NCBI GenBank assembly: GCA_945871085.1
Contig: CAMBVX010000001.1
Span: forward strand, 7,347 to 71,346
Source: Opitutus sp. GAS368
Lineage (GTDB): Bacteria > Verrucomicrobiota > Verrucomicrobiia > Opitutales > Opitutaceae
Direction of reading: 5' to 3'
DNA length: 64,000 nucleotides
Below, piece by piece: positions 1 to 64,000 of this stretch; positions within the stretch are counted from its first letter, which is position 1; the number at the start of each line of letters is the position of its first letter. The translations under genes were made by a program, and so were the position numbers. The notes under the pieces are model-generated. The model worked only from the letters and a program-made list of their open reading frames with translations, did not search any database and was not told the origin of the DNA.

Positions 1-810
1 GCCGAAAAAGCCGTCACTCCTGAAATCCTCCGCAACCTCGAGGCCCACTACGGTCTCGATAAACCGCTTTACCGGCAATACTTCGACTACATGGGGAGCC
101 TTTTGCGCGGCGACCTCGGTCCGTCGTTCAAATACCCCAATCGCACCGTCAACGAAATCATCGGCGACAAGCTGCCCACCTCCTTGGAGCTCGGATTCAT
201 TTCCCTCGCCGTGGCCTTGGTGCTCGGAATCACGCTCGGCACCCTCGCCGCCGTAAAGCGCAACACGTGGCTCGACTATATGTGCTCGTCCTCGGCGATG
301 ATCGGCATCTGCGTGCCCACGTTCGTCCTCGGCCCGCTCTTCGTGCTCACCTTCGCGATCCATTTCCAATGGCTCAACGCCTCCGGTTGGTATGGCCCCT
401 CCGACCGCATCTTGCCCTGCCTCACCCTCGGCTGCGTTTACGCCGCCTACATCGCCCGGCTCACCCGCGGCGGCATGTTGGAGGTCCTCAATCAAGACTA
501 CATCCGCACCGCCCGCGCGAAAGGCGCCGGCGAGCTTCGGGTCGTCTTCAAGCACGCGATGCGCGGCGGCTTGCTCCCCGTCATCTCCTTCCTCGGGCCG
601 GGCATCGCGGGCATCCTCACCGGCTCATTCGTGATCGAGACCATTTTCCAAATCCCCGGCCTCGGCCGCGAATTCGTCAACAGCGCCTTCAACCGCGACT
701 ACACCTTGGTCCTCGGCACCGTCATCCTCTACGCGACGCTCATCGTCGTCCTGAATCTCGTCGTCGACATCGTCCAGATCTGGCTCAATCCGAAACTGAA
801 ATTCGAATGA
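1..810 (+). CDS. ABC peptide/nickel-type transporter permease (OppB/DppB family), 5' end cut by window
   Basis: Frame 1 is open from nt 1 (AEKAVTPEILRNLEAHYGLDKPLYRQYF...) into listed ORF 91..810. Polytopic permease with the loop YIRTARAKGAGELRVVFKHAMRGGLLP typical of OppB/DppB. A cognate OppC-like gene follows. Confidence 0.85.
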   Translation, partial: AEKAVTPEILRNLEAHYGLDKPLYRQYFDYMGSLLRGDLGPSFKYPNRTVNEIIGDKLPTSLELGFISLAVALVLGITLGTLAAVKRNTWLDYMCSSSAMIGICVPTFVLGPLFVLTFAIHFQWLNASGWYGPSDRILPCLTLGCVYAAYIARLTRGGMLEVLNQDYIRTARAKGAGELRVVFKHAMRGGLLPVISFLGPGIAGILTGSFVIETIFQIPGLGREFVNSAFNRDYTLVLGTVILYATLIVVLNLVVDIVQIWLNPKLKFE

Positions 811-904
811 GCCCCGCGCCCTCTTTCCCACGTCGGGGCGGCGCTCGCCGAAGCCCGCTCCGCACCGCCCACACTCACTCCGCCGCGGTCGCGTTCGAAT
901 TCTT

Positions 905-955
905 CGCTTACCCGGTTCCCCTTTCGTGTGTTTCGTGTCTTTCGTGGTGAAAATT
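905..955 (+). repeat. Short direct-repeat motif (TTTCGTG x3, about 9-nt phase) in the oppB-oppC spacer; member of a dispersed YTCCGTG/TTTCGTG family
   Basis: Sequence ccTTTCGTGtgTTTCGTGtcTTTCGTGgtgaaaa. Related strings occur at 8110-8125, 8400-8415 and 50505-50530. Confidence 0.5.
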
Positions 956-958
956 CCG

Positions 959-1870
959 ATGGTCTCCCTTTCCCCTTCCCCCGACCGCATCCCGCCCGCC
1001 GTTGTCACGCCCGAGCAAATCGAAACCGGTCATTCCCTCTGGCACGACGCGTGGTCGCGCCTCCGCAAAAACAAACTCGCCGTCTTCGGCGGCGTCACGC
1101 TCATCGTGCTCGGCCTCCTTTGCGGCATCGGGCCGTTCTTCACCCAGTCCTACCAGACCCAAAACCTCGACCTCGGCGCCACTCCGCCGAGCGCCGCGCA
1201 TTGGCTCGGCACCGACACCCTCGGCCGCGACCTCTTTTCGCGCATTCTGTTCGGCGGCCGCATCTCGATCTTGGTCGGCCTCGTCGCCACGTTTGTCGCC
1301 CTCGCGATCGGCGTCACCTACGGCGCCGTCTCCGGTTTCTTCGGCGGCAAGCTCGACGCCTTCATGATGCGGATAGTCGATATCATGTATGCCCTGCCGT
1401 TCACGATCTTCGTGATTCTGCTCATGGTGTTTTTTGGGCGAAACATCTTTTTGCTCTTCTTCGCCATCGGCGCGGTCGAATGGCTCACGATGGCGCGCAT
1501 CGTTCGCGGCCAGATCATGACGATCAAGAAAATGGAATACATCGAGGCCGCCCGTGCCCTCGGCCTCGGCAAGCGCCGGATCATCTTCCGCCACATGATC
1601 CCCAATATCCTCGGCCCGATCATCGTCTACACCACGCTCACGATTCCCGCCGTCATGTTGCTGGAGGCGTTCCTCAGTTTCCTCGGCCTCGGCGTGCAAC
1701 CGCCCATGAGTTCCTGGGGTGTGCTCATCAAGGACGGCGCGGAAAAGATGGAAGAATTTTGGTGGCTCCTCGTGTTCCCCGGCGGCGTGTTTTCGCTCAC
1801 GCTGTTCTCCCTAAACTTCCTTGGCGACGGCCTCCGCGACGCTCTCGACGTGCGCTCGTCGAAGGACTAA
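959..1870 (+). CDS. ABC peptide/nickel-type transporter permease (OppC/DppC family)
   Basis: ORF 926..1870. The ATG at 959 (MVSLSPSPDR...) is preferred over the GTG at 926, which lies inside the repeat. Motifs HWLGTDTLGRDLFSRILFGGRISI and EAARALGLGKRRIIFRHMIPN are typical of OppC/DppC. Confidence 0.85.
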   Translation: MVSLSPSPDRIPPAVVTPEQIETGHSLWHDAWSRLRKNKLAVFGGVTLIVLGLLCGIGPFFTQSYQTQNLDLGATPPSAAHWLGTDTLGRDLFSRILFGGRISILVGLVATFVALAIGVTYGAVSGFFGGKLDAFMMRIVDIMYALPFTIFVILLMVFFGRNIFLLFFAIGAVEWLTMARIVRGQIMTIKKMEYIEAARALGLGKRRIIFRHMIPNILGPIIVYTTLTIPAVMLLEAFLSFLGLGVQPPMSSWGVLIKDGAEKMEEFWWLLVFPGGVFSLTLFSLNFLGDGLRDALDVRSSKD

Positions 1871-1935
1871 CGTCATCGACCCAGCGAATGTTCCGCGCAT
1901 TGACACTCCCACATCGCGGATAATCCTTTTCATAA

Positions 1936-2175
1936 ATGCCAGTCGCCGCTTCCAAGCCGTCCACCGCCCTACGCGGCCGGGCCAAGCGCGCCAGTCGCGC
2001 AGTCTCCGCGTCAAAGCTCATTTCCGCCCGCAAGGCGGCTGTGGTCTACCCCGTGCCGACTCCCGGTTCTCTGTATGACCGCGCCCGACACCTGATCGGC
2101 ACGATCAGCGGACCGGGCGATCTTTCAACCAATCCCCGCCACATGGATGGCTATGGAGCATTCCGTCGTCCTTGA
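1936..2175 (+). CDS. Putative antitoxin partner of the downstream PIN toxin (start uncertain)
   Basis: 79-aa ORF overlapping the PIN gene by 29 nt. The C-terminal GPGDLSTNPRHMDGYG resembles tails I recall on small VapB-like partners of PIN proteins. The N-terminal half is low complexity. Confidence 0.4.
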   Translation: MPVAASKPSTALRGRAKRASRAVSASKLISARKAAVVYPVPTPGSLYDRARHLIGTISGPGDLSTNPRHMDGYGAFRRP

Positions 2176-2578
2176 CGCGAGCCCGCTCGTTGCGCTGATC
2201 GACCGAGACGATGCCCATCACTATTGGGCCGTCGAAGAATTCTCGCGCATCGATGGAAGTCTCATCACCTGCGAGACCGTGATCGCCGAGGCTTACTACT
2301 TGGTTCGCCGGAACCCAGCCGGGATCTCAACCCTTCTGTCTTATCTCGACGAAGGTATTGTCCGCCTCGATTTCGACCTCGGCCTCAATCTCGCCTCGGT
2401 CACCGCTCTGATGCGCAAATACCGCGACGTCCCCATGTCCCTCGCCGACGCCTGCCTGGTGCGCATGAGCGAACTTCACGACCGCGCCCGGGTCTTTACC
2501 CTCGACTCTGATTTCAAACGCTACCGTCGCCACGGCCGCCAAGCCATCCCTCTCATCATTCCTGGACCGACCCGATGA
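2147..2578 (+). CDS. PIN-domain ribonuclease toxin (VapC-like)
   Basis: N-terminal VVLDASPLVALIDRDD (first acidic PIN residue), later SLADACLVRMSE and FTLDSDF (distal acidic residues). 143 aa. Confidence 0.8.
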   Translation: MAMEHSVVLDASPLVALIDRDDAHHYWAVEEFSRIDGSLITCETVIAEAYYLVRRNPAGISTLLSYLDEGIVRLDFDLGLNLASVTALMRKYRDVPMSLADACLVRMSELHDRARVFTLDSDFKRYRRHGRQAIPLIIPGPTR

Positions 2579-4317
2579 TCCGCCGTTTCCGCCCCTACTT
2601 CAGCTACCTGCGCGCCCACCGCGGCCTGCTCATCGTTGCGATTCTCTGCGGCATCATCGCTGGCGTGGCCTCCGGCGCCGGTCTGCCCTACATGGTGAAG
2701 AAGGTCTTCCCCGTTATCTTTGCCAAGGACGCTGTCCCGCTCACCGCGTGGGAACTCGCTCTCATCACGCTTTGGATTCCCGCCGTCTTTCTCGTGCGCG
2801 GCGTCGCCACCTACCTCAACACTTACTTCATCCAGCTCGTCGGCACGCGCGTGCTCGAAGCCATCCGCCTCGATTTCTTCCGCAAACTCCAGATTCTCCC
2901 GCTCTCATTTTTCCAGAAAAACTCCACCGGCGATCTCATCTCGCGCGGACTCTCCGACGCCAACCAGCTTCAGGTCACCCTCACCACCGTCGCCAACGAG
3001 ATCATCAAGAGCCCCGCGAGCCTCCTCGGCAGCATCGGCTTCGTCGCTTACACCGCCTACACCGAACAGGGCGTCGCCCTTGTCCTCGTTACCCTCGCCG
3101 TCGTGCCGCTCTCGGTTCTACCCATCCGCTACATCGGCAAAAAGCTGATCAAGCGCGCCGGCCAAATCCAAGCCGAGCTCGGCGGCGTCACCGATATTTT
3201 CTCCGAAAATCTTAGCGCCACCAAAGAGGTCCGCGCCTTCGGTCTTGAAGCCCGCGAGACGACCCGCTTCTCCCGCGCCTCCCAGACGCTCATCCGCGCG
3301 CAGATGAAGTTCATGAAGTATGAGAAGGCCCTCACCCCGCTCATCGAGATCATCTCCTCGGCCGGCATCGCCTTCACCCTGCTTTACGCCTACAAAGTCC
3401 AACTCGCCCAAGACACCTTCATCACGCTCATCACCGCGCTCTACGCGAGCTACGAGCCGATCAAAAAACTGGGCAGTCTCAACAACGAGCTGAAGCGGGG
3501 CATCGGCGCTCTCGACCGACTCGAAGCCGTCCTGCAGGCCCCCGTCGCGATCGTGGACGCCCCCGCCGCCCTCCCGCTGCCTCACGCCACCGGCGAACTG
3601 GTTTTTGAAAACGTCGGCTTCGCCTACGCCGCCTCCGAGCCCGTCCTGCGTGAGGTCTCCGTCCGCCTACCCGCCGGCACCGTCTGCGCCCTCGTCGGCC
3701 CCAGCGGCGCCGGCAAGTCCACTTTCGCCAACCTCGTCCCGCGTTTCTTCGATCCGGTCGCCGGCCGAGTCACGCTCGACGGTCACGATCTGCGCCACCT
3801 CCGCCTCGCCGATCTGCGCCGCGCCATCGCCGTCGTCGCCCAAGACCCCGTCCTCTTCAACGACACCATCTTCAACAATCTCCTCATCGCCCGCCCCGAA
3901 GCCACCGTCGCCGAGGTCGAGACCGCCGCTCGCGCCGCCTTCGCCCACGAATTCATTAACGGTTTCCCCGACGGCTACGCCACGGTCGTCGGCGAGCGCG
4001 GCGCCCGGCTATCCGGCGGACAAAAGCAACGCCTCGCCCTCGCCCGCGCCTTCCTACGCAACGCGCCCGTGCTCATCCTCGACGAAGCGACCAGCGCCCT
4101 CGACAGCGAGAGCGAAGCCGCCATCCAGCTCGCGCTCAAGAAACTGGTCGTCGGCAAAACCGTGCTGATCATCGCCCACCGTTTTTCCACGATCCGCGAC
4201 GCGACCAAAATCCTCGTCTTCGATCAGGGCCAAATCGTCGCCGACGGCACCCACGCCGAACTCCACGCCGGCAACGCCCTCTACCGCTCCCTTTACGACC
4301 GCCAGCAGGGCGCGTAG
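2575..4317 (+). CDS. ABC exporter, fused TMD-NBD (MsbA/lipid A-type flippase family)
   Basis: Six-TM N-terminal domain, Walker A GPSGAGKST, signature LSGGQKQRLALARA, Walker B VLILDEATSALD. Start overlaps the PIN stop (ATGA). Confidence 0.9.
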   Translation: MIRRFRPYFSYLRAHRGLLIVAILCGIIAGVASGAGLPYMVKKVFPVIFAKDAVPLTAWELALITLWIPAVFLVRGVATYLNTYFIQLVGTRVLEAIRLDFFRKLQILPLSFFQKNSTGDLISRGLSDANQLQVTLTTVANEIIKSPASLLGSIGFVAYTAYTEQGVALVLVTLAVVPLSVLPIRYIGKKLIKRAGQIQAELGGVTDIFSENLSATKEVRAFGLEARETTRFSRASQTLIRAQMKFMKYEKALTPLIEIISSAGIAFTLLYAYKVQLAQDTFITLITALYASYEPIKKLGSLNNELKRGIGALDRLEAVLQAPVAIVDAPAALPLPHATGELVFENVGFAYAASEPVLREVSVRLPAGTVCALVGPSGAGKSTFANLVPRFFDPVAGRVTLDGHDLRHLRLADLRRAIAVVAQDPVLFNDTIFNNLLIARPEATVAEVETAARAAFAHEFINGFPDGYATVVGERGARLSGGQKQRLALARAFLRNAPVLILDEATSALDSESEAAIQLALKKLVVGKTVLIIAHRFSTIRDATKILVFDQGQIVADGTHAELHAGNALYRSLYDRQQGA

Positions 4318-4339
4318 CCCGCCAGTTCGCTGTCGCTCG

Positions 4340-4468
4340 TTTGATTTGTGGGAGCGAGCTTGCTCTCGACTTCACCCTTCGCCTCCGGCTGTGGGAGCGG
4401 CTTTACGCCGCGACCCACACCCGCGCCGCGACCCACACCCGCGCCGCGACCCCACACCCGCGCCGCGC
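4340..4468 (+). repeat. REP-like TGTGGGAGCG motifs followed by an 18-19-nt tandem repeat x3
   Basis: tgtgggagcgagcttgctctcgac ... ctgtgggagcggctttacgccgcg, then (ccgcgacccacacccgcg) x3 at about 4407-4465, abutting the stop of the convergent methyltransferase gene. Confidence 0.7.
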
Positions 4469-4470
4469 CC

Positions 4471-5139
4471 TCACCGCCGCACCCGCACGATATAGTGCAA
4501 ATAGAGCGTGTTTTTCAGATAGCCAAATGTGAGCGCGTTCAAAATCCGCACGTTCCAGCCCGCGTCCACTTTCTTAAAAACCCGCTCAATCGTGAGCCCG
4601 TTACTCGCAAATAACTCCGCGATCGTCTCGAGCGTAAAAAACCGTAGGTGGGTTTTATCCAACAGGCCTTCCTGCGCGTAGGTCCATTGCCCGCGCAGCA
4701 TCTTCCGGATGTTTCGGTGAAACCCCACGTTGGGAATACTCGCCACGATGCAGCCGTCGGGCTTCAGCAGTTTTTTCAACTTCGCCACCACCGCCCACGG
4801 ATCGGCCGTGTGCTCCAGCACGTCCGCGCAGATGATGCAGTCCACCGAGCCCTCGGGAAACGGTAACGCCACCTGCTCGATGTTGCCGACCACCACCTCG
4901 TCGAGCCAGCGGCTCGCTTCCTCGCCCGCCGCCGGAAAAAGCTCTGCGCCGTAAACCGTCGTCACTCCCGGCTGCTCCTTGAGCCAACGCCCCAACGTCC
5001 CCTTCCCGCAGCCCACATCCAGCACCACCACGCACCCTTCCGGGATCGCTTCGATCACCTCGCTGCGTAGGTGCGCGTAGTAATCGGTGCGCTTTCCGTT
5101 TTCTGAGGCAGGGAGCCAGCTCGGCGGGTGATATTGCAT
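4471..5139 (-). CDS. Class I SAM-dependent methyltransferase
   Basis: Motif I VVLDVGCGKGTLG, post-I YGAEL, motif II/III DCIICADVLEH and LKPDGCIV. Confidence 0.85.
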   Translation of the reverse strand: MQYHPPSWLPASENGKRTDYYAHLRSEVIEAIPEGCVVVLDVGCGKGTLGRWLKEQPGVTTVYGAELFPAAGEEASRWLDEVVVGNIEQVALPFPEGSVDCIICADVLEHTADPWAVVAKLKKLLKPDGCIVASIPNVGFHRNIRKMLRGQWTYAQEGLLDKTHLRFFTLETIAELFASNGLTIERVFKKVDAGWNVRILNALTFGYLKNTLYLHYIVRVRR

Positions 5140-5197
5140 TGCGGATTTTTTTAAGACTTATCGCTTCGTGCGCACTCGCGCCAACTCGAAAACCCGC

Positions 5198-6259
5198 ATG
5201 ACGGCCGCACCGCATCTCCTCGTCATCCGCCGACGCTACCTCGGCGATATCGTCTTGCTCGGTTCTTTCCTACGCAACCTCCGCCTCCACTGGCCCGACG
5301 CGCGCCTCACCGTCCTGACCGAGCCCGCCTACTCCACGGTGCTCGCGCTCAACCCCGATGTCTCCGCCGCCCTCACCCTGCCGCGCCGCGCCACCGACTG
5401 GCCCGCGTTTCTAGGCCTTCTGCGCCGCGCCCGTTTCACCCACGTCTTCGATCTCGATAACACCCAGAAAACCGCGCTGCTCACCCGGCTCACCGGCGCG
5501 CCCAACCGCCATACGTTCCACCTTGAGAACGTTCGCCGTCACTTCCCGCGACTTTACACCCACACCACCTTCGTCGACTCCGTCGCCTACAGCGCCCAAC
5601 CCATCACCGAGACCTATCTCGCGATGCTCACCACCGCCGGCATTCCGGTCGCGAGCCGTGAAGTCCGCCTCGTCCCCCGCCCCACCGACCTCGCTGCCAT
5701 CTCCGCTCTCCTTGGCCCACAGCCGAAATTCGATCATCCAAAATCGAAAATCCAAAAAATTCTTCTCCATCCCGGCTCCCGCAGTCCTTATCGCGTCTGG
5801 CCCGCCGAAAATTTTGCCGCCGTCTGCGACCGTCTTCAAGACGACCTAAACGTCCAGATATTCCTCGTGGGCGGTCCCGCCGAGCGCCCGCTGCTCGACG
5901 CCATCCGCGCGGCCGCCAAGACCCACCTCGTCGTCCTCGACCGCCCGTTGCCCATCGGACAATTCGCCGCCCTCGCCTCGCAGTTCGATCTCTTTCTCTG
6001 CCACGATAGCGGCCCGATGCACGTCGCCGCCGCCGTCGGTACCCCGGTCGTCGCCCTAGTCGGCGCACAAAACACCACGGTATGGGGCCCGGTCGGCCCA
6101 CACCACTCCGTGCTCCAAGCCGCCCAACCCTGTGCCGCCGCCTGCGTGGCGCCCGCCTCCTGCACCCCCGGCGACTCCTACAAAAACCTCTGCGTGCGCC
6201 GGCTCACCGTTGCCGAGGTTTTCTCCGCCGTGCGCACCGCGCTCGCCGGCCAACGATGA
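5198..6259 (+). CDS. Glycosyltransferase family 9 (LPS heptosyltransferase-like)
   Basis: LLVIRRRYLGDIVLLGSFLRNLR N-terminus and C-terminal LFLCHDSGPMHVAAAVGTPVVAL are GT9 hallmarks. The ATG at 5198 is chosen inside ORF 5168..6259. Confidence 0.85.
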   Translation: MTAAPHLLVIRRRYLGDIVLLGSFLRNLRLHWPDARLTVLTEPAYSTVLALNPDVSAALTLPRRATDWPAFLGLLRRARFTHVFDLDNTQKTALLTRLTGAPNRHTFHLENVRRHFPRLYTHTTFVDSVAYSAQPITETYLAMLTTAGIPVASREVRLVPRPTDLAAISALLGPQPKFDHPKSKIQKILLHPGSRSPYRVWPAENFAAVCDRLQDDLNVQIFLVGGPAERPLLDAIRAAAKTHLVVLDRPLPIGQFAALASQFDLFLCHDSGPMHVAAAVGTPVVALVGAQNTTVWGPVGPHHSVLQAAQPCAAACVAPASCTPGDSYKNLCVRRLTVAEVFSAVRTALAGQR

Positions 6260-7143
6260 TTCCCCCGCCACTCATCACCTTCGGCGTGCCGGCTTACAAT
6301 CGGCCCGCGCTCCTCGCCGAAACCCTCGCCAGCCTCGCCGCGCAAACCGCCGCCGTTCCCTACGAAGTCATCGTCTGCGACGACGGCACGCTCCCCGAAA
6401 CCGCCGCCACCGTCGCCCGTTTTCCATCCGATAAATTTTTCTACCACCGCAACACGCCCACGCTCGGTCCCGTATCCAATTGGAACGAAGCCCTCCGCCG
6501 GGCGCGCGGCACCTGGGTCATGGTGCTCCACGAAGACGATACGCTCTACCCGTGGTATCTCGCCGCCGTCCTCCCACACCTCGGGGAAAATCTCGCCGCC
6601 ATCTGCACGCGCACCGTCTCCGGCGCGACCATGCCTGCTCTGCCCGTGCCGACCTCGCCCGCCACTGCCGCGGCCTTCGCCTACCCGCCGCGCTATTTTC
6701 TCAAAAGCGCCATGACCCCCTTCCCCGGGGTGTTGATCCGCCGCGAGCTCGCCGAAAAACTCGGCGGCTTCAGCGAACAAGCCGGCCCACTCGCCGACTA
6801 CGAGTTCTGGTATCGCCTCGCCTGCGCCGGCCGCATCGAGGTCGTTCGCGAGGTCGCCGCGTTCTACCGCGTCGCCGACGGCCAATGGACCGAACGCGCC
6901 TGGCCGACTATGATTCGACAGACGCATCTCCTCCGCCTGCGCATCGCCGGCGAACAGTTCCCAAAAAGCCCGCGCCTTGGCCGCTGGCTCGCCCGCTTCT
7001 TCACCTTCCGCAACGCCCTCAGCTACGACGCCCGTTTCCCCCAGAAACCCGCCTCCCTCGCCCGCGCGCTCCGCCTCGGCTCGATCCCGTTTGCGCGCTT
7101 GCCCAGCGGTTGGGTTTGGGCCGCCCTCAAGCGACTCTCCTGA
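6256..7143 (+). CDS. Glycosyltransferase family 2
   Basis: True start MIPPPLITFGVPAYNRP at 6256 (ATGA overlap with the GT9 stop). VIVCDDGT and HEDD motifs. Confidence 0.85.
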   Translation: MIPPPLITFGVPAYNRPALLAETLASLAAQTAAVPYEVIVCDDGTLPETAATVARFPSDKFFYHRNTPTLGPVSNWNEALRRARGTWVMVLHEDDTLYPWYLAAVLPHLGENLAAICTRTVSGATMPALPVPTSPATAAAFAYPPRYFLKSAMTPFPGVLIRRELAEKLGGFSEQAGPLADYEFWYRLACAGRIEVVREVAAFYRVADGQWTERAWPTMIRQTHLLRLRIAGEQFPKSPRLGRWLARFFTFRNALSYDARFPQKPASLARALRLGSIPFARLPSGWVWAALKRLS

Positions 7144-7148
7144 ACGCC

Positions 7149-8069
7149 ATGCGCCTCACCGTCGCCGTCTGCACCTACCACCGCGCCGAATTTCTGCGCC
7201 AAACGCTCGCCAGCCTTGCCCGGCAGACTTTCCCGCGCGACCAGTTCGAAGTCCTCGTCATCGACAACAACTCTCCCGACCACACCGCCGCAGTCGTCGC
7301 CGAGTTTGCCTCCACCCCGCTCGCCCCGCGCCACATTCTCGAGCAACAACAGGGCCTCGACTACGCCCGCAACCGCGCCATCGCCGAGGCCCGCGGCGAC
7401 GTCATCCTCTTCGCCGACGACGACATCCTCGCGCGGCCCGATTGGCTCGCCCAAATCTTCGCGCCGTTCGCATCCGATGCCTGCGACCGCATCGGCGCGG
7501 TGGGCGGCGAAGTGATTCCCGTCTTCCCCGACGGCCTCCCGCCTTGGGTCGCCGAGTGGCACGCGCCGCTCGCCTTCCGCGCCGATGCCGGCCCGCTCCC
7601 GTCGCGCCATAGCCCGATGGGTGCCAACCTCGCCATCCCCCGCGCCGTCTTCGCCCGCGTCGGCGTGTTTCACACCACGCTCGACCGTGCGGCCGGGAAC
7701 TATTTCTCCGGCGGCGACAGCGAGATGATCCGCCGCATCCGCGCGGCAGGTCTGGAAATCTGGTTCGCTCCCGCCGCCGCCGTGCGCCACCAGATGCCCG
7801 CGAGTCGCACCACGTTTCGTTACGCGGCGCGCCACGCTTTCGACTCGGCCCGCTCGCGCACCATCGACCGCGCCGGCCAACCGGGCGGTCGCGCCTACCT
7901 CGCCACCCGCTGGCTCGCCAACGTTCTCAAAACTCTCGGCTACGCCGTCGTCGCGCTCCTGGCCATCTGCGTCCTTCGCACCGGCGACGCCAAAAAATCC
8001 CTCGTCCGCGCCTGGCGCTCCTGCGGCTATCTCTATCAAATTCCCCGGAGCCTCCTCGGAAAAATCTGA
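7149..8069 (+). CDS. Glycosyltransferase family 2
   Basis: True start MRLTVAVCTYHRAEFL at 7149 within ORF 6480..8069. VLVIDNNSPD and LFADDD motifs. Confidence 0.85.
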   Translation: MRLTVAVCTYHRAEFLRQTLASLARQTFPRDQFEVLVIDNNSPDHTAAVVAEFASTPLAPRHILEQQQGLDYARNRAIAEARGDVILFADDDILARPDWLAQIFAPFASDACDRIGAVGGEVIPVFPDGLPPWVAEWHAPLAFRADAGPLPSRHSPMGANLAIPRAVFARVGVFHTTLDRAAGNYFSGGDSEMIRRIRAAGLEIWFAPAAAVRHQMPASRTTFRYAARHAFDSARSRTIDRAGQPGGRAYLATRWLANVLKTLGYAVVALLAICVLRTGDAKKSLVRAWRSCGYLYQIPRSLLGKI

Positions 8070-8088
8070 ACGAAGCCCTCATTTTCTT

Positions 8089-8170
8089 CCTCCGCTTTTT
8101 CCGCCTAGTCCGTGTGTTCCGTGGGCAAACCTCCGGAATGCCTCACGCCAAGTCCACCAAGCTCCCGATC
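8089..8170 (+). repeat. Copy A of an about 85-nt dispersed intergenic repeat
   Basis: cctccgct..tccgtgtgttccgtggg..ccggaatgcctcacgccaagtcca..ctcccgatc aligns at roughly 70% with 8383-8467. Confidence 0.6.
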
Positions 8171-8382
8171 CCCCCAAAGATCGACCCCCCCTCCGCTTCG
8201 GATGGCTTTCAATCTTTCTGACCCAATCTTTCCGACAAACTACCCGGCCCATTCACGTCCACCGGAGCCCGATCTTTAGTCAGAAAAATGGGGTCATAAA
8301 GATAAAGCCTCTACCCTTTCAGCCACCTAGCCTCCGCTATTCGCGTCCCTTGGCGCCATTCGCGGTTGCACTCGTTTCTCAG

Positions 8383-8467
8383 CCTCCGCTCTCCGTTTCC
8401 TCCGTGTTTTCCATGGGCCCACGCCGGAGTTCCTCACGCCAAGGCCAAGGTCGCAAAGTCCTCGATC
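8383..8467 (+). repeat. Copy B of the about 85-nt dispersed intergenic repeat
   Basis: cctccgctctccgtttcctccgtgttttccatggg..ccggagttcctcacgccaaggccaagg..tcctcgatc. Same orientation as copy A, 294 nt away. Confidence 0.6.
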
Positions 8468-8543
8468 ATCTTCTGCTCCACATCTGCGCTCTCTGCGCCC
8501 TCCGCGTGAGGCCCTCCCCAGTTCGTTCAATTTCTGCCCACCC

Positions 8544-9218
8544 TCAAACCTCCCCCGGCCTCACCACCAGCGCCCTCGCCTCCTCCGCCCGCTTCCGGTT
8601 TTTCTCCACTCCGAGCGCATCCAGCCCCAGCGCATTCGCCGCCGCCAGCACCGTGCCCACGCCGCAAAACGGATCGACCACCACGTTCGCCCCCACAACC
8701 TCCCGCGCAAAGCGCACCGCGTGGCCGGCCGCGCGCACGCCCATCGCTCGCACCCACTTCTGCTCGCCCGCGTCGGCGATCACATCGGGAATCGGCAACC
8801 CATCCGGACACTTCAACGCCCGCGAAACCGCAATGAAGTGGGTGAATCCCGGCCGCCCGGTCGTGAGCATTCCCGCCGGCCGCCGCAGCACGATCTTGTG
8901 AAACAAGACGCGCGCGCCCGCGTCCTCTGCGGCCCGGATCACCATCGCACCTTTGTCGATCCACTCCCCGTCCCGTTTGATATCGCTTTGAAAAAAAAGC
9001 GCTGCGCTCTCATCCGGCACCGCATTTACCACCAGCCGCACCGCACCGAGAAACCACGCCCGCCACACCTCAAGCGTCACGCCCACCTCGGAAACATCCG
9101 GCAGCGAAGTCACCGCGCACGCCCCGTCGATCCGCCCGCGTTCCCGCAGCCACGGAATCGCATCCGCGCAGATCACCTCTCGCTTCGGCTCACCGTTCAT
9201 CACTCCACGGAGCGCCAA
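8544..9218 (-). CDS. SAM-dependent methyltransferase, beta-class N4/N6 DNA-methylase-like (orphan)
   Basis: C-terminal SAM-binding DPFCGVGTVLAAANALGLDALGVEKN. N-terminal TSLPDVSE sits where (D/S)PP(Y/F) is expected. This motif IV then motif I order is typical of beta-class MTases. No nuclease gene is adjacent. Confidence 0.55.
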   Translation of the reverse strand: MALRGVMNGEPKREVICADAIPWLRERGRIDGACAVTSLPDVSEVGVTLEVWRAWFLGAVRLVVNAVPDESAALFFQSDIKRDGEWIDKGAMVIRAAEDAGARVLFHKIVLRRPAGMLTTGRPGFTHFIAVSRALKCPDGLPIPDVIADAGEQKWVRAMGVRAAGHAVRFAREVVGANVVVDPFCGVGTVLAAANALGLDALGVEKNRKRAEEARALVVRPGEV

Positions 9219-9441
9219 CCTAGCGCCGGAGTAAAGCCCTCCGCCGCCTCAAGGTCGTGCGCGCCGGCGAGCGGCCGAGGCGGGCTCTATCGACATTCCC
9301 TGCCGTCGCTTCGCCCCGCACTCTTGTCCTGGAAGGTTGAGCCGTGCAAGTTGTGGGCAAAGCGTTCCTGGCCCGCCGCCTTTTCGCGCTACTTCCGCTC
9401 CCACGTCCCGGTTAATAAATTTCGGGCAATCCCGTTTAATC

Positions 9442-10440
9442 ATGCATGAACGGTTGCCATTCCATCGAAACCTCCGGACCATCACTGCTCTCATGGCACT
9501 TACCTCGGGCTCATCCGCACCGGTCGAAGAGAAGTTCTCTCTTCCCCTTTTTCTTTTCACCGTCGCGGTCTCGCTGGCGGGCCTCATCGCCCTCGTTTGG
9601 CTGCTCGCGCCGGCCTCCGTCTGGCAGGCCCAGCTCGCGATGCCCGTCGTGCCCTTCATCGTTGCCTTCCTCGTGGTGCATCTCGGCACCTGCTTCTTCG
9701 AGTATTTCTTCCACCGCTACGTCTTGCACCGCCCAGTGGTCCCGGCCCTGAGCCGGTTCTACAAGCAACACACTTTGCACCACTCGCTCACGCGCATCGG
9801 CAAACGGTTCACCGCCGCCGGTCGCGAGGTCCCTTACGTTGAGAATATCTACCCAGTCACCACCCCCGAGCAGGGCGAGGCGTCGTTCTTCCCTTGGTAT
9901 ACCCTCGTCGCCTTTGCCGCCGGCTTCGCTCCGTTCCTGATTTTGATGCAGTGGCTGATGCCCACATGGCCGTGGCTCTTCGCCGGCTTCGCCGCCCTCG
10001 CCTTCGCCCTGGCGCTCTACGAGATCTTCCACGCCTTCGAACATTGGGCCTTCGAGCGCTGGGCCCCGCTCATCGAGCACAAATACTTCGGCGGCCTTTG
10101 GCGCCACATCTACAGCTTCCACCTCCGCCATCACGCCTCCATTGACTCCAACGAGGCCATTTCCGGGTTCTTTACCTTGCCCGTGTTCGACTGGGTTTTC
10201 GGCACCTTCCAAATCCCGAAAACCCTCTTCACCCACGGCTCCGAGTGGCACGCCTCCGAGTTCACCACGCCCCGGCCCTACGCTTTCATCCGCTGGTGCG
10301 ACACCCGCGCTAATGCCCTCGTGAAGAACCGCCGCGCGCTCGCCCGTCAGCAACCCACCGCCACCGGTCCCGACGCGCCCGTCACCCAAGATGACGCCGA
10401 GTCCGCCGCCGGCAGCTCCAGCCGTTCCAACGTCAACTGA
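9442..10440 (+). CDS. Fatty acid hydroxylase/sterol desaturase superfamily membrane protein
   Basis: Histidine boxes HRYVLH, HTLHH and HLRHH with several TM segments. ATG at 9442 (MHERLPFH) inside ORF 9337..10440. Confidence 0.75.
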   Translation: MHERLPFHRNLRTITALMALTSGSSAPVEEKFSLPLFLFTVAVSLAGLIALVWLLAPASVWQAQLAMPVVPFIVAFLVVHLGTCFFEYFFHRYVLHRPVVPALSRFYKQHTLHHSLTRIGKRFTAAGREVPYVENIYPVTTPEQGEASFFPWYTLVAFAAGFAPFLILMQWLMPTWPWLFAGFAALAFALALYEIFHAFEHWAFERWAPLIEHKYFGGLWRHIYSFHLRHHASIDSNEAISGFFTLPVFDWVFGTFQIPKTLFTHGSEWHASEFTTPRPYAFIRWCDTRANALVKNRRALARQQPTATGPDAPVTQDDAESAAGSSSRSNVN

Positions 10441-10463
10441 CCCCCGGCCGGCTCAACCAAATC

Positions 10464-10494
10464 GCCCGATGCCTCAAGGCTTCGGGCTTTTTTG
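10464..10494 (+). terminator. Rho-independent terminator candidate
   Basis: GCCCGAtGCCTcaAGGCtTCGGGC hairpin followed by TTTTTTG, 24 nt after the stop at 10440. Confidence 0.6.
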
Positions 10495-10594
10495 TGCCTA
10501 AGTATCGTGTGCCCGCCCGCCAACGCCACACCGCCGAACTTAAAAACAAGCTACCCCAAGCCGCCCGACGCAACGCCCGACCTCCCACCACCCG

Positions 10595-11200
10595 CTACTT
10601 TTTCTGCAGCACCGGCGCCTGCGATTTCAGTTTCTTGATCTTCGGCGCGATCACGAACGAGCAGTAGCCCGCGTGCGGGTTTTTCGCGAAATAATCCTGA
10701 TGGTAATCCTCCGCTGGCCAGAATTTCACGAGCGGCACGATTTCCGTCATGATCGGATCGCGAAACTCTTGGCTCGCCGGGACCCGCGACTTCATCGCCG
10801 CGGTTTTTTGCGCTTCATCGGCATAGAGAATGATCGAGCGATACTGCGGACCGTGATCGTTCCCCTGCCCGCCCACCTGCGTGGGATTGTGCACCTGCCA
10901 AAAGTAGTCGAGCAGCGCCTCGAGCGAGACCACGGCGGGATCGTAGTCGATCCGGATGACCTCGGCGTGTCCCGTGCGATGGCTCGTGATGTCTTTGTAG
11001 GTAGGATTCGGTTCCTTGCCGCCGGAATAGCCGCTGACGACGGCTTTGACGCCGGGGACGATTTCATAAGCGGCTTCGGTGCACCAGAAGCATCCGCCCC
11101 CGAGGACGAGCGAGGCGAGTTTGGATTCAGCGGCGGAAGACATAGAGGAAACCGCGGCAAGCAGCGCGGGGACGAGGGTTAACCAAGCGAGAGGTTTCAT
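10595..11200 (-). CDS. msrA: Peptide-methionine (S)-S-oxide reductase, with signal peptide
   Basis: Catalytic GGGCFWCTEA motif and conserved GHAEVIRIDYDP and YHQDYF blocks. Confidence 0.92.
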   Translation of the reverse strand: MKPLAWLTLVPALLAAVSSMSSAAESKLASLVLGGGCFWCTEAAYEIVPGVKAVVSGYSGGKEPNPTYKDITSHRTGHAEVIRIDYDPAVVSLEALLDYFWQVHNPTQVGGQGNDHGPQYRSIILYADEAQKTAAMKSRVPASQEFRDPIMTEIVPLVKFWPAEDYHQDYFAKNPHAGYCSFVIAPKIKKLKSQAPVLQKK

Positions 11201-11318
11201 GGGCGTAAGAGGCCACCGTGCCCAAAATCACTCCCGCCGCAAGTCACCCCGCGCGGACGCCGCCTGCCCGCTGCCGGCCCTCGCTCCCGTAATGGACCAC
11301 GGAGAGACGCCCTGCCGT

Positions 11319-13007
11319 TTACCGCGAGAGCTTCCGGTACTTTATGCGGTGCGGTTGGTCGGCCTCCTTGCCTTTCCGCTTCTTGAAATCTTCAAGGTAG
11401 CTCGAGTAGTTGCCGGCGAACCAATGCACCGTGCTGTCGCCTTCAAACGCCATGATGTGCGTCGCCACGCGGTCGAGGAACCAACGGTCGTGCGAAATGA
11501 TCACCGCGCAGCCGGCAAACGTTTCCAACGCTTCTTCCAGCGCGCGGATCGAGTTCACGTCGAGATCGTTGGTCGGCTCGTCGAGCAGCAGCAGATTGGC
11601 CCCGCTCTTCAGCACGCGCGCGAGCAACACGCGGTTGCGTTCGCCGCCGGAGAGCACGCCCACTTTCTTCTGCTGGTCGGCGCCCGTGAAACCGAATTGC
11701 GCGCAATACGCCCGGCTGTTCACCGAGCGCGGCCCGAGCGCGAGGATTTCTTGCCCGTCGCTGATCACTTCCCAGATCGTCTTGTCGCCCTCCAGCGAAT
11801 CGCGCGACTGTTCCACATAGGCCGACTTCACCGTCTCGCCGACCTTGAACGTCCCCGCGTCGGCTTTTTCCAGATTGGTGATGAGCTTAAAGAGCGTGGT
11901 CTTGCCGGCGCCGTTGGGCCCGATGATCCCGACGATGCCGCCGGGCGGCAGCGCGAAGTTGAGTTTATCGAAGAGCAATTTCTCGCCAAACGCCTTCGCC
12001 ACATTCTGCGCCTCGACCACGACCGTGCCGAGCCGCGGGCCGGCCGGAATGATGATCTCGAAAATCTTTTCCTGTTCGACGACATCGGCCTTGAGCATGG
12101 CCTCGTAGGCGTTGATGCGCGCCTGGCCTTTCGACTGGCGGGCCTTGGCCCCTTGGCGAATCCACGCCAGTTCTCGCGCCATGGCTTTCTGGCGCTTGCT
12201 CTCGGTGCGCTCGGCGACGGAGGCGACCGCCTGCTTCTGCTCGAGCCACGAGGAATAATTTCCTTTCCACGGCAGACCGTGGCCGTGATCGAGTTCGAGA
12301 ATCCAACCGGCCACATTGTCCAAAAAGTAGCGGTCGTGCGTGACGGCGATGACCGTGCCTTCGTAGCGGCCGAGGTGCTGCTCGAGCCAATTAACGCTAT
12401 CGGCATCGAGATGATTCGTCGGCTCGTCGAGCAGGAGAATCGACGGCTTCTGCAACAACAGTCGCGCGAGCGCCACGCGGCGCCGTTCACCACCGGAAAG
12501 ATGATCGACGATAGCGTCGCCGGGCGGACAACGCAGTGCATCCATCGCCATGTCCACCTGCGGCGCGACATCCCACGCGCCGAGCGCGTCGATCTTTTCC
12601 TGCAACTTCGCCTGCTTGTCAGCGACGGCATCCTTCGCCGCATCGTCGGCCGCTTCGGCGAGCTCGTCCCAACTCGCATCGTAGGCCGCCGTGAGATCCG
12701 TGAGATGCTTCACGCCCTCTTCGACGCAGGCCCGGACCGTGGCCCCGGGGGTGAGGGCCGGCTCCTGCTGCAGAAAGCCCACCGTATAACCCGGCTCAAA
12801 ATGCACGCGACCGTCGATCTCGGTATCGATCCCCGCGAGGATGCGCATGAGCGAGGACTTGCCGGAGCCGTTCAGACCGAGGACTCCGATCTTCGCGCCA
12901 TAGTAAAACGAGAGGGAGATGTCGCGGAGGATTTCCTTGCGCTCGATTTTCTTCGAGACGCCGAGCATCGAGAAAATGATCTTCGGGGCTTCTTCGGTTT
13001 TGGCCAT
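11319..13007 (-). CDS. ettA: Energy-dependent translational throttle ABC-F ATPase
   Basis: Two NBDs (GLNGSGKSS / GPNGAGKTT; LSGGERRRVALAR / LSGGERNRVLLAR). About 560 aa with a typical EttA N-terminus (IIFSMLGVSKKIERKEILRDISLSFYYGAKIGVLG). Confidence 0.92.
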   Translation of the reverse strand: MAKTEEAPKIIFSMLGVSKKIERKEILRDISLSFYYGAKIGVLGLNGSGKSSLMRILAGIDTEIDGRVHFEPGYTVGFLQQEPALTPGATVRACVEEGVKHLTDLTAAYDASWDELAEAADDAAKDAVADKQAKLQEKIDALGAWDVAPQVDMAMDALRCPPGDAIVDHLSGGERRRVALARLLLQKPSILLLDEPTNHLDADSVNWLEQHLGRYEGTVIAVTHDRYFLDNVAGWILELDHGHGLPWKGNYSSWLEQKQAVASVAERTESKRQKAMARELAWIRQGAKARQSKGQARINAYEAMLKADVVEQEKIFEIIIPAGPRLGTVVVEAQNVAKAFGEKLLFDKLNFALPPGGIVGIIGPNGAGKTTLFKLITNLEKADAGTFKVGETVKSAYVEQSRDSLEGDKTIWEVISDGQEILALGPRSVNSRAYCAQFGFTGADQQKKVGVLSGGERNRVLLARVLKSGANLLLLDEPTNDLDVNSIRALEEALETFAGCAVIISHDRWFLDRVATHIMAFEGDSTVHWFAGNYSSYLEDFKKRKGKEADQPHRIKYRKLSR

Positions 13008-13019
13008 GCGCCGAATCGA

Positions 13020-13283
13020 CTAGGGTTTCGTCGCCAGTTCAAGCCGCGCGAGCAGGTCGAGCGCATCAAGGCGATTTACCCCGCAGATGTTCGCCATTGG
13101 CCGGAGGCTAGCGCAGACCGCCGGGCGGTCGGCCCGGCCGAAAATCGCGCAGCGAAAATCCGCGAGCAGTTGCACACACCTCACGCCGGCCGGCTTGCCG
13201 TGGGGCATCCCCGGGATCGACGAAGAAATCGAGGGCGCGATGCAACACGCGCCGCAACCAGCGCGACAGTCCATGGCCGACAA
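13020..13283 (-). CDS. UPF0153/YkgJ-family Cys-cluster protein (YeiW-like)
   Basis: CRAGCGACCIAPSISSSIPGMPHGKPAGVRCVQL...C..F...RPAVC matches the small YkgJ/YeiW cysteine-cluster family as I recall it. Confidence 0.75.
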   Translation of the reverse strand: MSAMDCRAGCGACCIAPSISSSIPGMPHGKPAGVRCVQLLADFRCAIFGRADRPAVCASLRPMANICGVNRLDALDLLARLELATKP

Positions 13284-13309
13284 GCGGGGCCATGGCCCGC
13301 CGGCACAAG

Positions 13310-13786
13310 CTATTTCAAGCCCGCGATCAGCACCTTGAGCTGCGCCGCATGGTCCGCCGTGTCCACTTTCTCCGCCACCGCGAGCACTGTGCCGTCGCTC
13401 CCGAGCACAAACGCCGCCCGCGCCGGCCCAAAGTATTTTTTGCCGTACATGGACTTTTCCACGACCGCATCCGCCGCCTGCGCAAAAAGATCACCCGGGT
13501 CGCTCGCCAGCGTGTAGGCGATTTTCTTCTTCGCGGCGTATTTCAAATGCGAGCCGGGCGTGTCGCGGCTGACGGCGACGAGCGTGTAACCGGCCTCGGC
13601 AAACTCGGCGGCGTGGGCCGCGAGAGAGTCGTTCTGTTTATCGCAGGAACCCGTGTTGTTTTTCATATAAACCGACACAATCGTGCGGCGGGTGAGCAGG
13701 TCCTTGAACGCGACCTCCTGAGCGACGCCGCCGGCGACGATCGTGAGCTTAAAGTTGGTTTTTAGCTTCTTTCCGGGAGAAATCAT
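13310..13786 (-). CDS. Peroxiredoxin-like (Bcp/AhpC-TSA fold) protein
   Basis: Thioredoxin-fold size (158 aa). NNTGSCDKQ sits at the position of the peroxidatic TPGC motif, and VAVSRD and ASDPG blocks are present. Confidence 0.7.
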   Translation of the reverse strand: MISPGKKLKTNFKLTIVAGGVAQEVAFKDLLTRRTIVSVYMKNNTGSCDKQNDSLAAHAAEFAEAGYTLVAVSRDTPGSHLKYAAKKKIAYTLASDPGDLFAQAADAVVEKSMYGKKYFGPARAAFVLGSDGTVLAVAEKVDTADHAAQLKVLIAGLK

Positions 13787-13902
13787 GTTGCAGCCACTGA
13801 GCGAGCGTCGGCGTCGACGTCAAATTGCCCGACACGTTAGCCCAAAAATACCTCCGGTTGAGGCTTTGACGCGCCGATAAATACCCTGCAACTTCACCCT
13901 GA

Positions 13903-14364
13903 ATGAAATCCGTTAAGGTACCCGCTTTGGAGCTGTTCCTCCATGAAATGATTCCCCTCGCCAAGGCGATGGGCGTCGGCGTGGAAGTCAGCGATGAACG
14001 CGCCCTCACCCTCACGGCTCCGAAAGAGCAGAACAAAAATTCGCTCAACACCGCATTTGGCGGCAGTCTCGTTTCACTCGCCACCCTAGCCGGTTACGGC
14101 GTTGTCTGGGAGTTGATGAAAAACGAAAAAGGCGCCGAAAAACCCGAATGGAGCATCGTCGTCAAAGAGAGCCGAGCGGCCTACCGCCGGCCCGTGATCG
14201 GCGACCTGCGTGCGATCTGCGAGCGCCCGGCCCAAGCTGCCATCGCCGAATTCAAAGAAGCTCTCGCCCGCTACGGCAAAGCTAAGCTCAAGCTCCGCGC
14301 CCGCGTCATCGAGAAGGGTCAGACCGCAGTCGATGTCACCGCGGCGTTTGTCGTCACGCGCTGA
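13903..14364 (+). CDS. YiiD C-terminal-type hot-dog thioesterase domain protein
   Basis: LHEMIPLAKAMGVGV ... APKEQNKNSLNTAFGGSLVSLATLAGYG is the characteristic YiiD_C/putative thioesterase core. Confidence 0.7.
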   Translation: MKSVKVPALELFLHEMIPLAKAMGVGVEVSDERALTLTAPKEQNKNSLNTAFGGSLVSLATLAGYGVVWELMKNEKGAEKPEWSIVVKESRAAYRRPVIGDLRAICERPAQAAIAEFKEALARYGKAKLKLRARVIEKGQTAVDVTAAFVVTR

Positions 14365-14430
14365 ATTTCGTTGGCCTGACTCCGCTCCGTCGTCCGACCG
14401 CGCCCGAACCGGCGTAGTTTTTTTGTGGGC

Positions 14431-14802
14431 TTAGATATGCTTAGAATCCGCCTCGTCTTTCTTCACGTAGCCGCTGTCCTGCCGCTGGTGGTTCACGGCG
14501 TTTTTCTTCAGGTAGGCTTGATAGACATCGTCCGGGGTCATGCCGAGCGTCTGCGCGAGCGACACAAGAAAGTGAAACAGGTCGACGACTTCGACCTTGG
14601 CGTTCTGCTCGTCAAACTTTTGGTATTTCGCCCACCATTTCCACGGCACGGAGTCGATCAGCTCGGCGGTTTCCTGCTGCATGGCGCGGGTGTAGTTGAG
14701 AATCCATTTCGCCTTTTCCTCGTCGGTCGGAGGCGGGAGGCTGACGCCGATCCGCTGGTTTAACGCGTCTTGCATCCGGAAGATTTCCTCGAGTTTGTCC
14801 AT
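14431..14802 (-). CDS. Dimeric (all-alpha) dUTPase/NTP-pyrophosphatase family protein
   Basis: MDKLEEIFRMQDALN...YTRAMQQETAELIDSVPWKWWAKY...VEVVDLFHFLVS matches the dUTPase_2 pattern. The start at the internal Met (14802) or at 14838 is unresolved. Confidence 0.7.
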   Translation of the reverse strand: MDKLEEIFRMQDALNQRIGVSLPPPTDEEKAKWILNYTRAMQQETAELIDSVPWKWWAKYQKFDEQNAKVEVVDLFHFLVSLAQTLGMTPDDVYQAYLKKNAVNHQRQDSGYVKKDEADSKHI

Positions 14803-15167
14803 GGGTGCGACGGTGGGAAACCGCTCCGGCGCTGGCAAGCCCGCCTTGGGGCGGGCCGGGTCAAAGTCGTGTGAGTCCCCGGTAATCTTTCTCTTTTCTC
14901 TTTCTCTTAATCATTCTCTCCCGTCGGCAAAATCGGACGAAAGAGAAAGATAAAGAAGACCGAGAACGATCGACCGAACGACTGCGATCCTGCCCTGTCC
15001 CGCCTTGGGCCACGCCGGAATTTGCAGTTGCTCCCCGGGCGGCCCGCCGCGACGCTGCGTCCTTCATGCACGCGTCGAGCGCGGTCCCCGCGCTCCGTGT
15101 GTGCCCAACCAAATCGGTTGCTCTCCTGCCTACGCGGGATGAGCGCCTCAGCACAAAACAACAGCAC

Positions 15168-16409
15168 ATGTCAGATCACGATCAGTCCGGCGCTTCGGCC
15201 CCGGCTCCAGCTCCCGCCCCGGCGGCGAGCGGTGCCGCCCCCGCCGCGACCCAGCCGTTCGGCACGTTCGGCACCACCCGAGGCTCCGGCCTCAACCGTG
15301 GCAAACGTGTCACTCCGCCTGCGGCTCCCGCCGCCGGTTCCGCCGCTTCCAGCGGCTTCAAACCCAGCGCCCTCGAAGTCATCACCTCGAAGAGCGAATA
15401 CGTAAACCCGTTTACCGGTGAGACCACCGTGAGCGCGCCCGTCGTCAACGAGCCTGCCCCCCAGGCCGCCCCCGTCATCACCCCGCCGGCTCCGGCCCCC
15501 GTGGCCGCAGTCGTCCCTGCCTCCGTTGCGACCGCAGTCGTCGCCGCCCCCGTGGCGGTCAAGGAAACCGCTCAGACCGCCGACCTGTTCCCCTTCAGCG
15601 ATCACAAGCGCAACGAAGACGCGCCGAAGCCGGCGTTGAACATTCTCCCGCCCCAAGGCGGCGAGAAACGCGCCGCCGTGAATTGGGAGGCGTCGCCCGC
15701 ACCTGCCGGCGACGCTGCCGCTCAAGCACCGCGCCGCGAAGATCGTCCGACGTTCCGCACGGAAAAAGGTCGCCGCAGCGACAGCGAAAACCGTGACGCC
15801 CGTCCGGCCGACGCTCGTCCGGCCGACACCCAAGAGCCCAAGCCCTTCGACCGTGGCGCCCCCCGTGAGCCGCGTCCGCAAGACCGCAAATTCGAACCAC
15901 GTACCAACCAACCCTACCAAGACCGCGGTGGGCGCTCCGACCGGGGCCAACGCTCGGATCGCTCCGACCGTCCTGCCCGCCACGAAGAACCCGCTCCGGT
16001 GAAAAAGTCCGGTGGTTTCTTCGGTTGGCTCAAAGGTCTCTTCGGCGGCAAGAAAGCTCCCGAGGCTCCCGCTGCCGGCGGTGGCCGCGAGGGCGAACCG
16101 CGCCGCGACGGCGACTCCGGTGGCGAGGGACGCAACCGCGGTGGCCGCGGTCGGGGACGTGATCGGGGTGGTAACCGTGCACCGCGCGACCCCAACTTCC
16201 AGCACCCCGATCCCCGCGATGAAGTCGGCCCGTCCGAAGGCGGCGGCGACAACTCGCGGGGTGAGGATCGCGGCGAAGGCCGGCAGGACGGCGGCGGACG
16301 CCGCGGACGCCGTGGTGGTCGCGGACGTTCCCGTGACGGCGGCGGGGGCGGCGGTCGCGATGATCGCGGCCCGCGCCCCGAAGGCCAACAGGGCGGCGGC
16401 GCGATCTGA
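15168..16409 (+). CDS. Intrinsically disordered Pro/Ala-rich protein with C-terminal RGG/RGR repeats (function unknown)
   Basis: ATG at 15168 (MSDHDQSG). 413 aa of low complexity ending in GGRGRGRDRGG...GGRRGRRGGRGRSRDGGGGGGRDDRG. A strong intrinsic terminator lies 47 nt downstream on the same strand. An antisense shadow ORF also exists, so the strand choice rests on the terminator. Confidence 0.55.
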   Translation: MSDHDQSGASAPAPAPAPAASGAAPAATQPFGTFGTTRGSGLNRGKRVTPPAAPAAGSAASSGFKPSALEVITSKSEYVNPFTGETTVSAPVVNEPAPQAAPVITPPAPAPVAAVVPASVATAVVAAPVAVKETAQTADLFPFSDHKRNEDAPKPALNILPPQGGEKRAAVNWEASPAPAGDAAAQAPRREDRPTFRTEKGRRSDSENRDARPADARPADTQEPKPFDRGAPREPRPQDRKFEPRTNQPYQDRGGRSDRGQRSDRSDRPARHEEPAPVKKSGGFFGWLKGLFGGKKAPEAPAAGGGREGEPRRDGDSGGEGRNRGGRGRGRDRGGNRAPRDPNFQHPDPRDEVGPSEGGGDNSRGEDRGEGRQDGGGRRGRRGGRGRSRDGGGGGGRDDRGPRPEGQQGGGAI

Positions 16410-16455
16410 TTCGCGTTAAGCCTTGCCCCCTGCGCCGCACCGCGCGCATTTCAAA

Positions 16456-16490
16456 GGCGTCCGTGATTCACGGACGCCTTTTTTATTTTT
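16456..16490 (+). terminator. Rho-independent terminator
   Basis: Perfect 10-bp stem GGCGTCCGTG-att-CACGGACGCC followed by TTTTTTATTTTT. Confidence 0.85.
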
Positions 16491-16559
16491 AGCCTTCGTT
16501 CCGACCGTCAGCTTTGAACGCTCAGCCCTCAACTCTCAGCTCTTAACTTTTTCCGATCG

Positions 16560-17849
16560 ATGTCCGACCTCATCGTCAACGGCGGCAAGCCCCTCTCCGG
16601 CACCATCACGCCCTCCGGCAACAAGAACTCCGTGTTGCCCATCTTCTGCGCCACGCTGCTCACCGATGAGCCCGTCACGCTGAAAAACGTCCCGGACATC
16701 ACTGACCTCGACAAGCTCGTCACGTTCTTCCGCGCCCAAGGTTCGCAGATCGAGTGGAACCGCGAGAAAGGCGTGATGCGCGTGGATCATTCCACGTTTC
16801 GCAACGCCCTCGCCAACGACGAGCTCCCGCAGGATATGCGCTCCACGGTGCTGCTTTACCCGGCACTGTTGCAGCGGCTGCGCAAGATCACGATCCACGC
16901 CAACACCAAGGGTTGCACGCTCGGCGTCCGCGAGATCGATCCGCATCTGGACATCCTCCGCGCCCTCGGCGCCTCGGTCCACCAAGGCGACCCACTCGTC
17001 ATCGCCCTGCCCGTCGGCTTTCGCGGCGCGCGCCACTGGCTCGACTATATGTCGGTCACGGTCACGGAAAATTTTGCCATGGCCGCCGCCCTCGCGAAAG
17101 GCAGTTCCACCCTCATCAACGCCGCCAGCGAGCCGCACGTGCAGGACCTCTGCGCCGCACTCGTCGCGATGGGCGCGAAAATCACGGGCCTCGGCACCTC
17201 CCGCCTCGAAGTCACCGGCGTAAAAAAACTCCACGGCGCGACGATCACGATCGGCAGCGACTACCACGAGATCGTCACCTTCCTCGCGCTCGGTGCCATC
17301 ACCGGTGGCGAAGTGCGCGTGACCAAATCCCTGCCGCATCACTTTGATCTCATCACCCGTGCCTTCGCCAAACTCGGCGTCGTCGTCGAACATGAGGGCG
17401 ACACCGCCATCGTGCGCCGCAGCCAGAAACTTGTGATCGAGGCGCCGTTCACCGCCAATTTACTCCCGAAGATCGAAGCCGCACCGTGGCCGTATTTTTC
17501 CGTCGACCTGCTCCCGTTGATGATCGCGCTGAGCACGCGGGCCGAGGGCACGATCCATTTCTGGAACAAGGTTTATGAAAACGGTTTTTCATGGATTCCC
17601 GAACTCGCGAAATTCGGCGCCCACGCGATGGTGAGCGACCCGCATCGCATCGTCGTGTTCGGCAACCGTCCGCTGCGCCCCGCGGTCGTCGATTCGCCCT
17701 ACGTGATCCGCGCCGCCGTGGCATTGGCCATGGTGGCTGCGTCGATCCCGGGCCGCTCCGTCGTGCGCAACGCCGAAATCATCAAACGCGCCCACCCCCG
17801 TTTCGTCGAAAATCTCCGCAGCCTCGGCGCGGAGTTGGAGTGGAAATAG
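16560..17849 (+). CDS. murA: UDP-N-acetylglucosamine 1-carboxyvinyltransferase
   Basis: LSGTITPSGNKNSVLPIFCATLL N-terminus, active-site loop NTKGCTLGVREIDPH, 429 aa. Confidence 0.92.
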   Translation: MSDLIVNGGKPLSGTITPSGNKNSVLPIFCATLLTDEPVTLKNVPDITDLDKLVTFFRAQGSQIEWNREKGVMRVDHSTFRNALANDELPQDMRSTVLLYPALLQRLRKITIHANTKGCTLGVREIDPHLDILRALGASVHQGDPLVIALPVGFRGARHWLDYMSVTVTENFAMAAALAKGSSTLINAASEPHVQDLCAALVAMGAKITGLGTSRLEVTGVKKLHGATITIGSDYHEIVTFLALGAITGGEVRVTKSLPHHFDLITRAFAKLGVVVEHEGDTAIVRRSQKLVIEAPFTANLLPKIEAAPWPYFSVDLLPLMIALSTRAEGTIHFWNKVYENGFSWIPELAKFGAHAMVSDPHRIVVFGNRPLRPAVVDSPYVIRAAVALAMVAASIPGRSVVRNAEIIKRAHPRFVENLRSLGAELEWK

Positions 17850-17881
17850 TCTCCAGGTTGGCGCTCTCGCGACGATGGATC

Positions 17882-18133
17882 ATGCCTAACCCGCGCAAAA
17901 TTCTTTTCAAAGTTCTCGGCGGTCAGTCCGACGCCAACATTCCCTTCAACGATTTGGTGCGCTTGCTTCTCCGGTTGGGATTTGACCTTAGAATTCGCGG
18001 CAGCCATCACATCTTTTCCAAGCCGCACCTCGATGAAATCATCAATCTCCAGCCGCTCGGCTCAAAAGCGAAGCCCTATCAGGTCCGGCAAGTCCGGGAA
18101 CTCATCAGCCAATATGGCTTCACGGATTTTTAA
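17882..18133 (+). CDS. hicA: HicA-family mRNA interferase toxin
   Basis: LVRLLLRLGFDLRIRGSHHIFSKP core (GSHH motif), 83 aa. ATG at 17882 inside ORF 17591..18133. Confidence 0.8.
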   Translation: MPNPRKILFKVLGGQSDANIPFNDLVRLLLRLGFDLRIRGSHHIFSKPHLDEIINLQPLGSKAKPYQVRQVRELISQYGFTDF

Positions 18134-18344
18134 GGCCCCGAAGTATCCGATTTCGATTTTCTGGAGCGATTCCGACAAGGCGTTTATTGCGCTCGTGCCG
18201 GATCTGCCCGGCTGCATGGCCGACGGCCCGAGCTATCAAACCGCGCTGGCCGCAGCGGAAGTCGTCATTCGCGACTGGATCGAGACCGCGCGCGATCTTG
18301 GCCGAACCATTCCCCGTCCGACCCGACGGCTGGCGCTAAGCTGA
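18114..18344 (+). CDS. hicB: HicB-family antitoxin
   Basis: YPISIFWSDSDKAFIALVPDLPGCMADGPSYQTALAAAEVVIRDWIE is the HicB N-terminal fold signature. Overlaps hicA by 20 nt. Confidence 0.8.
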   Translation: MASRIFKAPKYPISIFWSDSDKAFIALVPDLPGCMADGPSYQTALAAAEVVIRDWIETARDLGRTIPRPTRRLALS

Positions 18345-18352
18345 TATTTATT

Positions 18353-19384
<1,032 letters not shown>

Positions 19385-19454
19385 GCGACCCGAACCAATG
19401 GGCCACGCTGACCGCTTGCCTTGACGCCGTAGTGAGTATCACCACGGTAACACC

Positions 19455-19691
19455 ATGCCCACGCTCACGCTCAAGGTCTCCCCGGAGTTCAAGACTCGCC
19501 TGACTCGCACCGCGCGCAAGCGCCAGGTATCGGTCTCCGAACTTGTCCGCACCTCCGTCGAAAAAGACATGCCCGCCACCGGGAAGGGTTTTCTGCTCGG
19601 CCGGCTCGCCAAATATTCGCTGGGGCCCTCGACCTACGATCCCGCCAAACCGGCCTTCGACGAAGACGCGTGGGAAATGCTCAAGAAGTGA
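19455..19691 (+). CDS. Ribbon-helix-helix antitoxin (VapB-like)
   Basis: MPTLTLKVSPEFKTRLTRTARKRQVSVSELVRTSV is an RHH beta-strand plus helix pattern. Its stop overlaps the start of the PIN gene (GTGA). Confidence 0.65.
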   Translation: MPTLTLKVSPEFKTRLTRTARKRQVSVSELVRTSVEKDMPATGKGFLLGRLAKYSLGPSTYDPAKPAFDEDAWEMLKK

Positions 19692-20083
19692 AATACCTGC
19701 TCGACTCCCACGTCCTCGATTGGGCTCAACGGGATACCCTCCGTCTCTCCCCGAAGGTCCTCGCCATTTTGCAGGACGCGAAACCCGGCGAACTGACGGT
19801 TTCAGACGTAACCCTCTCCGAACTGGCCCGCCACCTGGCGTTTGGAAAGATCACGACCACGCTCGCACCCGACCAATGGTTGCGCGCCGCGCTGGCGGAC
19901 ATCGAGGTGCTGCCCGTCACTGCGGAGATCGCATTGCGCGCCGCGTTTCTTGATTGGACGCATCGCGATCCGTGTGATCGCCACATCGTCGCCACCGCCG
20001 CCGAGCACAAACTCCCGCTTCTCACCATCGACGAGAAAATCCACGCCCTCGTCGGCGTCCGCGGATTAAAAACAATTTGGTAG
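19688..20083 (+). CDS. PIN-domain toxin (VapC-like)
   Basis: VKYLLDSHVLDW (first Asp), later HRDPCDRHIVATA and LLTIDEKI. The GTG at 19688 gives the 4-nt overlap with the antitoxin stop. The ORF track starts at the alternative GTG at 19670. Confidence 0.8.
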   Translation: MKYLLDSHVLDWAQRDTLRLSPKVLAILQDAKPGELTVSDVTLSELARHLAFGKITTTLAPDQWLRAALADIEVLPVTAEIALRAAFLDWTHRDPCDRHIVATAAEHKLPLLTIDEKIHALVGVRGLKTIW

Positions 20084-20253
20084 CAGTCCGCTCTCCCGAC
20101 GGAAGTTTGCCGCCACTCCACGAGCACCCCGACTCCAGCGGGCCGTTGCCACCACGTGCCTCGCCCGCCGGCACCCCACACTGGAAATAGCCAACAATCC
20201 CACCGTCCTCCTCGCCGGCCGAGTTGAAGCATTATTTCTCTGCCGATTTTCCT

Positions 20254-20322
20254 GACAAAATCCGGCCGTTTTTCAGAGGGATTGTCACTTAATAAGTGAC
20301 AAGTGGTTTCGGGCGTTTTTTT
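20254..20322 (+). repeat. About 69-nt repeat carrying the perfect palindrome TGTCACTTA-A-TAAGTGACA (copy 1)
   Basis: gacaaaatccggccgtttttcagagggattgtcacttaataagtgacaagtggtttcgggcgttttt. Its reverse complement recurs at 55758-55824 with about 90% identity. Confidence 0.8.
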
Positions 20323-20380
20323 GAGTGGGAAACAACGTTGCTCATACCCACTTGAAGGAGGTTCCCGGCTGCTGCCGGCG

Positions 20381-20495
20381 GGTTGGCGATTTGACCAGCG
20401 GTAGCCACAGGCCCCCGTGCCTGTGGGGCTGGGCAACCCGTCCACTAGACCGGCAGGTAGGGACGCCTGCCGCTAGACCAACTTGACGTAAGACC
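20381..20495 (+). repeat. R1 element: about 110-nt two-hairpin intergenic repeat (copy a)
   Basis: ttggcgatttg..GGTAGCCACAGGCccccgtGCCTGTGGgg...CGGCAGGtagggacgCCTGCCGctag..cttgacg. Collinear with the copies at 28560, 34576, 39366, 39541 and 47509. Confidence 0.85.
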
Positions 20496-20524
20496 AACGT
20501 CCTTTGAACGCTGGACTTTTCGGT

Positions 20525-20574
20525 AGCCGCGAGCGCCAGCGAGTGGACGGATCACCACTCGCTGGCGCTCGCGG
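20525..20574. repeat. Perfect 21-bp inverted repeat (hairpin), 8-nt loop
   Basis: GCCGCGAGCGCCAGCGAGTGG-acggatca-CCACTCGCTGGCGCTCGCGGC, preceded by GGTA as in the R1 hairpins. Confidence 0.8.
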
Positions 20575-20720
20575 CCACCCGGTAAATCAAAGTCTGAATC
20601 ATTTGGGCGATTGGTATAAGCAAGGTCCTCCATGGGTCGCGGGGAAATCGGAGCACGTCTGTCGCCGGGTTTACCCACTGAAGACAGTGAGAGTGCGACG
20701 ATGAAACTAACCCGCCCGGA

Positions 20721-23700
20721 TCACGGCACTTCGTAGACTTCCACGAGGGCGACGCCCGTTGCGCCCGTCGCGACGGTGACCTGCGCGGTGTAGTTGCCGG
20801 CGGCAAGTGTCGCGAGGAGTGCGGCGTCTCGGGAATCTGGTGACAGGACAAACGCGCCAGTCTGCGCAAAGGCGGCCGACAGCGCGACCGTGCCGCCCCA
20901 ATTGTCGTTCGTCGCGAGACTCTTGCCCGCGACGTCAAAGAGTTCGATCTTCGGATCGGTCATGGCACCGGTGACGCCAAACGGAGCGGCCCCAATGGTC
21001 GGCCCGATGGCGCGGAGCAACACCCGCTGGCTGGCCCCGCCACCCAGCACGAAGCCCAGCGTCAGACTGGAACCGACGTGTTTGAGCACGGACAAATTGA
21101 TCAAACGCGGCGCCGTTAGGCCGGGGGTATTTCCGAGGGAGGAAGCGTCGTAGACTTCGCCGATCACGAGGCCCGTCGCGCCAGCGGCAGCGGCGCCGGC
21201 GGAGATCTTCACGGAATTGTCGCGCGAAGTGATACTGGCAGTCACTGCGGCGTCGCGAGACGTCGCACCTGCATACGGAAACGCCCCGACGGCGGTCATC
21301 GCGTTCGCCAGCAGCAGCGCGCCACCCCAGTCGTCATTCTCCCCGGTCTTGGTCGCGCTCGCAAAGAGCTCGAGCTGCGGATCGGCGAGCGTGCCGGCAA
21401 CGCCCAAGGCACCGAGCGACGGACCGGCGGCGCGGATGACGAGCGGCATGGCGTTGGCCGCGCTCGCCCCGCTCACGACGTAGCCGAGGAAGAACGAGTC
21501 GCCCGGCGTCGCGAGGGAGGTCAGGACCGAAAGATTGATCAACCGTGCGGAGACGACCGCAGGGGCGGTGACCGTCACGATCGAGCCCACACTTTCGATC
21601 GCCCCGGCGGAATTTGAAACGGTGCAAAGATAAGTGCCGGTGTCAGCCAGTGTCGCGTTGGGCAACGTGAACACCGCGGACGTGGCGCCGGCGAGCATCG
21701 TCGCGCCACCGGTGGAAACGCGGCGCCATTGGTAAGTCAGACCAGCGCCGGTGGCACCGACACTGAGCGTGAGCGGTTGACCCGCGACGAGGCTCAGGCC
21801 CGCCACCGGCTGCGTCGTAATCGTCGGCGGGAGGACCCCAACGGTGGTCGTCAGCGTGACGGTGGCGCTGGAGACCGTGCCCACGAGATTGGTTACCCGC
21901 ACGATATAGGTCGCGGCGTCAGAAAGCTGCACGCTGGGAAAAGAGAGCGTCGCGCTCGTGGCGCCGGCGAGAGCGACATTATTTTTCAACCACTGGTAGC
22001 TGGGCGCAGGCTGGCCGGTCGCGACCACGGCGATCGTCACGTTTTGCCCGACGGTCACCGTTTGGTTGGTCGGTTGCGTGAAGATCACGGGCGCAACGCT
22101 GGCGACGGTCACGGCAAAGGAGAAATCTGCCGCGGGCGCTGGGTTGAATGTGCCATTGCCCGTTTGGGAAGCCCGCACGACCACCGTTCCCGCCACGCCG
22201 GTGAGCGTGAGCACGCTGTCGCTGAGCGACGCGGGCCCGGAGACGACGGCGAAGGCGACGGGCAGGCCGGAGGTGGCAGTGGCGGCCAGCGTGAACGGTC
22301 TGGCTGATGCGACCTGCGCGGTGATCGGCGAAGTGACCGTGATCACTTGCGCGAGCTTGCCCGCCGTGACCGTCGTCTCGGCGGTTGCGGCGAGGAAGTT
22401 GCTATTCCCATTCTGATTGGCGCGCAGCGTGACGGGCGAGGTATCGGCGATGATGACCGTGTTGCCGGCGACGGTGGCGTTGCCACTCACGACGGAGAAT
22501 CCGATGGGGAGCGCCGAAGTGGCCGATGCCGTGAGCGTAAACGCGACCCCCGGAGCGATGGCCGAGGGCAAGGCCCCGAAGCTCACGGTCTGCGGTGCTT
22601 TCGCGACGGTGAATTGACCGGACGCGGAGCCCTCGGCTTCAGAGGTGTTGACGATGGCGGTGACGACATAGCTGCCCGCCGCAGTCGGCGCGGTCGCGTT
22701 GCCGGCGTAGGCCAGACTGACCGGAAATCCCGTTGGCGTCGAGGTCGCGGAGGCGGATTTGGCAGTGCCGTCGTAAATCACGGCGAGCCCACCGAGCGTG
22801 ATGCTCACGGCAATACGCGTGACGGTGAGCGTGGCGGCCGTGCTGGTGGTGCTGCCGACGGCGTTCGTGACGATGCAATCGTAGCTGCCGGCGGCGGCAG
22901 TCGTGACGCGGCTGAGTGTGAGTGCGGCGGTGGTGGCCGAGGCCTGGCCGGTGAGGGCCGCGCCGTTCTTGCGCCACTGGTAGGTGACGGGGGCGGTCGC
23001 GGTGGCGACGGTGAACGTCACGTTGCTGTCGGAGACGACCGTTTGCGGCGCGGGTTGAGTGGTGAGTGCGGGCGGAGCGTTGACGGTGAGGGTCGCGCCG
23101 TTGCTGGTCGCGGTGCTGGTCGCATTGGTCAGCAGGGCCGAATAGACGCCAGCGGCGGAAGCGGCGACACTCGGTAGCGTCAGGGTGGCCAGCGTCGCAC
23201 CGGCGATCGCCGCGCCGTCTTTTCGCCACTGCACCGTGGGCGTCGGCGAGCCGGTGAAGACGACGGTGAAGGTCGCGGTCGCGCCGACATTGACGGATTG
23301 ATTCACCGGCTGAGTTGTGAGGGCGGGCGCGGTGCCGCCGCCAGTGATGACGTAGCGAACGTTTTGCGGCCCAAATGATGGGCCCGTGGCTCCGGCAAAT
23401 TCCCACGCGGTGATGCTGACGTCAAAGGTGCCAGCCGCACTCGGCGTGCCGGAAATGAGGCCACTCGAATTATTAATGATGCCGCCGACCGCTCCCGCCG
23501 CCGTCACGCCGGGCGGCAATGCGCCACCAATCGTGAACGAGCCCGCCGCCGAGGGCGCACCACTCGTCGAGAAGCCCACCGACTGCACGGGGGAACCCAC
23601 GGTGCCGGCGACGTTCGTGGTATTGATCACAATCTGCGTCGCACCTGCCAGCGAGTGCAGGGCACCGAGCGAAGCCGTGGCGGCGACCGTGGCGCGGAGG

Positions 23701-23846
23701 ATCGCGCCGATCGGCGAGGCGAGGATGATTTCCCCGGCGGTCGCCGCGACGCGGAGCACGGGGGTGCGCTGCAGCAGGGCGATGAGCAGGACACCCGGGA
23801 GATTGAGCCAGGGCAGGCGACGCGCGAACGCAGCGGGGAAATTCAT
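20721..23846 (-). CDS. Secreted/surface protein with multiple Ig-like (I-set type) repeats and two C-terminal about 130-aa modules
   Basis: 1041 aa with a hydrophobic N-terminal leader. Repeated ...TVQWRKDGAAIAGAT.., ..TYQWRKNGAAL.., ..SYQWLKNNVAL.., ..TYQWRRVS.. strands with AGVY/AGSY/ATY..C motifs. The C-terminus carries twin RLINLSV...RA(A/I)GP(S/T)...DP(Q/K)(L/I)ELF...NDxWGG modules. Confidence 0.8.
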   Translation of the reverse strand: MNFPAAFARRLPWLNLPGVLLIALLQRTPVLRVAATAGEIILASPIGAILRATVAATASLGALHSLAGATQIVINTTNVAGTVGSPVQSVGFSTSGAPSAAGSFTIGGALPPGVTAAGAVGGIINNSSGLISGTPSAAGTFDVSITAWEFAGATGPSFGPQNVRYVITGGGTAPALTTQPVNQSVNVGATATFTVVFTGSPTPTVQWRKDGAAIAGATLATLTLPSVAASAAGVYSALLTNATSTATSNGATLTVNAPPALTTQPAPQTVVSDSNVTFTVATATAPVTYQWRKNGAALTGQASATTAALTLSRVTTAAAGSYDCIVTNAVGSTTSTAATLTVTRIAVSITLGGLAVIYDGTAKSASATSTPTGFPVSLAYAGNATAPTAAGSYVVTAIVNTSEAEGSASGQFTVAKAPQTVSFGALPSAIAPGVAFTLTASATSALPIGFSVVSGNATVAGNTVIIADTSPVTLRANQNGNSNFLAATAETTVTAGKLAQVITVTSPITAQVASARPFTLAATATSGLPVAFAVVSGPASLSDSVLTLTGVAGTVVVRASQTGNGTFNPAPAADFSFAVTVASVAPVIFTQPTNQTVTVGQNVTIAVVATGQPAPSYQWLKNNVALAGATSATLSFPSVQLSDAATYIVRVTNLVGTVSSATVTLTTTVGVLPPTITTQPVAGLSLVAGQPLTLSVGATGAGLTYQWRRVSTGGATMLAGATSAVFTLPNATLADTGTYLCTVSNSAGAIESVGSIVTVTAPAVVSARLINLSVLTSLATPGDSFFLGYVVSGASAANAMPLVIRAAGPSLGALGVAGTLADPQLELFASATKTGENDDWGGALLLANAMTAVGAFPYAGATSRDAAVTASITSRDNSVKISAGAAAAGATGLVIGEVYDASSLGNTPGLTAPRLINLSVLKHVGSSLTLGFVLGGGASQRVLLRAIGPTIGAAPFGVTGAMTDPKIELFDVAGKSLATNDNWGGTVALSAAFAQTGAFVLSPDSRDAALLATLAAGNYTAQVTVATGATGVALVEVYEVP

Positions 23847-23964
23847 GAGGGCGCGACGAGAGGAAAAAATGGACGCCAGCGAGTGCCGAAGACCTCTGGT
23901 AGATCGCCGGCGACGACAGAACGGAAGTCAGGAACAGTAACCGCAGTGTTACTCTGAAGCTGCA

Positions 23965-25242
23965 TCAAAACCGCGCGGTGAGCTGCGCGGCGAGCGTCTG
24001 GGTCCGCTCGGCGGCGAGGGCGGCAGCGGAGGCCTCGTGGTGCAGCGAGTATTCGAGCTTCAGCTGCACGTGCGGCGTCAGGCGGTAACCCGGCGCGACG
24101 TCGATCCGCCAGAGATTGCGGCCCCAGTGGATCGGCGGGCGCGGGCCATCGAGGAGCGTGCCGAATGTCTGGCGATTGAAGCGCACCGCCCCGAAGAATT
24201 GCGGAGTAAACTTGTATTTGGCTTCGACGTAGCCGGAGACCGTATCCGCGTCGCCCAGCAAAGGCATTTCGAAACGACTTTGAAAGACCTCGGCCCAGAG
24301 CTGCCAGTGATGCCAGGCAAAACCTGCGTCGGCGGCGAACGTGCGCTGCCGATAGTCGCCGCGACCCCGCCCCGCAGTGAGCGTGGGTTGGGCCGACGGA
24401 CGCAGGTAGGTGGCGTTGGCCGCGGAAACCCCAAACGTCCACATGGGGTTGGGCGAATAGGCGAGGCGCGCAGCCACGGCGGGATAGGTCCACCATTTCC
24501 CGGCTTTGGTCCACGATGCCGGTCGCGAGGCGATGCCGGCGTTCTTCAGTTCGGCCGAATAGCGAAACTGGCCGAGAGCACCGGACACGGCGGCCCCGGT
24601 GGCGTAAGCCGGCCCCCACACGAGCGGGAGGCGAAACTTTTTTTCGTTGGCGGTATTAAAAACCGAGAGTCCCGGACGGACGTGATTCCAAAGGAGAAAC
24701 TGGTTGAGCGAACGCGGCGTCTCGGTGTCCCAGACGCCGGTGGCGTGCTCGTAGGGCACCGGCGCAGAGATGAACGGATTTTCCCACGATCCGTGGCGGG
24801 GCACCCAATTGCCGACGATCGTGGCGAATTTCCCGAGCTGGAAACTGCCCCGTCGGTCCGCCCAGGGCGTGATCCGGAGCGCGTATTCGTCAAACCGAAA
24901 GCGGGCGGCACTCTGGCCGGGATCGAAGCCCTGGTCGGCGCGGGCTTGAGAAAAAAGATACACGCGCTCGCCTAGCTGGGTATCGAGAAAAAGGGTGAGC
25001 CGCGGGTTGAAGAGATCTTCGCGCGTGGTGTCGATGAAGGCGGGCGCGGGGGTGGGGAGATGGTAGGCTTCGAGATCGACGGTGCCACTGAGCCGCGCGC
25101 GGACGTGACCGTGGAGCGAACTGGCGCTCAGGGCCTGACCGAGACGGTCAAAATATTCCTCCGACGCGGCCACGACTGTCCCGCCCACGATGGCGAGTGC
25201 GGTGAGAGTGAAAGCGAGGCGGATAGGGCGGTGAGGGATCAC
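23965..25242 (-). CDS. Outer-membrane beta-barrel protein (family unassigned)
   Basis: Signal-like N-terminus (IRLAFTLTALAIVGGTVVAAS), alternating amphipathic strands, and a C-terminal ...LAAQLTARF ending in Phe as in OMPs. Start overlaps the upstream kinase stop (GTGA). Confidence 0.65.
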   Translation of the reverse strand: MIPHRPIRLAFTLTALAIVGGTVVAASEEYFDRLGQALSASSLHGHVRARLSGTVDLEAYHLPTPAPAFIDTTREDLFNPRLTLFLDTQLGERVYLFSQARADQGFDPGQSAARFRFDEYALRITPWADRRGSFQLGKFATIVGNWVPRHGSWENPFISAPVPYEHATGVWDTETPRSLNQFLLWNHVRPGLSVFNTANEKKFRLPLVWGPAYATGAAVSGALGQFRYSAELKNAGIASRPASWTKAGKWWTYPAVAARLAYSPNPMWTFGVSAANATYLRPSAQPTLTAGRGRGDYRQRTFAADAGFAWHHWQLWAEVFQSRFEMPLLGDADTVSGYVEAKYKFTPQFFGAVRFNRQTFGTLLDGPRPPIHWGRNLWRIDVAPGYRLTPHVQLKLEYSLHHEASAAALAAERTQTLAAQLTARF

Positions 25243-26999
25243 GGGGGGGCGAGGCGGAAGCGGACCTCGAATTCAGTCCACGATTCATCGGAACGCGCAA
25301 GGCGAAGATCGCCCCCGTGCAGGCGCGCGAGCTCGCGGGCGAGGTTCAGCCCGAGGCCGTAACCGGGGACATTTTCACCGACCCCGCCCCGGTGGAAGCG
25401 CTCGAAGATGTGCGCCTGTGCAGCGGGTGGAATCGCGTGCCCGGTGTTGGCCACGGAGAGGATCACGGTATCGGCCGCCGTCTGCGCGGCCACGCGCACC
25501 AGACCGGACGGGCGATTATATTTTCGGGCGTTCTCGAGCAGGTTTTGCAGGATGATCGAGGTGTAGCGTTTCTCGCCGGCAATGTGGAGCGCGGCCGGGA
25601 AATCCGTCTCGACCTCGAGATCAAGGGCGTCCGGGACCGCGCCGAGATCGTCGAGCGACGCTTCGATGAGTGCGGAGAGATTCACGGGGCCGAAGTCGAG
25701 TTTGAGGTGACCGGTGTCCATGCGCGAGAGGAGGAGCAGATCCTCGATCACGCTGGAGAGGCGATAGGTTTGATGGATGAGGGCAGCGAGTTGCTGGCAT
25801 TCCTCGGGTGAAAGAGGGTCGCGGGCGAGGAGCTCCTCGAGGCCGGCCCGGAGGACCGTGACGGGGGTCTTGAGCTGGTGCGAAGCATCGGCGGAGAAAC
25901 GGGCGGAGCGCTGGAGCTCGTCGGCGGTCTGTTCGAGTGCGGCCTCGGCCCGGGCGCGTTGCGTGCGATGCTCCTCGGAATCGACGGCGAGTTTTTCGAC
26001 CGGCGCGGAGAGTCGCACGGCCACAAAATGACTGGCAATCAGGCCGGCGAGAAGGACGAAGGCACCGGCCCCGAGCGCCTGCCAGCGCAGGGCACGCTGG
26101 CGCCCGAGCAAATCGGTCAGAGGATAGACGCACACTTCGTAGGCGGCGGGGTAGAGCGACGCGGGGTTGAGGAGTTTGGCAAACAGCAGATGAGGGACGC
26201 CCTCGATCACGATCCGGACCGGGGCCGCGACGGCGCGCATGACCTCGCTGGCGAGCGCCGTCGAGCGTGACGCACCGAGGGGCAACGAACGTTCCGTGTC
26301 GGCGAGCCAAAGGGCCCGTTTCAGACCCGAGGCGGCGGGCGTGGGGTGGTCGTCACTGAGCGGTTTGAAACCGAGCACGAGAAAGGCGATCACCTCACCG
26401 GTCTTCGTGGACGCAATCGGCGTCGTAATGATCTCGTCGATCGACGACGTATCCGCCCGCAGGAGATAACCGAGCTGCGGCTGATCGGTCGGGCGGGCGA
26501 GCCCGAGGCGCGCCACATCGGCCGGTGTCAGGGGGCCCACCGTCGCGGGATTTTTTGGCGGGATGACGGCACCGGTGCGATCAAGGAAACGGTAGAAACG
26601 CGCGCGCAAGGCCGGGGCACCGGGGTCCGGCGCGGGGTCGCCGGCGGGTTGCAAAATGTCGCGGAGTTCGTCGCGGGCGCTGGGGTAAAGCTCGTCCAGG
26701 GCATCGTCCTCGAGGGCGGCTTGGATCCGGGATTTCCGGACGAGGGCGCGGCAGCGTTCGGCGAGGGCGACGTGACGGAGCGCTTGCGTGCGGTCGAGGG
26801 CGCCGAGTTCGGATTGAAACTCGCGCTCCAGGTCGCGCTCGACCCCGGCGGTGAGATTGCGTTCGGCGAACGAGAGCCCCAGGAGGGTCAGCGCAGAGAC
26901 GACGAGCATCATCGCCACGAGCAGTTTCGTGCGGAAGCCCGTGGGGCGTGGCGCGGCGGGCCCCGGCGGAGCGACGGCGATGGCGCGCGGCGCGGTCAC
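25239..26999 (-). CDS. Sensor histidine kinase (periplasmic domain, HAMP-like linker, HisKA, HATPase_c)
   Basis: H-box FSADASHQLKTPVTVL, N-box LLENARKYN, G-boxes SVANTGHAIPP and GYGLGLNLAREL. Two TM segments flank an about 270-aa periplasmic region. Confidence 0.9.
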   Translation of the reverse strand: MTAPRAIAVAPPGPAAPRPTGFRTKLLVAMMLVVSALTLLGLSFAERNLTAGVERDLEREFQSELGALDRTQALRHVALAERCRALVRKSRIQAALEDDALDELYPSARDELRDILQPAGDPAPDPGAPALRARFYRFLDRTGAVIPPKNPATVGPLTPADVARLGLARPTDQPQLGYLLRADTSSIDEIITTPIASTKTGEVIAFLVLGFKPLSDDHPTPAASGLKRALWLADTERSLPLGASRSTALASEVMRAVAAPVRIVIEGVPHLLFAKLLNPASLYPAAYEVCVYPLTDLLGRQRALRWQALGAGAFVLLAGLIASHFVAVRLSAPVEKLAVDSEEHRTQRARAEAALEQTADELQRSARFSADASHQLKTPVTVLRAGLEELLARDPLSPEECQQLAALIHQTYRLSSVIEDLLLLSRMDTGHLKLDFGPVNLSALIEASLDDLGAVPDALDLEVETDFPAALHIAGEKRYTSIILQNLLENARKYNRPSGLVRVAAQTAADTVILSVANTGHAIPPAAQAHIFERFHRGGVGENVPGYGLGLNLARELARLHGGDLRLARSDESWTEFEVRFRLAPP

Positions 27000-27649
27000 G
27001 GGCTGGCAGGGAAATCTACGCGCATGTTACCCGCGGCGGTCAGTTCGACCGCCTGCTCGCGCGTGGTCTTGCTATCGAGCCAAGCTTTGAGCGTGTAGCG
27101 ACCGGGCGGGAGCCCGGTGAGACGAAAATTTCCGGCGACGTCGGTCATGACAAAATGCGGGGTAGCGAGCACGAGCACGATGCCGCGCATGTGCTCGTGA
27201 ATGTCGCAACGCAGCGTGACGAGGCCGGGGACATCGAAGACTTGCGAGGGAATCGGGCGCTCGTCCGGACGGTAGCGGCCGAGGTCGAAACGTTTCGGCG
27301 GCGAGTAGGAGAAAATATTGTGATACTGATCGTCAAGATTGGGAAACTCGACCTTCGTGCCGACCCGCAGCGGGAGCAGCGCCGGCACAAAGGCGAGTTC
27401 CTTTTGGATCAGTTGCGCGACGGGCGGCGTGGGCGATTTTGGGAAATCACCCTCGAGATAAACGACGGCGAGCGGGGGATTGGTGGCGACGATGCCGCCT
27501 TTGGAAACGATTTCGTAGCGTTGATTGACGACGGGGGCGGTCGTGGTTTTGGGCAGACTGACGCGGCCCTCGATGGTGGTTTGCGCCCTGAGGACGGTAG
27601 GCAAAACGGCGAGCAGGAGCGCGAGAAGTGGGACACGGCAGTGCGTCAT
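26996..27649 (-). CDS. Exported cupredoxin-like protein with C-terminal carboxypeptidase-regulatory-like domain
   Basis: Start MTHCRVPLLALLLAVLPTVLRAQT (signal) at 27649. Putative type-1 Cu ligands YHNIF ... CDIHEHM. The tail VTDVAGNFRLTGLPPGRYTLKAW is CarboxypepD_reg-like. The ORF-track N-terminal extension to 27934 overlaps the regulator gene and is rejected. Confidence 0.7.
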   Translation of the reverse strand: MTHCRVPLLALLLAVLPTVLRAQTTIEGRVSLPKTTTAPVVNQRYEIVSKGGIVATNPPLAVVYLEGDFPKSPTPPVAQLIQKELAFVPALLPLRVGTKVEFPNLDDQYHNIFSYSPPKRFDLGRYRPDERPIPSQVFDVPGLVTLRCDIHEHMRGIVLVLATPHFVMTDVAGNFRLTGLPPGRYTLKAWLDSKTTREQAVELTAAGNMRVDFPASP

Positions 27650-27662
27650 GAACAGGGGTGGG

Positions 27663-28340
27663 TTAAGCCGGGGCGCGAATTGTGTAGCCCACGGCGCGAA
27701 GGGTGTGGATGAGGGGCGCGTCGAAACCGGTGTCCACTTTCTTGCGGAGTCGGGTGATAAAAATCTCGACCGTGCGGGTGTCGTATTCGTGGTCGCGTTG
27801 CCAGACACGTTCGCAGAGCTCAGTGCGGGAAAACGCGCGACCGGGCTCCGCCATGAGCACCTGCAACACGTCAAACTCGCGGGGCGAGAGCGCGATGGTT
27901 TTGCCCGCGCGGGTGACGCGGCGATGCCGCACATCCACGTGAAGATCGGCGACGCTGAGGATATTTGCGTCGACCGGCGTGACGGTGCGGCGGCCGAGGG
28001 CTTCGACGCGGGCGATGAGTTCGTCCATGGCGAAAGGTTTGGTGAGGTAATCGTCGGCCCCCGCCTGGAGGCCCTTCACGCGGTGCTCGACCTCGCCCTT
28101 GGCGGTCAAAATCAGGATGCGAGCGGTGGACCCCGCCCGGCGGAGTCCGGCGAGCACGCCCAGGCCGTCGAGCGTCGGCAGATTGAGATCGAGCACGACG
28201 AGGTCATGTGGTTGCTCGAGCGCGGCGCGGAGGCCGAGGGCGCCGTCGTGGAGCGCGGCCGCCGTGTGGCCACGGCGCACGAGGGCGCGCGTAATGTGGC
28301 CGGCGAGTTGGGTTTCGTCTTCGACTACAAGAATGCGCAC
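27663..28340 (-). CDS. OmpR/PhoB-family response regulator
   Basis: MRILVVEDE...DLVVLDLNLPTLDG receiver plus a winged-helix C-terminus (LSPREFDVLQVLM...IHTLRAVGYTI). Confidence 0.92.
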   Translation of the reverse strand: MRILVVEDETQLAGHITRALVRRGHTAAALHDGALGLRAALEQPHDLVVLDLNLPTLDGLGVLAGLRRAGSTARILILTAKGEVEHRVKGLQAGADDYLTKPFAMDELIARVEALGRRTVTPVDANILSVADLHVDVRHRRVTRAGKTIALSPREFDVLQVLMAEPGRAFSRTELCERVWQRDHEYDTRTVEIFITRLRKKVDTGFDAPLIHTLRAVGYTIRAPA

Positions 28341-28559
28341 AGAGGTAAGCGGGGAGAGTTGGACGGACGGCGGATCGCCCGGAGCTTCGCCGGGTGGGGA
28401 GAGGGGTCAAGTGCAGGGGAGGCGTCGGGTGGAGGCGACGGGTAGACCATGACCCCATGCGCCTCGTTCCACCACAGCAGGCGACGGGCAGGGGCGAAAG
28501 CCCCAAGGTGAGAGCGAAAATCTTCGGCGAGGATGTTGGGTTTCTCTGTTTCCGGTGAG

Positions 28560-28670
28560 TTGGCGATTTGGTCTGCGGTAGCCACAGGCCTGCGTGCCTG
28601 TGGGGCTCGGCGAGACACCCGCCAGACCGGCAGGCAGGGACGCCTGCCGCTACACGGAACTGACGAACAC
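28560..28670 (+). repeat. R1 element (copy b)
   Basis: ttggcgatttggtctgcGGTAGCCACAGGCctgcgtGCCTGTGGggctcggcgagacacccgccagaccGGCAGGCagggacGCCTGCCgctacacggaactgacgaacac. Confidence 0.85.
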
Positions 28671-28720
28671 ACTGTCCTCCAGTGATTGCCGGGGGAGCCG
28701 AAGAATGGCTGTCGCCGGAC

Positions 28721-28867
28721 TTACCCACGGAAACAGCGTGGAACCCTGAAAATAGCCCACCGTGGCACGGGCGACAACTCGATCACGCGAGCGGTGCACG
28801 GCAGCGCCGCCACCACGTCGTGGGACGCGTAGCTGAGGAAGACGGCTTGGCTGGCGGATGCGGACAT
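28721..28867 (-). pseudogene. Possible remnant of a TIR-domain gene (N-terminal beta-A strand only)
   Basis: A 48-codon ORF not in the track: MSASASQAVFLSYASHDVVAALPC... VFLSYASxD is the typical first strand of bacterial TIR domains. Similarity is lost after about 20 aa, and the ORF lies in a 915-nt stretch with no convincing gene. Confidence 0.25.
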
Positions 28868-29255
28868 GGCGGAGCGGCGGAGGTCGGGATAGAAACATCG
28901 TCGCAGTGGAAAATCGCCCCCACCGGTGGCGAGTGCATCGTTCCCGGCGGGGCGGGGGGCGGCGGGCTTGCGGTTTTCGCCGGCGGTCTAAAAAGTTTCG
29001 CACCGAGTGCGTCGCTTTCACCAAATAATGCGGAGTCGCCGCCGACGATGGGAGTTAGGATGCGTCCATGGATTGCGGCGAAATGGCCAACCCGAGCTCG
29101 CTGGAAAATTGGTTTCTGGCGGAGGGATTTTTTTCTGATCGTCTTCGCCGTCGCAACCCGACTCAACACTGTCGTCCTGCCCAAACCTCGCGGGGCGAGG
29201 CGCCTGTTACCCTTGAGGGCGCCGCCTCCTCCTCAACTCAAAACCCGTTAATTCC

Positions 29256-30665
29256 ATGAATGCTCTCTCTTCTCCGGTGTGGTCGCGTCGCGATTTTATC
29301 AAACAGTCGGGTCAGGTCGCTGCGGTGTCGGCGCTGGCCGGCGTCGCGCTGCCGCTCGTGCATGCGGCGGGCAGCGATCTCATCCGCGTCGCCCTCGTGG
29401 GCTGTGGCGGACGCGGCACCGGGGCGGCGGGTCAGGCGATCTCCACGACGAGCGGGCCGATCAAACTCGTGGCCATGGCGGACGTGTTTCCGGCGAAATT
29501 GAAAAGCTCGCTCGAGCGCCTCACCAAACAGTATCCGCAGCTGGCGACGCAGATTGAGGTGCCGGCGGAGCGGCAGTTCATCGGGTTCGACGGGTACAAG
29601 GCGGCGATGGACTGCTTGAAACCGGGCGACGTCGTCATCCTCGCGACCCCGCCGGCGTTTCGTTGGGTGATGTTTCAGCACGCGATCGCGAAGGGGCTGC
29701 ACGTGTTTATGGAGAAACCGCTGTCCGTGGACGGGCCCACGACGCGCCGGATGATTGCCCTCGGGGAGCAGGCGAAGGCAAAGAGTCTCAAGGTGGGCGT
29801 GGGGCTCATGGTCCGCCACTGCGAGGGCCGCAAGGAACTGTATCAGCGCATTCGTCACGGCGAGATCGGCGACATCGTTTCGATGCGGGCCTATCGGATG
29901 GGTTCCGGTGGCGGCACCGCACCGCCCAAACCGGACGGAATTTCCGAACTGATGTATCAGATCTCCAAGTTCCATGCGTTTCTGTGGCTGAGCGGCGGAG
30001 TGTTCTCCGATTACTACATCCACCAAATCGACGAGTGTTCGTGGATGAAGGACGCCTGGCCGGTGGAGGCGATGGCGATCGGTGGACGCCACTATCGCGG
30101 CGATTCGCTCGATCAGAACTTCGACACCTACTCGGTCCAATACACCTATCCCGACGGGGCCAAGCTCTACTATGAAGGGCGCAACATGCCCGGCGTGCAC
30201 AACGAATTTGCCAGCTACGCGCACGGCACGAAGGGTTCGGCGGTTATCACCACGCGATCCCATTCTCCGGGGCAGGTGCGAATCTACGATGGACAGAAGG
30301 TCCCGCGCCTATTGACGGCGAAGGATAAGATCGATCTCGCGGATAAAAATTTGCGCTGGGCGTTTCCGCAGCCGGAGAAAAACCCGCAGCAGCTCGAATG
30401 GGACAACCTCGTCGCGGCGATCCGCCAAGACCAACCCTACAACGAGGTGAAGCGTGGCGCGGAGGCGAGTATGGTCGCGTCGATGGGCCGCATGGCCGCG
30501 CACACGGGGCAGATCATCACGTTTGATCAGATGCTGAACTGTGAACACGAGTTTGCACCGGGCGTGGACCAGCTGACGATGGACGGTCCGTCACCCTTGC
30601 AGTTGGGCCCCGACGGAAAATATCCGGTGCCGCGGCCGGGGATTGAGACGAAGCGGGAGTATTGA
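29256..30665 (+). CDS. TAT-exported Gfo/Idh/MocA-family oxidoreductase
   Basis: Twin-arginine leader SRRDFIKQSGQVAAVSALAG, Rossmann motif VALVGCGGRG, 469 aa. Confidence 0.85.
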   Translation: MNALSSPVWSRRDFIKQSGQVAAVSALAGVALPLVHAAGSDLIRVALVGCGGRGTGAAGQAISTTSGPIKLVAMADVFPAKLKSSLERLTKQYPQLATQIEVPAERQFIGFDGYKAAMDCLKPGDVVILATPPAFRWVMFQHAIAKGLHVFMEKPLSVDGPTTRRMIALGEQAKAKSLKVGVGLMVRHCEGRKELYQRIRHGEIGDIVSMRAYRMGSGGGTAPPKPDGISELMYQISKFHAFLWLSGGVFSDYYIHQIDECSWMKDAWPVEAMAIGGRHYRGDSLDQNFDTYSVQYTYPDGAKLYYEGRNMPGVHNEFASYAHGTKGSAVITTRSHSPGQVRIYDGQKVPRLLTAKDKIDLADKNLRWAFPQPEKNPQQLEWDNLVAAIRQDQPYNEVKRGAEASMVASMGRMAAHTGQIITFDQMLNCEHEFAPGVDQLTMDGPSPLQLGPDGKYPVPRPGIETKREY

Positions 30666-30876
30666 GGGGCGAGGGGAAGCGTCGAGTGCCCGCGCAGCTT
30701 CGCTGAGGGCCGTCACGTTGGTGGAAAATGAGGAGGGCGGGTCGGAGACCGCGCCCTCCTGCGATCAGGTCCGGCGGATGTCGGCGCGGGAGCGCAGGAA
30801 CTGGGGGGACGCGGTGGCGGGGGTCAGAAACGAGCCAGGACCGTTTGCCCCAGCGCCGGTCTTTTGGCGGAGCCGG

Positions 30877-30913
30877 CTGGCGGGCGATTCACCGCGTGAA
30901 AATCGCCCGCCAG
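30877..30913. terminator. 13-bp perfect hairpin between convergent genes (bidirectional terminator candidate, no U-tract)
   Basis: CTGGCGGGCGATT-caccgcgtgaa-AATCGCCCGCCAG, between the stop at 30665 (+) and the stop at 30967 (-). Confidence 0.5.
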
Positions 30914-30966
30914 CACCGGGCTCCTGCCTCCAAGCCGGTGCAGACCAGCTGGAAAGCGAACTGGCA

Positions 30967-33900
30967 TTAGAACGAGAAGGCGTTGGTCAACGTCCACTGG
31001 CGCTCGGGCGGGATGCGGAAGGTGCCCCAGGTGCCATCGGCGTTGGCGGCGATCGGGATGACCTGATCCTTGGCGTTGAGATTGCGGACGTTGAGACCCA
31101 CGTTCCACGTCACCGGTTTGCCAAAGGCCCGCAACTTCCGTGTGTAGCCCGCGCTCAGATCGATGACGGTGCTGCCGGGGCCCCAATAAGGGCGCGTGAT
31201 GTCAGCGAGGGGCCCGGTGGCCGTGGTGATAAAGGGATAGCCGATTCCGATCTTGTCCTGCCAGCGGAGCGCGCCGGCGAGGTTCACCCCGCGGAGGAAG
31301 CCCTCGCGGAAATCGTAACGCGTCACGACATTGGCGCGCCACTTGCGGATTTCCGGAGCGGCGGAGCCGGACAGGGCGGCGGCGGTGCGGATCGAGGGGA
31401 GCGTCTCGCCCACGTATTGAGAATAGAAGTTCAGGATTTCGTTCGAAGCCGGGTTGCGCGAGCCGGGGAGCAAGGCGCCATTATACAGCGTATCGAGATT
31501 CTGCTTCCACGCGGCGGCAAAGGCGAGTTCCTCGACGGCCACGTTGGCTTTGACGGCCTCGTTTTTGGCGACGCTGAGCGAGACGCGCCAGTTGCGCGTG
31601 GGATTGATGATCGCCTCGAACTCCGTGCCCGTAGACTCGGTGTCGCTCGTGGAGGAGAGATTCGTGATGTTTTCCGGCACCCATTGCAGCGTGGCGCCGC
31701 TGCCGGTGAAGCGGGGATGGAAATTTTTCTCGGCCCCAATGTTGCGCTTGAGGCGGGCGGGGATCGTCTCGTAGAGCGCGAGGGCGACGTCACCGAAGGT
31801 CCGGAAGGTCGGGTGGAGGTAGTTGAAGTCCGCCGGATTCAGGCCGGCGTCCCGGGCGGCGAGCACGCGGCCGATCATCGCGCTGATGTAGGAGTAGGGA
31901 TTGCCCACGCCGCCAATGGAATCGGATTTGATGCGCGTCTTGAACCGGTTGATGCGCAGATCGATTTTCCCGTGGAAGGTGGTGAATGAAACCCCAAACT
32001 CCTCTGTGTCGGCCGAGGGCGAACCGACCTCCTCATTCCAGCTGTTGCGCCGCTGACCGACGGGATTGAAGTTGCCCGAGGCGTTCCAAAATGCGCGCAT
32101 TTCCGTTGCTCCGGGCAGCTTGACCGGCAGCCGACCGACGACGCTCTTGGTCCAGCTGCGTTTGCCCTGCGCGACGGCGGGTTGGAAGACGATCTTGGAT
32201 TCGTCCAGGTTGCCGTCGGCGAGCCGAGTGGGCGCGAGAGAAGTGAACGCCTCATCGCTATCTTCGCGCCAGCCGACGACGGTGACGATGTGGTCCTTGA
32301 GCCAATGGCTCTGGAGCGCGAAGGCGGTGGAGCTCAGATCCTCCCTTTGGTCAACGGCCCGATTGAGGATGCGCAGCGGCTTGGAGGTGCCGGTGACGAA
32401 TGACCGGCGGACGGGGTCGTAAACTTGTAGTGTATAGCTCTGACCGTATTGCGGCCGGCCGCTCGTGATCGGCGAGAGGCGGACCGCTTCGACGCTGGGG
32501 GTGTTGAGCAGTGACGGGCCAATATAGAACCAGCCGTTGACTTGCGTGCCGAACGTTCCGGGCAACGCCCCGGCGAGACTGGACTGGGGATTAATCTGCC
32601 CGGCCGGATCCCAGGTGCTGGCATAGGTGCGGTTGAAGCGCTCGATCTTCGTATTAAACAGGAGGGCCGAGAGCGTGTGCCGTCCGAGCTGCCGCATGAT
32701 TTTCGAATCGCTGCGGGCGAAGTCGTGCTTAAAAAATGCGGTCAGTTGGGCGGACTCGCGTTGGGTGCGATTCATCTGATCGCGGAAAACATCCGCGGTG
32801 CTGATGAACGGCCGGCCGAAATTCGGGTTCGGGATGCCGAGCGGGAATTCGGTCGAGCGCACACTGAGGACCGAGTTGACGTCGACCAGAATGCCTTCGT
32901 CGTTGCCGGAACCGGGAATCGGAAAGTCCCGGCGGCGAGTGAAGGTCTGGTCGTTATACGCGATTTCCAGGCCGGCCTTGCCCTGCATGAACAACTGTTC
33001 GTAGCGGAAGTCCGCCGCCTTGAAGCGTTGTTCGCGATAGTCGAGGGCCCCGGTGAGCAGGTGATCGTAGAAGTTGAAGATTTGCGGGTCACCGAGGTGC
33101 GTCCGGACGTAGCCGGCACGGAGGCGATTCGCATCGCCGGTGGAGCGTAGAGCCCCACCGGGGCTGCCCGCCAAGGTGGCCGGGATCGAGCCCTGAAAGC
33201 CCTGGATGCCAGCGAGGCTGGGGGTCGGAATGCCCACGCCGGCGTTCGCGGAGTTCGCGTTCGCATAGACGAGCGCAAATTGGTTGTAGAGGGGGAAGCC
33301 TTGGATGATGCCCGTCCCGGCGCCCGTGACCGTGGCACCGGCGGCGTTTTGCACCAGCTGGCGGGCGCCGTCATATTTCCACTTCGGATTGATCGCATTG
33401 AACCAGTTGCCGACGGTGAAGGTCGGCGTGATCGGATCGGGCGGCACGCCCTCGATTCTGCCCGACTCGTAGTTTGCGCGAAACGTGCCGCGACCGAGGA
33501 ACGAGCCTCGCTGCGGATCGAGGACGCGGTAGTTGAGTGCGGTGTAGAGGCGCTGATCCTTCGCGTAGGCGGGATTCTGGCGGAAAAACGTTTGGTCGTT
33601 CAGTAAATCGAGGCGGACCGCGAGCCGCTGCGGAATGATGACCTTGTTCAAATGCATCTCTTCGCGGTGGGAGTCGTAGGAGCTGAAGCGGGAGACGACG
33701 CGGTAGTTGTCCTTAAACGTCGCTTTGCGCAGGGCGGCGTCGATCACTCCGCCCGCGCTCCCGACGCCCGCGAGAATGGCGTTGGGGCCGCGACTGATCG
33801 TGACCGTCTCGAAACTGTAGCCATCACTCGGGATATCCGACGCGAAAAAATCACGCGTGCGGGTCGCCTGCGCCAAGGCGCGCACGCGGTTGACGCTCGA

Positions 33901-34386
33901 TGGATCGTCCCGCACCTCGGCCGAGTTCTCCCCGACGATGCCGGCAAAATTTCCGTTCTGGCCGCCGCCCTCCGTGGACGCGGTGTAGGTCAAAATGTCT
34001 TCGATTTTGGAGACGTTGATATCAGCGAGAAACTCGGCGGTGTAAACGGACACCGCCGCGCCGACATCCTTCAAGTTCGTGTTGAGTCGCGTGCCCGCGA
34101 GCGTGCTGGCCGCCTGATAACCGGTGTCCTGCGTCGATTCGACGACGAACGGGCTCAGTTCAACCGGGGCGTCCTTTTTCGGATCAGGCGCGGGCGTGGC
34201 AGTCTGCGCCAAGCCTTCCGCGGCCAAAAACAATCCGAGCGCGGCCGACAGGTGACGAATCGGGCGCAAGCGGCGCGTTTCAACCGGAGGGCGAAACGCC
34301 ACCGCAGCAGGCGGGGTAGAGACAGATCGCGCAGCGACGAATGAGAGTGCGCAGGGGGCGGACGAGCCAAGGAGCGACGACGGCAT
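30967..34386 (-). CDS. TonB-dependent receptor-like outer-membrane protein (plug + large barrel)
   Basis: Start at MPSSLLGSS (34386). Plug-like VELSPFVVESTQDTGYQAASTLAGTRLNTNLKDVGAAVSVYTAEFL, a barrel of about 1000 aa, and a C-terminal ...WTLTNAFSF. The track ORF extension to 34761 runs through an R1 repeat and the sulfatase stop and is rejected. Confidence 0.8.
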   Translation of the reverse strand: MPSSLLGSSAPCALSFVAARSVSTPPAAVAFRPPVETRRLRPIRHLSAALGLFLAAEGLAQTATPAPDPKKDAPVELSPFVVESTQDTGYQAASTLAGTRLNTNLKDVGAAVSVYTAEFLADINVSKIEDILTYTASTEGGGQNGNFAGIVGENSAEVRDDPSSVNRVRALAQATRTRDFFASDIPSDGYSFETVTISRGPNAILAGVGSAGGVIDAALRKATFKDNYRVVSRFSSYDSHREEMHLNKVIIPQRLAVRLDLLNDQTFFRQNPAYAKDQRLYTALNYRVLDPQRGSFLGRGTFRANYESGRIEGVPPDPITPTFTVGNWFNAINPKWKYDGARQLVQNAAGATVTGAGTGIIQGFPLYNQFALVYANANSANAGVGIPTPSLAGIQGFQGSIPATLAGSPGGALRSTGDANRLRAGYVRTHLGDPQIFNFYDHLLTGALDYREQRFKAADFRYEQLFMQGKAGLEIAYNDQTFTRRRDFPIPGSGNDEGILVDVNSVLSVRSTEFPLGIPNPNFGRPFISTADVFRDQMNRTQRESAQLTAFFKHDFARSDSKIMRQLGRHTLSALLFNTKIERFNRTYASTWDPAGQINPQSSLAGALPGTFGTQVNGWFYIGPSLLNTPSVEAVRLSPITSGRPQYGQSYTLQVYDPVRRSFVTGTSKPLRILNRAVDQREDLSSTAFALQSHWLKDHIVTVVGWREDSDEAFTSLAPTRLADGNLDESKIVFQPAVAQGKRSWTKSVVGRLPVKLPGATEMRAFWNASGNFNPVGQRRNSWNEEVGSPSADTEEFGVSFTTFHGKIDLRINRFKTRIKSDSIGGVGNPYSYISAMIGRVLAARDAGLNPADFNYLHPTFRTFGDVALALYETIPARLKRNIGAEKNFHPRFTGSGATLQWVPENITNLSSTSDTESTGTEFEAIINPTRNWRVSLSVAKNEAVKANVAVEELAFAAAWKQNLDTLYNGALLPGSRNPASNEILNFYSQYVGETLPSIRTAAALSGSAAPEIRKWRANVVTRYDFREGFLRGVNLAGALRWQDKIGIGYPFITTATGPLADITRPYWGPGSTVIDLSAGYTRKLRAFGKPVTWNVGLNVRNLNAKDQVIPIAANADGTWGTFRIPPERQWTLTNAFSF

Positions 34387-34575
34387 GGGGAGCGGGGTTA
34401 GGAACAGGATTGGGAACTGGATGTGAACTAACCTCCGAGCATACCAAGGCAGACCCGATGGCGCCACTCCCCTATTCGGGTGAATTCGCCGACAAACGTG
34501 CCGTGATTTTTGAACGTGGCGAAGAGCCTGGGGTGGGCGCAACTGGAAATCGGGGTTCCCCGCTGTTTCCGACGG

Positions 34576-34686
34576 ATTGGCGATTTGGCTGCGGAGCCAC
34601 CGGCCTCCGTGCCTGTGGGGATTGGCGCCACGCCCGCCCGACCGGCAGGCAGGGACGCCTGCCGCTACACTGACCTGACGAACGCC
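34576..34686 (+). repeat. R1 element (copy c)
   Basis: ttggcgatttggctgcGGAGCCACCGGCctccgtGCCTGTGGggattggcgccacgcccgcccgaccGGCAGGCagggacGCCTGCCgctacactgacctgacgaacgcc. Confidence 0.85.
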
Positions 34687-34757
34687 CTGGTCGCCAAAAA
34701 TTACCGAGGAACCGGAATTTTTTCCGGCGAACGCGGCGGTCGCGGCGAGGCGGTGGC

Positions 34758-36257
34758 TCAAAGCGAGGGCGGGCGGGTGGACTTCGCGGACTGGGCTTTT
34801 TCCAGGTGCTCGGCCAAACGTTGGGCGAATTCCGGTTGCTGGTGGATGAGGTTCTTCGTTTCGCCCATGTCGGTGGAAAGATCATACAGGGCGGGCTTGG
34901 CGGGTTGATGCGGTTTTTTGGCCGCAGAGCTCCAGCCGTCCGCCACGGCCAAATCGGGGAGGTATTTCCACGGACCCTGGCGGAGGGCGAGATCGCCATT
35001 GCCGCTCATCACGATGAGGGAGTCGCGCTTCGTCGGCTGCGGCTGGCCGAGCAAAGTGGGCAGCAGATTGAAGCTGTCCGGTGCGGCTCTGTCCGGGAGC
35101 TTTTCGCCGGCCACGGCGGCGGCAGTGGCCGCCAGATCAACGAGGCAGACGAGATCATGCGAGGTGGTGTCGGGGGCGATGTGTCCCGGCCACCGGGCGA
35201 GGAACGGCACGCGGTGCCCGCCTTCCCAAAGCTGGGATTTTTTGCCGCGCCAGGGACCGTTGGGCAGATGGCCAGCCTCGTGGGTGGGGTGGGCCCCGTT
35301 GTCACTGGAAAAAATGATGAGCGTGTCCTGCGCGAGCCCGAGGCGTTCGAGGGTCTTCATGACTTCACCGACCGACCAATCGAGCTCGCTGAGCATATCG
35401 GCGCGGTTGCCCAGGCCAGTGGTCCCGACAAAACGCGGATGGGGAATGGTCGGCGCGTGCACATCGTGCGGCGCGAAGTAGAGGAAGAACGGCTGCGCCT
35501 TGTTTCGCTCAAGGAAGCCCACGACCTCGCGCGTGAAGGTGTCGGCAATCGTCTCGTCGTTCCAGAGCGCGGCCTTGCCCCCAGACATGAAGCCGATGCG
35601 TTCGCGACCGGCCGCCCATCTCACCAGGCCACCCGCGGCGGCGACCTTGGGATCGAAGGTGTAGCCGATCGGGTCGGCGGGATCGAGGCCCACCACACGA
35701 TGGCCGCGCACGTAAACCGTCGGAACGCGATCGTTCGTCGCCGGTAATCCGAAGAACTCATCGAAGCCGATCTCCAGCGGTCCGGGCGCGAGATCTTGAT
35801 TGTAGTCGGGTCGGGTGGTGCCGAAGCCGAGGTGCCATTTCCCGATCACTCCGGTGCGATAGCCGGCCTTTTTCATGATCCCGGGCAGAGTGGTGGAGCC
35901 GACGGGGATCAGCAACGGGGCGTCGGCATTGGCGACGCCCTTGTTCAGGCCGGGCGTATTCTTGCGCCAGGAATACTCGCCCGTGAGCAGCGAATAACGC
36001 GTCGGCGTGCAGACGGAGGCGGAGGCATGGGCGTCGGTGAAGCGCATCCCTTCCTTCGCCAGGCGGTCGAGGTTGGGCGTCTTGGTCTTGGTCGCACCGT
36101 AGCATCCGAGATCCCCCCAGCCCACGTCGTCGCTCACGATGATCAGCACGTTCGGCGGTCGGACGAGGGTGGCGGCGGGCGTGGGGCCGATCAACGCGGT
36201 CAGCATGGTGACCAGCAGGGGCCAGCGGGCGCGGCGGAGATATTTCAGGAGAAGCAT
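34758..36257 (-). CDS. Arylsulfatase-family (formylglycine-dependent) sulfatase, exported
   Basis: Start MLLLKYLRRARWPLLVTML at 36257. PNVLIIVSDDVGWGDLG and the FGly motif SVCTPTRYSLLTG. Confidence 0.88.
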   Translation of the reverse strand: MLLLKYLRRARWPLLVTMLTALIGPTPAATLVRPPNVLIIVSDDVGWGDLGCYGATKTKTPNLDRLAKEGMRFTDAHASASVCTPTRYSLLTGEYSWRKNTPGLNKGVANADAPLLIPVGSTTLPGIMKKAGYRTGVIGKWHLGFGTTRPDYNQDLAPGPLEIGFDEFFGLPATNDRVPTVYVRGHRVVGLDPADPIGYTFDPKVAAAGGLVRWAAGRERIGFMSGGKAALWNDETIADTFTREVVGFLERNKAQPFFLYFAPHDVHAPTIPHPRFVGTTGLGNRADMLSELDWSVGEVMKTLERLGLAQDTLIIFSSDNGAHPTHEAGHLPNGPWRGKKSQLWEGGHRVPFLARWPGHIAPDTTSHDLVCLVDLAATAAAVAGEKLPDRAAPDSFNLLPTLLGQPQPTKRDSLIVMSGNGDLALRQGPWKYLPDLAVADGWSSAAKKPHQPAKPALYDLSTDMGETKNLIHQQPEFAQRLAEHLEKAQSAKSTRPPSL

Positions 36258-36438
36258 TTTCGGGCCCGCCGCAGCAGTGAGAAACCACGGGCGGCGATTG
36301 TCGGTGTTGCGAATTTGGCGGACGTGCCCAAGGGCGACGCCGACCGAGGGAGTGGGGGAGGGAATTAAAGCTGAACTACGCGGCCAGTCTACCAACGCAG
36401 ACGTGCTGCCGCCACCCCCCATCCGGGTGATTTTACAC

Positions 36439-37077
36439 TTACTCCAAATGCACGATGCCGTGGCGCACGGCGCTGATCGCGGCGTCGGTGCGGTCGCGCA
36501 CCTTGAGTTTCGCGAACAGGGTCTTCAGGTGCGACTTGACGGTCTCGTCGGAAATATAGAGCTGCGCGCCGATCTCCTTGTTGCTGCGCCCGCGCACCAG
36601 CAGCTCCAGCACCTCCCTCTCCCGCGTGGTGAGATCCTGCCGCTGGGCTCGCACGGCGAGACACTCCGCGATTCGCGGCGGGAGCGCCGTGCTACCGCGA
36701 TGCACCGCGCGAATCGCTCCCGCAATTTCCTCGGTCGACATGTCTTTCAGTAAATAGGACTTCGCGCCGGACTGCATCGCGCGAAACACATCCTCGTCCG
36801 CCTCATAGGTCGTCAGCACAATCACGCGGATCTCCGGATCGCGCGCGCGCAGGCCGATGATGGTTTCCACGCCACCGATGCCGGGCAGGCGCAAGTCCAT
36901 CAGGATGACCGCGGCGAGGTCCGGTTGGTCAGCCGCGAGCACTTCCTCGCCGGAGGAGAACTGGGCGGACACGGTCATGTCGGGCTGGCTCTCGATTAAC
37001 GCCGCCAGCCCCATGCGAAAGGTGGGGTGGTCTTCGACGATCAACACCTGGATGAGAGCGGGCGTGGGCTTTTTCAT
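36439..37077 (-). CDS. NarL/FixJ-family response regulator (REC + LuxR HTH)
   Basis: VLIVEDHPTFRMGL...VILMDLRLPGIGG receiver. HTH LTTREREVLELLVRGRSNKEIGAQLYISDETVKSHLKTLFAKL. Confidence 0.92.
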   Translation of the reverse strand: MKKPTPALIQVLIVEDHPTFRMGLAALIESQPDMTVSAQFSSGEEVLAADQPDLAAVILMDLRLPGIGGVETIIGLRARDPEIRVIVLTTYEADEDVFRAMQSGAKSYLLKDMSTEEIAGAIRAVHRGSTALPPRIAECLAVRAQRQDLTTREREVLELLVRGRSNKEIGAQLYISDETVKSHLKTLFAKLKVRDRTDAAISAVRHGIVHLE

Positions 37078-37103
37078 GGGGTCGAGCGGGTGGCGGCACC
37101 AGG

Positions 37104-39269
37104 CTACGCCGGCAAAAACTTGGCCGCAACTTCCACGCTCGTGCCGCCGTTTTCGCCGCGCCGAATCCGCAGTTCGCCACCCATCTGCTCGACCCGCTCC
37201 TGCATGCCCTGCAGGCCGAAATGACCCACGGCACGCTCGGCGGCCGGATCGAAGCCCCGCCCGTCATCGCGGACGACGAGGAGGATGCGGGCGGCCTCGA
37301 AGCTGATTTCCAAATCGATCACGTGCGCCTGCGCATGCTTCAGCGCGTTGGCCACCGCCTCCTGTCCGATGCGCAGGAGATGATGCTCGATCAGGGGCGC
37401 CAGGCGGCGCGGTTTGCCGGAGACGTGCGTGCGAATCGTGCAGCCCAGACCGGCGCTCATCTGCTCGGCCACCGCCCGCAACGCCCCCAGTAAATCGTTT
37501 TTCTCCAGAACGTGCGAACGCATGTCCCAGATTGATTCCCGCACCTCGGCCAGACAACTGCGCACGATCCCGTGGGCCGTCACCAGGTGCGCCATGATCT
37601 CCTCGACGGCCCCGTGCTTGGCGGAATTCTTTGCCAACTCCATTTGCATCGAGACCGCGTTGAGCTCCTGCGCGATCGTATCATGGATTTCGCGCGCCAA
37701 CCGGTTGCGCTCCGCCAGCATCGCGGCGAACTCCACCTCGGCCAGCGTGCGCGCCTCTTCCCGTTGCGCGATTTTCCGGCGGGCTAAAACCGACACGACG
37801 ACCAGTGCGACCAAGATCACGGCGGTCAGCGTCACCGCGATTGCCAACGCCCGTCGGGTCGTCAGCCAGGGCGCGGCGCGGAGCACGGTGAGATCCTGCG
37901 GGCTGCGCAGGAATAGTTGCATCCGATCCGCCACCCACAGCCCGGAAGGCGGCAAAAAATTCGCCTGCCCGGGCTGGCAGATTCCGGTCGCCCGCACCCG
38001 GCTCCCCGGCTCCCACCGTGCGCCCGGCGGTTCACCGGCCCCACGCGGCAGCAGCGCGTCGACCCGGGTGCCGTTCCAGTCCAGGGCCAACAGCCACCCC
38101 TCCGCCGTGGGCCGCACCTCGTCGAGCGTCGCCTCAATTTGCACGAGGTTGGAATCCTGCCCGGCAATCTTTTCCGGCGTGTCCAGCACCAGCGGCACCG
38201 GCGGCGCACCGGGCGCGACCTGACGGAAAATCGCGTCGTTCAAGTGGGGCGCATAACCACCATGATCGGCGAAGCCCACGACCTCCACCACGTCGCCCGG
38301 CAAAATCGCGCCCGCCTGGTCCGTCGCCACGCGCAAGCCACGTTCCCCTGCTTGGAGCCACAAGGTCCGGCCCGGCTGCTGCGCCGTGACGACGCCGCGC
38401 ACGCGAATCCGGTGACCCGTAAAGCCGGTGGGCGTGAAGCGCAGGATTTCATCAATGGGCTGGAACGGCAGGGCAAACGGATCGGGGGGCGGCGGCGTGG
38501 CGATGGTGATCATGCCCGCCTGCGCGACCTGGACATTTGCCCGCACGAATTGCCGGTTGGCATTGTGCACGTTGAACACGACGCCGCGCAACGTGACCTT
38601 CGCGTCGATCAATTGCTCGGGGGCCACGCGATCGCGGAGCTGCACGACCAGCCGGTCGCTGCCTTGCGCGAGGGTGATGGTCCAGCTTTCCGCTCCGGAG
38701 CCGGGCGGTGCCACGCGGTTGGCCGGAGCCACCTCCCCCGGGCGCGGAACGGCGAAGGGATCCCACGGCGTCGGCCGGCACGAGCGCACGATGCCTTCGA
38801 GCTCAACCCAAGCGGCATCAAAACCACCGGCACCCAGGTCGGCGATGGTCGTCGGCCGGGGCCGTGGTAACGGGCCGGTGCCGATCCAGGTGAGGCGCGT
38901 CGCGCGCACCATCGGCGCGAAACCGCCCGCATCCGTCACCCCGGTTACCTCCAGCCGATCGCCGGGGCGCCGGCTGTTTCCGATCACGTGATTCAATTCA
39001 ACGTAGATACTGTCGGTCTCATCACGCAGCACGAGGGCATCCCGGTGACGGGTGACGAGCAAAAGCGTTCCGCTCAACTGCACGGGACGCTGCTGCGCCG
39101 CTGCGGCGGGCGAAAGCAGACGGACCGCGGCGGCCGTTTTTAGCGGCGGCGGCGGCGCACTTTCCGATCGCGCCGAAATCGCTGCCAGCGCGACCAGCAA
39201 CCAGAGCCCGAGGGGTAAAGCCTGCCACCGCGCAATCACGGACCGGAATGTTTTCAGCTTTCTCCGCAT
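37104..39269 (-). CDS. Sensor histidine kinase, HisKA_3 (NarX/LiaS-like) with about 440-aa periplasmic domain
   Basis: N-terminal signal/TM, a second TM (ALAIAVTLTAVILVALVVVSVL), H-box REIHDTIAQELNAV and an HATPase_c region (LLRIGQEAVANALKHA...DDGRGF...GLQGMQERV). Confidence 0.9.
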   Translation of the reverse strand: MRRKLKTFRSVIARWQALPLGLWLLVALAAISARSESAPPPPLKTAAAVRLLSPAAAAQQRPVQLSGTLLLVTRHRDALVLRDETDSIYVELNHVIGNSRRPGDRLEVTGVTDAGGFAPMVRATRLTWIGTGPLPRPRPTTIADLGAGGFDAAWVELEGIVRSCRPTPWDPFAVPRPGEVAPANRVAPPGSGAESWTITLAQGSDRLVVQLRDRVAPEQLIDAKVTLRGVVFNVHNANRQFVRANVQVAQAGMITIATPPPPDPFALPFQPIDEILRFTPTGFTGHRIRVRGVVTAQQPGRTLWLQAGERGLRVATDQAGAILPGDVVEVVGFADHGGYAPHLNDAIFRQVAPGAPPVPLVLDTPEKIAGQDSNLVQIEATLDEVRPTAEGWLLALDWNGTRVDALLPRGAGEPPGARWEPGSRVRATGICQPGQANFLPPSGLWVADRMQLFLRSPQDLTVLRAAPWLTTRRALAIAVTLTAVILVALVVVSVLARRKIAQREEARTLAEVEFAAMLAERNRLAREIHDTIAQELNAVSMQMELAKNSAKHGAVEEIMAHLVTAHGIVRSCLAEVRESIWDMRSHVLEKNDLLGALRAVAEQMSAGLGCTIRTHVSGKPRRLAPLIEHHLLRIGQEAVANALKHAQAHVIDLEISFEAARILLVVRDDGRGFDPAAERAVGHFGLQGMQERVEQMGGELRIRRGENGGTSVEVAAKFLPA

Positions 39270-39365
39270 GGCGACCTAAAAATAGGTGCGACGCCGGCGC
39301 GTGGCCCAAGAGCGGAGGTCCGAACCGTCAGCGTGCCGCACAGCTGAGATGCACGAAGCGGGCGG

Positions 39366-39625
39366 GTTGGTTTCGGGGGAGCCACCGGCCTCCGTGCCTG
39401 AGGGGTGGGGCGCCACGCCCGCCCGAACGGCCGGCAGGGACGCCTGCCGCTACGCGGAGGCAGAACGAGAACGAGAACGAGAACGATTAGGAGAACGAGA
39501 ACGAGAACGAGAACGAGAAAGAGAACGAGAACGAGAACGATCGGGGGAGCCACCGGCCTCCGTGCCTGAGGGGTGGGGCGGATTTGCGGAACGGCCGGCA
39601 GGGCCGCCTGCCGCTACGCGGTCGG
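39366..39625 (+). repeat. Composite spacer element: R1 copy + hexamer microsatellite + R1 copy
   Basis: 39366-39462 is R1 (GGAGCCACCGGCctccgtGCCTGAGG ... CGGCAGGgacgCCTGCCGctacgcggaggca). 39463-39545 is the (GAACGA)n tract. 39541-39625 is a second R1 copy whose CCGCTAC end supplies the TAG stop of the gene at 39614. Confidence 0.85.
39463..39545 (+). repeat. GAGAAC/GAACGA hexamer microsatellite (about 13 units)
   Basis: gaacgagaacgagaacgagaacgattaggagaacgagaacgagaacgagaacgagaaagagaacgagaacgagaacgatcgg. Confidence 0.9.
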
Positions 39626-40687
39626 CAGATCAAATATCACCCGCAGGCCGCGACCGCCGGCCCCTTCCGCCAGACTGAGGCCGCCGCCGCCGCTCTCCGC
39701 CGCAGAACGCGCGATGGCCAGCCCGAGGCCCAAGCCTTGTTGTTCGCGGTGCACGCGCCCGAATTGCACGAACGCACCGAACCCCGCGCGCTCCTCTGCT
39801 GTCATGCCCGGGCCTTGATCGGAAATTTCGATCATGTAGCGCGCGCCGCGGTGGGCGCCGGTGACGACCACGGGCTGGCCGGGCGTGGAGAAACGAAAGG
39901 CGTTGCCGACGACTTCCGCGATGGCGCTCACGAGGTATGCCTCGGCCAGGAGCACGACGCCGGGGTCGCAGCGCACTGTAAGATCGGCGGTCCGCTTCGC
40001 GGCTTCGGCGGCCCGGTTGGCTCCGGTCATGATGGCCGTCATGTCGCAGCGCAACGGCCGGGCGAGTGGTGGGGCCGCTTTCGCCTGCTCCAATTCGAAA
40101 TAGAGCACGAGCTTGCGGGAGAGGGTGTGCTGGCGTTCGGCCCCGCCGCGGATGAGCGCGAGCAGTTGCTTGAGTTCGCCGGGCTGGATCGTGTCGGCTT
40201 CGGATTCAATCAGCTCGAGACCGCCGAGCACGCCGTTGAGCGGCGTCATGAGTTCGTGGGACCAATTTGCGCTCACTTCCGAACGACGTTCCACGAGGAG
40301 TTGTTCGACGCGTTCCCGGAGCGGTTTCTGCCGTTGCACGCGCGCGGCGATGGCATCGAGGATGTCGCGTTGGGTAAATGGCTTCGTGATGTAGTCGTCG
40401 GCGCCGAGCGCCATGCCGCGGCGTTGGTCGCTGCGGTCGGCCCGGGCGGTGAGGAAGATGAAGGGCACCTCGCGGCCCTCCGGTAGCTGGCGGACGGCGG
40501 TGAGCACTTGGTAGCCGTCGAACCCGGGCAGACCGATGTCGCACAGGATGAGATCGGGGCCCTCCGCCGCCCGCGCGGCCCCGGTGGGGCCGTCGGCTGC
40601 GGCGATCACGGTGTGGCCGTTGAGCTCCAGCATGTCCTGCAACGTTTCCCGGATGGCGAGTTCGTCTTCGATGATGAGGATTTTCAT
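39614..40687 (-). CDS. Response-regulator receiver fused to histidine kinase (REC-HisKA-HATPase_c)
   Basis: Start MKILIIEDELAIRETL at 40687 (ATGA overlap with the upstream gene). Receiver Asp in LILCDIGLPGFDG, H-box NWSHELMTPLNGV, and a C-terminal HATPase region (ISDQGPGM...QGLGLGLAIAR). Confidence 0.88.
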   Translation of the reverse strand: MKILIIEDELAIRETLQDMLELNGHTVIAAADGPTGAARAAEGPDLILCDIGLPGFDGYQVLTAVRQLPEGREVPFIFLTARADRSDQRRGMALGADDYITKPFTQRDILDAIAARVQRQKPLRERVEQLLVERRSEVSANWSHELMTPLNGVLGGLELIESEADTIQPGELKQLLALIRGGAERQHTLSRKLVLYFELEQAKAAPPLARPLRCDMTAIMTGANRAAEAAKRTADLTVRCDPGVVLLAEAYLVSAIAEVVGNAFRFSTPGQPVVVTGAHRGARYMIEISDQGPGMTAEERAGFGAFVQFGRVHREQQGLGLGLAIARSAAESGGGGLSLAEGAGGRGLRVIFDLPTA

Positions 40688-41796
40688 GGTGAAAAAAGTG
40701 CCGGCGGTCCGACGGGTGGGATTTTTGTCGGAGCAGGGGCGTGAGCGGGCAGTTCGAACCAGAAACGGGCGCCGTGCCCGGATGCGCTTTCGACGCCGAC
40801 CTGGCCGTGGAGTTTTTCGACGATGCGGCGCACGATCGAGAGACCGAGGCCGTGGCCTTTGACGCGCACTGCGGAGATGCGGGTGAAGGGCACGAACATC
40901 ATCGCTTGCGCGGCGGCATCGAGTCCGAGCCCGGCATCCTGCACCCAGAAACGGGTCGAGCGCCCGTCGACGCCGGGTTCTCCGCCGACCGTGATGAGCG
41001 GGTTGGCCCCGCCATATTTCGCGGCGTTGCTGATGAAATTGACCCAGACCTCGATGATCCACGGCGCGTAGCCGAACGCGTCGGGCCAGACCGCAGGTAG
41101 ACGCACGTGTGCGCCGCTCTGTTTGAGGAGGTGCTCCAGCCGATCAATCGCTTCGGCGACGATCGCCGTCATATCGAGGCGCTGCGGGACGACGGCCTGG
41201 CGGCGGACGCCGGAGAGGATGAGCAGTTCCTCGATGATATCATTGAGGCGCCGCGCGGAGTGGGCGGCCTCGTGGAGGTGATGCCGCATCGTCGCTTCGT
41301 CGGCTTGGCCGAGCATCATCGTCGCGAGGTCGAGTCGTCCGCTGAGGGTGCAGAGGGGATTCTTGAGATCGTGGGCGACGGTGTGGGCAAACGCGTCGAG
41401 TTCATCCAGCAGTTCCTTTTTTTCCAAGCGGGCGGCGATGGAGTGCATCACCTCGGCCTCGGTGAAGGGTTTGGTGATGAAGTCCGTGGCGCCGAGCTCC
41501 ATGCCGTGGCGGGTCGTGGCACGGTCCACCTTCGCCGAAATCACGATCACCGGGATCGCCCGCAACGCATCGTCGCCGCGAAACGTTTCCAAGAGCTCGA
41601 AGCCAGTCATGCCCGGCATATTGATGTCGGTGATGATGAGGGCGGGCAGGGCGCTGCGGGCGAGGGCGAGACCCGCGAGGCCATCGCTGGCGACGAGCAC
41701 GTGAAAGCCGTTGAGCGCGATCATCTCGGCGAGCGTTTGGCGGAGGGCTTCGTCGTCCTCGATGATCAAAATGGTGGCGGGGTGGAGGGGCGTCAT
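40684..41796 (-). CDS. Response-regulator receiver fused to histidine kinase (REC-HisKA-HATPase_c), paralog of the downstream gene
   Basis: ILIIEDDEALRQTL...LIITDINMPGMTG receiver, H-box FAHTVAHDLKNPL, NFISNAAKYG, and VQDAGLGL...GHGLGLSIVRR. Confidence 0.88.
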   Translation of the reverse strand: MTPLHPATILIIEDDEALRQTLAEMIALNGFHVLVASDGLAGLALARSALPALIITDINMPGMTGFELLETFRGDDALRAIPVIVISAKVDRATTRHGMELGATDFITKPFTEAEVMHSIAARLEKKELLDELDAFAHTVAHDLKNPLCTLSGRLDLATMMLGQADEATMRHHLHEAAHSARRLNDIIEELLILSGVRRQAVVPQRLDMTAIVAEAIDRLEHLLKQSGAHVRLPAVWPDAFGYAPWIIEVWVNFISNAAKYGGANPLITVGGEPGVDGRSTRFWVQDAGLGLDAAAQAMMFVPFTRISAVRVKGHGLGLSIVRRIVEKLHGQVGVESASGHGARFWFELPAHAPAPTKIPPVGPPALFSP

Positions 41797-44700
41797 GGCG
41801 GGAGAGTCGGGCTGGGGAGGCGCGGGAAAGTCAGGGTGAAACGGCTGCCGCCTCCGACCGCTGGCGCGACCTCCACCGTGCCGCCGAGCAGGCCGATCAT
41901 GCGTTGCACAATGTTGAGCCCGAGGCCGGTGCCCTTGATCGTGCCGACATTGGACCCGCGCTCGAAGGGTTCGAAGATCCGCGCGCGATCCGACTCCGGA
42001 ATGCCGATACCGTGATCCTCGACGGACAGCTGCGCCCGTGCCGTTTCGACCACCAACCGCACGGCGACGAGTGTGCCGGCGGGCGAGTAGCGCACCGCAT
42101 TGCTGAGGAGATTGGAAAGGATGTGATGGAGCAGATTGGGGTCGGAGGGGAAGGCCAGGGCATCGCCGGTGGCGGAGAATTCAAACCGGTGCTGGTCGCG
42201 GTCGCCCAGCCGGATTTCCTCGATCGCCTGGTGCACGAATGACTGCAAATCGAGCGGCGCGAGCTGGACCTCGACGCGGTTGGCGTCGACCCGGTTGAGC
42301 AGGAGGATTTCGTCCAGCATCTGGGTCATGCGCTGGAGCGAGGTGGCGATGCGGGCCAGCAATTCCTGGCGTTTCTCCGCGGTGAGGCGGTCGAGATGGT
42401 TGGCGAGGATTTCCACCGAGCCCAGCGCCGCCGCCATCGGCGTGCGAAATTCGTGCGAGGTCACGGAGATGAAACGCGTCTTCATTTCGGAAACCTGGCG
42501 CTCCTTTTCCATCATCGCGCGCATGGCCGCCTCGTGGCGTTTCTGCGCGGTGATGTCGTCTTTCAGGGCGACGTAGTGGGTCGCCCGGCCTTGCGCATCG
42601 ACCACGGGGGCGATGACGGCCGTCTCGAGATAGGTCTCCCCGTTTTTCTTCCGGTTGCGCAGCTCGCCGCTCCATACTTGGCCCCGCCCGAGGGTGGCCC
42701 ACATGTCTTGGAAAATCTGGGCTGGGGTCTCGCCGGAATTGAGGATGCGGGGGTTCTGGCCGAGTGCTTCCGCCGAGGTGTAGCCGGTTACGAGGCTAAA
42801 CCGGGGATTCACATATTCGATCGCGCCGGTGAGGTCGGTGATGACGACGGAGAGCGGCGCCTGCTCGATGATGGTCGACAACTTGTGCAGTTGCTCGCCT
42901 GCCGCCTTCTCATCCTCGACCACGCTCAACAACACCTGCCGCGCCTGCTCCAGCTCGACCAACGACTGGCGGGTTTTCTCGTCGGCGCGCACCCGCTCGG
43001 TCATGTCGCGGATATTGCATTGGATGACCTTGTGACCGTCCACCAGGTAGACGTTGCTGACAAACTCCACCTCGATCCGCCGCCCAGCCTTAGTTTCCAG
43101 CGCCATGTCTTCGTAGCGGATGTATTCCTTCGCCTGCAACTCAGCGAAGTTGTCCTGGTTGGCGACGAGGTTCTTGAAAAATCCCAGCTCCCAAACCTTC
43201 TTGCCGAGAAACACCTCGTGCGAGTAACCCAGCATCTCGACGAGAAACGGATTCACGTCCACGATCATCCCCGTCTCGGCATCGAGAATCAATATGCCGT
43301 CCTTGGCCGACTCGAAGAGCCGGCGATAGCGGATCTCCGAAGTGATCATCGCCCGCTCCGCCTGCACGCGTTCGGCCCGGGTGCGCAGCGCGGTGATGCC
43401 ATAGCCCAGATCGCCGACCAGCTCGCCCAGCAGCGCGACTTCCTCCTTGTTGAAGGCGTCCGACTCGGCGGCATACACACTCAACACCCCGAACGCGCGC
43501 TCGCCGCTGAGCAGCGGAAAGGCGACCGAGGAGTTGTAGTCGCGCTGGGTGGCTTCCGCCCGCCAAGGGCCAAAGGAGGGATCGGTCGGGATGTCGCGGG
43601 CGATCACCGGCTGGCCGGTGCGGATGGCCGTGCCGGTGGGGCCGCGTCCGCGCTCCGTGTCAGCCCAGATGACGCCCAGCGTATCGAGATAGCCGGCCTC
43701 GCTGCCGGCTTGGGCGACGGGGCGCACCGACTTCGCGTCATTCTGCTCCGCGAAACCGACCCACGCCATGCGGTAGCCCCCGTGCTCAACCACGATGCGG
43801 CAGACGGCTTGCAGCAGCTCCGTCTCGGAGTTGGCGCGCACCAGCGCTTGATTGCACTCGCTGGCGATGCGCAGCGCGCGGTCGGTCCGGCGCAACGAGG
43901 CTTCGGCCTGTTTGCGCTCGGTGATGTCCTTGTGCGTGCCGATCACCCGGAGGGGCTGGCCCGCGGCATCCCGCTCGATTACCAGACCGCGATCGAGCAT
44001 CCATTTCCAACTGCCGTCCTTGCAGCTCATGCGGTGCTCGTTGGCGTAGTGTGCGGTCGTGCCGGCGAGGTGCGCCTGCACGTCGGCCATCACGCGCGGC
44101 AGATCCTCGGGGTGCACGCGCTTGCTCCACTCCTCGAGACCGCTGCCGATTTCGTTTTCCGCAAAACCCAGCATCGCTTTCCAGCGCTTGGAAAAAACCA
44201 CCTCGCTGGCGGGCACGTTCCAATCCCAGACACCGTCGCCGGTGCCCTCGACGGCAAATTGCCAGCGCGCTTCGCTCTGGCGCAACGCCGCCTCCGCTTG
44301 CTGGCGCTCCGTAATATCGGTCGCCATGGCAAAAATCATCTGGTCTGCGGTTGAAACACTCGCTGACCAGGCAAGGAGTCTGAACTCACCATTTTTTTGG
44401 CGGTATCGGTTTTCGAAATAAAAAGTGTCTATCCCGTGAGCGAGCTTGCCCATCTCGGCGCGGGTTGCGGCTTGGTCATCCGGATGGATCAGATCAAGAA
44501 AATTGACCCCCGTAAGTTGCCCTGTGCCATACCCCAGCAAATCCTCGAAACTCTTGTTCGCGCGTTGGATCACGCCGTCAGGCTTGGCGATCAGATTCAG
44601 AGCGATGGGCTGCGCAAAGAATTTGTTGAAGATTTCCTCCGTCCGCTTGCGCTCGGTGATGTCCTGATGCGTGCCGATCACCCGGAGGGGCTGGCCTGCG

Positions 44701-46004
44701 GCATCCCGCGCGATCACCAGACCGCGATCGAGCATCCATTTCCAACTGCCGTCCTTGCAGCTCACGCGGTGCTCGTTGGCGTAGTGCGCGGTCGTGCCGG
44801 CGAGGTGCGCCTGCACGTCGGCCATCACGCGCGGCAGATCCTCGGGGTGCACGCGCTTGCTCCACTCCTCGAGACCGGTGCCGATTTCGTTTTCCGCAAA
44901 ACCCAGCATCGCTTTCCAGCGGCTGGAAAAAACCACCTCGCGGGCGGGCACGTTCCAGTCCCAGACGCCGTCGCCGAAACCTTCGATGGCAAATTGCCAG
45001 CGCGCTTCGCTCTGGCGCAACTTCGCCTCCGCTTGCTTACGTTCCCGGATTTCTCGCGCCAGCTTCCAATTCCACGCGACCGACCCGAGGAGGACGGTGG
45101 CCAAGAGGGCGACGATTTGCCAGAGCCGGGTGTAGTCGAATCCGGGTTCGTAGTGGAGGGGCAGCCACCGGCGATAAATCGCCTCGCGCTCCGTGGGGGA
45201 AACCGAATCCACCGCCTTGTCGAGGATACCGGCCAGTGTCGCCCAATCTTTGCGCACCGCCATGCATTGCGCGTTGGTGTACGGCGTGCTGCCGGCGATC
45301 TTGAGGTCCGTCATTTTCTGCTCCGCCAAGTAATAGCCCACCACGAGCATGTTCTCGACGCAGGCCAAGACTTCGCCGCGTTGGAGCAGGGCGAGCGCTT
45401 CGGCGGTCGTCTGGACCCGGACCAGTTGGACTTCGGGAAAGTCGCGGGCGATCCAGACTGCGGCCACATAGCCCTCGACCACGGCCACCTTCTTGCCCGC
45501 GAGTTCACGCAGATCGGCGATGTAGGTGACATCCGCCCGGGTGACGACGACGATGGGCATGGTCATGTAAGGCTTGGTGAAGGCCCAGAATTTCTCCCGC
45601 TCCGCGGTCACGGCCACCGTGGTGGTCAGGTCGATCTCCCAGCGTTGCAGCCGCGCATACGCTTCCTGCCAGCTCAAGTTTCGCACCCGCTCAAACTTCA
45701 CCCCCAGCCGCTCTTCAACGAGGCGCAGATACTCTGCGGTCATGCCGGACTGCGCCCCGCGTGCGTCCGTGAATTCGATCGGTGGCCAACCGGGATCCTG
45801 CGCCACGCGGATGACGGGATGCTCGCGCAGCCACGCCTGTTCATGGGGGGAGAGGGTATCAAGGAAGGCCTGCGGCGTGGACGTTTCCGCCGGCCGCTGC
45901 TCCTGGGCGTGGCCCGACATTGCGGCCCCCAGCAAAATGACGGTCGCGAGCAAGCCCAACCAATCTTTGAGCCGGATGGCGCCGGTTTTTGGTCCGCTGT
46001 TCAC
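41793..46004 (-). CDS. Giant multi-sensor histidine kinase: periplasmic solute-binding domain (SBP_bac_3-like), TM, PAS x about 5, GAF, HisKA, HATPase_c
   Basis: GTG start at 46004 gives a signal-like N-terminus (IRLKDWLGLLATVILLGAAMSGHAQ) and a GTGA overlap with the upstream stop. SBP block IRVAQDPGWPPIEFTD...GYVAAVW. Repeated PAS cores. GAF-like RMAWVGFAE...FGVLSVYA. H-box FISVTSHEFRTPM. HATPase LLSNAVRYS...DHGIGIP...GTGLGLNIV. Confidence 0.85.
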   Translation of the reverse strand: MNSGPKTGAIRLKDWLGLLATVILLGAAMSGHAQEQRPAETSTPQAFLDTLSPHEQAWLREHPVIRVAQDPGWPPIEFTDARGAQSGMTAEYLRLVEERLGVKFERVRNLSWQEAYARLQRWEIDLTTTVAVTAEREKFWAFTKPYMTMPIVVVTRADVTYIADLRELAGKKVAVVEGYVAAVWIARDFPEVQLVRVQTTAEALALLQRGEVLACVENMLVVGYYLAEQKMTDLKIAGSTPYTNAQCMAVRKDWATLAGILDKAVDSVSPTEREAIYRRWLPLHYEPGFDYTRLWQIVALLATVLLGSVAWNWKLAREIRERKQAEAKLRQSEARWQFAIEGFGDGVWDWNVPAREVVFSSRWKAMLGFAENEIGTGLEEWSKRVHPEDLPRVMADVQAHLAGTTAHYANEHRVSCKDGSWKWMLDRGLVIARDAAGQPLRVIGTHQDITERKRTEEIFNKFFAQPIALNLIAKPDGVIQRANKSFEDLLGYGTGQLTGVNFLDLIHPDDQAATRAEMGKLAHGIDTFYFENRYRQKNGEFRLLAWSASVSTADQMIFAMATDITERQQAEAALRQSEARWQFAVEGTGDGVWDWNVPASEVVFSKRWKAMLGFAENEIGSGLEEWSKRVHPEDLPRVMADVQAHLAGTTAHYANEHRMSCKDGSWKWMLDRGLVIERDAAGQPLRVIGTHKDITERKQAEASLRRTDRALRIASECNQALVRANSETELLQAVCRIVVEHGGYRMAWVGFAEQNDAKSVRPVAQAGSEAGYLDTLGVIWADTERGRGPTGTAIRTGQPVIARDIPTDPSFGPWRAEATQRDYNSSVAFPLLSGERAFGVLSVYAAESDAFNKEEVALLGELVGDLGYGITALRTRAERVQAERAMITSEIRYRRLFESAKDGILILDAETGMIVDVNPFLVEMLGYSHEVFLGKKVWELGFFKNLVANQDNFAELQAKEYIRYEDMALETKAGRRIEVEFVSNVYLVDGHKVIQCNIRDMTERVRADEKTRQSLVELEQARQVLLSVVEDEKAAGEQLHKLSTIIEQAPLSVVITDLTGAIEYVNPRFSLVTGYTSAEALGQNPRILNSGETPAQIFQDMWATLGRGQVWSGELRNRKKNGETYLETAVIAPVVDAQGRATHYVALKDDITAQKRHEAAMRAMMEKERQVSEMKTRFISVTSHEFRTPMAAALGSVEILANHLDRLTAEKRQELLARIATSLQRMTQMLDEILLLNRVDANRVEVQLAPLDLQSFVHQAIEEIRLGDRDQHRFEFSATGDALAFPSDPNLLHHILSNLLSNAVRYSPAGTLVAVRLVVETARAQLSVEDHGIGIPESDRARIFEPFERGSNVGTIKGTGLGLNIVQRMIGLLGGTVEVAPAVGGGSRFTLTFPRLPSPTLPP

Positions 46005-47230
46005 TTTGCACCCTCCACCACGCTCGGATACTTGGGCGGCTCGCCGTGACTGGCCCGCAGGGCGTTGATCTCCCGCTTGAGTCCGAGCACGCGGCCCTCG
46101 CGGCCGAGCGTCGCTCCCTGCCAGCGGCGCAACTCCTCCATTTTCGCCGCGAGATTCGCCGCCGCCGCCTTTTGCTCGGTAACGTCGCGGATGATCGCGG
46201 TGAAAAATTTCTGCCCGCCGATCTGCCATTCGGAGAGGGAGAGGTTGAGCGGGAATTCACTGCCATCCTTCCGCCGTCCCTCCACGTCCACCGTGGTGCC
46301 GATGATGTGGTGCGGCCCGCCCGCCAGCACTCGCGCCAGGCCCGCCTCATGACGCTCGTGGTGCCGGGTCGGCAGCAGCAGCGTGAGCGGCTGGCCGAGA
46401 ATTTCACTTTCCTGATAGCCGAAAATATTTTCGGCCCCGGGATTCCAGCCGATGACGTGGCCCGCGCAATCCGCGCTGATGATGGCGTCGGCGATCGAGT
46501 TGACCATCGCGCCATAGCGCGCCTCGCGTTCGCGCACCGCCGTCTGCGCCCGCTTCTGGTCTTCCAATGTGCTGAGCAGGGCCCGGCGGGCGCGCTCGGC
46601 CAGCGCTGCGTCCTGCCGGTGCACCTGGTCCGCTTGGGCCTGCGCGGTGAGGTCGGTCAAAACCAGCAGTAGCTGGCCTTCGCCGCGCCCACCCGGGACG
46701 GCGTTGATCATCAATTGCGCGGGGAAGGTGGTGCCGTCTTCCCGCGCCAGGGTGAGTTCGCCGTGGATCGGGGGAGCGCCCGTCGGACTCCCCGTGGCGG
46801 CCGCGCGCACTTGTTGGCGCAGCCGGTAAAACCGGTCCTGGTCTGCCGAGATGATGAAGCGATGGAACGGGCGCTGGATCAGCGTGGCTCGCGTGATCCC
46901 GAGCAGGCTGGCGCAGTGGAGGTTCGCCTCTTGAATCAGCCCCGCTTCGCTGACGGTGCAATAGCCCACGGGGGCGAGGTCGTAGAGGTCGTAATACCGC
47001 GCGCGGGATTGCTCCAGGTCGTGCTGCGCGCGGCGCAGCTCATCATTCTGCATTTCCAGCTCGATCTGGTGGACTTGGAGCTCGTGCAGCAGCGCGCGCG
47101 TGGCGTCGGGCGAGAGCGCCGCCAGACCGGCGGGTGCGGCGAGCGTTTTTGCGTGTAAGGCCGCTTCCGCCTGCGTGCGCAGGTCGGTCGCGGCACCGGC
47201 GGCGGGAGCACGATCAGCGAATTTTTTCAT
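46001..47230 (-). CDS. PAS-only sensor protein (coiled-coil N-terminus + 2-3 PAS, no output domain)
   Basis: Start MKKFADRAP at 47230. LLHELQVHQIELEMQNDELRRAQ...YYDLYDLAPVGYCTV. The C-terminal coiled coil EELRRWQGATLGREGRVLGLKREINAL ends without a kinase or other output domain. Confidence 0.8.
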   Translation of the reverse strand: MKKFADRAPAAGAATDLRTQAEAALHAKTLAAPAGLAALSPDATRALLHELQVHQIELEMQNDELRRAQHDLEQSRARYYDLYDLAPVGYCTVSEAGLIQEANLHCASLLGITRATLIQRPFHRFIISADQDRFYRLRQQVRAAATGSPTGAPPIHGELTLAREDGTTFPAQLMINAVPGGRGEGQLLLVLTDLTAQAQADQVHRQDAALAERARRALLSTLEDQKRAQTAVREREARYGAMVNSIADAIISADCAGHVIGWNPGAENIFGYQESEILGQPLTLLLPTRHHERHEAGLARVLAGGPHHIIGTTVDVEGRRKDGSEFPLNLSLSEWQIGGQKFFTAIIRDVTEQKAAAANLAAKMEELRRWQGATLGREGRVLGLKREINALRASHGEPPKYPSVVEGAK

Positions 47231-47249
47231 GTGCGGCGGAGTTCGGAAG

Positions 47250-47612
47250 ATTTTCGGAACGGCAGGCAGGACGCGGGCCACTGCGCGGAGGCAGCAAGAG
47301 AAAGCTTAAGAGAAAGAGGAAAAAGAACGAGAACGATCGGGAGAACGAGAACGAGAACGATCGGGAGAACGAGAACGATCGGGCGAACGAGAACGATTAG
47401 GAGAACGAGAACGATCGGGCGAACGAGAACGATTAGGAGAACGAGCACGATCGGGAGAACGAGAACGATTAGGAGAACGAGAACGATTAGGAGAACGAGA
47501 ACGATCGGGCGTAGCCACAGGCCTCCGTGCCTGTGGGGTTTGGGGGCGGGTGCGCGCGGATTTTCGGCACGGCAGGCAGGGACGCGGGCCGCTGCGCGGA
47601 GCGGCCGGTTTT
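47250..47612 (+). repeat. Composite spacer element: partial R1 (hairpin B) + 18-nt tandem array + R1 copy
   Basis: cggaacGGCAGGCaggacgcgggccactgcgcggaggcagc, then the array at 47296-47508, then GCGTAGCCACAGGCctccgtGCCTGTGGggtttgggg...cacGGCAGGCagggacgcgggccgctgcgcggag. Confidence 0.85.
47296..47508 (+). repeat. Tandem array of about 10 x 18-nt units GAGAACGAGAACGAT(CGG/TAG)
   Basis: Units alternate GAGAACGAGAACGATCGG, GCGAACGAGAACGATTAG and GAGAACGAGCACGATCGG. A degenerate AAGAGAAAG lead-in precedes them. Confidence 0.92.
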
Positions 47613-47623
47613 TTCCGGCACGG

Positions 47624-49282
47624 CTACGCCGGGAGCGGAATCTTCGCTGCGGCGGGCGTGAACGTCACGGCGAAGATCGCGGCGGGTGCCGGGCCGATCA
47701 CGAGCGTGGCGTTGAGTTGCGTGGTCAAGTCGCCCACGAGTTGCAGGCCGAGGGAGTCGCCGCGCCGCGCCGCGAAATCCGGCGGCAGGCCGACCCCGTC
47801 GTCGCTCACGCGCAGGCAAATCTGCGTGCTGCCGGCGACGGGCTGTAAGGCGATCCGCACTTCGCCGCCGCGCCCGGCGGGGAAGCCGTGTTTGAGGCAG
47901 TTCGAAATCAATTCGTTCACCAACAGACCGCAGGGTGCGGCCTGATCCATCGTGACGGTGATGGGCGCGAGTTCCAGCGTGAGCCGGACGAGGGCGGGCG
48001 CGGCGTTGAGCATACGGAAGGACTGCGTGGCAATTTGCCCCAAGTAGCTGCCGAGGTCGACGGCGGCGAAGGTGCCGGAGCGGTAAAGCATATCGTGCAG
48101 CTGCGCCATCGCGCGGATGCGCCCCTGCATGTCGGTGAGCACCGTCTTCGTGGCGGGCACGTCGCTCCGCCCGCTCTCGAGGCGCAGGAGGCTGGTGATC
48201 ACCTGCAGGTTGTTCTTCACCCGGTGGTGGACTTCGTTCAACAGCGCGGTCTTTTCGTGGAGGGAGGCTTGCAGGGCGACCTGCGCCCGTTTGCGGACGC
48301 TGATGTTCTTATGCGCCATGACGGCCCCCGCGCGCGACCCCGCCAGACGGGTGATGGTGAGGAGGAACCACCGATCCTCCGTCGGCGAGTGGCCGGGATA
48401 CTCCAGCTCAAACTGCTCCTGTTGCCCGGCCAAGACCGCGCTTAGCCCCGCTGCCACCGCGCTCGCCTCAGCTCCGTCGCGAAACGTCGCCGCCGCCCCG
48501 TGCACCTCCAGGTAGTTCGCGCCCACGGAATAGTTTCCGCGATCGGAGGCCCCGTGGTCTGCGGCGAATTGTTTCCACGCGCGGTTGACGAAGATGATGA
48601 CCGCCCGCTCGTCCAGCACGGCGATATGGTCGGACATCGAGTCCAAGATCTGGCCGTGTTCGATTTCACGCTGGCGAAGGACGGCCTCCACCTGCTTGCG
48701 GGTGGAGATGTCCGTCAGCACCAGGCTCAGCACCGTCTCGCCGTTGGTGCCGGTGTCGGCGCGCACCACAAGATTGACCCAGAGGGGCGGACCGTCGCCG
48801 CGCACCAAACGCAGGTCAGCCGAGTGCACGTTTGGCGCCGGTGCCGCGTCGGCCGGCCGAGCCTCGAGCGCCTGTTTCTTCAGGAAGTAATAGGGGTCCT
48901 GGTCGTCCTTGAGGATAAATTGGGCGAACGACTGGTGGACCAGCGCGCCTCGCGCCACGCCGAGCAACGTGCTGAGGGTGAGGTTGGACTGCAGGATTTT
49001 TCCGGCGGCGCTGACGGTGCAGTAGCCGACCGGGGCGAGGTCGTAGAGGTCGAAATAACGCGCGCGGGAAAGCTCCAGTTCGCCCTGCGCGCGGCGCAGT
49101 TCCTCTTTCTGCATCTCCAGCTCGATTTGGTGGACTTGGAGCTCGTGCAGAATGATCTGGGCCGCCTCGGGGGCGACGGGGTCCGGGCTGGCCGGCGACG
49201 CGGCGGCCTGGGCGCGGTGAGCGGCTTCGGCCTCGGCGCGGAGTGCGGCGGGGGTGCGGGATAAATCGTCGGGCGGTATCAT
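47624..49282 (-). CDS. PAS-PAS histidine kinase of the HisKA_2/HWE-type
   Basis: N-terminus ILHELQVHQIELEMQKEELRRAQ, two PAS domains, H-box EVHHRVKNNLQVITSLLRLE, and an ATPase region LVNELISNCLKHGF...DDGVGLP...SLGLQLV. Confidence 0.88.
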   Translation of the reverse strand: MIPPDDLSRTPAALRAEAEAAHRAQAAASPASPDPVAPEAAQIILHELQVHQIELEMQKEELRRAQGELELSRARYFDLYDLAPVGYCTVSAAGKILQSNLTLSTLLGVARGALVHQSFAQFILKDDQDPYYFLKKQALEARPADAAPAPNVHSADLRLVRGDGPPLWVNLVVRADTGTNGETVLSLVLTDISTRKQVEAVLRQREIEHGQILDSMSDHIAVLDERAVIIFVNRAWKQFAADHGASDRGNYSVGANYLEVHGAAATFRDGAEASAVAAGLSAVLAGQQEQFELEYPGHSPTEDRWFLLTITRLAGSRAGAVMAHKNISVRKRAQVALQASLHEKTALLNEVHHRVKNNLQVITSLLRLESGRSDVPATKTVLTDMQGRIRAMAQLHDMLYRSGTFAAVDLGSYLGQIATQSFRMLNAAPALVRLTLELAPITVTMDQAAPCGLLVNELISNCLKHGFPAGRGGEVRIALQPVAGSTQICLRVSDDGVGLPPDFAARRGDSLGLQLVGDLTTQLNATLVIGPAPAAIFAVTFTPAAAKIPLPA

Positions 49283-50274
49283 GATGGGGCTCCTTCGCGC
49301 GCAGGTCGGCGGGCACTGAGATCTTGGAGGAAAACGACGAGTTGCCCGCCCTCGACCGGGCGAAATTGGAAACTGACTTCGACCTCAAAGGTGGTCCGGT
49401 CCTTGCGGCGATGGCGGCAGGTAAAAACTCGGCCGTCACCGGCCAATACTTGTTGAAGGTGGGCGGCGGTGGCGGCGGCCGTCGAGGGGTCTTCGAGCTC
49501 GGAGATGTGCATCGTGAGCAGTTCATGCACGTCGTAGCCGCTCATGCGGCAATAGGTCTCGTTGACTTCCAGCAGCTGGCCGCGGGCATCGGCCAGCCAG
49601 AAGCCGGCCATGGCCGTTTGGAGGATGGCCCAGTGCTGCTCTTCGCGCTCCCGCAACGCCTCCTCCAGCTGCGTGCGCTCCGTAATGTCGCTCAGCACCA
49701 GGCGGAGCGTGGGGGCGCCGCCTGCTTCCGGCGCGACCGCCGCCGTCAGGTGCATGAGCCGGGGCGGGCCATCGGGCGGGAGGATCAACCACTCGCCCGA
49801 GAGCGATTTAACGGCCGACCCGGCGGCGGCCGCCTCGGACGTGAGGTGGTGCCGGAGCTGGAGGTAAAATTTGTCGGTGTCGGCCGGGGCGAGGAAACGG
49901 GCGAACGGTTGCCGGAGCAACGCGCGGTGGGGCAGCCCGAGGAGCGCGGCGAGGGTGAGGTTGGTCTCGATCAGCCGGCCCGCCGCGTCGAGGGTGCAGT
50001 AGCCGACGGGTGCGAGGTGATAGAGATCTGAATACCGCGCGCGGGAGGCGTCGAGTTTCGCCTGAGCGTGGCGCAGTTCCTCGTTCTGCATTTCCAGCTC
50101 GATCTGGTGCAAGCGCAGCTCGTGCAGCAGCAGTGGGATTTCGGCGGGCGTCGCCGCCGCGGAAGGGGCGGCGAGGTCGCGGGCGTTGTTGTGCAAGAAC
50201 GCGGACTCCGCCCGCGCGCGGAGGGCGGCGGACGGATCGGCGGCGGCGGCGGAAAGATCAGGCGACGGTTTCAT
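49279..50274 (-). CDS. PAS-only sensor protein (coiled-coil N-terminus + 2 PAS)
   Basis: LLHELRLHQIELEMQNEELRHAQ...YSDLYHLAPVGYCTL. A second PAS follows (WAILQTAMAGFWLAD...), with no output domain. The stop overlaps the downstream kinase start by 4 nt. Confidence 0.8.
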   Translation of the reverse strand: MKPSPDLSAAAADPSAALRARAESAFLHNNARDLAAPSAAATPAEIPLLLHELRLHQIELEMQNEELRHAQAKLDASRARYSDLYHLAPVGYCTLDAAGRLIETNLTLAALLGLPHRALLRQPFARFLAPADTDKFYLQLRHHLTSEAAAAGSAVKSLSGEWLILPPDGPPRLMHLTAAVAPEAGGAPTLRLVLSDITERTQLEEALREREEQHWAILQTAMAGFWLADARGQLLEVNETYCRMSGYDVHELLTMHISELEDPSTAAATAAHLQQVLAGDGRVFTCRHRRKDRTTFEVEVSFQFRPVEGGQLVVFLQDLSARRPAREGAPS

Positions 50275-50295
50275 GGGCGGGCGGGCGCAGGAAAA

Positions 50296-50640
50296 GTTTT
50301 TCAGATCGGCAGGCCGGGACGCCGGCCGCTACGCGGAGGCAGAACGAGAACGAGAACGATTAGGAGAAAGTGAAAGTGAAAGGGAAAGAGAAAGTGAAAG
50401 TGGAGGAGGAGAACGAGAACGATGGGTGGAGCCACAAACCCCCATCGGTTTGCACCGCAGAGACCCCATCTTCAGAGCGCAGAGCAAGGCAGGGGTTTTC
50501 TCTGCGTCGCCGAATTCCGCGTCTCTGCGGTGCAAAAAATCTGCGGCTTGAAAATGCCCACAGCACAACAACCCACCCAGATAACGGCCTATCGTGACGC
50601 GCTACAGCCGGGACGCCGGCCGTTACGCTGAGGGATTTGG
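50296..50640 (+). repeat. Composite spacer element: partial R1 + hexamer tract + degenerate hairpins + R1-like tail
   Basis: cGGCAGGCCGGgacgCCGGCCGCTACGCGGAGGCA, then the tract at 50342-50424, then ggagccacaaacccccatcggtttg, then tctctgcgtcgccgaattccgcgtctctgcggtgcaaaaaa, then cagCCGGgacgCCGGccgttacgctgagg. Confidence 0.75.
50342..50424 (+). repeat. Mixed hexamer microsatellite (GAGAAC and GTGAAA/GAAAGT units)
   Basis: gaacgagaacgagaacgattaggagaaagtgaaagtgaaagggaaagagaaagtgaaagtggaggaggagaacgagaacgatgg. Confidence 0.88.
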
Positions 50641-50649
50641 CCGGGGTGG

Positions 50650-53600
50650 TCATGGGGCGCCGGCCTCTGCCGTCCGTTCCGTCGTGGCGATCGCATACGG
50701 CCGGCCCCTTTCGTTGATCAGGACGGTCGCGATCATCGAAATTTCCACGATCTGGCCGGATTTGGTGAGGCGCTGCGTGCGATAGGGCTCCAGCACTTTC
50801 GCGTGGCTGAGCTCTCGCATTTTCTCACTCTCCTGGTACCGCTGCGCGGGCGGGATGCGGTCGCTCGCGTTCATCGTCAGCGCCTCGGCTTCGCTCCAGC
50901 CATACATCCGCACGGCGCCTGGATTCCACGCGAGGATGCGGCCGTTCAGATCCTTGACCGTGATGGCATCGTGCGCATCGCGCACCACCACCGCCAGCCG
51001 CAGCAGGTCGTTGGCTTCGCGCAAGGCGGCGCGCGTTTGCGCGATCTCGGTCACGTCCACGAATGAGATCACGGCGCCCTCGATCACGTTTTCCAGCGTG
51101 CGGTAGGGCTGGATCTTCATCACGTAGCTTTCGCCCGCGAGGGTCTGCACAGGGATCTCCTTGGTCACGAGCGTGTCGAGCACCACTTTCAAATCGTTGA
51201 TGAGGCCGGTGTAACTCACGAGATTCGAGACGATGTGCGCGACCGGCCGCCCGACGTCGGTCGGGATCAGGTTGATGATGACGCTGGCCGCGGGGGTGAA
51301 ACGCAGAATGCGCAGCTGATGGTCCACGAACACCGTGCCGATGCCGGTGCCGGCGAGCAGGTTGTTCATGTCGTTGTTCATCCGCGAGAGATCGACCACC
51401 TTGGTCTGCAACTCGGTATTGATGGTGGCCAGTTCCTCGTTGAGCGACTGCAACTCCTCCTTGGAGGTTTCCAGTTCCTCGTTGGTGGATTGCAGCTCTT
51501 CGTTGATGGACTGCATTTCCTCGTTCGACGACTTGAGCTCCTCGGAGGAGCTCTCCAGTTCGGCGCTGGTGCTTTGCAGATATTCCTCCGTGGCGCGGAG
51601 TTCGGCCTTGAGCGCGGCGATGCGCTCGGCGGCGTCTGGCGAAAGGGTGCCGTGCGCCACGGGCGCGAGGTCGTCGCTCATGGCGACGACCGACGGTGGC
51701 GCCGGGGCCGCGAGCGGCGCTTCCTCGAGGATGACCAGAAAGAGTGGCGCCTCCGGGGACGCGCCCGGGCCGGAGGTCACCGGCCGGATGGTGAGGTTGA
51801 CTGTGGTGAAGTGGCCGTTGGTTTTTACGCGCAGGCCCGGGTGGACGCCGGTGTCGCCGGTGCCCACCGCCCTGTACAGGCCGGAGGTCAGCTCGCGGCG
51901 CAGGCCCTCGCGAGCCATCTTAAGGATGTTGTTGAGGCCGGCCTCGCCGGGGCTGGGCTCGAGAAACAGGCCGGTGCGACCGTGCAGATAGAGGATATCA
52001 CCGTGGGCGTTGACCAGCGCGCCGGCGGCGATGATCTGCGCGAGCAGCGCGTGCTCGGTGGTTTCGCGCAGCGAACTGCGTGCGCCTTTGGCCGCCGCTA
52101 TTTTTTCCTGCGCCGATGGCAGCGCCGCACCCGTCGCCGTGATGGGTGGCCGGAAGAGCCGGAGGGCCGCGCGTTGCTGGCCCTGCAAGTCAGCTTTGCG
52201 CTGATACAGATTGGCCTTGCGGTCGATGGCGCTGAACAGGCCGTTAAACTCGCCCACGCCTTCGGACGTGCCGAGGAACAGGGTGCCCTCCGCTTTCAGC
52301 GCATGGTGAAAGAGCGGGATGAGTTTCTTCTGCAGGTCCGTGCCCAGGTAGATCAGCAGATTCCGGCAACTGATCAGATCGAGTTTGGAGAAGGGCGGGT
52401 CTTTGATGACGTCCTGCTTGGAAAATACCAGCAGGTCGCGGATGCCTTTGTGGATGCGGTAGGCGCTGCCGTCGGCTTCGGCGGTGAAAAAACGCGCCAG
52501 GCGCTCCGGCGAGAGGTCGGCGGCGATGCTCGCCGGGAAGAGCCCGGTCCGGGCGGTGGCGATGGCCTGGCTGTCGATGTCGGTGGCGAACACCTGCACC
52601 GGGAAGCTGGCCTTGAGGGCCTCCATGCGCTCGACCAGCAGAATGGCGATCGAGTAGGCCTCCTCGCCGGTGGAGCAACCCGTGCTCCAGACACGGATCA
52701 CCGCGCCGGGGGATTTGTGCGCAAAGAGAGTCGGGATGACCTGATCCTCCAGCACCTGAAAGGCCTCGGGATCGCGGAAGAAATTGGTGACGCCAATGAG
52801 CAGGTCCCGAAACAGCGCCTCCACCTCGGCGGAAGTCTGCTGCAGATATTTGACGTAGTTGTCGATCCCCTCGATCTGGTGCACCGCGATGCGCCGGTCG
52901 ACGCGGCGGTGGATGGTGCTGGGTTTGTAGAGGGAAAAGTCGTGGCCGGTCTGGGCGCGCAGCAGCTGGAAAATTTTCTTCATCGCGCCCTCGACGTGGG
53001 GCGCGGAGAGGGTGGTGGCTTTGGGGAGTTTCCTCAAGGCGTGGGTGGCGTAGGCGATCAGCTGCGCGGGCATCTCGGCCGGCGGCAGCTCGTAGTCCAC
53101 GAGGCCGGTGCCGATGGCGCTGCGCGGCATGCCGTCGAACTCGGTCGATTCCGCGTTCTGCGCCATGACCATGCCGCCCTCGGCCTTGATGGCGCGCACG
53201 CCCTGGGTGCCGTCGCTGCCGGTGCCCGAGAGGACGATGCCGATGGCACGCTCGTGCTGATCCGCAGCGAGGGAGCGGAAGAAAAAATCGATCGGCAGGC
53301 GGTGGCCGCGCGGCTCGCCGGGTTCGAGCAACTGCAGCGTGCCATTGACGAACGCCATGTCGCGGCCGGGCGGAATGATGTAGGCGCAGTTGGGCTGCAC
53401 GACCATGCCGTCCTCGACCTCAAAGACCTGCATGCGCGTGCAGCGGCGAATGAGTTCGGAGAGGATGCTCTTGTAGTCCGGGGCCAAATGTTGCACGAGC
53501 ACGAAGGCCATGTCCGTATCGACGGCGGCGGGCATGCCGGCGAAAAACGCCTCGAAGGCGGCGAGGCCGCCGGCGGATGCACCGAGGCCGACAATCGGAA

Positions 53601-53745
53601 AACCGAGGGCGGCAGGTGCGGGGGCTGCCGGGGAATCGGCGGCGGGCGAAGCCGCGGGCGCCGGAGCGGGGGCCGGAGCGGGTGGCCGCGCGGGCGGGGT
53701 GGCGGAGGAAGTAGCAAGGTCCGGATTGTCTTTAGAGCTTTTCAT
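50650..53745 (-). CDS. CheB methylesterase - CheR methyltransferase fusion with coiled coil and C-terminal PAS domains (no kinase domain)
   Basis: Start MKSSKDNPD at 53745. CheB block IVGLGASAGGLAAFEAFF...VLSGTGSDGTQG. CheR block IRVWSTGCSTGEEAYSIAILL...DLISCRNLLIYL. Heptad tract ELKSSNEEMQSINEELQSTNEELETSKEELQSLNEEL. Two PAS-like domains, then the stop. Confidence 0.88.
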   Translation of the reverse strand: MKSSKDNPDLATSSATPPARPPAPAPAPAPAASPAADSPAAPAPAALGFPIVGLGASAGGLAAFEAFFAGMPAAVDTDMAFVLVQHLAPDYKSILSELIRRCTRMQVFEVEDGMVVQPNCAYIIPPGRDMAFVNGTLQLLEPGEPRGHRLPIDFFFRSLAADQHERAIGIVLSGTGSDGTQGVRAIKAEGGMVMAQNAESTEFDGMPRSAIGTGLVDYELPPAEMPAQLIAYATHALRKLPKATTLSAPHVEGAMKKIFQLLRAQTGHDFSLYKPSTIHRRVDRRIAVHQIEGIDNYVKYLQQTSAEVEALFRDLLIGVTNFFRDPEAFQVLEDQVIPTLFAHKSPGAVIRVWSTGCSTGEEAYSIAILLVERMEALKASFPVQVFATDIDSQAIATARTGLFPASIAADLSPERLARFFTAEADGSAYRIHKGIRDLLVFSKQDVIKDPPFSKLDLISCRNLLIYLGTDLQKKLIPLFHHALKAEGTLFLGTSEGVGEFNGLFSAIDRKANLYQRKADLQGQQRAALRLFRPPITATGAALPSAQEKIAAAKGARSSLRETTEHALLAQIIAAGALVNAHGDILYLHGRTGLFLEPSPGEAGLNNILKMAREGLRRELTSGLYRAVGTGDTGVHPGLRVKTNGHFTTVNLTIRPVTSGPGASPEAPLFLVILEEAPLAAPAPPSVVAMSDDLAPVAHGTLSPDAAERIAALKAELRATEEYLQSTSAELESSSEELKSSNEEMQSINEELQSTNEELETSKEELQSLNEELATINTELQTKVVDLSRMNNDMNNLLAGTGIGTVFVDHQLRILRFTPAASVIINLIPTDVGRPVAHIVSNLVSYTGLINDLKVVLDTLVTKEIPVQTLAGESYVMKIQPYRTLENVIEGAVISFVDVTEIAQTRAALREANDLLRLAVVVRDAHDAITVKDLNGRILAWNPGAVRMYGWSEAEALTMNASDRIPPAQRYQESEKMRELSHAKVLEPYRTQRLTKSGQIVEISMIATVLINERGRPYAIATTERTAEAGAP

Positions 53746-53956
53746 AATGACGCCTTCATTTTCGTCGCAGGACTGACGGTGGAGAGAAGCACGGCCGGGG
53801 TGGTGGGGCCACATAATTCACGCTGCGGGGTGGGGTGTCGGCATGATTCACCCCGCTGGGCGCGGCGAGCGCGCCGCTGGCCCCGAAGAGCCGAGCGGGG
53901 GAGTGCGCGCGGCGTGTGGTGCGGCCGAGGAAACGACGCCATAAATCCAGCCGACC

Positions 53957-53970
53957 TTGATGCGGATCAA
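53957..53970. promoter_or_regulatory. FNR/CRP-family (FNR/Dnr/NnrR-type) box, perfect consensus TTGAT-GCGG-ATCAA
   Basis: Centre at 53963.5. A -10-like TACTCT at 53993-53998 lies 29.5 nt from the centre (class II geometry). The porin ATG is at 54027. Confidence 0.7.
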
Positions 53971-54026
53971 GCTCCGCTGGTCGGTCGGATGTTACTCTAC
54001 CGCTGATTAAAAAAGCACTCGTCACC

Positions 54027-55232
54027 ATGCACGCACCACCTCGTCACCTCGTTGCTCTCTTCGCCGTCTTCACGGGCTCGCTGCTCGCCGCCGATTCGTT
54101 CGGCGACGCCTTGGAGCAAGGCACGGTCTCGCTCAACGCCCGCCTCCGCTCCGAAGGTGTGCAACAGACCAGTCTCCGCGCCGCCGATGCGATCACGCTG
54201 CGCACGCGGCTCGGTTTCACCACCGCGCCTTGGCAAGGTCTGAAGGCCATGGTCGAGGCGGAGAACATCCTCGCGGGCAACGGCGACCGCTACAGTCAGG
54301 CCGGCCTGAATCCCGCCGCCACCGGCCGCGCCGTCGTCGCCGATCCCGAGACCAGCGAAATCAACCAAGTGTTGCTCGCCTACACGTCCGGCAAAACCAC
54401 CGCGACGCTCGGCCGCCAACGCCTCGTCTTGGACAACGCGCGCTTCATCGGCGACGTCGGCTGGCGGCAAAACATGCAGACCTTCGATGCCTTCGTCGTG
54501 CAGGACAAAACCCTCGACAAGACGACACTCACTTACGGCTACCTCGACCAGATCAACCGCGTCTTCGGCGACGATCACCCGCAGGGCAAATGGCCGTCCG
54601 ACTCCCACGTGCTCAATGCCAGCTACACCGGCTTCGCCGCCGGCACGTTCACCGGCTACGCCTACCTGCTCGATTTTGCGAAAACCGCCGCCGCGAATTC
54701 CTGCGCGACCTACGGCGCCAGTTTCGCCGGCACGCAGCCGCTCAGTGCCGACGTAAAATTCGCCTACCGCGCCGAGCTCGCCACGCAGTCCGACTACGGC
54801 TCCAGCGCGCTGAATTATGCGACGACCTACGCCGCCGTTTCCGCCGGTCTCGTGGTGCAACCCGGCACGCTCACGCTCGGCTATGAACAACTCGGCTCCG
54901 ACAATAAAGTTGGTTTCAAAACTCCCCTCGCCACGCTCCACGCTTTTAACGGCTGGGCCGATCTCTTCCTCGCCACGCCCGCCGCCGGCTTGCAAGAAAC
55001 CTCGGTGCGCGCGACCGCCAACCTCCCCGAGAATATCGCGCTCACCGCCTCGTATAGCCGTTTCGAGACCGACGTCGGCCGCGCGAAACTCGGAAAAGAA
55101 TTCGATGTGCAGCTCTCCCGAAAATTTGGCAAATCCGTTACCGGCCTCCTCAAATTCGCCAACTTCCGCCGCGACAGTCTGACGTTGCCCAACGTCCAGA
55201 AAATCTGGATGCAGGTCGAGTTCGTTTACTAG
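54027..55232 (+). CDS. Outer-membrane porin (alginate-export-like barrel family)
   Basis: Signal peptide HLVALFAVFTGSLLAADS. RFIGDVGWRQNMQTFDAF block as I recall it from Alginate_exp-type porins. C-terminal ...IWMQVEFVY (aromatic terminus). Confidence 0.7.
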   Translation: MHAPPRHLVALFAVFTGSLLAADSFGDALEQGTVSLNARLRSEGVQQTSLRAADAITLRTRLGFTTAPWQGLKAMVEAENILAGNGDRYSQAGLNPAATGRAVVADPETSEINQVLLAYTSGKTTATLGRQRLVLDNARFIGDVGWRQNMQTFDAFVVQDKTLDKTTLTYGYLDQINRVFGDDHPQGKWPSDSHVLNASYTGFAAGTFTGYAYLLDFAKTAAANSCATYGASFAGTQPLSADVKFAYRAELATQSDYGSSALNYATTYAAVSAGLVVQPGTLTLGYEQLGSDNKVGFKTPLATLHAFNGWADLFLATPAAGLQETSVRATANLPENIALTASYSRFETDVGRAKLGKEFDVQLSRKFGKSVTGLLKFANFRRDSLTLPNVQKIWMQVEFVY

Positions 55233-55245
55233 CCCGGTCTTGATG

Positions 55246-55665
55246 TTTTGTCATCGCGAGAGCTGAACCAAGGCGCGGCGCCTTGGGTGCCCGGGGCAAT
55301 GAACTTTGTTTGTCATGGCGAGCTCGGAGCAAGCGAGCTTGCGGGGTGGTGGCAGTGAACCGGACAAGGTTTGTCATTGCGAAGGAGGCTTGCCGACTGT
55401 GGCAATCCATCTGGAAACGCACCGTGGATTGCCGCAGTCGCTGAGGCTCCTTCGCAATGACAAACAGCGGCTGTTTCCTAGAAGAAGCGCAGCGACGTGG
55501 CCATCCATCTGGAATTTCAGCTGGATTGCCGCGCCCGCCAAGCCGGGCTCGCAATGACAAACTGTATGTGTTCATTCGCAGGAGCAGCCCTCCGCGCGGC
55601 GACGAAGCAATCCAGCTGGATCGCCACGCCGCGCGCCTTGCGCCACGCGAGGACGATCATTTCGA
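55246..55665 (+). repeat. Cluster of GTCATTGCGA...TCGCAATGAC-type long hairpin repeats (R2 units a-b-c-d-e)
   Basis: For example 55369-55462: TTGTCATTGCGAAGGAGgcttgccgactgtGGCAATCCAtctggaaacgcaccgTGGATTGCCgcagtcgctgaggCTCCTTCGCAATGACAA. Units a, d and e recur in the same order at 57688-57927. Confidence 0.88.
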
Positions 55666-55757
55666 ACCCACGCCCTGCCACTCGGCGCGGCGCGCTAGTG
55701 CTCGTTGCCCCGCGTCGTTCATGATGCTCACCTCGTCGTGCAATGTTAGGTCCCTCG

Positions 55758-55824
55758 CAAAAACGCCGAAAACCACTTGTCACTTATTAAGTGACATCCC
55801 CTCTGAAAATGGCCGGATTTTGTC
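55758..55824 (-). repeat. About 69-nt palindrome-bearing repeat (copy 2, inverted relative to 20254-20322)
   Basis: caaaaacgccgaaaaccacttgtcacttattaagtgacatcccctctgaaaatggccggattttgtc. Palindrome TGTCACTTA-T-TAAGTGACA at 55778-55796. Confidence 0.8.
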
Positions 55825-55902
55825 CGGCGACTTAACAGGGTAATACTCGATCACTGAGCCGGTCGACTGACCGCCGCCCCCGGTGAATTTCCCTCCCGAA
55901 CG

Positions 55903-55916
55903 TTGACGCACGTCAA
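55903..55916. promoter_or_regulatory. FNR/Dnr/NnrR-type box TTGAC-GCAC-GTCAA with matching -10
   Basis: Centre at 55909.5. TATAAA at 55939-55944 starts 29.5 nt from the centre (class II, -41.5 geometry). The shared downstream string CTTGCGCTAYAA also occurs after the 58063 box. The NirK-like ATG is at 55985. Confidence 0.75.
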
Positions 55917-55984
55917 AGCGCCGTGGGTCACCTTGCGCTATAAATCGGCACAGTTCCGTCGCCAATTTTCCAACGTTTATTCCT

Positions 55985-57607
55985 ATGCATGCTACCTCCC
56001 TTAAACTCGGTTCACCTCGTCTGGTCGCCGGCTTCGGTCTTGCCGCGGCCCTGTTCATCGTCCCCGTCACTTTGGCCTGCGAAGCCTGTAACAGTGTCAT
56101 GGCAAAGCGCCTGCTCGGCGGCAACAGCCCCTCGGTGCACGCGGCCGAACTCACCGCCTTGGTGAAAAATTCCGGCTGGAACGGTGCCGCCAATCTCCTG
56201 GCCTTTGCGGGCGGCGCCCCGTTTCAGAGTTCCGCCGGTGGCGGTGGTGGCGCCGCCGCTCCCGCGGCGACTCCGCCCGTTGCACCCCCGCACCCGTTTC
56301 AGGCCGTCATCGATCGGGATAAAAAACTACCCATGTGGGAGACCAGCTACGTCGTCCCCGGCACCAAGCCCGACAAGAAATTTCGCCTCGAGATGAACGA
56401 AGGCGATGTCTTCATCGGCAACGGCGTCGTCTACAGCGGATTCACCGTCAACGGCACGATTCCCGGCCCGACGCTCATCGCCGAGGAGGGCGACGTGATT
56501 GAGCTGACGGCCGTCAACAACGGCGGCGTGCCGCATGGCATGTCCATCCACGCCGCCTACACGCAGACCTCGAAATACCTCGGCAAGATCGCCCCCGGGG
56601 CGACGGCGTCCATGCTCTTTCGCGTCAACCACCCCGGCGTCTACATGTATCACTGCGCCCCGGGCGGACACGCGATCCCGATGCACACGCTGCTGGGCCA
56701 GTATGGCATGTTCGTCGTCAAGCCCAAGACGGTGAAGTTCAAGGCCGAGCAGATCATCGGCCACAAACCCGACGTCGAACTCTACATCGTGCAGCATGAA
56801 CTTTACGCCAGCGGCAAGGAAGCCGTCGAAGGCCACGCGGCCTACGTCCTGTTCAACGGCAAACTATTCCGCTACGTCGAGAGCCCGATCAAAGTGCGCC
56901 CGGGTGATTTTGTGCGGATCAACTTCCTCAACGTCGGCCCGAACCTCATCTCCACGTTCCATCTCGTCGGCATCATTTGGGATTACGCCTACTGGCAGGG
57001 CACGCCGACGCCGGAGAACACCTTCACCGGCGGCCAGAGCGTCACCGCCGGCCCGACGGACTCCTGGGTCGTCGATTTCCGCGTGCCACCGGACGAGGGC
57101 AACTACCTGATCGTGACGCATGCCTTCGGCTCGACGACGCGCGGTGCGATCGGCGTGCTCGCCGCTGCGAAGGACGCCGTGCGCACGCCCACAGTGTTGG
57201 CCGACGGTCCGGCCTACTCCGAGGCCGCGATGAAGGAACACACGGCCAAAGCCGCGCGCGTCATCTCGCCGTTCAAGGCGACCAAGGATGAACTCGAGAA
57301 TCCCTCCACGCTCCCGGCCGGGCAGAAGAAACTCCGCATTCAAATCATCGGAAATTCCTACTGGCCGAAAGTGGCCTCGGTGCCCCCCGGCACCACGGTC
57401 GAGTGGGTGAACGAAGATATTTTCACCTTCGCGAGCGGTGAGTTTGCGGGCGTCCACGACGCCGTGACCAGCGAAGCCCCGGAACATTTCGCCTCCAAGA
57501 TGCTCGGCCACGCCGAAAAATGGAGCACGGTTCTGACGAAGAAGGGCGACTACAAATTCTACTGCACACCGCATCCGTATATGGAAGGCATCATCCGCGT
57601 CGAGTGA
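55985..57607 (+). CDS. Copper-containing nitrite reductase (NirK)-like two-domain multicopper protein with C-terminal cupredoxin fusion
   Basis: PHGMSIHAA (T1/T2 His pair spacing as H95/H100), YMYHCAPGGHAIPMH (His-Cys T2/T1 pair), and a second-domain STFHLVGIIWDY (H306-like). The last about 100 aa form a separate blue-copper domain, GTTVEWVNED...GVHDAV...YKFYCTPHPYMEGIIRVE (Cys-x2-His-x2-Met). The N-terminus has a membrane/signal segment and a Gly/Ala/Pro linker. Confidence 0.75.
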   Translation: MHATSLKLGSPRLVAGFGLAAALFIVPVTLACEACNSVMAKRLLGGNSPSVHAAELTALVKNSGWNGAANLLAFAGGAPFQSSAGGGGGAAAPAATPPVAPPHPFQAVIDRDKKLPMWETSYVVPGTKPDKKFRLEMNEGDVFIGNGVVYSGFTVNGTIPGPTLIAEEGDVIELTAVNNGGVPHGMSIHAAYTQTSKYLGKIAPGATASMLFRVNHPGVYMYHCAPGGHAIPMHTLLGQYGMFVVKPKTVKFKAEQIIGHKPDVELYIVQHELYASGKEAVEGHAAYVLFNGKLFRYVESPIKVRPGDFVRINFLNVGPNLISTFHLVGIIWDYAYWQGTPTPENTFTGGQSVTAGPTDSWVVDFRVPPDEGNYLIVTHAFGSTTRGAIGVLAAAKDAVRTPTVLADGPAYSEAAMKEHTAKAARVISPFKATKDELENPSTLPAGQKKLRIQIIGNSYWPKVASVPPGTTVEWVNEDIFTFASGEFAGVHDAVTSEAPEHFASKMLGHAEKWSTVLTKKGDYKFYCTPHPYMEGIIRVE

Positions 57608-57687
57608 CGCTCCGCGCCGCCTGCACGGGCGACCCCTCGGGCGGGTCGGTCGGACCTTCAGCATTAACCTGCCGCCGTGGCCTCTGG

Positions 57688-57927
57688 TTGGTCATGGCGA
57701 GAGCTCGGGCCAACGCCGGGCCGTTGGGTGAAAGGGGCGATGAACGTTGTTGGTCATGGCGAGGAACGCAGCGACGTGGCCATCCATCTGGAAATTCAGC
57801 TGGATTGCCGCGCCCCCAAAGCCGGGCTCGCAATGACAAACCCTATGAGTGCATTGGCAGGGAGGCTCTGCCGACCGCGGCAAGCCAGCTGGATTGCTTC
57901 GGCGCTGCGCTTCTCGCCATGACAACC
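57688..57927 (+). repeat. Second R2 hairpin-repeat cluster (units a'-d'-e'), direct repeat of parts of 55246-55665
   Basis: ttggtcatggcgagagctcgggccaacgccgggccgttgggtg..gatgaacgttgt parallels 55246-55308. gcgaggaacgcagcgacgtggccatccatctggaaattcagctggattgccgcgcccccaaagccgggctcgcaatgacaaac is about 95% identical to 55480-55562. Confidence 0.88.
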
Positions 57928-58062
57928 AACGATGCTTCGCTGGCGTAAGTTGACGCTTACGGGCTGGCCGACTCGCTCCCTCTTGCGCCCGGACCACGAG
58001 TCCGGGCGCCGTTGTGTCCGGACGTCGGCGCGGGAACGAAGGCGGGTTTCCGCACGCAAACC

Positions 58063-58076
58063 TTGACCTCGGTCAA
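58063..58076. promoter_or_regulatory. FNR/Dnr/NnrR-type box TTGAC-CTCG-GTCAA (within 18-nt palindrome CCTTGACCTCGGTCAAGG)
   Basis: Centre at 58069.5. The -10-like TACAAC at 58099-58104 sits inside CTTTGCGCTACAA, the same string as at the NirK promoter. The predicted TSS is at about 58111, which coincides with the first ATG of the next gene. Confidence 0.7.
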
Positions 58077-58110
58077 GGCGGCGCGCGCGCCTTTGCGCTA
58101 CAACTGCGCC

Positions 58111-59565
58111 ATGCCACCCCCCACGGCCACCTTCCCCGCCAGCGCCCGATTCGCCCCGCGCCTCGCGGGTGCGGCGCAGTCGGATGCGTCCGTCTCCGCC
58201 TCGGCCCTCCAACCGGCCCGCGGCTGGTTTCTTTTCGCCATTGGCAGCCTCGTGCTCGCCGGCCTGCTTTCACTCCTGCTCGTCGTCGGCCGGCTGCCGT
58301 TTCTCGGCTGGCTGTTCACCGATCCGCTCTTTTTCAAACGCGCCCTCGTGGTCCACGTCGATCTCGCGATCGTCGTCTGGTTTCAAGCCGGCACGCTCGC
58401 GTTTCTCGCTCTGGCCGTCGGCCCGCGTCTCCACCGCGGTGTGACGGCGGCCGCGCTCGCGCTCGCGGCGGCGGGCATCGTCGGCTTGCTCGTCGGCGCG
58501 GTGATGCCGGGTGCGCAACCCGTCCTCTCCAACTACGTCCCGGTGATCGACCACCCGATTTTTTTCGGCGGACTCATCGCCTGGTTTGCCGGCTCCGGTT
58601 TATTCTTCGCCCTCGCGCTCGCCACACCCTCGCGCACCGACGCGAAGGCGCTCTCCGCCGATGTCGTGATCGCCCTGCGCGCCTCGGCCGTCGCGAATCT
58701 CCTGGCGGTGGTCACCTTCCTGGGAGCGTGGCAAACGACGCCGGATTCCGTGCCGGGCGTATTTTATGAGCTCCTGTTCTGGGGCGGCGGTCATGTCCTG
58801 CAAACGGCCAACGTCGCCGCGATGCTCGCCCTGTGGTTGCACCTGTTGCACCGCTGGACGGGTAGGGTGGTGCTGACCCCGGCCATCGCAACCGCCCTGC
58901 TCGCCGCGCTCGTCGCGCCGCAGGTCGTCATGCCGCCGCTGGCCTTCGGGGGCACGACCGCCACGAGCTATTTCTCCATGGCCACTCACCTCATGCGTTG
59001 GACGATTTTCCCCGTGGTGCTGGTCGTGCTCGGCGCCGCGACCCTCCACGTGTGGCGGGCGCGGAGGACGGTGAATTGGCGCGACTATCGTTTCCTCGGT
59101 CTCGCCGGCAGCGCGTCGCTGACGCTCCTCGGATTTATTCTCGGGGCGCTGATCCGCAGTTCGAGCACGCTCGTGCCGGGCCACTACCACTGTGCCATCG
59201 GCGCGGTGACGATCGCGTTGATGGCGGCGGCCTATGATTTCTGCGCCGCTGTCGCGCCGCACGGTGCCGCGGCCGAAACACCGCGTCGCGCGCGTCTGCA
59301 GCTCCTGCTCTTCGGTGGTGGCCAGGCGGTCTTCGGCCTCGGATTCGCGCTGGCCGGCACCTACGGGCTCGGGCGCAAACAATACGGTGCCGAGCAGCAC
59401 GTACGTTCGCTCGGCGAATACTTCGGCCTCAGCGTCATGGGCCTCGGCGGCTTCGTGGCCGTGGCCGGCGGGATATTTTTCCTCGCGGTGATGCTGCGCC
59501 GGATCGGCGCGTGGCATCGTGATTTTTCTCCCGTCACCTCATCCCTCCATGAACAACGAACCTGA
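58111..59565 (+). CDS. Haem-copper-oxidase subunit-I-like polytopic membrane protein lacking the helix-VII CuB His-His pair
   Basis: Aligns by eye with the subunit I at 60277: LLFWGGGHVLQTANVAAMLALWLHLLH vs LIWWGLGHQSQQVNVCAMVSVWYLISH; LVPGHYHCAIGAVTIALMAAAY vs RIPGHFHVTVVGGTTLAFMALAY; VVHVDLAIVVW vs TFHGINMLILW. Where the partner has SAHHLLVDP this protein has LVAPQVVMPP. The start at 58111 is uncertain. Confidence 0.7.
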   Translation: MPPPTATFPASARFAPRLAGAAQSDASVSASALQPARGWFLFAIGSLVLAGLLSLLLVVGRLPFLGWLFTDPLFFKRALVVHVDLAIVVWFQAGTLAFLALAVGPRLHRGVTAAALALAAAGIVGLLVGAVMPGAQPVLSNYVPVIDHPIFFGGLIAWFAGSGLFFALALATPSRTDAKALSADVVIALRASAVANLLAVVTFLGAWQTTPDSVPGVFYELLFWGGGHVLQTANVAAMLALWLHLLHRWTGRVVLTPAIATALLAALVAPQVVMPPLAFGGTTATSYFSMATHLMRWTIFPVVLVVLGAATLHVWRARRTVNWRDYRFLGLAGSASLTLLGFILGALIRSSSTLVPGHYHCAIGAVTIALMAAAYDFCAAVAPHGAAAETPRRARLQLLLFGGGQAVFGLGFALAGTYGLGRKQYGAEQHVRSLGEYFGLSVMGLGGFVAVAGGIFFLAVMLRRIGAWHRDFSPVTSSLHEQRT

Positions 59566-59698
59566 AAAACATCCGTGGCAGAAAGTGCTCGATAACCCGT
59601 GGCTGCTCCTCGTCCTCGGCGTCCTGATACCGATTTTGTCCTACACCGTGTGGGGCTGGGTCGAACTCGTCCTCACCAAACCCGCGTTGCTGCCCTGA
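59549..59698 (+). CDS. Small single-TM protein, candidate ba3-type subunit IIa analogue (not in supplied ORF track)
   Basis: ATG at 59549, TGA at 59696-59698. MNNEPEKHPWQKVLDNPWLLLVLGVLIPILSYTVWGWVELVLTKPALLP (49 aa, one hydrophobic helix). Lies immediately 5' of a one-TM CuA subunit II and overlaps the preceding gene by 17 nt. Confidence 0.5.
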   Translation: MNNEPEKHPWQKVLDNPWLLLVLGVLIPILSYTVWGWVELVLTKPALLP

Positions 59699-59713
59699 AC
59701 CCCCTCTTTTCCC

Positions 59714-60265
59714 ATGAGCTTAAGTCCTCTCACCAAACCGTGGTTTCACGCGCCGGCGGGCCACGAAAAAATCTGGCTCGGCTGCGCGGTCCTCTGGTGC
59801 TTCGTGATGTCGCTGATGATGCCGTACTGGCATTTTCGCGGTAAACAAAACAGCACCGGCGAAGCCTACACCGTTAAACCGGCCGACTTCCTCGCTCGCA
59901 CCGAAAAGTTCGTCGCGTCGAACAAGGTCGGCACCTATAAAAATACCAACCACAACGCGCTCATGCCCGAGTTGCCCCTCGTCGAGCCGCCGGCCGGCGG
60001 CGACGCCTACTTGATCGGCCGCATGTGGCACTGGTATCCGGCGCTGCGCCTGCGCATGGGCGAGACCTATCGCCTGCACCTCTCGGCGCTCGACTTGCAG
60101 CACGGCTTCTCGCTGCAACCGATCAATATGAATTTCCAGGTGCTGCCCGGCTACGATCACGTGCTCACCTTCACTCCGACTTCGAAGGGCGAGTTCACCA
60201 TCGTCTGCAATGAATTTTGCGGCGCCGGCCATCACGCCATGTCCGGAAAAATCTTTGTCGAATAA
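59714..60265 (+). CDS. Haem-copper oxidase subunit II (single TM + CuA cupredoxin domain)
   Basis: One TM (IWLGCAVLWCFVMSLMMPYW). CuA ligand pattern LQHGFS ... CNEFCGAGHHAMSGKIFV (H, C-x-E-x-C-x3-H-x2-M). Confidence 0.88.
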   Translation: MSLSPLTKPWFHAPAGHEKIWLGCAVLWCFVMSLMMPYWHFRGKQNSTGEAYTVKPADFLARTEKFVASNKVGTYKNTNHNALMPELPLVEPPAGGDAYLIGRMWHWYPALRLRMGETYRLHLSALDLQHGFSLQPINMNFQVLPGYDHVLTFTPTSKGEFTIVCNEFCGAGHHAMSGKIFVE

Positions 60266-60276
60266 CCGCCCCCGCC

Positions 60277-61980
60277 ATGTCCACTCCCTCTCATTCACTC
60301 TCCGCTCCGGGCACGCCCGGTCGCGTGTGCGGCACGACCGGCCTCGGTGTCTGCCTCGACGCCCAACGCTTCATCAAGCTCAATGCCGTCGCCGGCATTG
60401 TCTTCCTCCTCCTCGGTGGCATCGCCGCGCTCCTGCTCGCGCTCACGCGTTGGCAGACCGTGCACCTGCTCCCCGTCGACTGGTTTTATCGGATCCTGAC
60501 GTTCCACGGCATCAACATGCTGATCCTGTGGATACTCTTCTTCGAGATCGCCATCCTCTACTTCGCCTGCACGACGCCGCTCAATTCCCGGCTCTTCTCG
60601 CGCAAGATTGCCTGGGTCTCGTTCGGGATGATGCTCACCGGCGCCATCATGGTGGATTACATCATCATCGCCGGACAAGCCGACGTGATGATGACTTCCT
60701 ACCTGCCGCTGCTGGCGCATCCGCTCTTCTACCTCGGGATCATTCTCGTCGCCGTCGGCACATTGGTGGGCGTGTTTAATTTCTTCGCCACCCTCTACGT
60801 CGCGAAACGGGACCAGACCTACACCGGCTCCGTGCCGATCGTCACGTTCGGTGCCACCGCCGCCGCCATCATCGCCGTCGTCACTTTGTTGCACGGCGCC
60901 GTCGTGATGATCCCGACGTTTACTTATTCGATGGGTTGGACGCCGCAGCCCGACCCCGCGTGGTATCGCCTCATCTGGTGGGGCCTCGGTCACCAATCGC
61001 AGCAGGTCAACGTCTGCGCGATGGTCTCCGTCTGGTATCTGATTTCGCACATCGTCGTCGGTGCCCGCCCGATCAACGAGGCCGTCTGTCGCACCGCCTT
61101 TGTGCTGTACATTCTTTTTATCAATCTCGCCTCGGCCCATCATCTCCTCGTCGATCCCGCAGTCGGTGCCACGTGGAAGATCTGGAACACGTCCTACGCC
61201 ATGTATCTCGCGGTGCTCGCCTCGATGGTACACGGCTTCACCGTCCCCGCCGGCGTCGAAATTGCCATGCGTGAAAAGGGCTACACGAGCGGGATTTTCG
61301 GTTGGGTCACGGCGCTGCCGTGGAAGAACCCCGCGTTCTCCGGCACCGCGTTGTCGGTCGTCATCTTCGGGTTCCTCGGCGGCATCACCGGCGTCACGCT
61401 CGGCACGCAGCAGATCAATATCATCGCGCACAACACCCTGCGCATCCCCGGTCACTTCCACGTGACCGTCGTCGGCGGCACGACCCTGGCGTTCATGGCG
61501 CTCGCCTACTACGTGATCCCGCTGATCTTCCAACGCGACTTCATCTTCCGCGGGGTCGCCCGCCTGCAACCGTGGTTGTTCGGACTCGGGATCGTGATGC
61601 TTTCCTTCGGCATGTCGTTCGCCGGTTCGATGGGTGTTTCCCGCCGTAGTTGGGATATTGATGCGCAAGGTGTCTATGGTCCCGCGGCCCACCTCTGGCT
61701 CGGCGTGCTCGGCCTCGGTGGCGTCCTCGCCTTCGTCGGTCTGCTCGTCTTCGCGCTGCTCTGTGTCGGCACACTCTTCTTCGGGCCGAAAATTGAACAC
61801 CGCGCCATGGCCGACTGGGGCACACCGCCCGCCCTCGCCGGTTCGGAATCCGGCTCACTGGCCAATGACCACTACGCCACCAAGGGCACGATGGTCCTCG
61901 TCCTCGTTTTCCTCGCCTGCTTCGCGGTCTATTATTTCGCGAACTGGAAGGCTCTCGCCGACGTCTGGCCCGTGCGCTGA
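60277..61980 (+). CDS. B-family-like haem-copper oxidase subunit I lacking the His-Tyr cross-link tyrosine (NO-reductase-like variant)
   Basis: ATG at 60277 (MSTPSHSL). Ligand set present: helix II LTFHGINM, CuB WWGLGH, SAHHLLVDP, helix X IPGHFHVTV. It is collinear with Thermus ba3 as I recall it (FWWTGHPIVYFW / HHQFADP / GWIRALPWDNPAF vs GWVTALPWKNPAF / PGHFHLQV). The His+4 position is Gln (GHQSQQV), not Tyr. Confidence 0.85.
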   Translation: MSTPSHSLSAPGTPGRVCGTTGLGVCLDAQRFIKLNAVAGIVFLLLGGIAALLLALTRWQTVHLLPVDWFYRILTFHGINMLILWILFFEIAILYFACTTPLNSRLFSRKIAWVSFGMMLTGAIMVDYIIIAGQADVMMTSYLPLLAHPLFYLGIILVAVGTLVGVFNFFATLYVAKRDQTYTGSVPIVTFGATAAAIIAVVTLLHGAVVMIPTFTYSMGWTPQPDPAWYRLIWWGLGHQSQQVNVCAMVSVWYLISHIVVGARPINEAVCRTAFVLYILFINLASAHHLLVDPAVGATWKIWNTSYAMYLAVLASMVHGFTVPAGVEIAMREKGYTSGIFGWVTALPWKNPAFSGTALSVVIFGFLGGITGVTLGTQQINIIAHNTLRIPGHFHVTVVGGTTLAFMALAYYVIPLIFQRDFIFRGVARLQPWLFGLGIVMLSFGMSFAGSMGVSRRSWDIDAQGVYGPAAHLWLGVLGLGGVLAFVGLLVFALLCVGTLFFGPKIEHRAMADWGTPPALAGSESGSLANDHYATKGTMVLVLVFLACFAVYYFANWKALADVWPVR

Positions 61981-62001
61981 GTGCCGCCTGCCCCCTCCGC
62001 C

Positions 62002-63024
62002 ATGTCCGTCCCCGTCACCGTGGTTTTTTCGCCCGCGAGTTCCGCCGTTCCTACGCCCATTCCGGGCGGCTGGGGCGGCACGGCACCCGCGCGATTCCTC
62101 ACGGGGCCGGGGCTGCTGGTGTTTCTGCTGACCGCCCTCGCGGGCTATGAAGGATTTTTGCTGCTCACGATTTTCGGTCCAACCGAGGGCGGTTGGCTCG
62201 GAGACTTTGTGCGCGATTTTCAACTCTGGTGTTATCGGGGCGATCCGCGCACCGGCGGGATTTCGTGGCTCGCCGTCTCCGTAATGATGGGTGAGCCGAT
62301 TTTTGTCGTGGGCGTCGCCGCGCTGCTGTGGCGGAAAGTATTCCTTCGGCTGAGTTCGCCCGCGCTCTGGCTGACGCACGCGCGGGCCGCGGGCACCGCG
62401 CTGCTCCTGACGGTGATCGCGGCCGGCGGGCTCCTCTACTATGCGCGCACCGACGCCGTGAGCGCCCAGATCTTGCCGCCCTTCCCCGGGGAGCGCATCC
62501 GCGTCCACCTTGCGCTGCCCGACACCGCACTCATCGACCAGCAGGCCGCGCCGTTCCGTTTCGCCGACCTGCGCGGCCGCGTCGTCCTCGTCACCGGGGT
62601 CTATGCCGCCTGCACCACCGCGTGTCCGGAAATATTCATCGAGTTGAAAAAAATCCTCGGCGAACTTCCCGCCACCGAGCGCGCCGACCTCAGCGTCGTG
62701 GCGCTCTCGCTCAATCCGGAATATGAGACCACCGATCTGATGAACGCCCTCGCCGAGGGCCGCGGCCTCACGCATCCTGAATTCCGTTACGTCAACGCCC
62801 CCGCCCCCGCCGCCATGCACGATGCACTCACGCGGCTCCAGTTCTCCGCCACGCGCAATCCGCAGACCGGCGTGATCGACCACGCCAATCTTTTCCTGCT
62901 CGTCGATCGCTCGAACCACATCGCTTATCGCTTCACCCTCGATGCGCGCCACCGCGCGTGGTTGCGCACCGCCTTGCGGTCCCTCCTCAGCGAAACTCAT
63001 GCCGTCGCCCCACGAGCACCCTGA
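62002..63024 (+). CDS. SCO1/SenC copper chaperone domain fused to an about 170-aa polytopic N-terminal membrane domain
   Basis: C-terminal thioredoxin-fold FRFADLRGRVVLVTGVYAACTTACPEIF...VALSLNPEYET...VIDHANLFLLVD (CxxxC + His). The N-terminal half has about 4 TM helices. The start at ATG 62002 or GTG 61981 is unresolved. Confidence 0.8.
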   Translation: MSVPVTVVFSPASSAVPTPIPGGWGGTAPARFLTGPGLLVFLLTALAGYEGFLLLTIFGPTEGGWLGDFVRDFQLWCYRGDPRTGGISWLAVSVMMGEPIFVVGVAALLWRKVFLRLSSPALWLTHARAAGTALLLTVIAAGGLLYYARTDAVSAQILPPFPGERIRVHLALPDTALIDQQAAPFRFADLRGRVVLVTGVYAACTTACPEIFIELKKILGELPATERADLSVVALSLNPEYETTDLMNALAEGRGLTHPEFRYVNAPAPAAMHDALTRLQFSATRNPQTGVIDHANLFLLVDRSNHIAYRFTLDARHRAWLRTALRSLLSETHAVAPRAP

Positions 63025-64000
63025 CGTTGATTGCGAGTTGCTCGCCGACGCGCTGGGGCCGACGGCGAATCCTCCCGGTTCGCAGCCGCCGGTGCCGCCG
63101 GTGCGCGCCGCGCGTATCTTCGCCGCCGGCGACCGGCTCGCCACGCGGCTGGACACCTGGTTGGAGCGCTGGCTCCCGCGCGAACTGAATCCACTCGCGC
63201 ACCTCGGCGCGGCGGCCAACGCCATGCTCGTCCTCGCCACGCTCTCCGGCGTGCTGATGCTCATCTGGTATTCGGCGAGTGTGCAGTCGGCGTGGCATTC
63301 CCTCGCCGATCTGGCGCCGCGCTCCTTCGGCGGGCTCGTGCGCAGTGTCCATCGCTACTCGTCCGACCTCGTCATGCTGCTCGTGCTCGCTCATGCGCTG
63401 CGCACGCTCCTCGCGCGCAAGTTCGCCGATGCCCGCTGGCTCGCGTGGGTCAGCGGCATCGCGCTGCTGGGGCTCGTGTGGTTCATCGGCTGGAGCGGCT
63501 ACTGGCTCGTGTGGGACGTGCGCGCGCAACTCCTCGCCCTCGACAGCATTCGCGCGCTCGATGTATTGCCGATCTTTGGGGAACCGATGCTGCGCCTCTT
63601 CACCTCCGATGCCACGGTGCCGTCGCTCCTGTTTTTTGTCGTTTTTTTTCTCCACATGTCGCTCCCGCTCGGGATCGCGGGCGGGCTCGCCCTGCACCTC
63701 GCACGCCAGAGCCGCACGCAACTGCTGCCGAACTGGCGGCTCTCGGTCTGGCTGGCGGGCGCGGTCGTCGTGGCCGCGCTCGTATTCCCAGCGACCAACG
63801 CCGCCGTCGCGCAGATGGCGGTCAAACCCGCCCGGTTCACGATGGACTGGTGGTTTCTCTGGCCGCTCGCAATCACCGCGCGCCTCTCCGGTGGTGGCAT
63901 CTGGCTCACGACGGTGCTCGCCACCGCCGGCTTGATGACCGTTCCGTGGTGGCTCGCGCGCCGTCGGCCGCGCCCGACGTTTCAGGCGACCGTCAACGTC
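62999..64000 (+). CDS. Di-haem cytochrome b-like membrane protein (3' end beyond window; not in supplied ORF track)
   Basis: Frame 2 is open from ATG 62999 to the window end: MPSPHEHPD...LVRSVHRYSSDLVMLLVLAHALR...FFVVFFLHMSLPLGIAGGLALHLAR. Two His pairs, each spaced 14 residues on predicted helices B and D, as in cytochrome b/b6. Overlaps the SenC gene by 26 nt. Confidence 0.7.
   Translation, partial: MPSPHEHPDVDCELLADALGPTANPPGSQPPVPPVRAARIFAAGDRLATRLDTWLERWLPRELNPLAHLGAAANAMLVLATLSGVLMLIWYSASVQSAWHSLADLAPRSFGGLVRSVHRYSSDLVMLLVLAHALRTLLARKFADARWLAWVSGIALLGLVWFIGWSGYWLVWDVRAQLLALDSIRALDVLPIFGEPMLRLFTSDATVPSLLFFVVFFLHMSLPLGIAGGLALHLARQSRTQLLPNWRLSVWLAGAVVVAALVFPATNAAVAQMAVKPARFTMDWWFLWPLAITARLSGGGIWLTTVLATAGLMTVPWWLARRRPRPTFQATVNV

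Follow-up and report, generated by a model that had tools for sequence, protein, structure and literature searches.

In the CheR/CheB system of E. coli and Salmonella, MCPs are methylated within the consensus EExxA(S/T), and methylation sites 297, 304 and 311 of Tsr are spaced by 7 residues (PMC1079850). In Rhodospirillum centenum, the Che3 pathway is reported to control the REC-HWE kinase CheS3 (PMC4436063). Proteins that join CheB and CheR in one polypeptide are named 'two-component system, chemotaxis family, CheB/CheR fusion protein' in JGI/KEGG-style annotation; the name, which fits the protein described here, is an annotation label only, and in open-access text we found no functional study of the fusion family, nor any of the neighbour conserved beside it. 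Among more conventional systems, NarL-type regulators are normally paired with HisKA_3 kinases, and REC-kinase proteins take part in multikinase networks such as those of LvrA/LvrB in Leptospira and EspA/EspC in Myxococcus.

Here we analyse 64,000 nt of Opitutus sp. GAS368 (assembly GCA_945871085.1, contig CAMBVX010000001.1, positions 7,347-71,346 of the forward strand), a stretch that we call the window and within which all positions are given. It contains a run of signalling genes headed by a CheB-CheR-PAS fusion (G1; CheBR for the family). We propose a mosaic structure for the run, with three modules, A (G1-G4), B (G5-G7) and C (G8-G9), the first of which would be organised around CheBR and a set of PAS-containing client proteins. 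We give this reading, including the mechanism proposed for CheBR and its clients, a probability of roughly 60%.

Results

A run of nine signalling genes

The run consists of nine co-directional genes covering about 17 kb (36439-53745; Table 1), in the order and with the domain architectures, assigned with Pfam, that had been described before. The original prediction counted ten sensor/transmitter genes ending in a regulator; the run is real, but it holds eight sensor/transmitter genes and one regulator. Four kinase cores had been claimed where we count five (G3, G5, G6, G7 and G8), and the claim of at least 12 PAS/GAF modules is exceeded by our count of at least 14. The three receivers, the single HTH output and four 4-nt overlaps between neighbouring genes were all recovered. 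No Hpt family was matched by Pfam in any of the nine proteins. MCP, CheA and CheW domains, already reported as missing, were found in none of the substantial ORFs of the 64-kb window, so that G1 does not sit in a canonical adaptation system. The lengths of G4-G9 were reproduced by an independent gene caller on contigs of the same species. The same-strand run extends beyond 36439 into a sulfatase gene and then a TonB-dependent receptor gene.

Three gaps of 344-393 bp break the run, each occupied by REP-like hairpins together with a (CGTTCT)n microsatellite, and the gap between G7 and G8 differs in size among strains (344, 490 and 525 bp). For G4, the ATG at 47230 is a more probable start than the GTG at 47281, a codon within a REP-like repeat; a gene call of 409 aa is also present in another locus (L001).

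Table 1. Positions of the genes and other features of the run in the window
Feature	Position	Strand	Description
G1	50650-53745	-	1031 aa; CheB_methylest, CheR_N, CheR, PAS_10, PAS
G1 96-residue helix	51346-51633	-	candidate methyl-accepting helix
DNA periodicity	51430-51544		21-nt period, within the G1 helix region
G1-G2 gap	50275-50649	-	REP-like hairpins, CGTTCT/CACTTT hexamer arrays
G2	49279-50274	-	331 aa; two PAS only, without output domain
G2 client module	~49828-50130		followed by one more PAS; client HMM 138 bits
G2/G3 overlap	49279/49282	-	ATGA
G3	47624-49282	-	552 aa; two PAS, HisKA_2, HATPase
G3 client module	~48740-49153		followed by second PAS and HisKA_2/HWE-type core; client HMM 172 bits
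G3-G4 gap	47231-47623	-	REP-like hairpins, ~9 copies of the 18-nt unit CGATCGTTCTCGTTCTCC
G4	46001-47230	-	409 aa; two PAS only, without output domain
G4 client module	~46700-47092		client HMM 168 bits
G4 second PAS	~46151-46546		FixL-type haem-PAS by sequence; haem binding predicted
G4/G5 overlap	46001/46004	-	GTGA
G5	41793-46004	-	1403 aa; SBP_bac_3, ~five PAS, GAF, HisKA, HATPase
G5 direct repeat	43903-44202 / 44638-44937		95% identity; recent internal duplication of 735 nt
G5/G6 overlap	41793/41796	-	ATGA
G6	40684-41796	-	370 aa; REC-HisKA-HATPase; ATGA overlap with both neighbours
G6/G7 overlap	40684/40687	-	ATGA
G7	39614-40687	-	357 aa; REC-HisKA-HATPase
G7-G8 gap	39270-39613	-	two REP-like units, 13 CGTTCT copies
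G8	37104-39269	-	721 aa; HisKA_3, HATPase
G9	36439-37077	-	NarL/LuxR-type response regulator, REC and GerE HTH
Sulfatase	34758-36257	-	gene call
TonB-dependent receptor	30967-34302	-	gene call

A CheB-CheR-PAS fusion with a Glu-Glu helix

Judging by its sequence, G1 is a member of a widespread, uncharacterised CheB-CheR family. Homologues 65-82% identical to it occur across phyla (70-82% among the best 120 listed), and those named 'CheB/CheR fusion protein' by JGI are 70-80% identical over their full length, with the same domain order. CheB (residues 51-237) and CheR (248-516) are followed by a PAS-like fold (559-675), a single helix (705-800), PAS_10 (803-897) and PAS (927-1025); the AF2 model has a pLDDT of 67.6 and can be used for secondary structure only domain by domain. 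The CheB part matches PF01339 (E = 4e-55), and its GASAGG, QHL and GSDG motifs, which align with the Ser, His and Asp triad motifs of 1chd and 6ymz, are invariant in a 48-sequence alignment of the family. PF03705, PF01739 and PF13596 are matched in the same polypeptide, with the helix and PAS_10 after CheR, and CheR structures match it at 1e-27. Homologues conserve the triad positions as well as the CheR domains, and both catalytic domains appear intact. These enzyme domains are homologous to those of E. coli and Salmonella; G1 differs in uniting both of them with three PAS-type folds in a single chain and in its CheB part, since Pfam finds no Response_reg match in the protein. Without a REC domain, control of this CheB by CheA is impossible.

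The helix, which is visible in the AF2 model, carries six Glu-Glu pairs (735/6, 742/3, 749/50, 756/7, 763/4 and 770/1), all invariant in the 48-sequence alignment and spaced by exactly 7 residues. In sequence these pairs resemble MCP methylation sites: they are heptad-spaced on a long helix, as in Tsr, with Ser/Thr where MCPs have Ala. The helix and the PAS domains of G1 are as strongly conserved as its catalytic domains.

Client proteins follow CheBR across phyla

G2, G3 and G4, which we call clients, have in common an N-terminal module with a conserved motif, in which a helix of 45 residues leads into a PAS domain, and an HMM of this module finds exactly these three instances in the 64-kb window. 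In the AF2 model of G3 residues 1-210 (pLDDT 90.9), the helix (38-82) runs into the PAS domain (85-191). The phospho-acceptor region of G3 matches PF07568 at 5.5e-24 and PF07536 at 4e-9 and is joined to a HATPase, which places the protein among HWE/HisKA_2 kinases; its core is like the EL346/PhyK type, with a match to the EL346 kinase at 4.5e-18. This recalls the Che3 pathway of R. centenum, in which a kinase of the same class is reported to link methylation enzymes of the Che type to an output other than motility, but in which MCP, CheA, CheW and separate CheB and CheR are kept (PMC4436063), none of which is found at the G1 locus. The second PAS of G4 is close to that of FixL (matches to 8js5 at 4e-26 and to 1d06 at 1e-24), and the proximal His is conserved, 'rhe' aligning with 'rhd'. 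Unlike FixL, G4 has no kinase domain (Pfam) and bears the client module at its N-terminus. It also has a Val at the position aligned with what we take to be the distal Arg of FixL.

The association between CheBR and clients extends well beyond this genome. A client-module gene lies downstream of CheBR, on the same strand, in 62 of 68 metagenomic loci (those with at least 600 nt downstream, counting client starts within -200 to +1600 nt), and the two genes overlap by 4, 8 or 17 nt in many metagenomic loci; further CheBR contexts, read one by one, agree. In controls, a client module was found anywhere in only 8 of 80 loci rich in PAS kinases. The nearest relatives of G1 (80-82% identical) are encoded with one client kinase, at a 4-nt overlap, among unrelated neighbours; in our window G1 and G2 do not overlap and are 375 nt apart. 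Clients are also found without a CheBR gene in the fetched flanks (up to 10 kb on each side), and the best 120 homologues of G1 include no CheBR-client fusion. Among 52 clients the N-terminal module is nearly invariant while the outputs differ: HisKA in 26, HisKA_3 in 4, HisKA_2 in 3, GGDEF in 5, EAL in 2 and PAS domains only in the rest. Where the E. coli and Salmonella enzymes have MCPs, the conserved partner of G1 is a cytoplasmic helix-PAS module placed before kinases, cyclases or nothing. The genomic linkage demonstrates a functional link between CheBR and clients, as opposed to an enzyme-substrate relation. The earlier suggestion of an action of CheBR on the PAS proteins beside it stands as a genomic link, G2, G3 and G4 being of exactly the type that follows CheBR across phyla; the chemistry is inferred.

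We suggest that G1, as a CheB methylesterase/deamidase lacking REC joined to a CheR methyltransferase and PAS domains, works with G2, G3 and G4. It would dock on these clients by pairing of helices or PAS domains, and would reversibly methylate or deamidate heptad Glu/Gln residues in its own six-pair helix, in the client helices, or in both. Such modification, controlled by the PAS sensors of G1 itself, might set the gain of client outputs, in a way comparable to the control of CheA output by MCP methylation. The helices are consistent with this: the invariant residues of the client helix (E47/E54/E61, L48/L55/L62/L69 and Q52/N59/Q66) are in the same register as the G1 helix, and both share one heptad pattern, Glu(g)-Leu(a)-x-x-x-Asn/Gln(e).

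It is also conceivable, if unlikely, that the only target of CheBR is its own six-pair helix, modified in cis or inside a homodimer, and that the methylation state of this helix alters the way in which the helix and PAS_10 bind clients, which would then be regulated partners and not substrates. Only the G1 helix, with its six invariant sites, comes near an EExx(small)(S/T) pattern; in the client helix there is one EE pair, with bulky residues after it, and the strict EExxA(S/T) consensus is not matched. The common g/e heptad pattern would permit a heteromeric coiled coil. Yet the Glu/Gln pattern of the client helix is nearly invariant, which is more than a docking helix would need.

Three separately inherited modules

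The original prediction took all nine genes for one branched multi-input phosphorelay with G9 as the sole transcriptional output, and held that non-conservation of the cluster in relatives would refute it. Six loci of relatives (L005, L014, L169, L170, L171 and L172) each keep one module only; in none of them is the run kept whole.

In module B, G5 is a membrane sensor kinase with a periplasmic SBP_bac_3 domain and one TM segment (TM scan), and G7 is a paralogue of G6 (about 30% identity). G6 is a kinase gated by its own receiver domain; in both proteins REC is N-terminal to the kinase core and so serves as an input rather than as a relay receiver. Orthologues of G6 and G7 were found only in two Opitutae loci, beside different sensor genes and with no CheBR. 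One (L005) has orthologues of G5 (76% identical) and G6 (69%), its contig ending at G6. The other (L014) has orthologues of G6 (63%) and, directly after it, G7 (67%); it is the sole locus to extend past the triad, and contains neither CheBR nor G8/G9. The arrangement of REC-HisKA-HATPase proteins behind a sensor kinase is like that of multikinase networks, and LvrA is the best NCBIfam match for G6, below its cut-off. The likeness is one of arrangement; the wiring is read from gene order only, and the operon has no output regulator.

In module C, G8 is a membrane sensor kinase whose periplasmic domain is large, at about 440 aa (TM scan); the few of its roughly 225 homologues that have organism names are from Verrucomicrobiota. 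Two complete Opitutae genomes (L171 and L172) have orthologues of G8 (71-74% amino acid identity) directly followed by those of G9 (82-88%), and downstream of these a TonB-dependent receptor (67% identical) and a sulfatase (43-44%). The genes upstream are unrelated, and no G1, G5, G6 or G7 is found nearby. G9 is the probable cognate partner of G8, and the sulfatase and the TonB-dependent receptor are likely the regulon of the pair. HisKA_3 and HATPase adjoining REC and GerE, in orthologous pairs that are conserved, recall NarX/NarL, and NarL is the best NCBIfam match for G9. The equivalog level is nevertheless not reached (NarX 100.9 against a cut-off of 578, NarL 155.7 against 250), G8 has a different periplasmic sensor domain, and the conserved neighbours are the TonB receptor and sulfatase instead of nitrate genes.

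These observations make a single phosphorelay quite improbable, although it has several points in its favour: all nine genes share one orientation, coupling is tight within G2-G3 and within G4-G7, the run has a single HTH output for five kinases, and no obvious output partner is encoded in cis for G3, G5, G6 or G7. The arrangement also recurs in several samples of the species, in which all three modules adjoin, and gaps containing REP elements may not end operons. Against this, the modules are inherited separately, G8-G9 goes with the receptor and sulfatase genes and not with G1-G7, and a HisKA_3 kinase sits 26 nt upstream of the NarL-type regulator. Furthermore, G1-G9 lack an HPt domain and so do not encode a strict His-Asp-His-Asp relay.

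Discussion

Our results suggest that the run is a mosaic, whose three modules happen to adjoin one another in a single orientation in this Opitutae genome; there may be some local cross-talk between adjacent modules, which are kept together in several samples. G4 is translationally coupled to G5, the head of module B. G5 may phosphorylate the receivers of G6 and G7, and the three would then form a kinase cascade or a multikinase node in an operon that lacks a final response regulator; the phosphotransfer partners of G3, G5, G6 and G7 are proposed from domain order only. Module C is an ordinary two-component system of the HisKA_3/NarL type, with the TonB-dependent receptor and sulfatase genes as its likely targets.

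That G1 might instead serve chemotaxis in the conventional way, as an adaptation enzyme indifferent to its neighbours whose substrates in trans are MCPs from other parts of the genome, is very improbable: its catalytic domains look intact and MCP genes are present in other Opitutae loci (L014 and L171), but tblastn finds no MCP signalling domain in the window or in any of 86 CheBR loci, the 80 metagenomic ones amounting to 843 kb, as against the client directly downstream in 62 of 68, its CheB part has no REC domain, and its PAS domains and Glu-Glu helix are under as much conservation as the catalytic domains.

The best reading of the family is that CheBR proteins would be MCP-independent, methylation-based modulators of PAS sensor proteins.

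Organization of the signalling gene run

The window has a GC content of ~64% and comes from an uncultured Opitutae/Opitutaceae bacterium (Verrucomicrobiota); ENA metagenome contigs carry identical proteins, and Opitutae MAGs provide the nearest genome loci. The original prediction described here ten sensor and regulator genes with four kinase cores, read as one branched phosphorelay ending in a single regulator. The description of the gene run was largely right: Pfam bears out the architectures and the co-directional order, and the four overlaps of 4 nt are real (ATGA, GTGA, ATGA and ATGA). Its counts had to be corrected, to nine genes (G1 to G9) and five kinase cores. The lengths of G4 to G9 match independent gene calls on same-species contigs, and the H-boxes and receiver Asp/Thr/Lys positions look intact in translations inspected by eye. 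None of the nine proteins has an HPt domain in Pfam or reaches the cut-off of any NCBIfam equivalog. The run extends on the same strand downstream of G9 into sulfatase and TonB-dependent receptor genes. A promoter scan found no sigma-70-like promoters, and terminator-like matches were mostly intragenic.

Features of the window, in window positions
Feature	Positions	Strand	Content
G1	50650-53745	minus	CheB, CheR_N, CheR, PAS_10, PAS (Pfam)
G2	49279-50274	minus	PAS, PAS (Pfam)
G3	47624-49282	minus	PAS, PAS, HisKA_2, HATPase (Pfam)
G4	46001-47230	minus	PAS, PAS (Pfam)
G5	41793-46004	minus	SBP_bac_3, ~5 PAS, GAF, HisKA, HATPase (Pfam)
G6	40684-41796	minus	REC, HisKA, HATPase (Pfam)
G7	39614-40687	minus	REC, HisKA, HATPase (Pfam)
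G8	37104-39269	minus	periplasmic domain, HisKA_3, HATPase
G9	36439-37077	minus	REC, GerE (Pfam)
Gaps in the run	39270-39613; 47231-47623; 50275-50649		REP-like hairpins, (CGTTCT)n microsatellite
Other REP-like copies	20403; 28580-28657; 34595-34672	minus
Repeat within G1	51430-51544		21-nt period, 5.5 copies (Tandem Repeats Finder)
Direct repeat within G5	43903-44202 / 44638-44937		at least 300 nt, 95% identity, 735 nt apart
Ig-like repeat gene	20721-23846	minus	1041-aa protein of repeated immunoglobulin-like domains (Ig_3, I-set, MBG_3)
OmpR-type two-component system	25239-28406	minus	REC-Trans_reg_C, HisKA kinase
Copper/haem respiratory cluster	54027-64000	plus	porin-like, divergent COX1-like, CoxB-like CuA protein, CoxA-like subunit I, SCO1/SenC, cytochrome b, NirK-like multicopper protein

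REP-like hairpins, together with a (CGTTCT)n microsatellite, fill each of the three gaps (344-393 bp) that break the run. The REP-like element, made of a hairpin A (GGCAGG-CGTC-CCTGCC), a spacer of ~35 nt and a hairpin B (CCACAGGC-ACGGAG-GCCTGTGG), also has copies elsewhere in the window, always intergenic and on the minus strand, and AGAACGAGAACG has 26 matches against 0.48 expected. The (CGTTCT)n or 18-nt microsatellite occurs only in the copies of the three gaps of the run. Two further samples of this species have a gap of 525 and 490 bp between G7 and G8, against 344 bp here, and in them the whole REP unit is duplicated. A role of the hexamer arrays as regulator-binding sites was considered and found no support; they lie within REP-like repeats and their length varies between strains. 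Signalling genes are dense here beyond the flagged run, since the window also includes a separate OmpR-type two-component system, with a CarboxypepD_reg-domain gene between its two genes. Another minus-strand gene encodes an Ig-like repeat protein that is probably surface or adhesin-like.

Conservation in relatives

We checked whether the cluster is conserved as a unit using the relatives of three different anchor genes. At all three anchors these relatives keep parts of the run apart, and the cluster is thus not one conserved unit; the idea that one branched phosphorelay leads to a lone regulator is unsupported. The run resolves into three modules: G1-G4 form module A, G5-G7 form module B, to whose head G4 is coupled, and G8-G9 form module C with the sulfatase and TonB-dependent receptor genes.

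Of the ~225 homologues of G8, the few bearing organism names are from Verrucomicrobiota. Two complete Opitutae genomes have the G8-G9 pair at 71-74% and 82-88% identity, with an orthologue of the TonB-dependent receptor (67%) and sulfatases (43-44%) lying downstream. The upstream regions are unrelated (an RND efflux operon in one genome, MCP genes and a PAS hybrid kinase in the other), and no homologue of G1, G5, G6 or G7 lies within 10 kb of the pair in these two genomes. The scores of G8 and G9 are far under the NCBIfam equivalog cut-offs of NarX and NarL. The best description of the two is a pair of the NarL family whose periplasmic sensor is a different one. The likely role of the only regulator in the run is also corrected: together with G8, G9 most probably controls the sulfatase and TonB-receptor genes, and it probably does not serve as output for the run as a whole.

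Loci orthologous to G5-G7 were found in only two Opitutae among 80 genome matches. In the first (L005), a PAS protein and an SBP-GAF-PAS kinase precede G6 (69%), at which the contig ends; a PIN gene and a further PAS protein lie upstream, and there is no CheB-CheR-PAS gene. In the second (L014), G6 (63%) and G7 (67%) come after a PAS-GAF protein and a REC-PAS kinase, convergent metabolic genes follow, and neither G8/G9 nor the CheB-CheR-PAS gene is present. G5 is 76% identical over its full length in the former, where the orthologous ORF is shorter (1104 aa), and 69% identical over residues 311-1395 in the latter. The other G5-related loci of this set belong to other phyla and are apparently paralogues with multiple PAS domains; being uninformative on the cluster, they were discarded as synteny evidence.

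Within module B, G5 combines a signal anchor with a periplasmic SBP domain and a single TM segment, and its direct repeat marks the recent duplication, in frame, of a ~245-aa block that contains PAS. G6 and G7, paralogues with ~30% identity, have the receiver ahead of the kinase core, an order that fits kinases gated by their receiver rather than receivers of a relay. The operon lacks a terminal regulator for them, here and likewise in L014. The second PAS domain of G4 is a clear homologue of the FixL haem-PAS (E = 4e-26), and its proximal His is aligned; G4 itself lacks an output domain. It probably senses gas or redox state through haem and is translationally coupled to G5. A copper/haem respiratory cluster lies divergent from G1; its NirK-like protein has a C-terminal cupredoxin and scores below the NirK cut-off. 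A regulatory tie between this cluster and G4 is conceivable, since G4 looks like a haem gas sensor.

Linkage of CheBR with a helix-PAS module

G1 is a member of the family annotated as 'CheB/CheR fusion protein' (hereafter CheBR), which has more than 8000 clusters at E ≤ 1e-20, a lower bound. Its best 120 homologues, 60-82% identical over ~1000 residues, have source names including Verrucomicrobiota, Victivallaceae, Contendobacter, Rhodoferax, Acetobacterium and Coprothermobacterota, and a metagenome scan added 80 CheBR loci at 65-75% identity. By organism labels, CheBR-PAS proteins are 65-82% identical over ~1000 aa across Verrucomicrobiota, Lentisphaerae, Beta- and Gammaproteobacteria, Firmicutes (Acetobacterium) and Coprothermobacterota. 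Such conservation is unusually strong for a signalling protein and suggests horizontal spread together with tight constraint.

The closest relatives of G1 (80-82%) precede, with a 4-nt overlap, one kinase of 1600 aa that starts with a conserved helix-PAS module (a client), and their other neighbours are unrelated. In the 80 metagenome loci, the motif EL[EQ]x[QE]N[ED]EL is found almost only 115-420 nt past the CheBR stop, on the same strand. An HMM of the 130 residues around this motif, which cover a helix consensus and then a PAS domain, places a client gene directly downstream of CheBR in 62 of the 68 loci with at least 600 nt of downstream sequence. Many of these genes overlap CheBR by 4, 8 or 17 nt, two of the six exceptions have the module further downstream, and the CheBR contexts examined one by one agree with the linkage. 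As a control, only 8 of 80 PAS-kinase-rich loci had the client module anywhere, and none of these eight had a CheBR match in its flanks; the lone CheBR-like match of the control set was in a different locus (L006). The CheBR and client gene families are linked.

Within the window, the HMM matches exactly three proteins, G3 (172 bits), G4 (168) and G2 (138). The module is N-terminal in nearly all relatives and counts 2080 clusters at 50% identity (E ≤ 1e-30), named only generically ('PAS domain S-box'). Among 52 clients, 39 have a HATPase kinase core, with HisKA in 26, HisKA_3 in four and HisKA_2/HWE in three; REC occurs in 25, GGDEF in five and EAL in two, and the remainder have only PAS domains. 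Apparent Rosetta-stone fusions of CheBR and client turned out to be artefacts of joined matches, and the best 120 homologues of G1 contain no client module.

No substantial ORF of the 64-kb window has an MCP, CheA or CheW domain, and an MCP signalling domain is detected neither in the window nor in the 86 CheBR loci (843 kb for the 80 metagenomic ones alone). The claim that CheBR has no chemoreceptor partner thus has strong comparative evidence behind it, and the downstream clients give similarly strong comparative support to the proposal that the enzyme may act on adjoining PAS proteins. Together, they point to the helix-PAS module, rather than a chemoreceptor, as the functional partner of the CheBR family. 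We found no functional study of this family or its motifs in the open-access literature, and a paper on CheR-TPR and one on Geobacter che do not treat it.

The CheB triad motifs of G1 align with solved CheB structures and are invariant in the family. Pfam identifies no REC domain in G1, which makes CheA-type control impossible. The AF2 model of G1 (pLDDT 67.6, pTM 0.33), usable for domain boundaries only and not for the geometry between domains, such as that of the helix relative to the active sites, has a PAS-like fold (559-675), an uninterrupted helix (705-800), and then PAS_10 and PAS. The helix carries six invariant Glu-Glu pairs, from 735/6 through 770/1, exactly seven residues apart (EELKSSN, EEMQSIN, EELQSTN, EELETSK, EELQSLN, EELATIN), and the 21-nt repeat is its trace in the DNA. 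The model of G3 residues 1-210 (pLDDT 90.9) has a 45-residue helix (38-82) that runs into the PAS domain. In this client helix, E47/E54/E61, L48/L55/L62/L69 and Q52/N59/Q66 are near-invariant and in the same register as the helix of G1. In a coiled-coil reading, positions g, a and e of both helices would be taken by Glu, Leu and Asn/Gln, respectively, and these Glu/Gln residues are the putative modified sites. The PDB has only stand-alone CheR and CheB structures and no sequence match for the client helix, and Foldseek with the client model retrieved only generic PAS folds (e.g. FixL, LOV, DosP).

Discussion

Sensor genes are abundant in verrucomicrobial genomes. The supercluster as such is ordinary and of modest interest, as three modules lie side by side, and there is nothing unusual about module B, a multikinase operon, or module C, a NarL-family two-component system beside its probable regulon. 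The main interest is the pairing of CheBR with its clients, and with it an explanation for the 'orphan' CheB-CheR. Module A shares the adaptation enzymes of chemotaxis systems but has no MCP, CheA, CheW or REC, and thus lacks their defining context.

Any mechanism for the pair that goes past genomic linkage is inferred. CheBR-PAS and the helix-PAS module may constitute a widespread MCP-free two-part system, in which reversible Glu methylation and Gln deamidation of a heptad coiled coil would give cytoplasmic PAS sensor kinases and cyclases a form of adaptation or memory. Here, a single enzyme would be shared by three clients, among them a haem-based gas sensor that feeds a cascade of three kinases. 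This reading is tentative, and we give it a probability of about 0.35. The candidate sites are E736 to E771 in G1 and E47, E54, E61, Q52, N59 and Q66 in the clients. If CheBR methylates client helices, adaptation by methylation would not be confined to chemoreceptors, and histidine kinases and diguanylate cyclases would be tuned in this way too. The adaptation principle of chemotaxis would then have been carried into ordinary two-component and c-di-GMP signalling.

Follow-up and report, generated by a model that had tools for sequence, protein, structure and literature searches.

The closest described relatives of the repeats analyzed here are the GTAG REPs, which were defined together with their head-to-head and tail-to-tail dimers by Di Nocera et al. 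(2013; PMC3733652). In these dimers it is the tail-to-tail spacers that vary, and clusters are repeated together with the DNA at their flanks. The same work found GTAG repeats highly enriched in Opitutus terrae, and their abundance in that species is already known. Ordered tandem REPIN clusters have been described as well (PMC3116915).

Here we report on three purine-rich tandem-repeat tracts that lie among the signalling genes of an uncultured Opitutaceae bacterium, in a 64-kb window (the whole stretch of DNA analyzed). Our results confirm that the tracts are real and far above chance. The tracts are probably the variable linkers of a mosaic intergenic REP repeat, that is, tail-to-tail spacers made of an expanded 18-nt module. 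Their hairpins resemble GTAG REPs, REPINs, and BIME-like clusters in being short and GC-rich with an unpaired GTAG tag, in forming head-to-head pairs, and in occurring as dispersed extragenic copies. As in the published REP clusters (PMC3733652, PMC3116915), the tail-to-tail spacers vary, and a REP pair is reiterated with its flanking DNA in a strain-dependent number of units. Unlike in known GTAG REPs, the tail-to-tail spacer is a tandem array of hexamers and 18-mers that reaches 213 nt, and its module also occurs REP-free in other genera.

Other repeat families offer further parallels. Mycobacterial MIRU-VNTRs, first found in the senX3-regX3 two-component operon, also place tandem units of strain-variable copy number in intercistronic operon spacers, including those of two-component signalling operons. 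MIRU-VNTR units extend at their ends into the stop and start codons of the adjacent genes (PMC3184786), much as the module arms of other Opitutaceae supply the upstream stop and finish 2–14 nt before the next start. Unlike the 40–100-nt MIRU-VNTR units, the units in the window measure 6 or 18 nt, are unrelated in sequence, are joined to REPs, and make no contact with the neighbouring reading frames. The BOX element of Streptococcus pneumoniae is likewise a modular mosaic intergenic repeat with constant ends, variable internal tandem units, and predicted RNA structure, but it is built of boxA/B/C modules with a 45-nt internal unit, whereas the modules here are different and belong to another phylum. 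Like the repeats analyzed here, the STRR heptamers (7 nt) of heterocystous cyanobacteria are intergenic and hairpin-capable (PMC2670836). They too are lineage-specific short tandem repeats kept intergenically across a whole group, but they differ in sequence and lineage, and an association with REPs has not been described for them.

Phase-variable contingency loci and our tracts are alike in having slippage-prone tandem repeats that lie upstream of genes and differ within a population. The tracts differ from them in lying outside reading frames and not between −35 and −10, in having no evident on/off logic, and in large length changes accompanied by changes of unit type. Finally, an IVP (PF05635) gene is found in intervening sequences of 23S rRNA, where it lies within a stem cleaved by RNase III. 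A PF05635 gene of other Opitutaceae similarly lies between complementary module arms, but in an mRNA operon (miaB-IVP-gmk) rather than in rRNA, and the three tracts of the window have neither a partner arm nor an IVP gene.

Three purine-rich arrays in the spacers of a signalling locus

The GAGAAC-type hexamer/18-mer arrays lie at 39463–39541, 47294–47508, and 50342–50423 (arrays A, B, and C, plus strand), as an earlier note had claimed for three spacers of this locus. The sequence GAGAACGAGAAC (≤1 mismatch) has 24 matches in the window against 0.41 expected, all on the plus strand and within the three tracts. Array A (79 nt) consists mainly of GAGAAC hexamers with the variants GATTAG and GAGAAA and reads GTTCTC on the genes' strand. 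Array B begins with a degenerate GA-rich lead (47294–47322), followed by about 10 18-nt units, GAGAACGAGAACGAT(CGG/TAG). In the source strain, array C (82 nt) has GAGAAC units only at its two ends and an interior chiefly of GAAAGT and GAGGAG units. The lead of array B and the make-up of array C are small corrections to the earlier description. A tandem-repeat scan returned period 6 with 13.2 copies at 39462–39540, period 18 with 9.1 copies at 47347–47509 (consensus GAGAACGAGAACGATCGG), and, at the third site, AGAACG with 3.2 copies at 50341–50359 and GAAAGT with 6.2 copies at 50366–50402.

With purine fractions of 0.83–0.87, the tracts are the three top-ranking 78-nt segments of the 64 kb. They are also AT-richer than their surroundings, as had been noted, with a G+C of 0.45–0.51 compared with 0.58–0.70 in the window. 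On the genes' strand they read (GTTCTC)n with CUCCUAAUC strings, in agreement with the anti-Shine-Dalgarno-like strings reported earlier. The sense strand contains 0.33–0.39 C, 0.06–0.15 G, and 0.42–0.49 U, and it is predicted to be unstructured (folding z = −0.6 to −1.0), the probability of being unpaired reaching 0.67–0.86 in the arrays versus 0.31–0.42 in the flanks. No family in Rfam and no publication in the literature matched the tracts.

Within the signalling locus (34758–53814), the three array spacers are the only ones longer than 30 nt. The upstream placement of the tracts was borne out for all three minus-strand genes. Array A lies 193 nt from the start (39269) of a HisKA_3 histidine kinase gene (37104–39269), array B 64–66 nt from the start (47230) of a gene for a 409-aa PAS-domain protein (46001–47230), and array C 68 nt from the start (50274) of a gene for a 331-aa PAS-domain protein (49279–50274). 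The 331-aa protein is paralogous to the N-terminal portion of the kinase encoded next to it.

Each array joins two GTAG-tagged REPs

The hairpins, termed R1 in the earlier note, are GTAG-tagged REPs, each with an 8-bp stem, a loop of 6 nt, and a GTAG/CTAC tag that stays unpaired. Most are arranged as REPIN-like head-to-head pairs, the intergenic DNA of the window holding six head-to-head dimers and three single REPs. Folding gave −9 and −10.2 kcal/mol (z −3.4 and −3.1), with the GTAG/CTAC tags unpaired. Each array connects the CTAC tail of a REP to the GTAG/GGAG head of the REP that follows, which makes it the spacer of a tail-to-tail REP dimer, and the joints are conserved (...CTAC-GCGGAGGCA / array / GGGnG-(G/T)AG-CCAC...). 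The junction GCCGCTACGCGGAGGCA, which the tracts had been said to share, is exact at 39446 and 50325 and carries two mismatches at 47277; a hairpin follows every tract on its far side, also as claimed. A REP hairpin intervenes between each tract and the start codon.

Array A is preceded on the plus strand, on which all the following REPs are given, by a REPIN-like head-to-head dimer (39375–39462) composed of H1, a (G)GAG-CCACCGGC...GCCTGAGG hairpin, and H2, CGGCAGG...CCTGCCG-CTAC, and ending in junction GCGGAGGCA. A second head-to-head dimer (39543–39624) adjoins the stop of the gene at 39614–41062 (minus strand). Array B follows a single H2-type REP (47253–47293) with the degenerate tail CTGC and the same junction, and leads into a head-to-head dimer (47509–47607; GTAG-CCACAGGC hairpin ... 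CGGCAGGC hairpin-CTGC), whose H1 folds at −9 kcal/mol (z −3.4). On the 3' side of this dimer lie a GCCGG-T6-CCGGC hairpin and then the stop of the gene at 47624–49282 (minus strand). Array C follows a single H2-type REP (50300–50341), in which CTAC again precedes the junction, and is followed by an H1-like variant (50426–50452; GGAG-CCACAAACC...GGTTTG). An H2-like REP with the tail TTAC (50607–50635) adjoins the stop of the CheB/CheR gene (50650–53814, minus strand).

Array-free head-to-head dimers occur at 20398–20480, between convergent genes, at 28575–28660 (−22.7 kcal/mol), and at 34590–34675. In a relative with about 80% nucleotide identity (L044), the joint CTACGCGGAGGCA/GAACGAGAAC is found beside a REPIN at a different position. 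None of the other Opitutaceae loci retrieved contained the REP stems of the window, and Pfam detected no RAYT gene in the window, with 30 of about 46 genes covered. By analogy with known REPs, we infer that the REPs may be mobilized by a RAYT-type transposase.

The arrays vary between strains

Alleles were compared among metagenome contigs whose flanks are 99.1–99.9% identical, and the length polymorphism predicted in the earlier note was found. Spacer 50 has four alleles in four samples (82, 181, 193, and 163 nt), spacer 39 has array alleles of 79, 97, and 43 nt with one or two whole [array+REPIN] units, and spacer 47 has two alleles, one of 213 nt that is identical in three samples and another in contig L002; all come from short-read metagenome assemblies, in which arrays longer than the k-mer may collapse or be mis-joined, so that exact copy numbers are soft. 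A run of N lies inside array B of L002, and contigs L003 and L044 break off within arrays. At spacer 50 the alleles have different types of unit and not just different numbers, a difference that assembly collapse cannot have produced, and the spacer-39 alleles differ in unique variant units. The right junction of array C, GATGGGTGGAGCCAC, is identical across all strains. As controls, a GA palindrome (14886–14982) is identical in eight contigs, and two other samples show only a few base changes in the otherwise stable array-free REPIN at 34590. We conclude that the tracts vary between strains and that the arrays are the fastest-changing sites of the signalling locus.

In two relatives, L039 and L044, which lack spacer 50, the stop of the CheB/CheR gene and the start of the next gene overlap in an ATGA, and these relatives keep the gene pair translationally coupled. 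This overlap shows spacer 50 to be a lineage-specific insertion into a formerly overlapping gene pair.

The 18-nt module is widespread in Opitutaceae

The module GAGAACGAGAACGATYRG (GAGAAC GAGAAC GATYRG, 18 nt) is present in many Opitutaceae. Across 185,579 species (one genome each, 596 billion bases), the 24-mer GAGAACGAGAACGATYRGGAGAAC has 34 matches, compared with about 0.02 expected by chance according to our own arithmetic, and 32 of the 34 fall in assemblies named Opitutaceae, Opitutus, Lacunisphaera, Opitutae, or Verrucomicrobia. The usual form of the module in other species is an inverted pair of fixed 36-nt arms, the pyrimidine arm coming first in 25 of 25 pairs. Intergenic arms, which fill the spacers of other Opitutaceae, measure exactly 36 nt in 37 of 70 cases and 66 nt at the longest. 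The window itself contains a degenerate example of this family-wide form, the GA palindrome at 14886–14982 used above as a control, which lies between divergent genes and consists of a pyrimidine arm (TCTTTCTCTTTTCTC...), a loop, and a purine arm (...GAGAAAGATAAAGAAGACCGAGAACGAT).

More than 20 other Opitutaceae assemblies carry the module beside unrelated genes (gyrB-gyrA, purine permease, miaB, and ABC transporters), making the locus-specific regulator array suggested earlier unlikely. In the miaB-IVP-gmk operon, the conserved 23S-rRNA-IVP gene lies exactly between a pyrimidine arm and the complementary purine arm. Pairing within elements is no better than between elements (−35.8 versus −37.8 kcal/mol, p 0.22), indicating that the sequence of an arm follows the family consensus and not the opposite arm. 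In two other Opitutaceae, 35 kb that include the orthologous dUTPase spacer lack the module, whose distribution is therefore patchy, like that of a selfish repeat. Across genera the module is more conserved than is usual for REPs. The fixed 36-nt arms and their strict polarity point to possible recognition by some host factor, and a purely selfish or neutral reading may be incomplete. This wide occurrence, usually as paired 36-nt arms, places the tracts in a new context. The earlier note had missed both the inverted arms and the lineage-specific origin of spacer 50.

Origin and possible function of the arrays

Our interpretation of the tracts as linkers of a REP mosaic builds on the anatomy, the between-sample variation, the spread of the module among other Opitutaceae, and the spacer-50 insertion shown above. 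The linker would be an expanded run of the 18-nt module and not arbitrary sequence. The absence of a complementary partner arm, together with the perfect 6- and 18-nt periodicity, suggests that replication slippage and unequal recombination add and remove units of the arrays. A larger [array+REPIN] unit of about 165 nt is itself gained or lost at spacer 39. The third proposal of the earlier note, that the tracts are internal microsatellites of a mobile hairpin element, came close, inasmuch as they are variable spacers between tail-to-tail GTAG REPs and the copy number of the spacer-39 unit varies. Through the REP/array blocks, an ancestral operon may have become separate cistrons, each under its own control. 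In the RNA of the genes, a REP hairpin, an unstructured C/U-rich, G-poor stretch, and a second REP hairpin would follow one another, and such a block could be an insulator or a 3'-end element and not a promoter switch.

A more specific role in transcript punctuation, with the arrays as candidate loading sites for Rho or an RNA-binding factor that insulate the cistrons and tune read-through by their length, appears unlikely. On the genes' strand, the C/U-rich, G-poor, mostly unpaired arrays come just after the upstream stop and REP hairpins, and all four arrays of the source lineage read pyrimidine-rich after that stop. The C/G ratio of 8.5 at spacer 50 is the highest of any 78-nt segment of the minus-strand RNA, but it is 2.8 at spacer 47 (rank 10) and lower still at spacer 39, and the coding strands of this organism are generally C-rich. 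Single arms in other species are pyrimidine-rich after a stop codon in about eight cases versus about two in reverse, by our own tally of crude gene calls and non-independent cases, whereas in most other species the purine arm pairs with a pyrimidine arm.

It is quite improbable that the tracts are length-variable promoter or 5'-UTR elements whose repeat number sets the expression of the downstream kinase and PAS genes. They do lie 64–193 nt upstream of the first gene past each spacer and differ among close strains, and if transcription from upstream ends at the REP hairpins, each downstream gene would need a promoter of its own. However, a scan of 39000–51000 detected no sigma-70-like promoter on either strand, and the REP hairpin sets each tract apart from the start codon. 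Known promoter switches work by one-unit spacing changes, unlike the steps of 6 to >100 nt and the complete change of unit type at spacer 50, and elsewhere the module adjoins housekeeping genes at a fixed 36-nt length. Gene switching by the tracts, and with it the contingency-type control proposed in the earlier note, is unsupported.

We consider it very unlikely that the module is the putative site of a conserved Opitutaceae DNA- or RNA-binding protein, with the expanded arrays as high-capacity binding or titration sites. Its exact occurrence in many species, the strictly polar inverted pairs of two-unit arms, their adherence to the family consensus, and their bracketing of the conserved IVP gene would fit such a site. 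These features are offset by a 6-nt periodicity that is out of step with the helical repeat of double-stranded DNA, by the patchy occurrence of the module, and by spacer-50 units that have drifted to GAAAGT and GAGGAA yet have not been removed. Candidate proteins would be, for example, a nucleoid protein or the IVP protein, a four-helix bundle encoded between the arms.

That the tracts are stable and their polymorphism spurious is scarcely credible, since the short-read origin of every contig, the N's, and the contig ends inside arrays are outweighed by an array B assembled identically from three independent samples, by the unit-type and variant-unit differences at spacers 50 and 39, and by the invariant non-tandem controls.

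Relative to the gene downstream, all four REP-linked arrays of the source lineage point the same way, which could reflect function instead of history.

Three GAGAAC-type tracts occupy the long spacers of a signalling locus

The genes around the tracts form a signalling locus, all on the minus strand, for which Pfam identified a LuxR-type response regulator, a HisKA_3 kinase, two receiver-kinase hybrids, a large SBP-PAS-GAF kinase, two PAS-only proteins, a HisKA_2 kinase, and a CheB/CheR-PAS fusion. The locus holds only three long spacers, each occupied by one tract, at 39463–39541 (spacer 39), 47294–47508 (spacer 47), and 50342–50423 (spacer 50). Tandem Repeats Finder reported a hexamer array of 13.2 copies at 39462–39540, an 18-mer array of 9.1 copies with the consensus GAGAACGAGAACGATCGG at 47347–47509, and AGAACG and GAAAGT arrays at 50341–50402. 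The units run head to tail without intervening spacers, and all three tracts are intergenic, outside reading frames. The motif GAGAACGAGAAC, with at most one mismatch, matched 24 times in the window compared with 0.41 expected, on the plus strand only and exclusively inside the tracts. The earlier note had placed GAGAAC-type microsatellites in the three spacers and described them as AT-richer than the genome; our data agree on both points, with a G+C content of 0.45–0.51 in the tracts versus ∼0.64 overall. By purine content, the tracts are the top three 78-nt windows of the 64 kb.

The sequence points to an uncultured member of the Opitutaceae (Verrucomicrobiota) as the source organism, because relatives of the window's proteins at ≥90% identity are so named and the relatives of the repeat come almost entirely from that family.

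The tracts are tail-to-tail linkers between GTAG-tagged REPs

The hairpin element that the earlier note called R1 consists of two hairpins, H1 (GTAG-CCACAGGC-CTCCGT-GCCTGTGG) and H2 (CGGCAGGC-AGGGAC-GCCTGCCG-CTAC), each with an 8-bp stem, a 6-nt loop, and an unpaired tag. Their predicted folding energies are −9 kcal/mol (z −3.4) and −10.2 kcal/mol (z −3.1), respectively. H1 and H2 are versions of one motif on opposite strands; R1 is therefore an inverted pair of that motif whose tags face outward. Among the H1 copies, those at 20398, 28575, and 47511 and the one in L044, a contig from a related species, carry the tag GTAG, and the remaining copies carry GGAG; the H2 tag is CTAC in five copies and CTGC, CTAG, or TTAC in the others. 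GTAG REPs with such degenerate tags have been described (PMC3733652).

Both hairpins have the build of a REP, an imperfect palindrome of 20–40 nt with a stem of 5–13 bp and a short loop, and carry the unpaired terminal GTAG tag when degenerate forms are allowed. Within the 64-kb window the copies are dispersed and extragenic, and most are paired in inverted orientation with outward-facing tags. Six intergenic sites hold a total of six head-to-head pairs plus three single REPs, the pairs at 20398, 28575, and 34590 having no array. R1 pairs are GTAG-tagged REPs and their head-to-head dimers (REPINs) by definition, a known kind reported before for Opitutus, as Opitutus terrae is highly enriched in GTAG-type repeats (Di Nocera et al. 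2013, PMC3733652). Among 30 window proteins, a Pfam search for a RAYT gave no Y1_Tnp match.

All three tracts lie exactly tail to tail, in the order hairpin-CTAC-GCGGAGGCA, array, GGGnG-(G/T)AG-CCAC-hairpin. According to Di Nocera et al. (2013, PMC3733652), variable spacers are those of tail-to-tail REP dimers, and REP clusters reiterate REPs plus flanking DNA. The alternating REPs, recurrent linkers, and strain-variable number of tandem units of a REPIN cluster or BIME-type mosaic are all present here, and we are fairly confident that the tracts form the variable linkers, in tail-to-tail position, of a mosaic of GTAG REPs. REP mosaics whose unit number varies are already known. A search for the junction in JGI metagenomes, whose short-read assemblies are broken by the arrays, returned one match only, in L044.

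The tracts vary among strains

Contigs from other samples were chosen because they encode an identical or 98% identical PAS protein, or an identical response regulator, and they are 99.1–99.9% identical to the window outside the tracts. Inside the tracts we found the length polymorphism that the earlier note had suggested looking for among strains. Four samples gave four alleles of spacer 50 (82, 181, 193, and 163 nt), which differ in the number of 18-mers and of GAGGAA units (4 or 5), and in the window's allele the entire unit type is different, namely GAAAGT. Spacer 47 is the same in three samples and different in the fourth, where an assembly gap interrupts the array. Spacer 39 reads REPIN-array-REPIN in the window and REPIN-array-REPIN-array-REPIN in two other samples (L040 and L041), with arrays of 79, 97, and 43 nt; this higher-order variation is what Bertels and Rainey described as an ordered tandem cluster of REPINs (PMC3116915). 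All alleles come from short-read metagenome assembly, which may have miscounted the copies, but assembly collapse cannot account for alleles that differ in unit content.

Two controls were invariant. A palindromic, non-tandem GA element at 14886–14982 was base-for-base identical in eight contigs (ENA, JGI, and Logan), and the array-free REPIN at 34590 was stable. We infer with fair confidence that the tracts change by slippage and unequal exchange. They provide three ready, highly discriminating VNTR markers for strain tracking in an uncultured freshwater Opitutaceae population, whose samples underlie ERZ272802xx and ERZ19568803.

Spacer 50 also holds an unrelated long palindrome (50450–50535), between its H1-like and H2-like REPs, which is present in all strains and has 15-bp arms (TTGCACCGCAGAGAC and GTCTCTGCGGTGCAA) plus an inner hairpin.

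At least one REP/array block entered a formerly coupled gene pair

In L039, a contig from an Opitutaceae MAG whose PAS protein is 56% identical, the CheB/CheR gene and the next gene overlap by ATGA. In the closer relative L044 (∼80% nucleotide identity), the CheB/CheR stop overlaps the kinase start, with neither spacer 50 nor the 331-aa PAS gene present. That PAS gene is paralogous to the N-terminal part of the kinase. The overlaps and this paralogy therefore indicate that the window's lineage duplicated part of the kinase and gained a 375-nt REP/array block where its relatives keep translational coupling. We are fairly confident that at least one REP/array block was inserted into a once-coupled gene pair. 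A translationally coupled signalling operon can be split into separate cistrons by REP-type repeats, a route by which selfish repeats may remodel regulation.

The 5′ parts of the 409-aa PAS gene (46800–47089), the HisKA_2 kinase gene (48861–49150), and the 331-aa PAS gene (49838–50127) are paralogous, with 68–75% identity. The signalling locus expanded through partial duplications, and two of the REP/array spacers mark their borders. An orthologue search for the 409-aa PAS gene returned only a truncated contig, uninformative on spacer 47.

In L044, a REPIN with an identical joint, CTACGCGGAGGCA/GAACGAGAAC, and an array of 24-nt units, inside which the contig stops, lie at another site, upstream of CheB/CheR. 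The REP-array composite is therefore a recurring unit that shifts position between species.

At L044:4700–4770, a (GGGGA)n microsatellite separates the two hairpins of the related species' REPIN; therefore, inter-REP spacers seem generally prone to short-unit expansion in this lineage. Elsewhere in the locus, the PAS-rich kinase gene at 41793–46229 contains a 300-nt internal duplication (43903–44202 and 44638–44937, 95% identical and 735 nt apart), which appears to be a recent PAS-module duplication.

The tracts share a module with many other Opitutaceae

We scanned one genome per species, 185,579 species in all, for GAGAACGAGAACGATYRGGAGAAC, which gave 34 matches against a chance expectation of ∼0.02 by our arithmetic; 32 were in assemblies named Opitutaceae, Opitutus, Lacunisphaera, Opitutae, or Verrucomicrobia. 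In other Opitutaceae species, the 18-nt module GAGAAC GAGAAC GATYRG is not a free-running microsatellite. Its stretches, or arms, measure exactly 36 nt (two 18-nt units) in 37 of 70 intergenic cases, and the longest is 66 nt. All but one of the 62 arms of at least 24 nt are intergenic, although coding sequence makes up 84% of the DNA.

Inverted pairs, 25 in number, account for 50 of the 70 arms, and all have the same polarity (opposite polarity, 0): (AATC GTTCTC GTTCTC CT)2, a loop of 10–94 nt, and then (AG GAGAAC GAGAAC GATT)2. The pairs are predicted to form long hairpins of −30 to −75 kcal/mol. They lie between tandem genes in 18 cases, divergent genes in three, and convergent genes in one, at a median of ∼6 nt from the upstream stop in our reading of the listing, and often end 2–14 nt short of the next ATG. 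The 18-nt module makes up, as 36-nt arms of fixed polarity, whole intercistronic spacers elsewhere in Opitutaceae.

The element is kept in orthologous spacers across species, such as gyrB-gyrA and upstream of the purine permease gene, in a comparison biased for the arm that served as the search seed. Partner arms in these spacers differ by unit turnover. We detected no co-evolution between arms, as complementarity within an element was no better than with arms of other elements, and saw no covariation supporting a selected hairpin in the arm pairs.

The distribution of the module is patchy. No arm occurs in 35 kb from Oleiharenicola lentus, of which 20 kb were examined, and another relative. 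In the window, the degenerate palindromic GA element at 14886–14982 (pyrimidine arm, loop, purine arm) lies between divergent genes for a dUTPase and a 413-aa protein; the orthologous dUTPase spacer of these relatives lacks it, and the site, filled in the window and element-free in O. lentus, shows no clean boundary. Considered as a possible MITE, which would have terminal inverted repeats, a target-site duplication, and sites filled in one relative and empty in another, the palindromic form has inverted arms of fixed polarity and, by eye, no target duplication; orthologous sites were mostly filled in both species compared. An intrinsic terminator does not account for the palindromic form, which is followed by at least three T in only 15 of 70 arms and also occurs between divergent genes. 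At 16 other loci, it matched no Rfam 15 family.

The window's REP stems were found in none of the other species' loci fetched; therefore, the module is older and more widespread than the window's REP family. We are fairly confident that the tracts are an expanded, partnerless arm of this module.

In four loci from other species (L014, L015, L020, and L033), the purine arm beside the seed motif is likewise joined at its inner end, without a gap, to a hairpin with a terminal CTAC, the joints reading CTACGG/GAGAAC and CTACGGGAAGGGCCACCCG/GAGAAC. REPs may preferentially insert beside the module.

Module arms bracket a conserved IVP gene

Many Opitutaceae share the gene order miaB-like, PF05635 (23S rRNA IVP, a four-helix-bundle protein), 181-aa protein, and gmk. 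A pyrimidine arm and a purine arm of the module precisely flank the conserved PF05635 gene (L025:6025–6499, L030:6395–6885, L016:3330–3854, L056:9960–10437, and L057:9966–10432). The pyrimidine arm constitutes the miaB-IVP spacer, with the miaB stop TAA within CCTAATCG and the IVP ATG 0–4 nt past the arm. The IVP frame stops inside the purine arm, GAG AAC GAG AAC GAT TAG/TAA (ENEND*), and the next ATG lies 2–6 nt beyond the arm. Thus, the hexamer GATTAG/CTAATC has a stop codon on either strand. A C-terminal ENEND or EKENE was present in ∼30 of 35 IVP orthologues inspected.

MIRUs likewise overlap neighbouring reading frames (PMC3184786). The arrangement also resembles the intervening sequence of 23S rRNA, where the IVP gene lies inside a stem, but here in an mRNA. 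A proliferating mobile cassette carrying the IVP gene was rejected, since all fully fetched IVP loci (L025 and L056–L058) are the same syntenic miaB-IVP-gmk region.

Possible roles of the tracts

The earlier note had proposed promoter elements, which our data do not bear out: a promoter scan of 39000–51000 found no sigma-70-like promoter on either strand, and a REP hairpin separates each tract from the start codon. In the genes' RNA, the block is predicted to comprise REP hairpins, an unstructured C/U-rich, G-poor stretch, and a further REP hairpin, and in this model it looks more like an insulator or 3′-end element than a promoter.

A contingency switch, in which repeat number would set expression, is possible. 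Its sole positive evidence is the polymorphism of the tracts, with repeat number polymorphic within populations; against it, the tracts are intergenic rather than inside a reading frame or core promoter, with no promoter-like site on either strand of 39000–51000.

Several other identities were rejected. Plus-strand frames over the tracts (39286–39678, 47231–47848, and 50186–50551) overlap real minus-strand genes and were skipped by a codon-usage gene finder. The arrays are unstructured, which dismisses an intrinsic terminator (GC-rich hairpin plus U tract), and the only terminator-like site in a spacer, at 47587–47606 on the plus strand, lies outside the array. CRISPR arrays have 23–47-nt repeats and unique spacers, which head-to-tail units lack; LexA-type GAAC boxes have the wrong spacing; the ECF-like GAAC-N17-CGA, noted by eye in the pure hexamer array, is a trivial result of periodicity and carries no information; and GATTTT as the −10 of a leaderless mRNA fails by eye because its distance to the ATG is not fixed (3 to 8 nt). 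Rfam 15 gave no match in the window at gathering scores and none in 39200–50700 at E up to 1.

A wider and rather improbable reading is that the GAGAAC/GATYRG module is a functional signal that recurrently punctuates operons in Opitutaceae. The 36-nt arms would supply the upstream stop, stop short of the next start by a few bases, and pair with each other over an intervening cistron, the IVP gene being one example; the paired arms could be a stem for processing of the RNase III type or a platform to which a conserved factor binds; and the REPs of the window's lineage might have captured single arms, whose unchecked expansion would yield strain-variable insulators. Such insulators would readjust the proportions of the components in a chemotaxis-like signalling pathway. 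If the module acts in RNA processing, coupling, or termination, it would represent lineage-specific operon punctuation in a poorly studied phylum.

Relation to known repeats

A literature search found no paper with the repeat in a bacterial context, and nothing on it under Opitutaceae repeats or Opitutus RAYT. Comparable elements are known: MIRUs are intercistronic VNTRs in two-component operons, and STRR and BOX are lineage-specific short tandem repeats. What is new is the composition of the linker, together with the 18-nt/36-nt module at family level, whose polarity is fixed and which serves as an entire intercistronic spacer; we found no description of that module.

Other features of the window

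A ∼100-nt repeat (TGGATTGCCGC...GCAATGACAAAC), with copies 90% identical at 55425–55582 and 57762–57861, flanks the multicopper-oxidase gene (55985–57607) on both sides, and a third, partial copy lies at 55425–55465. Coding strands are C-rich, with a GC skew of −0.2 to −0.3 where genes are on the plus strand (1–10 kb) and a positive skew where they are on the minus strand (21–54 kb). Finally, at 19455–20083, immediately upstream of the REP pair at 20398, a 78-aa ORF adjoins a gene for a PIN-domain protein, and the two are likely a toxin-antitoxin pair.

Follow-up and report, generated by a model that had tools for sequence, protein, structure and literature searches.

Three candidate class II promoters of Dnr-like CRP/FNR type ahead of a putative nitrite-respiration module in Opitutus sp. 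GAS368

The 64-kb stretch of Opitutus sp. GAS368 DNA analysed here (hereafter the window) contains three CRP/FNR-family palindromes, each at the same distance from a -10-like hexamer. Taken as a whole, the locus is best explained, with high probability, by three class II promoters at which a Dnr-like CRP/FNR activator controls a nitrite-respiration module. We propose that each promoter is activator dependent and comprises a 14-bp palindrome, cTTGAY-N4-RTCAAgg, whose centre lies 41.5 bp ahead of the predicted transcription start site (TSS), and a TAnnnT -10 hexamer 22 bp past the box, with no -35 element. A dimeric CRP/FNR-family protein would bind the box and recruit RNA polymerase, acting as an activator rather than a repressor, with NO and/or low oxygen as the probable signal. 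The compact module that it would turn on consists of a channel, a copper nitrite reductase (NirK) and a six-gene haem-copper-oxidase-like (HCO) operon. The promoter features are as follows.

53957..53970, no strand: box 1, TTGATGCGGATCAA, Dnr-type CRP/FNR-family palindrome preceding the porin-like gene
53993..53998, + strand: -10 hexamer TACTCT of box 1; predicted TSS ~54005, giving a 22-nt leader
55247..55562, no strand: REP/MITE-like palindromic elements, occupying the porin-nirK spacer and separate from the boxes
55903..55916, no strand: box 2, TTGACGCACGTCAA, preceding nirK
55939..55944, + strand: -10 hexamer TATAAA of box 2; predicted TSS ~55951, giving a 34-nt leader
58063..58076, no strand: box 3, TTGACCTCGGTCAA, preceding the HCO operon
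58099..58104, + strand: -10 hexamer TACAAC of box 3; predicted TSS at the A of ATG 58111

Besides the REP/MITE-like elements listed, further copies are seen at 57828-57925.

The box pattern as originally described is real. The pattern TTGAYNNNNRTCAA (TTGAY-N4-RTCAA) has exactly three matches in the window, at the positions given above, compared with a chance expectation of 0.04, and three matches were reached in none of 100 shuffles; the claim that these are the only such palindromes in 64 kb thus stands. With one mismatch permitted, just two more sites appear, both within coding sequence, and at this stringency the window shows no enrichment (five found versus 3.05 expected). Reading the sequence directly, the hexamers TACTCT, TATAAA and TACAAC each start 22 nt past the box end, or 29.5 nt when measured from the centre of the box, matching the original description; TA at this spacing is found only at the three boxes among the 22 window sites that fit TTGA-N6-TCAA with at most one mismatch. 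Two of the three hexamers, TATAAA and TACAAC, are without the final T, and no sigma-70 -35/-10 pair was found within 53700-60300. Also in agreement with the original prediction, every box lies ahead of a plus-strand gene start (porin, ATG 54027; nirK, ATG 55985; HCO1, ATG 58111). The second and third promoters had additionally been said to have a string in common over the -10: one is shared as CYTTGCGCTAYAA, and the exact CTTTGCGCTAYAA is not present in both, the -10 regions reading CCTTGCGCTATAA for nirK and CTTTGCGCTACAA for HCO1.

Comparison with ~25 related Opitutia, including two complete genomes of named isolates (Lacunisphaera limnophila and Horticoccus sp.), revealed a footprint of the same design. 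The box is present upstream of the nirK orthologue in ~25 Opitutia loci, upstream of HCO1 orthologues in eight (L001, L002, L004, L014, L015, L021, L026 and L065, the last being L. limnophila) and, with the box 1 architecture, ahead of porin orthologues in five (L012, L014, L015, L021 and Horticoccus L066), and is therefore kept before orthologues of all three transcription units despite rearranged gene order. Further boxes of this kind stand ahead of a nirK(cyt c)-nirV-senC operon in relatives and of a porin-nrfHA operon in Horticoccus. Alignment of 34 box-anchored sites shows T at +29.5 in 30 and A at +30.5 in 31, with G at +27.5 in 24 and T at +34.5 in 21; the 22-nt spacers between box and -10 diverge and hold almost no information. 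Within 21 kb of L. limnophila there are four box sites (0.10 expected), and for three of these the called start codon lies within 1 nt of the box centre +41.5. As an internal control, NirK orthologues of Bacteroidota, Balneolales and Ignavibacteria have no box, and the regulators adjoining those nirK loci do not have the E-x-x-S-R motif. The promoter design is textbook, yet conserved across the whole Opitutia group. Many palindromes occur in GC-rich genomes and REP-like hairpin elements are present in both spacers, which might suggest that the boxes arose by chance or belong to REP/MITE-like elements and have no regulatory role. This reading has next to no likelihood and is effectively refuted by the very low chance expectation, by the position of the boxes outside the REP units, and by the retention of box and fixed-distance -10 at orthologous promoters although spacers and gene order differ.

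At the third promoter, the geometry bears on the start of HCO1. The automatic gene caller starts HCO1 at TTG 58012 (L061-L064), which places box 3 inside the ORF, and the reading frame is indeed open from this codon. The corresponding proposal, that box 3 lies within a 517-aa HCO1 and is not a promoter, the operon being read through from nirK, is nevertheless highly improbable: most HCO1 homologues are 470-485 aa long, homology begins at ATG 58111, and nirK is separated from box 3 by a GC-rich hairpin and REP units. Furthermore, the HCO1 ATG lies exactly +41.5 from the box centre in 9/9 genomes, including those in which HCO1 is on the opposite strand to nirK or far from it, which implies that the TTG 58012 start is wrong and that the mRNA is leaderless. 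The comparative data support ATG 58111 as the probable start of HCO1, and the operon mRNA would begin at the A of this codon. The fixed ATG is an independent marker of the predicted TSS; with the conserved -10 spacing and the lack of a -35/-10 pair, it gives strong, if indirect, support to box centres ~41.5 bp ahead of the TSS. We know of no documented case of leaderless translation in Verrucomicrobiota.

With box 3 regarded as the promoter of the HCO operon, the question of which protein reads the boxes arises. The original prediction that the window holds no regulator gene is confirmed: phmmer searches with E. coli CRP/FNR probes and with the Opitutia regulators as queries, together with a Pfam scan of the remaining large ORFs, found no CRP/FNR gene in the window, nor was one present in the 3.6 kb past its end. 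For this genome, the existence of the regulator is accordingly assumed from orthology. In three relatives (L002, L014 and L015), a Dnr-like protein with cNMP_binding and HTH_Crp_2 domains is encoded beside the operon. This regulator is highly conserved across Opitutia, with a recognition helix, GTSSETLSRTL (FNR-type E-x-x-S-R), that is invariant in 114 homologues. Among solved structures its best match is P. aeruginosa DNR (PDB 3DKW, 100.9 bits; FNR, 58; FixK2, 39), making DNR its closest characterised relative by bit score rather than by phylogeny. It has no FNR-type Fe-S cysteine cluster (no CX2CX5C), only a conserved Cys-Cys pair. The position of DNR His187, which we take to be the haem ligand, is occupied by Glu in the 3DKW alignment; other histidines are conserved.

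A true oxygen-sensing FNR, with a [4Fe-4S] cluster and N-terminal Cys cluster, might instead be encoded elsewhere and read the boxes, alone or with the Dnr-like protein. FNR and DNR boxes are practically identical (TTGAT-N4-ATCAA), such that the window sequence alone cannot separate them (PMC1274295; PMC3688515), and Horticoccus has a box ahead of nrfHA, nrf being a classical E. coli FNR target (PMC3688515). The arrangement would then resemble the Anr/Dnr or FnrP/NNR cascades, with a regulon responding to anoxia and not to NO. We consider this unlikely, since the only CRP/FNR genes adjoining the Opitutia target operons encode no Cys cluster and give their best match to DNR, and no FNR-type protein is found in any Opitutia locus examined (~20 kb per genome). 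The Dnr-like protein encoded beside the operon in relatives is the most likely activator. More broadly, the footprint, the fixed -10 geometry, the +41.5 ATG and the Dnr-like neighbouring gene support the original prediction that an FNR-family factor co-regulates the three units.

FNR/Dnr boxes are classically found ahead of nirK and nor-type genes (PMC1274295; PMC3688515); both the DNR motif CTTGATnnnnATCAAG upstream of such genes (PMC1274295) and the class II position at -41.5 (PMC3688515) are established. The DNR regulon of Pseudomonas and denitrifying beta-proteobacteria (Rodionov et al., 2005; PMC1274295) has the same box (CTTGATnnnnATCAAG there, cTTGAY-N4-RTCAAg here) and is similar in the kind of target (nirK and NO-reductase genes) and in having a regulator without the FNR Cys motif. 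It differs in the phylum (here Verrucomicrobiota, class Opitutia) and in the His187 position, which the Opitutia regulator does not conserve. Its targets are nirS/norCB/nosZ, whereas here the regulon would comprise a TsNirK-type enzyme together with an AlgE-family channel and a B-type-derived HCO operon, the last predicted to be leaderless. The E. coli FNR class II promoters (Myers et al., 2013; PMC3688515) likewise have TTGAT-N4-ATCAA, with a centre at ~-41.5 that replaces the -35, the position predicted for the boxes here, but the sites here are far closer to consensus than typical E. coli sites, and the neighbouring regulator in Opitutia is without the [4Fe-4S] cysteine cluster. Neisseria gonorrhoeae aniA, encoding an FNR-activated outer-membrane NirK, also belongs to a small FNR-family regulon combining copper nitrite reductase and NO reduction; there, in contrast, a true FNR acts together with NarQP and NsrR (PMC1802743).

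The genes that follow boxes 1 and 2 are listed first.

54027..55232, + strand: outer-membrane beta-barrel channel, alginate-export (AlgE) family, PF13372 (weak Pfam match, 23.6 bits)
55985..57607, + strand: TsNirK-type (Thermus scotoductus; PDB 6HBE) three-domain copper nitrite reductase with C-terminal cupredoxin

PF13372 is found on nearly all porin homologues, some of which carry the NCBI name "alginate export family protein", and the gene neighbours nirK in Opitutia and nrfHA in Horticoccus; the channel probably serves nitrite entry. NirK aligns with PDB 6HBE over residues 124-539 (432 bits, E 3e-128) and has the Pfam domains Cu-oxidase_3 and Copper-bind. Its features are those of TsNirK (PDB 6HBE; PMC6400189): two cupredoxin domains, a Gln-coordinated (His2-Cys-Gln) type-1 copper site with the ligands HC...H...Q, Ser replacing the catalytic Asp (HGMSIH), and a C-terminal cupredoxin, with a C-terminal CxxHxxM. 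Unlike TsNirK (PMC6400189), the protein has an N-terminal extension of ~120 residues, consisting of a signal peptide, a conserved CEACNSVM motif and a Gly/Ala/Pro-rich linker. The enzyme would reduce nitrite to NO.

The third unit is the HCO operon, whose six genes are given in order.

58111..59565, + strand: HCO1, very divergent haem-copper-oxidase-fold protein (Pfam COX1, 35 bits)
59549..59698, + strand: conserved 49-aa ORF, placed between HCO1 and the subunit II gene; gene calls exist for it in L061-L064 and L. limnophila L065
59714..60265, + strand: cupredoxin subunit II with complete CuA motif, CNEFCGAGHHAM
60277..61980, + strand: HCO2, B-family-like, sNOR-like haem-copper subunit I (COX1, 210 bits)
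62002..63024, + strand: SCO1/SenC copper chaperone
62999..64000, + strand: cytochrome b-4Fe-4S ferredoxin fusion, 710 aa, extending past the window end to ~65131

The absence from HCO1 of two CuB histidines is the main novelty of the locus. A search of PDB sequences with HCO1 gave no match. The twelve-helix subunit I fold is present in its AF2 model (pTM 0.81; TM 0.6-0.69 to HCO subunit I of A-, B- and C-family oxidases and NORs), and hhalign aligns it with HCO2 at 98.8% probability. Across 123 representatives the only invariant histidines are H82, H228, H358 and H360, and the helix-VII His-His pair, which supplies the two CuB histidines, is absent; HCO1 does not have the six canonical histidines (two low-spin haem, one high-spin haem and three CuB/FeB ligands). 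The locus points to an uncharacterised enzyme family.

HCO2 aligns with 7DEG and with T. thermophilus ba3 at ~150 bits each. The three CuB/FeB histidines and both haem ligands are kept (AHH and PGHFH are present), but the cross-link tyrosine is not, HQSQQ aligning with HPVVY of 7DEG; these motifs are invariant in eight orthologues. A CuA-binding subunit II is encoded alongside HCO2, as for B-family-derived NORs, and this tyrosine-less B-type enzyme would probably reduce NO to N2O, with the cytochrome b/ferredoxin protein providing electron input. In gene order, the operon matches the sNOR cluster of ammonia oxidisers (norSY-senC; bioRxiv 10.1101/765727; Murali et al., 2024, PMC11214002), both proceeding from CuA subunit II to tyrosine-less B-family-like subunit I to SenC/SCO1. 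Compared with that cluster, the operon here adds HCO1 and the 49-aa ORF at its start and the cytochrome b/ferredoxin fusion at its end.

The 64-kb window contains exactly three matches to the palindrome TTGAYNNNNRTCAA (boxes 1, 2 and 3, at 53957, 55903 and 58063); shuffles that preserve dinucleotides average 0.04 matches and never reach three. This agrees with the original finding of no further copies. A −10-like hexamer had also been placed exactly 29.5 nt from each box centre, and reading of the sequence bears this out for all three: hexamers beginning with TA lie 22 nt past the box end, TACTCT at 53993, TATAAA at 55939 and TACAAC at 58099. Among the 22 window sites matching TTGA-N6-TCAA with at most one mismatch, only boxes 1–3 have TA at +29.5 (positions with a plus sign are nt downstream of the box centre). 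One-mismatch boxes are not enriched in the window (5 observed vs 3.05 expected), the 2 extra sites lie within coding sequence, and none of these weaker boxes has a correctly spaced −10. The string reported as common to promoters 2 and 3 is indeed shared, in a form that is not exactly identical: it reads CYTTGCGCTAYAA, with one transition between them. The genes concerned are listed below; those behind box 3 are closely spaced on the plus strand and form an operon.

Genes around and behind the three boxes
50650–53814, minus strand: CheB-CheR-PAS fusion, upstream of and divergent from the porin gene
Behind box 1, plus strand: AlgE-family outer-membrane beta-barrel (porin), 401 aa, weak alginate-export match
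Behind box 2, plus strand: copper nitrite reductase (NirK), 540 aa, TsNirK-type (PDB 6HBE, 432 bits)
58111–59565, plus strand: haem-copper-oxidase-like subunit I protein HCO1, first gene after box 3
After HCO1, plus strand: conserved 49-aa ORF of the box 3 operon
Box 3 operon, plus strand: cupredoxin subunit II with complete CuA motif
60277–61980, plus strand: second subunit I-like protein HCO2, B-family-like (7DEG and ba3, ~150 bits)
Box 3 operon after HCO2, plus strand: SCO1/SenC
62999–64000, continuing to ~65131 on contig L061, plus strand: fusion of cytochrome b (bc1/b6-type), 4Fe-4S ferredoxin and FlpD-like parts, 710 aa

A scan with the NirK protein against one genome per species returned 60 loci, the closest being from Opitutia/Opitutaceae MAGs (66–84% identity). 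Almost every Opitutia locus with upstream DNA present has TTGA-N6-TCAA upstream of its nirK orthologue. Genes for the porin, HCO1, subunit II, HCO2 and SCO1 also occur at Opitutia loci, in varying order and orientation, and the box follows the genes across these rearrangements: it precedes HCO1 in loci L001, L002, L004, L014, L015, L021 and L026 and the porin gene in L012 and L021, and where a porin gene directly follows nirK, no separate box precedes it. In L014 (9919) and L015 (9886) a single box lies between divergent porin and nirK promoters on opposite strands, with a −10 hexamer 22 nt off each side and inferred starts 83 bp apart. This conservation rules out an origin of the palindromes by chance or from the REP-like repeats of the window.

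In a 34-site matrix aligned on the box, T stands at +29.5 in 30 sites and A at +30.5 in 31, with G at +27.5 in 24 and T at +34.5 in 21, and c...gg flanks the box. The −10 positions are conserved across a 22-nt spacer nearly devoid of information, indicating a fixed box-to-(−10) geometry. The complete genome of Lacunisphaera limnophila (L065) has 4 boxes in 21 kb vs 0.10 expected, preceding ywiC, nirK(cyt c)-nirV-senC, a cupredoxin gene and HCO1.

The HCO1 ATG lies exactly at +41.5 in all nine promoters compared, 7 nt past the hexamer, which implies a leaderless HCO1 mRNA. Since a leaderless mRNA must begin at its ATG, the start codon would independently mark the transcription start, at a −41.5 geometry, which is where FNR-family activators bind at class II promoters (PMC3688515); the HCO1 transcription start is thus predicted at the ATG. 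Three of the four called starts in L. limnophila are within 1 nt of +41.5, and its ywiC and cupredoxin genes share the box-to-ATG arrangement of HCO1 (L065 4747 and 9285). The gene caller instead begins HCO1 at TTG 58012, yielding a 517-aa protein with box 3 inside the ORF. Most HCO1 homologues have 470–485 aa, and this longer version is contradicted by the nine genomes in which the ATG is at +41.5; the box therefore corrects the HCO1 start.

No CRP/FNR gene was found in the window with E. coli CRP and FNR sequences (used as probes only), with Opitutia regulators or with Pfam on all large ORFs, upholding the earlier statement that the window encodes no such regulator; the negative is meaningful because the same probes found regulators in related loci. 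Nor was one found in the 3.6 kb past the window end (NirK look-up, four contigs), where the contig used is at least 99.7% identical over 52–64 kb. In L002, L014 and L015, the HCO operon is closely followed by the gene for a 238-aa protein with cNMP_binding and HTH_Crp_2 domains. Among the matches listed (n = 120), members of this Opitutia regulator family are 72–95% identical, lack an FNR-type cysteine cluster and, in 114 aligned homologues, have the invariant recognition helix GTSSETLSRTL. This helix carries the E-x-x-S-R motif, which reads TTGAT half-sites in FNR, the E. coli FNR version being ETISR. His187, the haem ligand of P. aeruginosa DNR, is not conserved in the Opitutia regulator. 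Of solved structures the closest relative is P. aeruginosa DNR (3DKW, 100.9 bits), with FNR at 58 and FixK2 at 39, and some family members carry the JGI label ‘dissimilatory nitrate respiration regulator’. The box found here is the same as the DNR motif of proteobacterial nirK/nor/nos genes, CTTGATnnnnATCAAG (PMC1274295).

A true O2-sensing FNR could read the same boxes, and the regulator search covered 20 kb per genome; with a DNR-like protein that lacks the FNR-type cysteine cluster encoded beside the operon in relatives, we consider this improbable. The best reading of the sequence evidence is that these are three class II promoters activated by a Dnr-like CRP/FNR dimer. The proposed co-regulation by an FNR-family factor is supported by conservation of the box across Opitutia loci and by the position of the putative Dnr-like regulator gene in relatives. 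On binding the boxes, the dimer would induce the entry of nitrite and its reduction to NO, probably also the reduction of NO, with copper delivery and quinol-linked electron input alongside. A box with the same spacing occurs right after the regulator gene in L002 (15679) and L014 (549), followed by a small gene whose products begin MSSVLVSPLTPETTLGELV and MSTALAITPDSRIGDLVA and match no Pfam family; this gene is a putative further conserved member of the regulon.

The TTGA-N6-TCAA box was not found at Bacteroidota, Balneolales and Ignavibacteria orthologues of the window NirK, and the regulators adjoining box-less Bacteroidota/Ignavibacteria nirK genes lack E-x-x-S-R, a pattern that fits co-variation of protein and site. 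The CRP/FNR neighbours of Bacteroidota and Ignavibacteria NirK orthologues in L029, L045 and L049 have N-terminal cysteine motifs and helices of the E-x-x-S-K and E-x-x-I-R types; as these loci have no TTGA-N6-TCAA boxes, a different site must serve there.

The window NirK scores under the classical NirK HMM cut-off. It resembles the three-domain enzyme of Thermus scotoductus, TsNirK (6HBE, PMC6400189), in keeping the Gln-coordinated type-1 copper, a Ser in place of the catalytic Asp and the C-terminal cupredoxin. Unlike crystallised TsNirK, it has a ~120-residue N-terminal extension (55985–56350), comprising a signal peptide, a conserved CEACNSVM motif and a Gly/Ala/Pro-rich linker, for which roles in membrane anchoring or copper handling are possibilities. 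Assignment as a lipoprotein was dropped, TLAC being a misfit to the standard lipobox.

Comparison of the porin with PDB sequences gave nothing useful; its AlgE-family assignment rests on PF13372, present in nearly all its homologues, some of which NCBI names ‘alginate export family protein’. In Horticoccus sp. a porin-nrfH-nrfA operon is preceded by the same box and spacing (L066 9930–13247). That the channel accompanies NirK in some loci and NrfA in others suggests that it may pass nitrite across the outer membrane. A second Horticoccus box (L066 19231), without the −10 spacing and the flanking gg, was set aside as chance. L. limnophila has nrfHA just downstream of its HCO operon (L065 17597–19858). 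Relatives also have a second operon, absent from the window, of nirK fused to cytochrome c, nirV (FGE-sulfatase family) and senC, behind the same box and −10 spacing (L014 14699, L015 14886, L017 6609, L065 5595).

HCO2 keeps the His-His and HxH motifs of B-family oxidases in alignment and has HQSQQ at the position of HPVVY, and so lacks the cross-link tyrosine needed for O2 reduction; the pattern holds in 8 Opitutia orthologues. The sNOR proposed for ammonia oxidisers (bioRxiv 10.1101/765727) likewise combines a tyrosine-less subunit I with a CuA subunit and SenC, and B-family-derived NORs show the same pattern (PMC11214002); in motif and layout HCO2 is sNOR-like. As it is still disputed whether sNOR-type proteins are NO reductases or high-affinity oxidases (bioRxiv 10.1101/765727), co-regulation of HCO2 with NirK under a Dnr-type box is useful circumstantial evidence. 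The 710-aa fusion that closes the operon extends past the window end (64000) and is a possible quinol-to-CuA electron-input module; the L. limnophila version is shorter (522 aa).

HCO1 scores only 35 bits against Pfam COX1 and has no match among PDB sequences. Its alignment-based AF2 model (pTM 0.81) gives TM 0.6–0.69 to subunit I of every HCO family, and hhalign relates it to HCO2 with 98.8% probability. The family comprises 1134 clusters (50% identity) at E ≤ 0.001 and 294 at E ≤ 1e-30. Across 123 diverse representatives the invariant histidines number just four (H82, H228, H358 and H360), the CuB helix-VII His-His pair is absent, and Q231, E220, R422 and K423 are highly conserved in the family, which would keep both haem sites and one CuB histidine. 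The published survey (Murali et al., PMC11214002) describes gNOR as the first HCO family in which even a single one of these histidines is exchanged; having lost the helix-VII pair, HCO1 fits no described family. It belongs to a widespread, undescribed family of predicted haem-copper fold. As for its function, the best clue available is that it constantly comes first in a leaderless operon of Dnr type. A tentative and rather unlikely extension is that HCO1 is not a dead paralogue but a new NO-handling haem enzyme or an NO/O2-sensing partner of the sNOR-like HCO2, and that the AlgE-family channel is a dedicated outer-membrane nitrite channel.

A literature search found no paper describing denitrification control in Opitutia or Verrucomicrobiota, and the arrangement, classical in itself, is as far as that search found undescribed for the phylum; HCO1, the leaderless fixed-geometry promoters and an AlgE-family channel accompanying either type of nitrite reductase are the more novel leads. 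The boxes provide a clean, conserved regulatory signature for nitrite/NO respiration in Opitutia, which are abundant in soil, groundwater and freshwater. They can be used for genome-wide regulon definition, and tie the His-deficient HCO1, the tyrosine-less HCO2 and the channel to nitrite/NO metabolism by association; two isolates with complete genomes, L. limnophila IG16b (CP016094.1) and Horticoccus sp. (CM134186.1), make these links testable.

The spacers hold REP/MITE-like palindromic elements at 55247–55562 and 57828–57925, with ends GTTTGTCATTGCGA...TCGCAATGACAAAC; in one example, arms at 55369–55409 and 55425–55465 are 88% complementary. The window has 7 copies of TTGTCATTGCGA (at most one mismatch) vs 0.30 expected, all in the porin-nirK and nirK-HCO1 spacers. 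Their presence accounts for the 753-nt spacer, and they may insulate the three units from one another or terminate transcription between them. A terminator scan did not exceed background, and an Rfam scan of the whole window matched nothing. Two candidate genes, orf142 (57520–57948) and orf128 (55457–55843), were rejected: neither has a Pfam match, their only homology is from nirK 3′-end overlap, and the gene caller omits both. A perfect 9-bp inverted repeat, TGTCACTTA-T-TAAGTGACA, lies at 55778–55796, ~110 nt ahead of box 2, and may be either a hairpin or a site for a second regulator.

Divergent from the porin promoter is a dense block of sensor proteins (36439–53814): a NarL-type response regulator (36439–37077), a HisKA_3 kinase (37104–39269), a hybrid kinase, a 1478-aa SBP-PAS-GAF kinase, a PAS-HWE kinase, a PAS protein and the CheB-CheR-PAS fusion. 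This block might relay nitrate, nitrite or redox signals to this same physiology.
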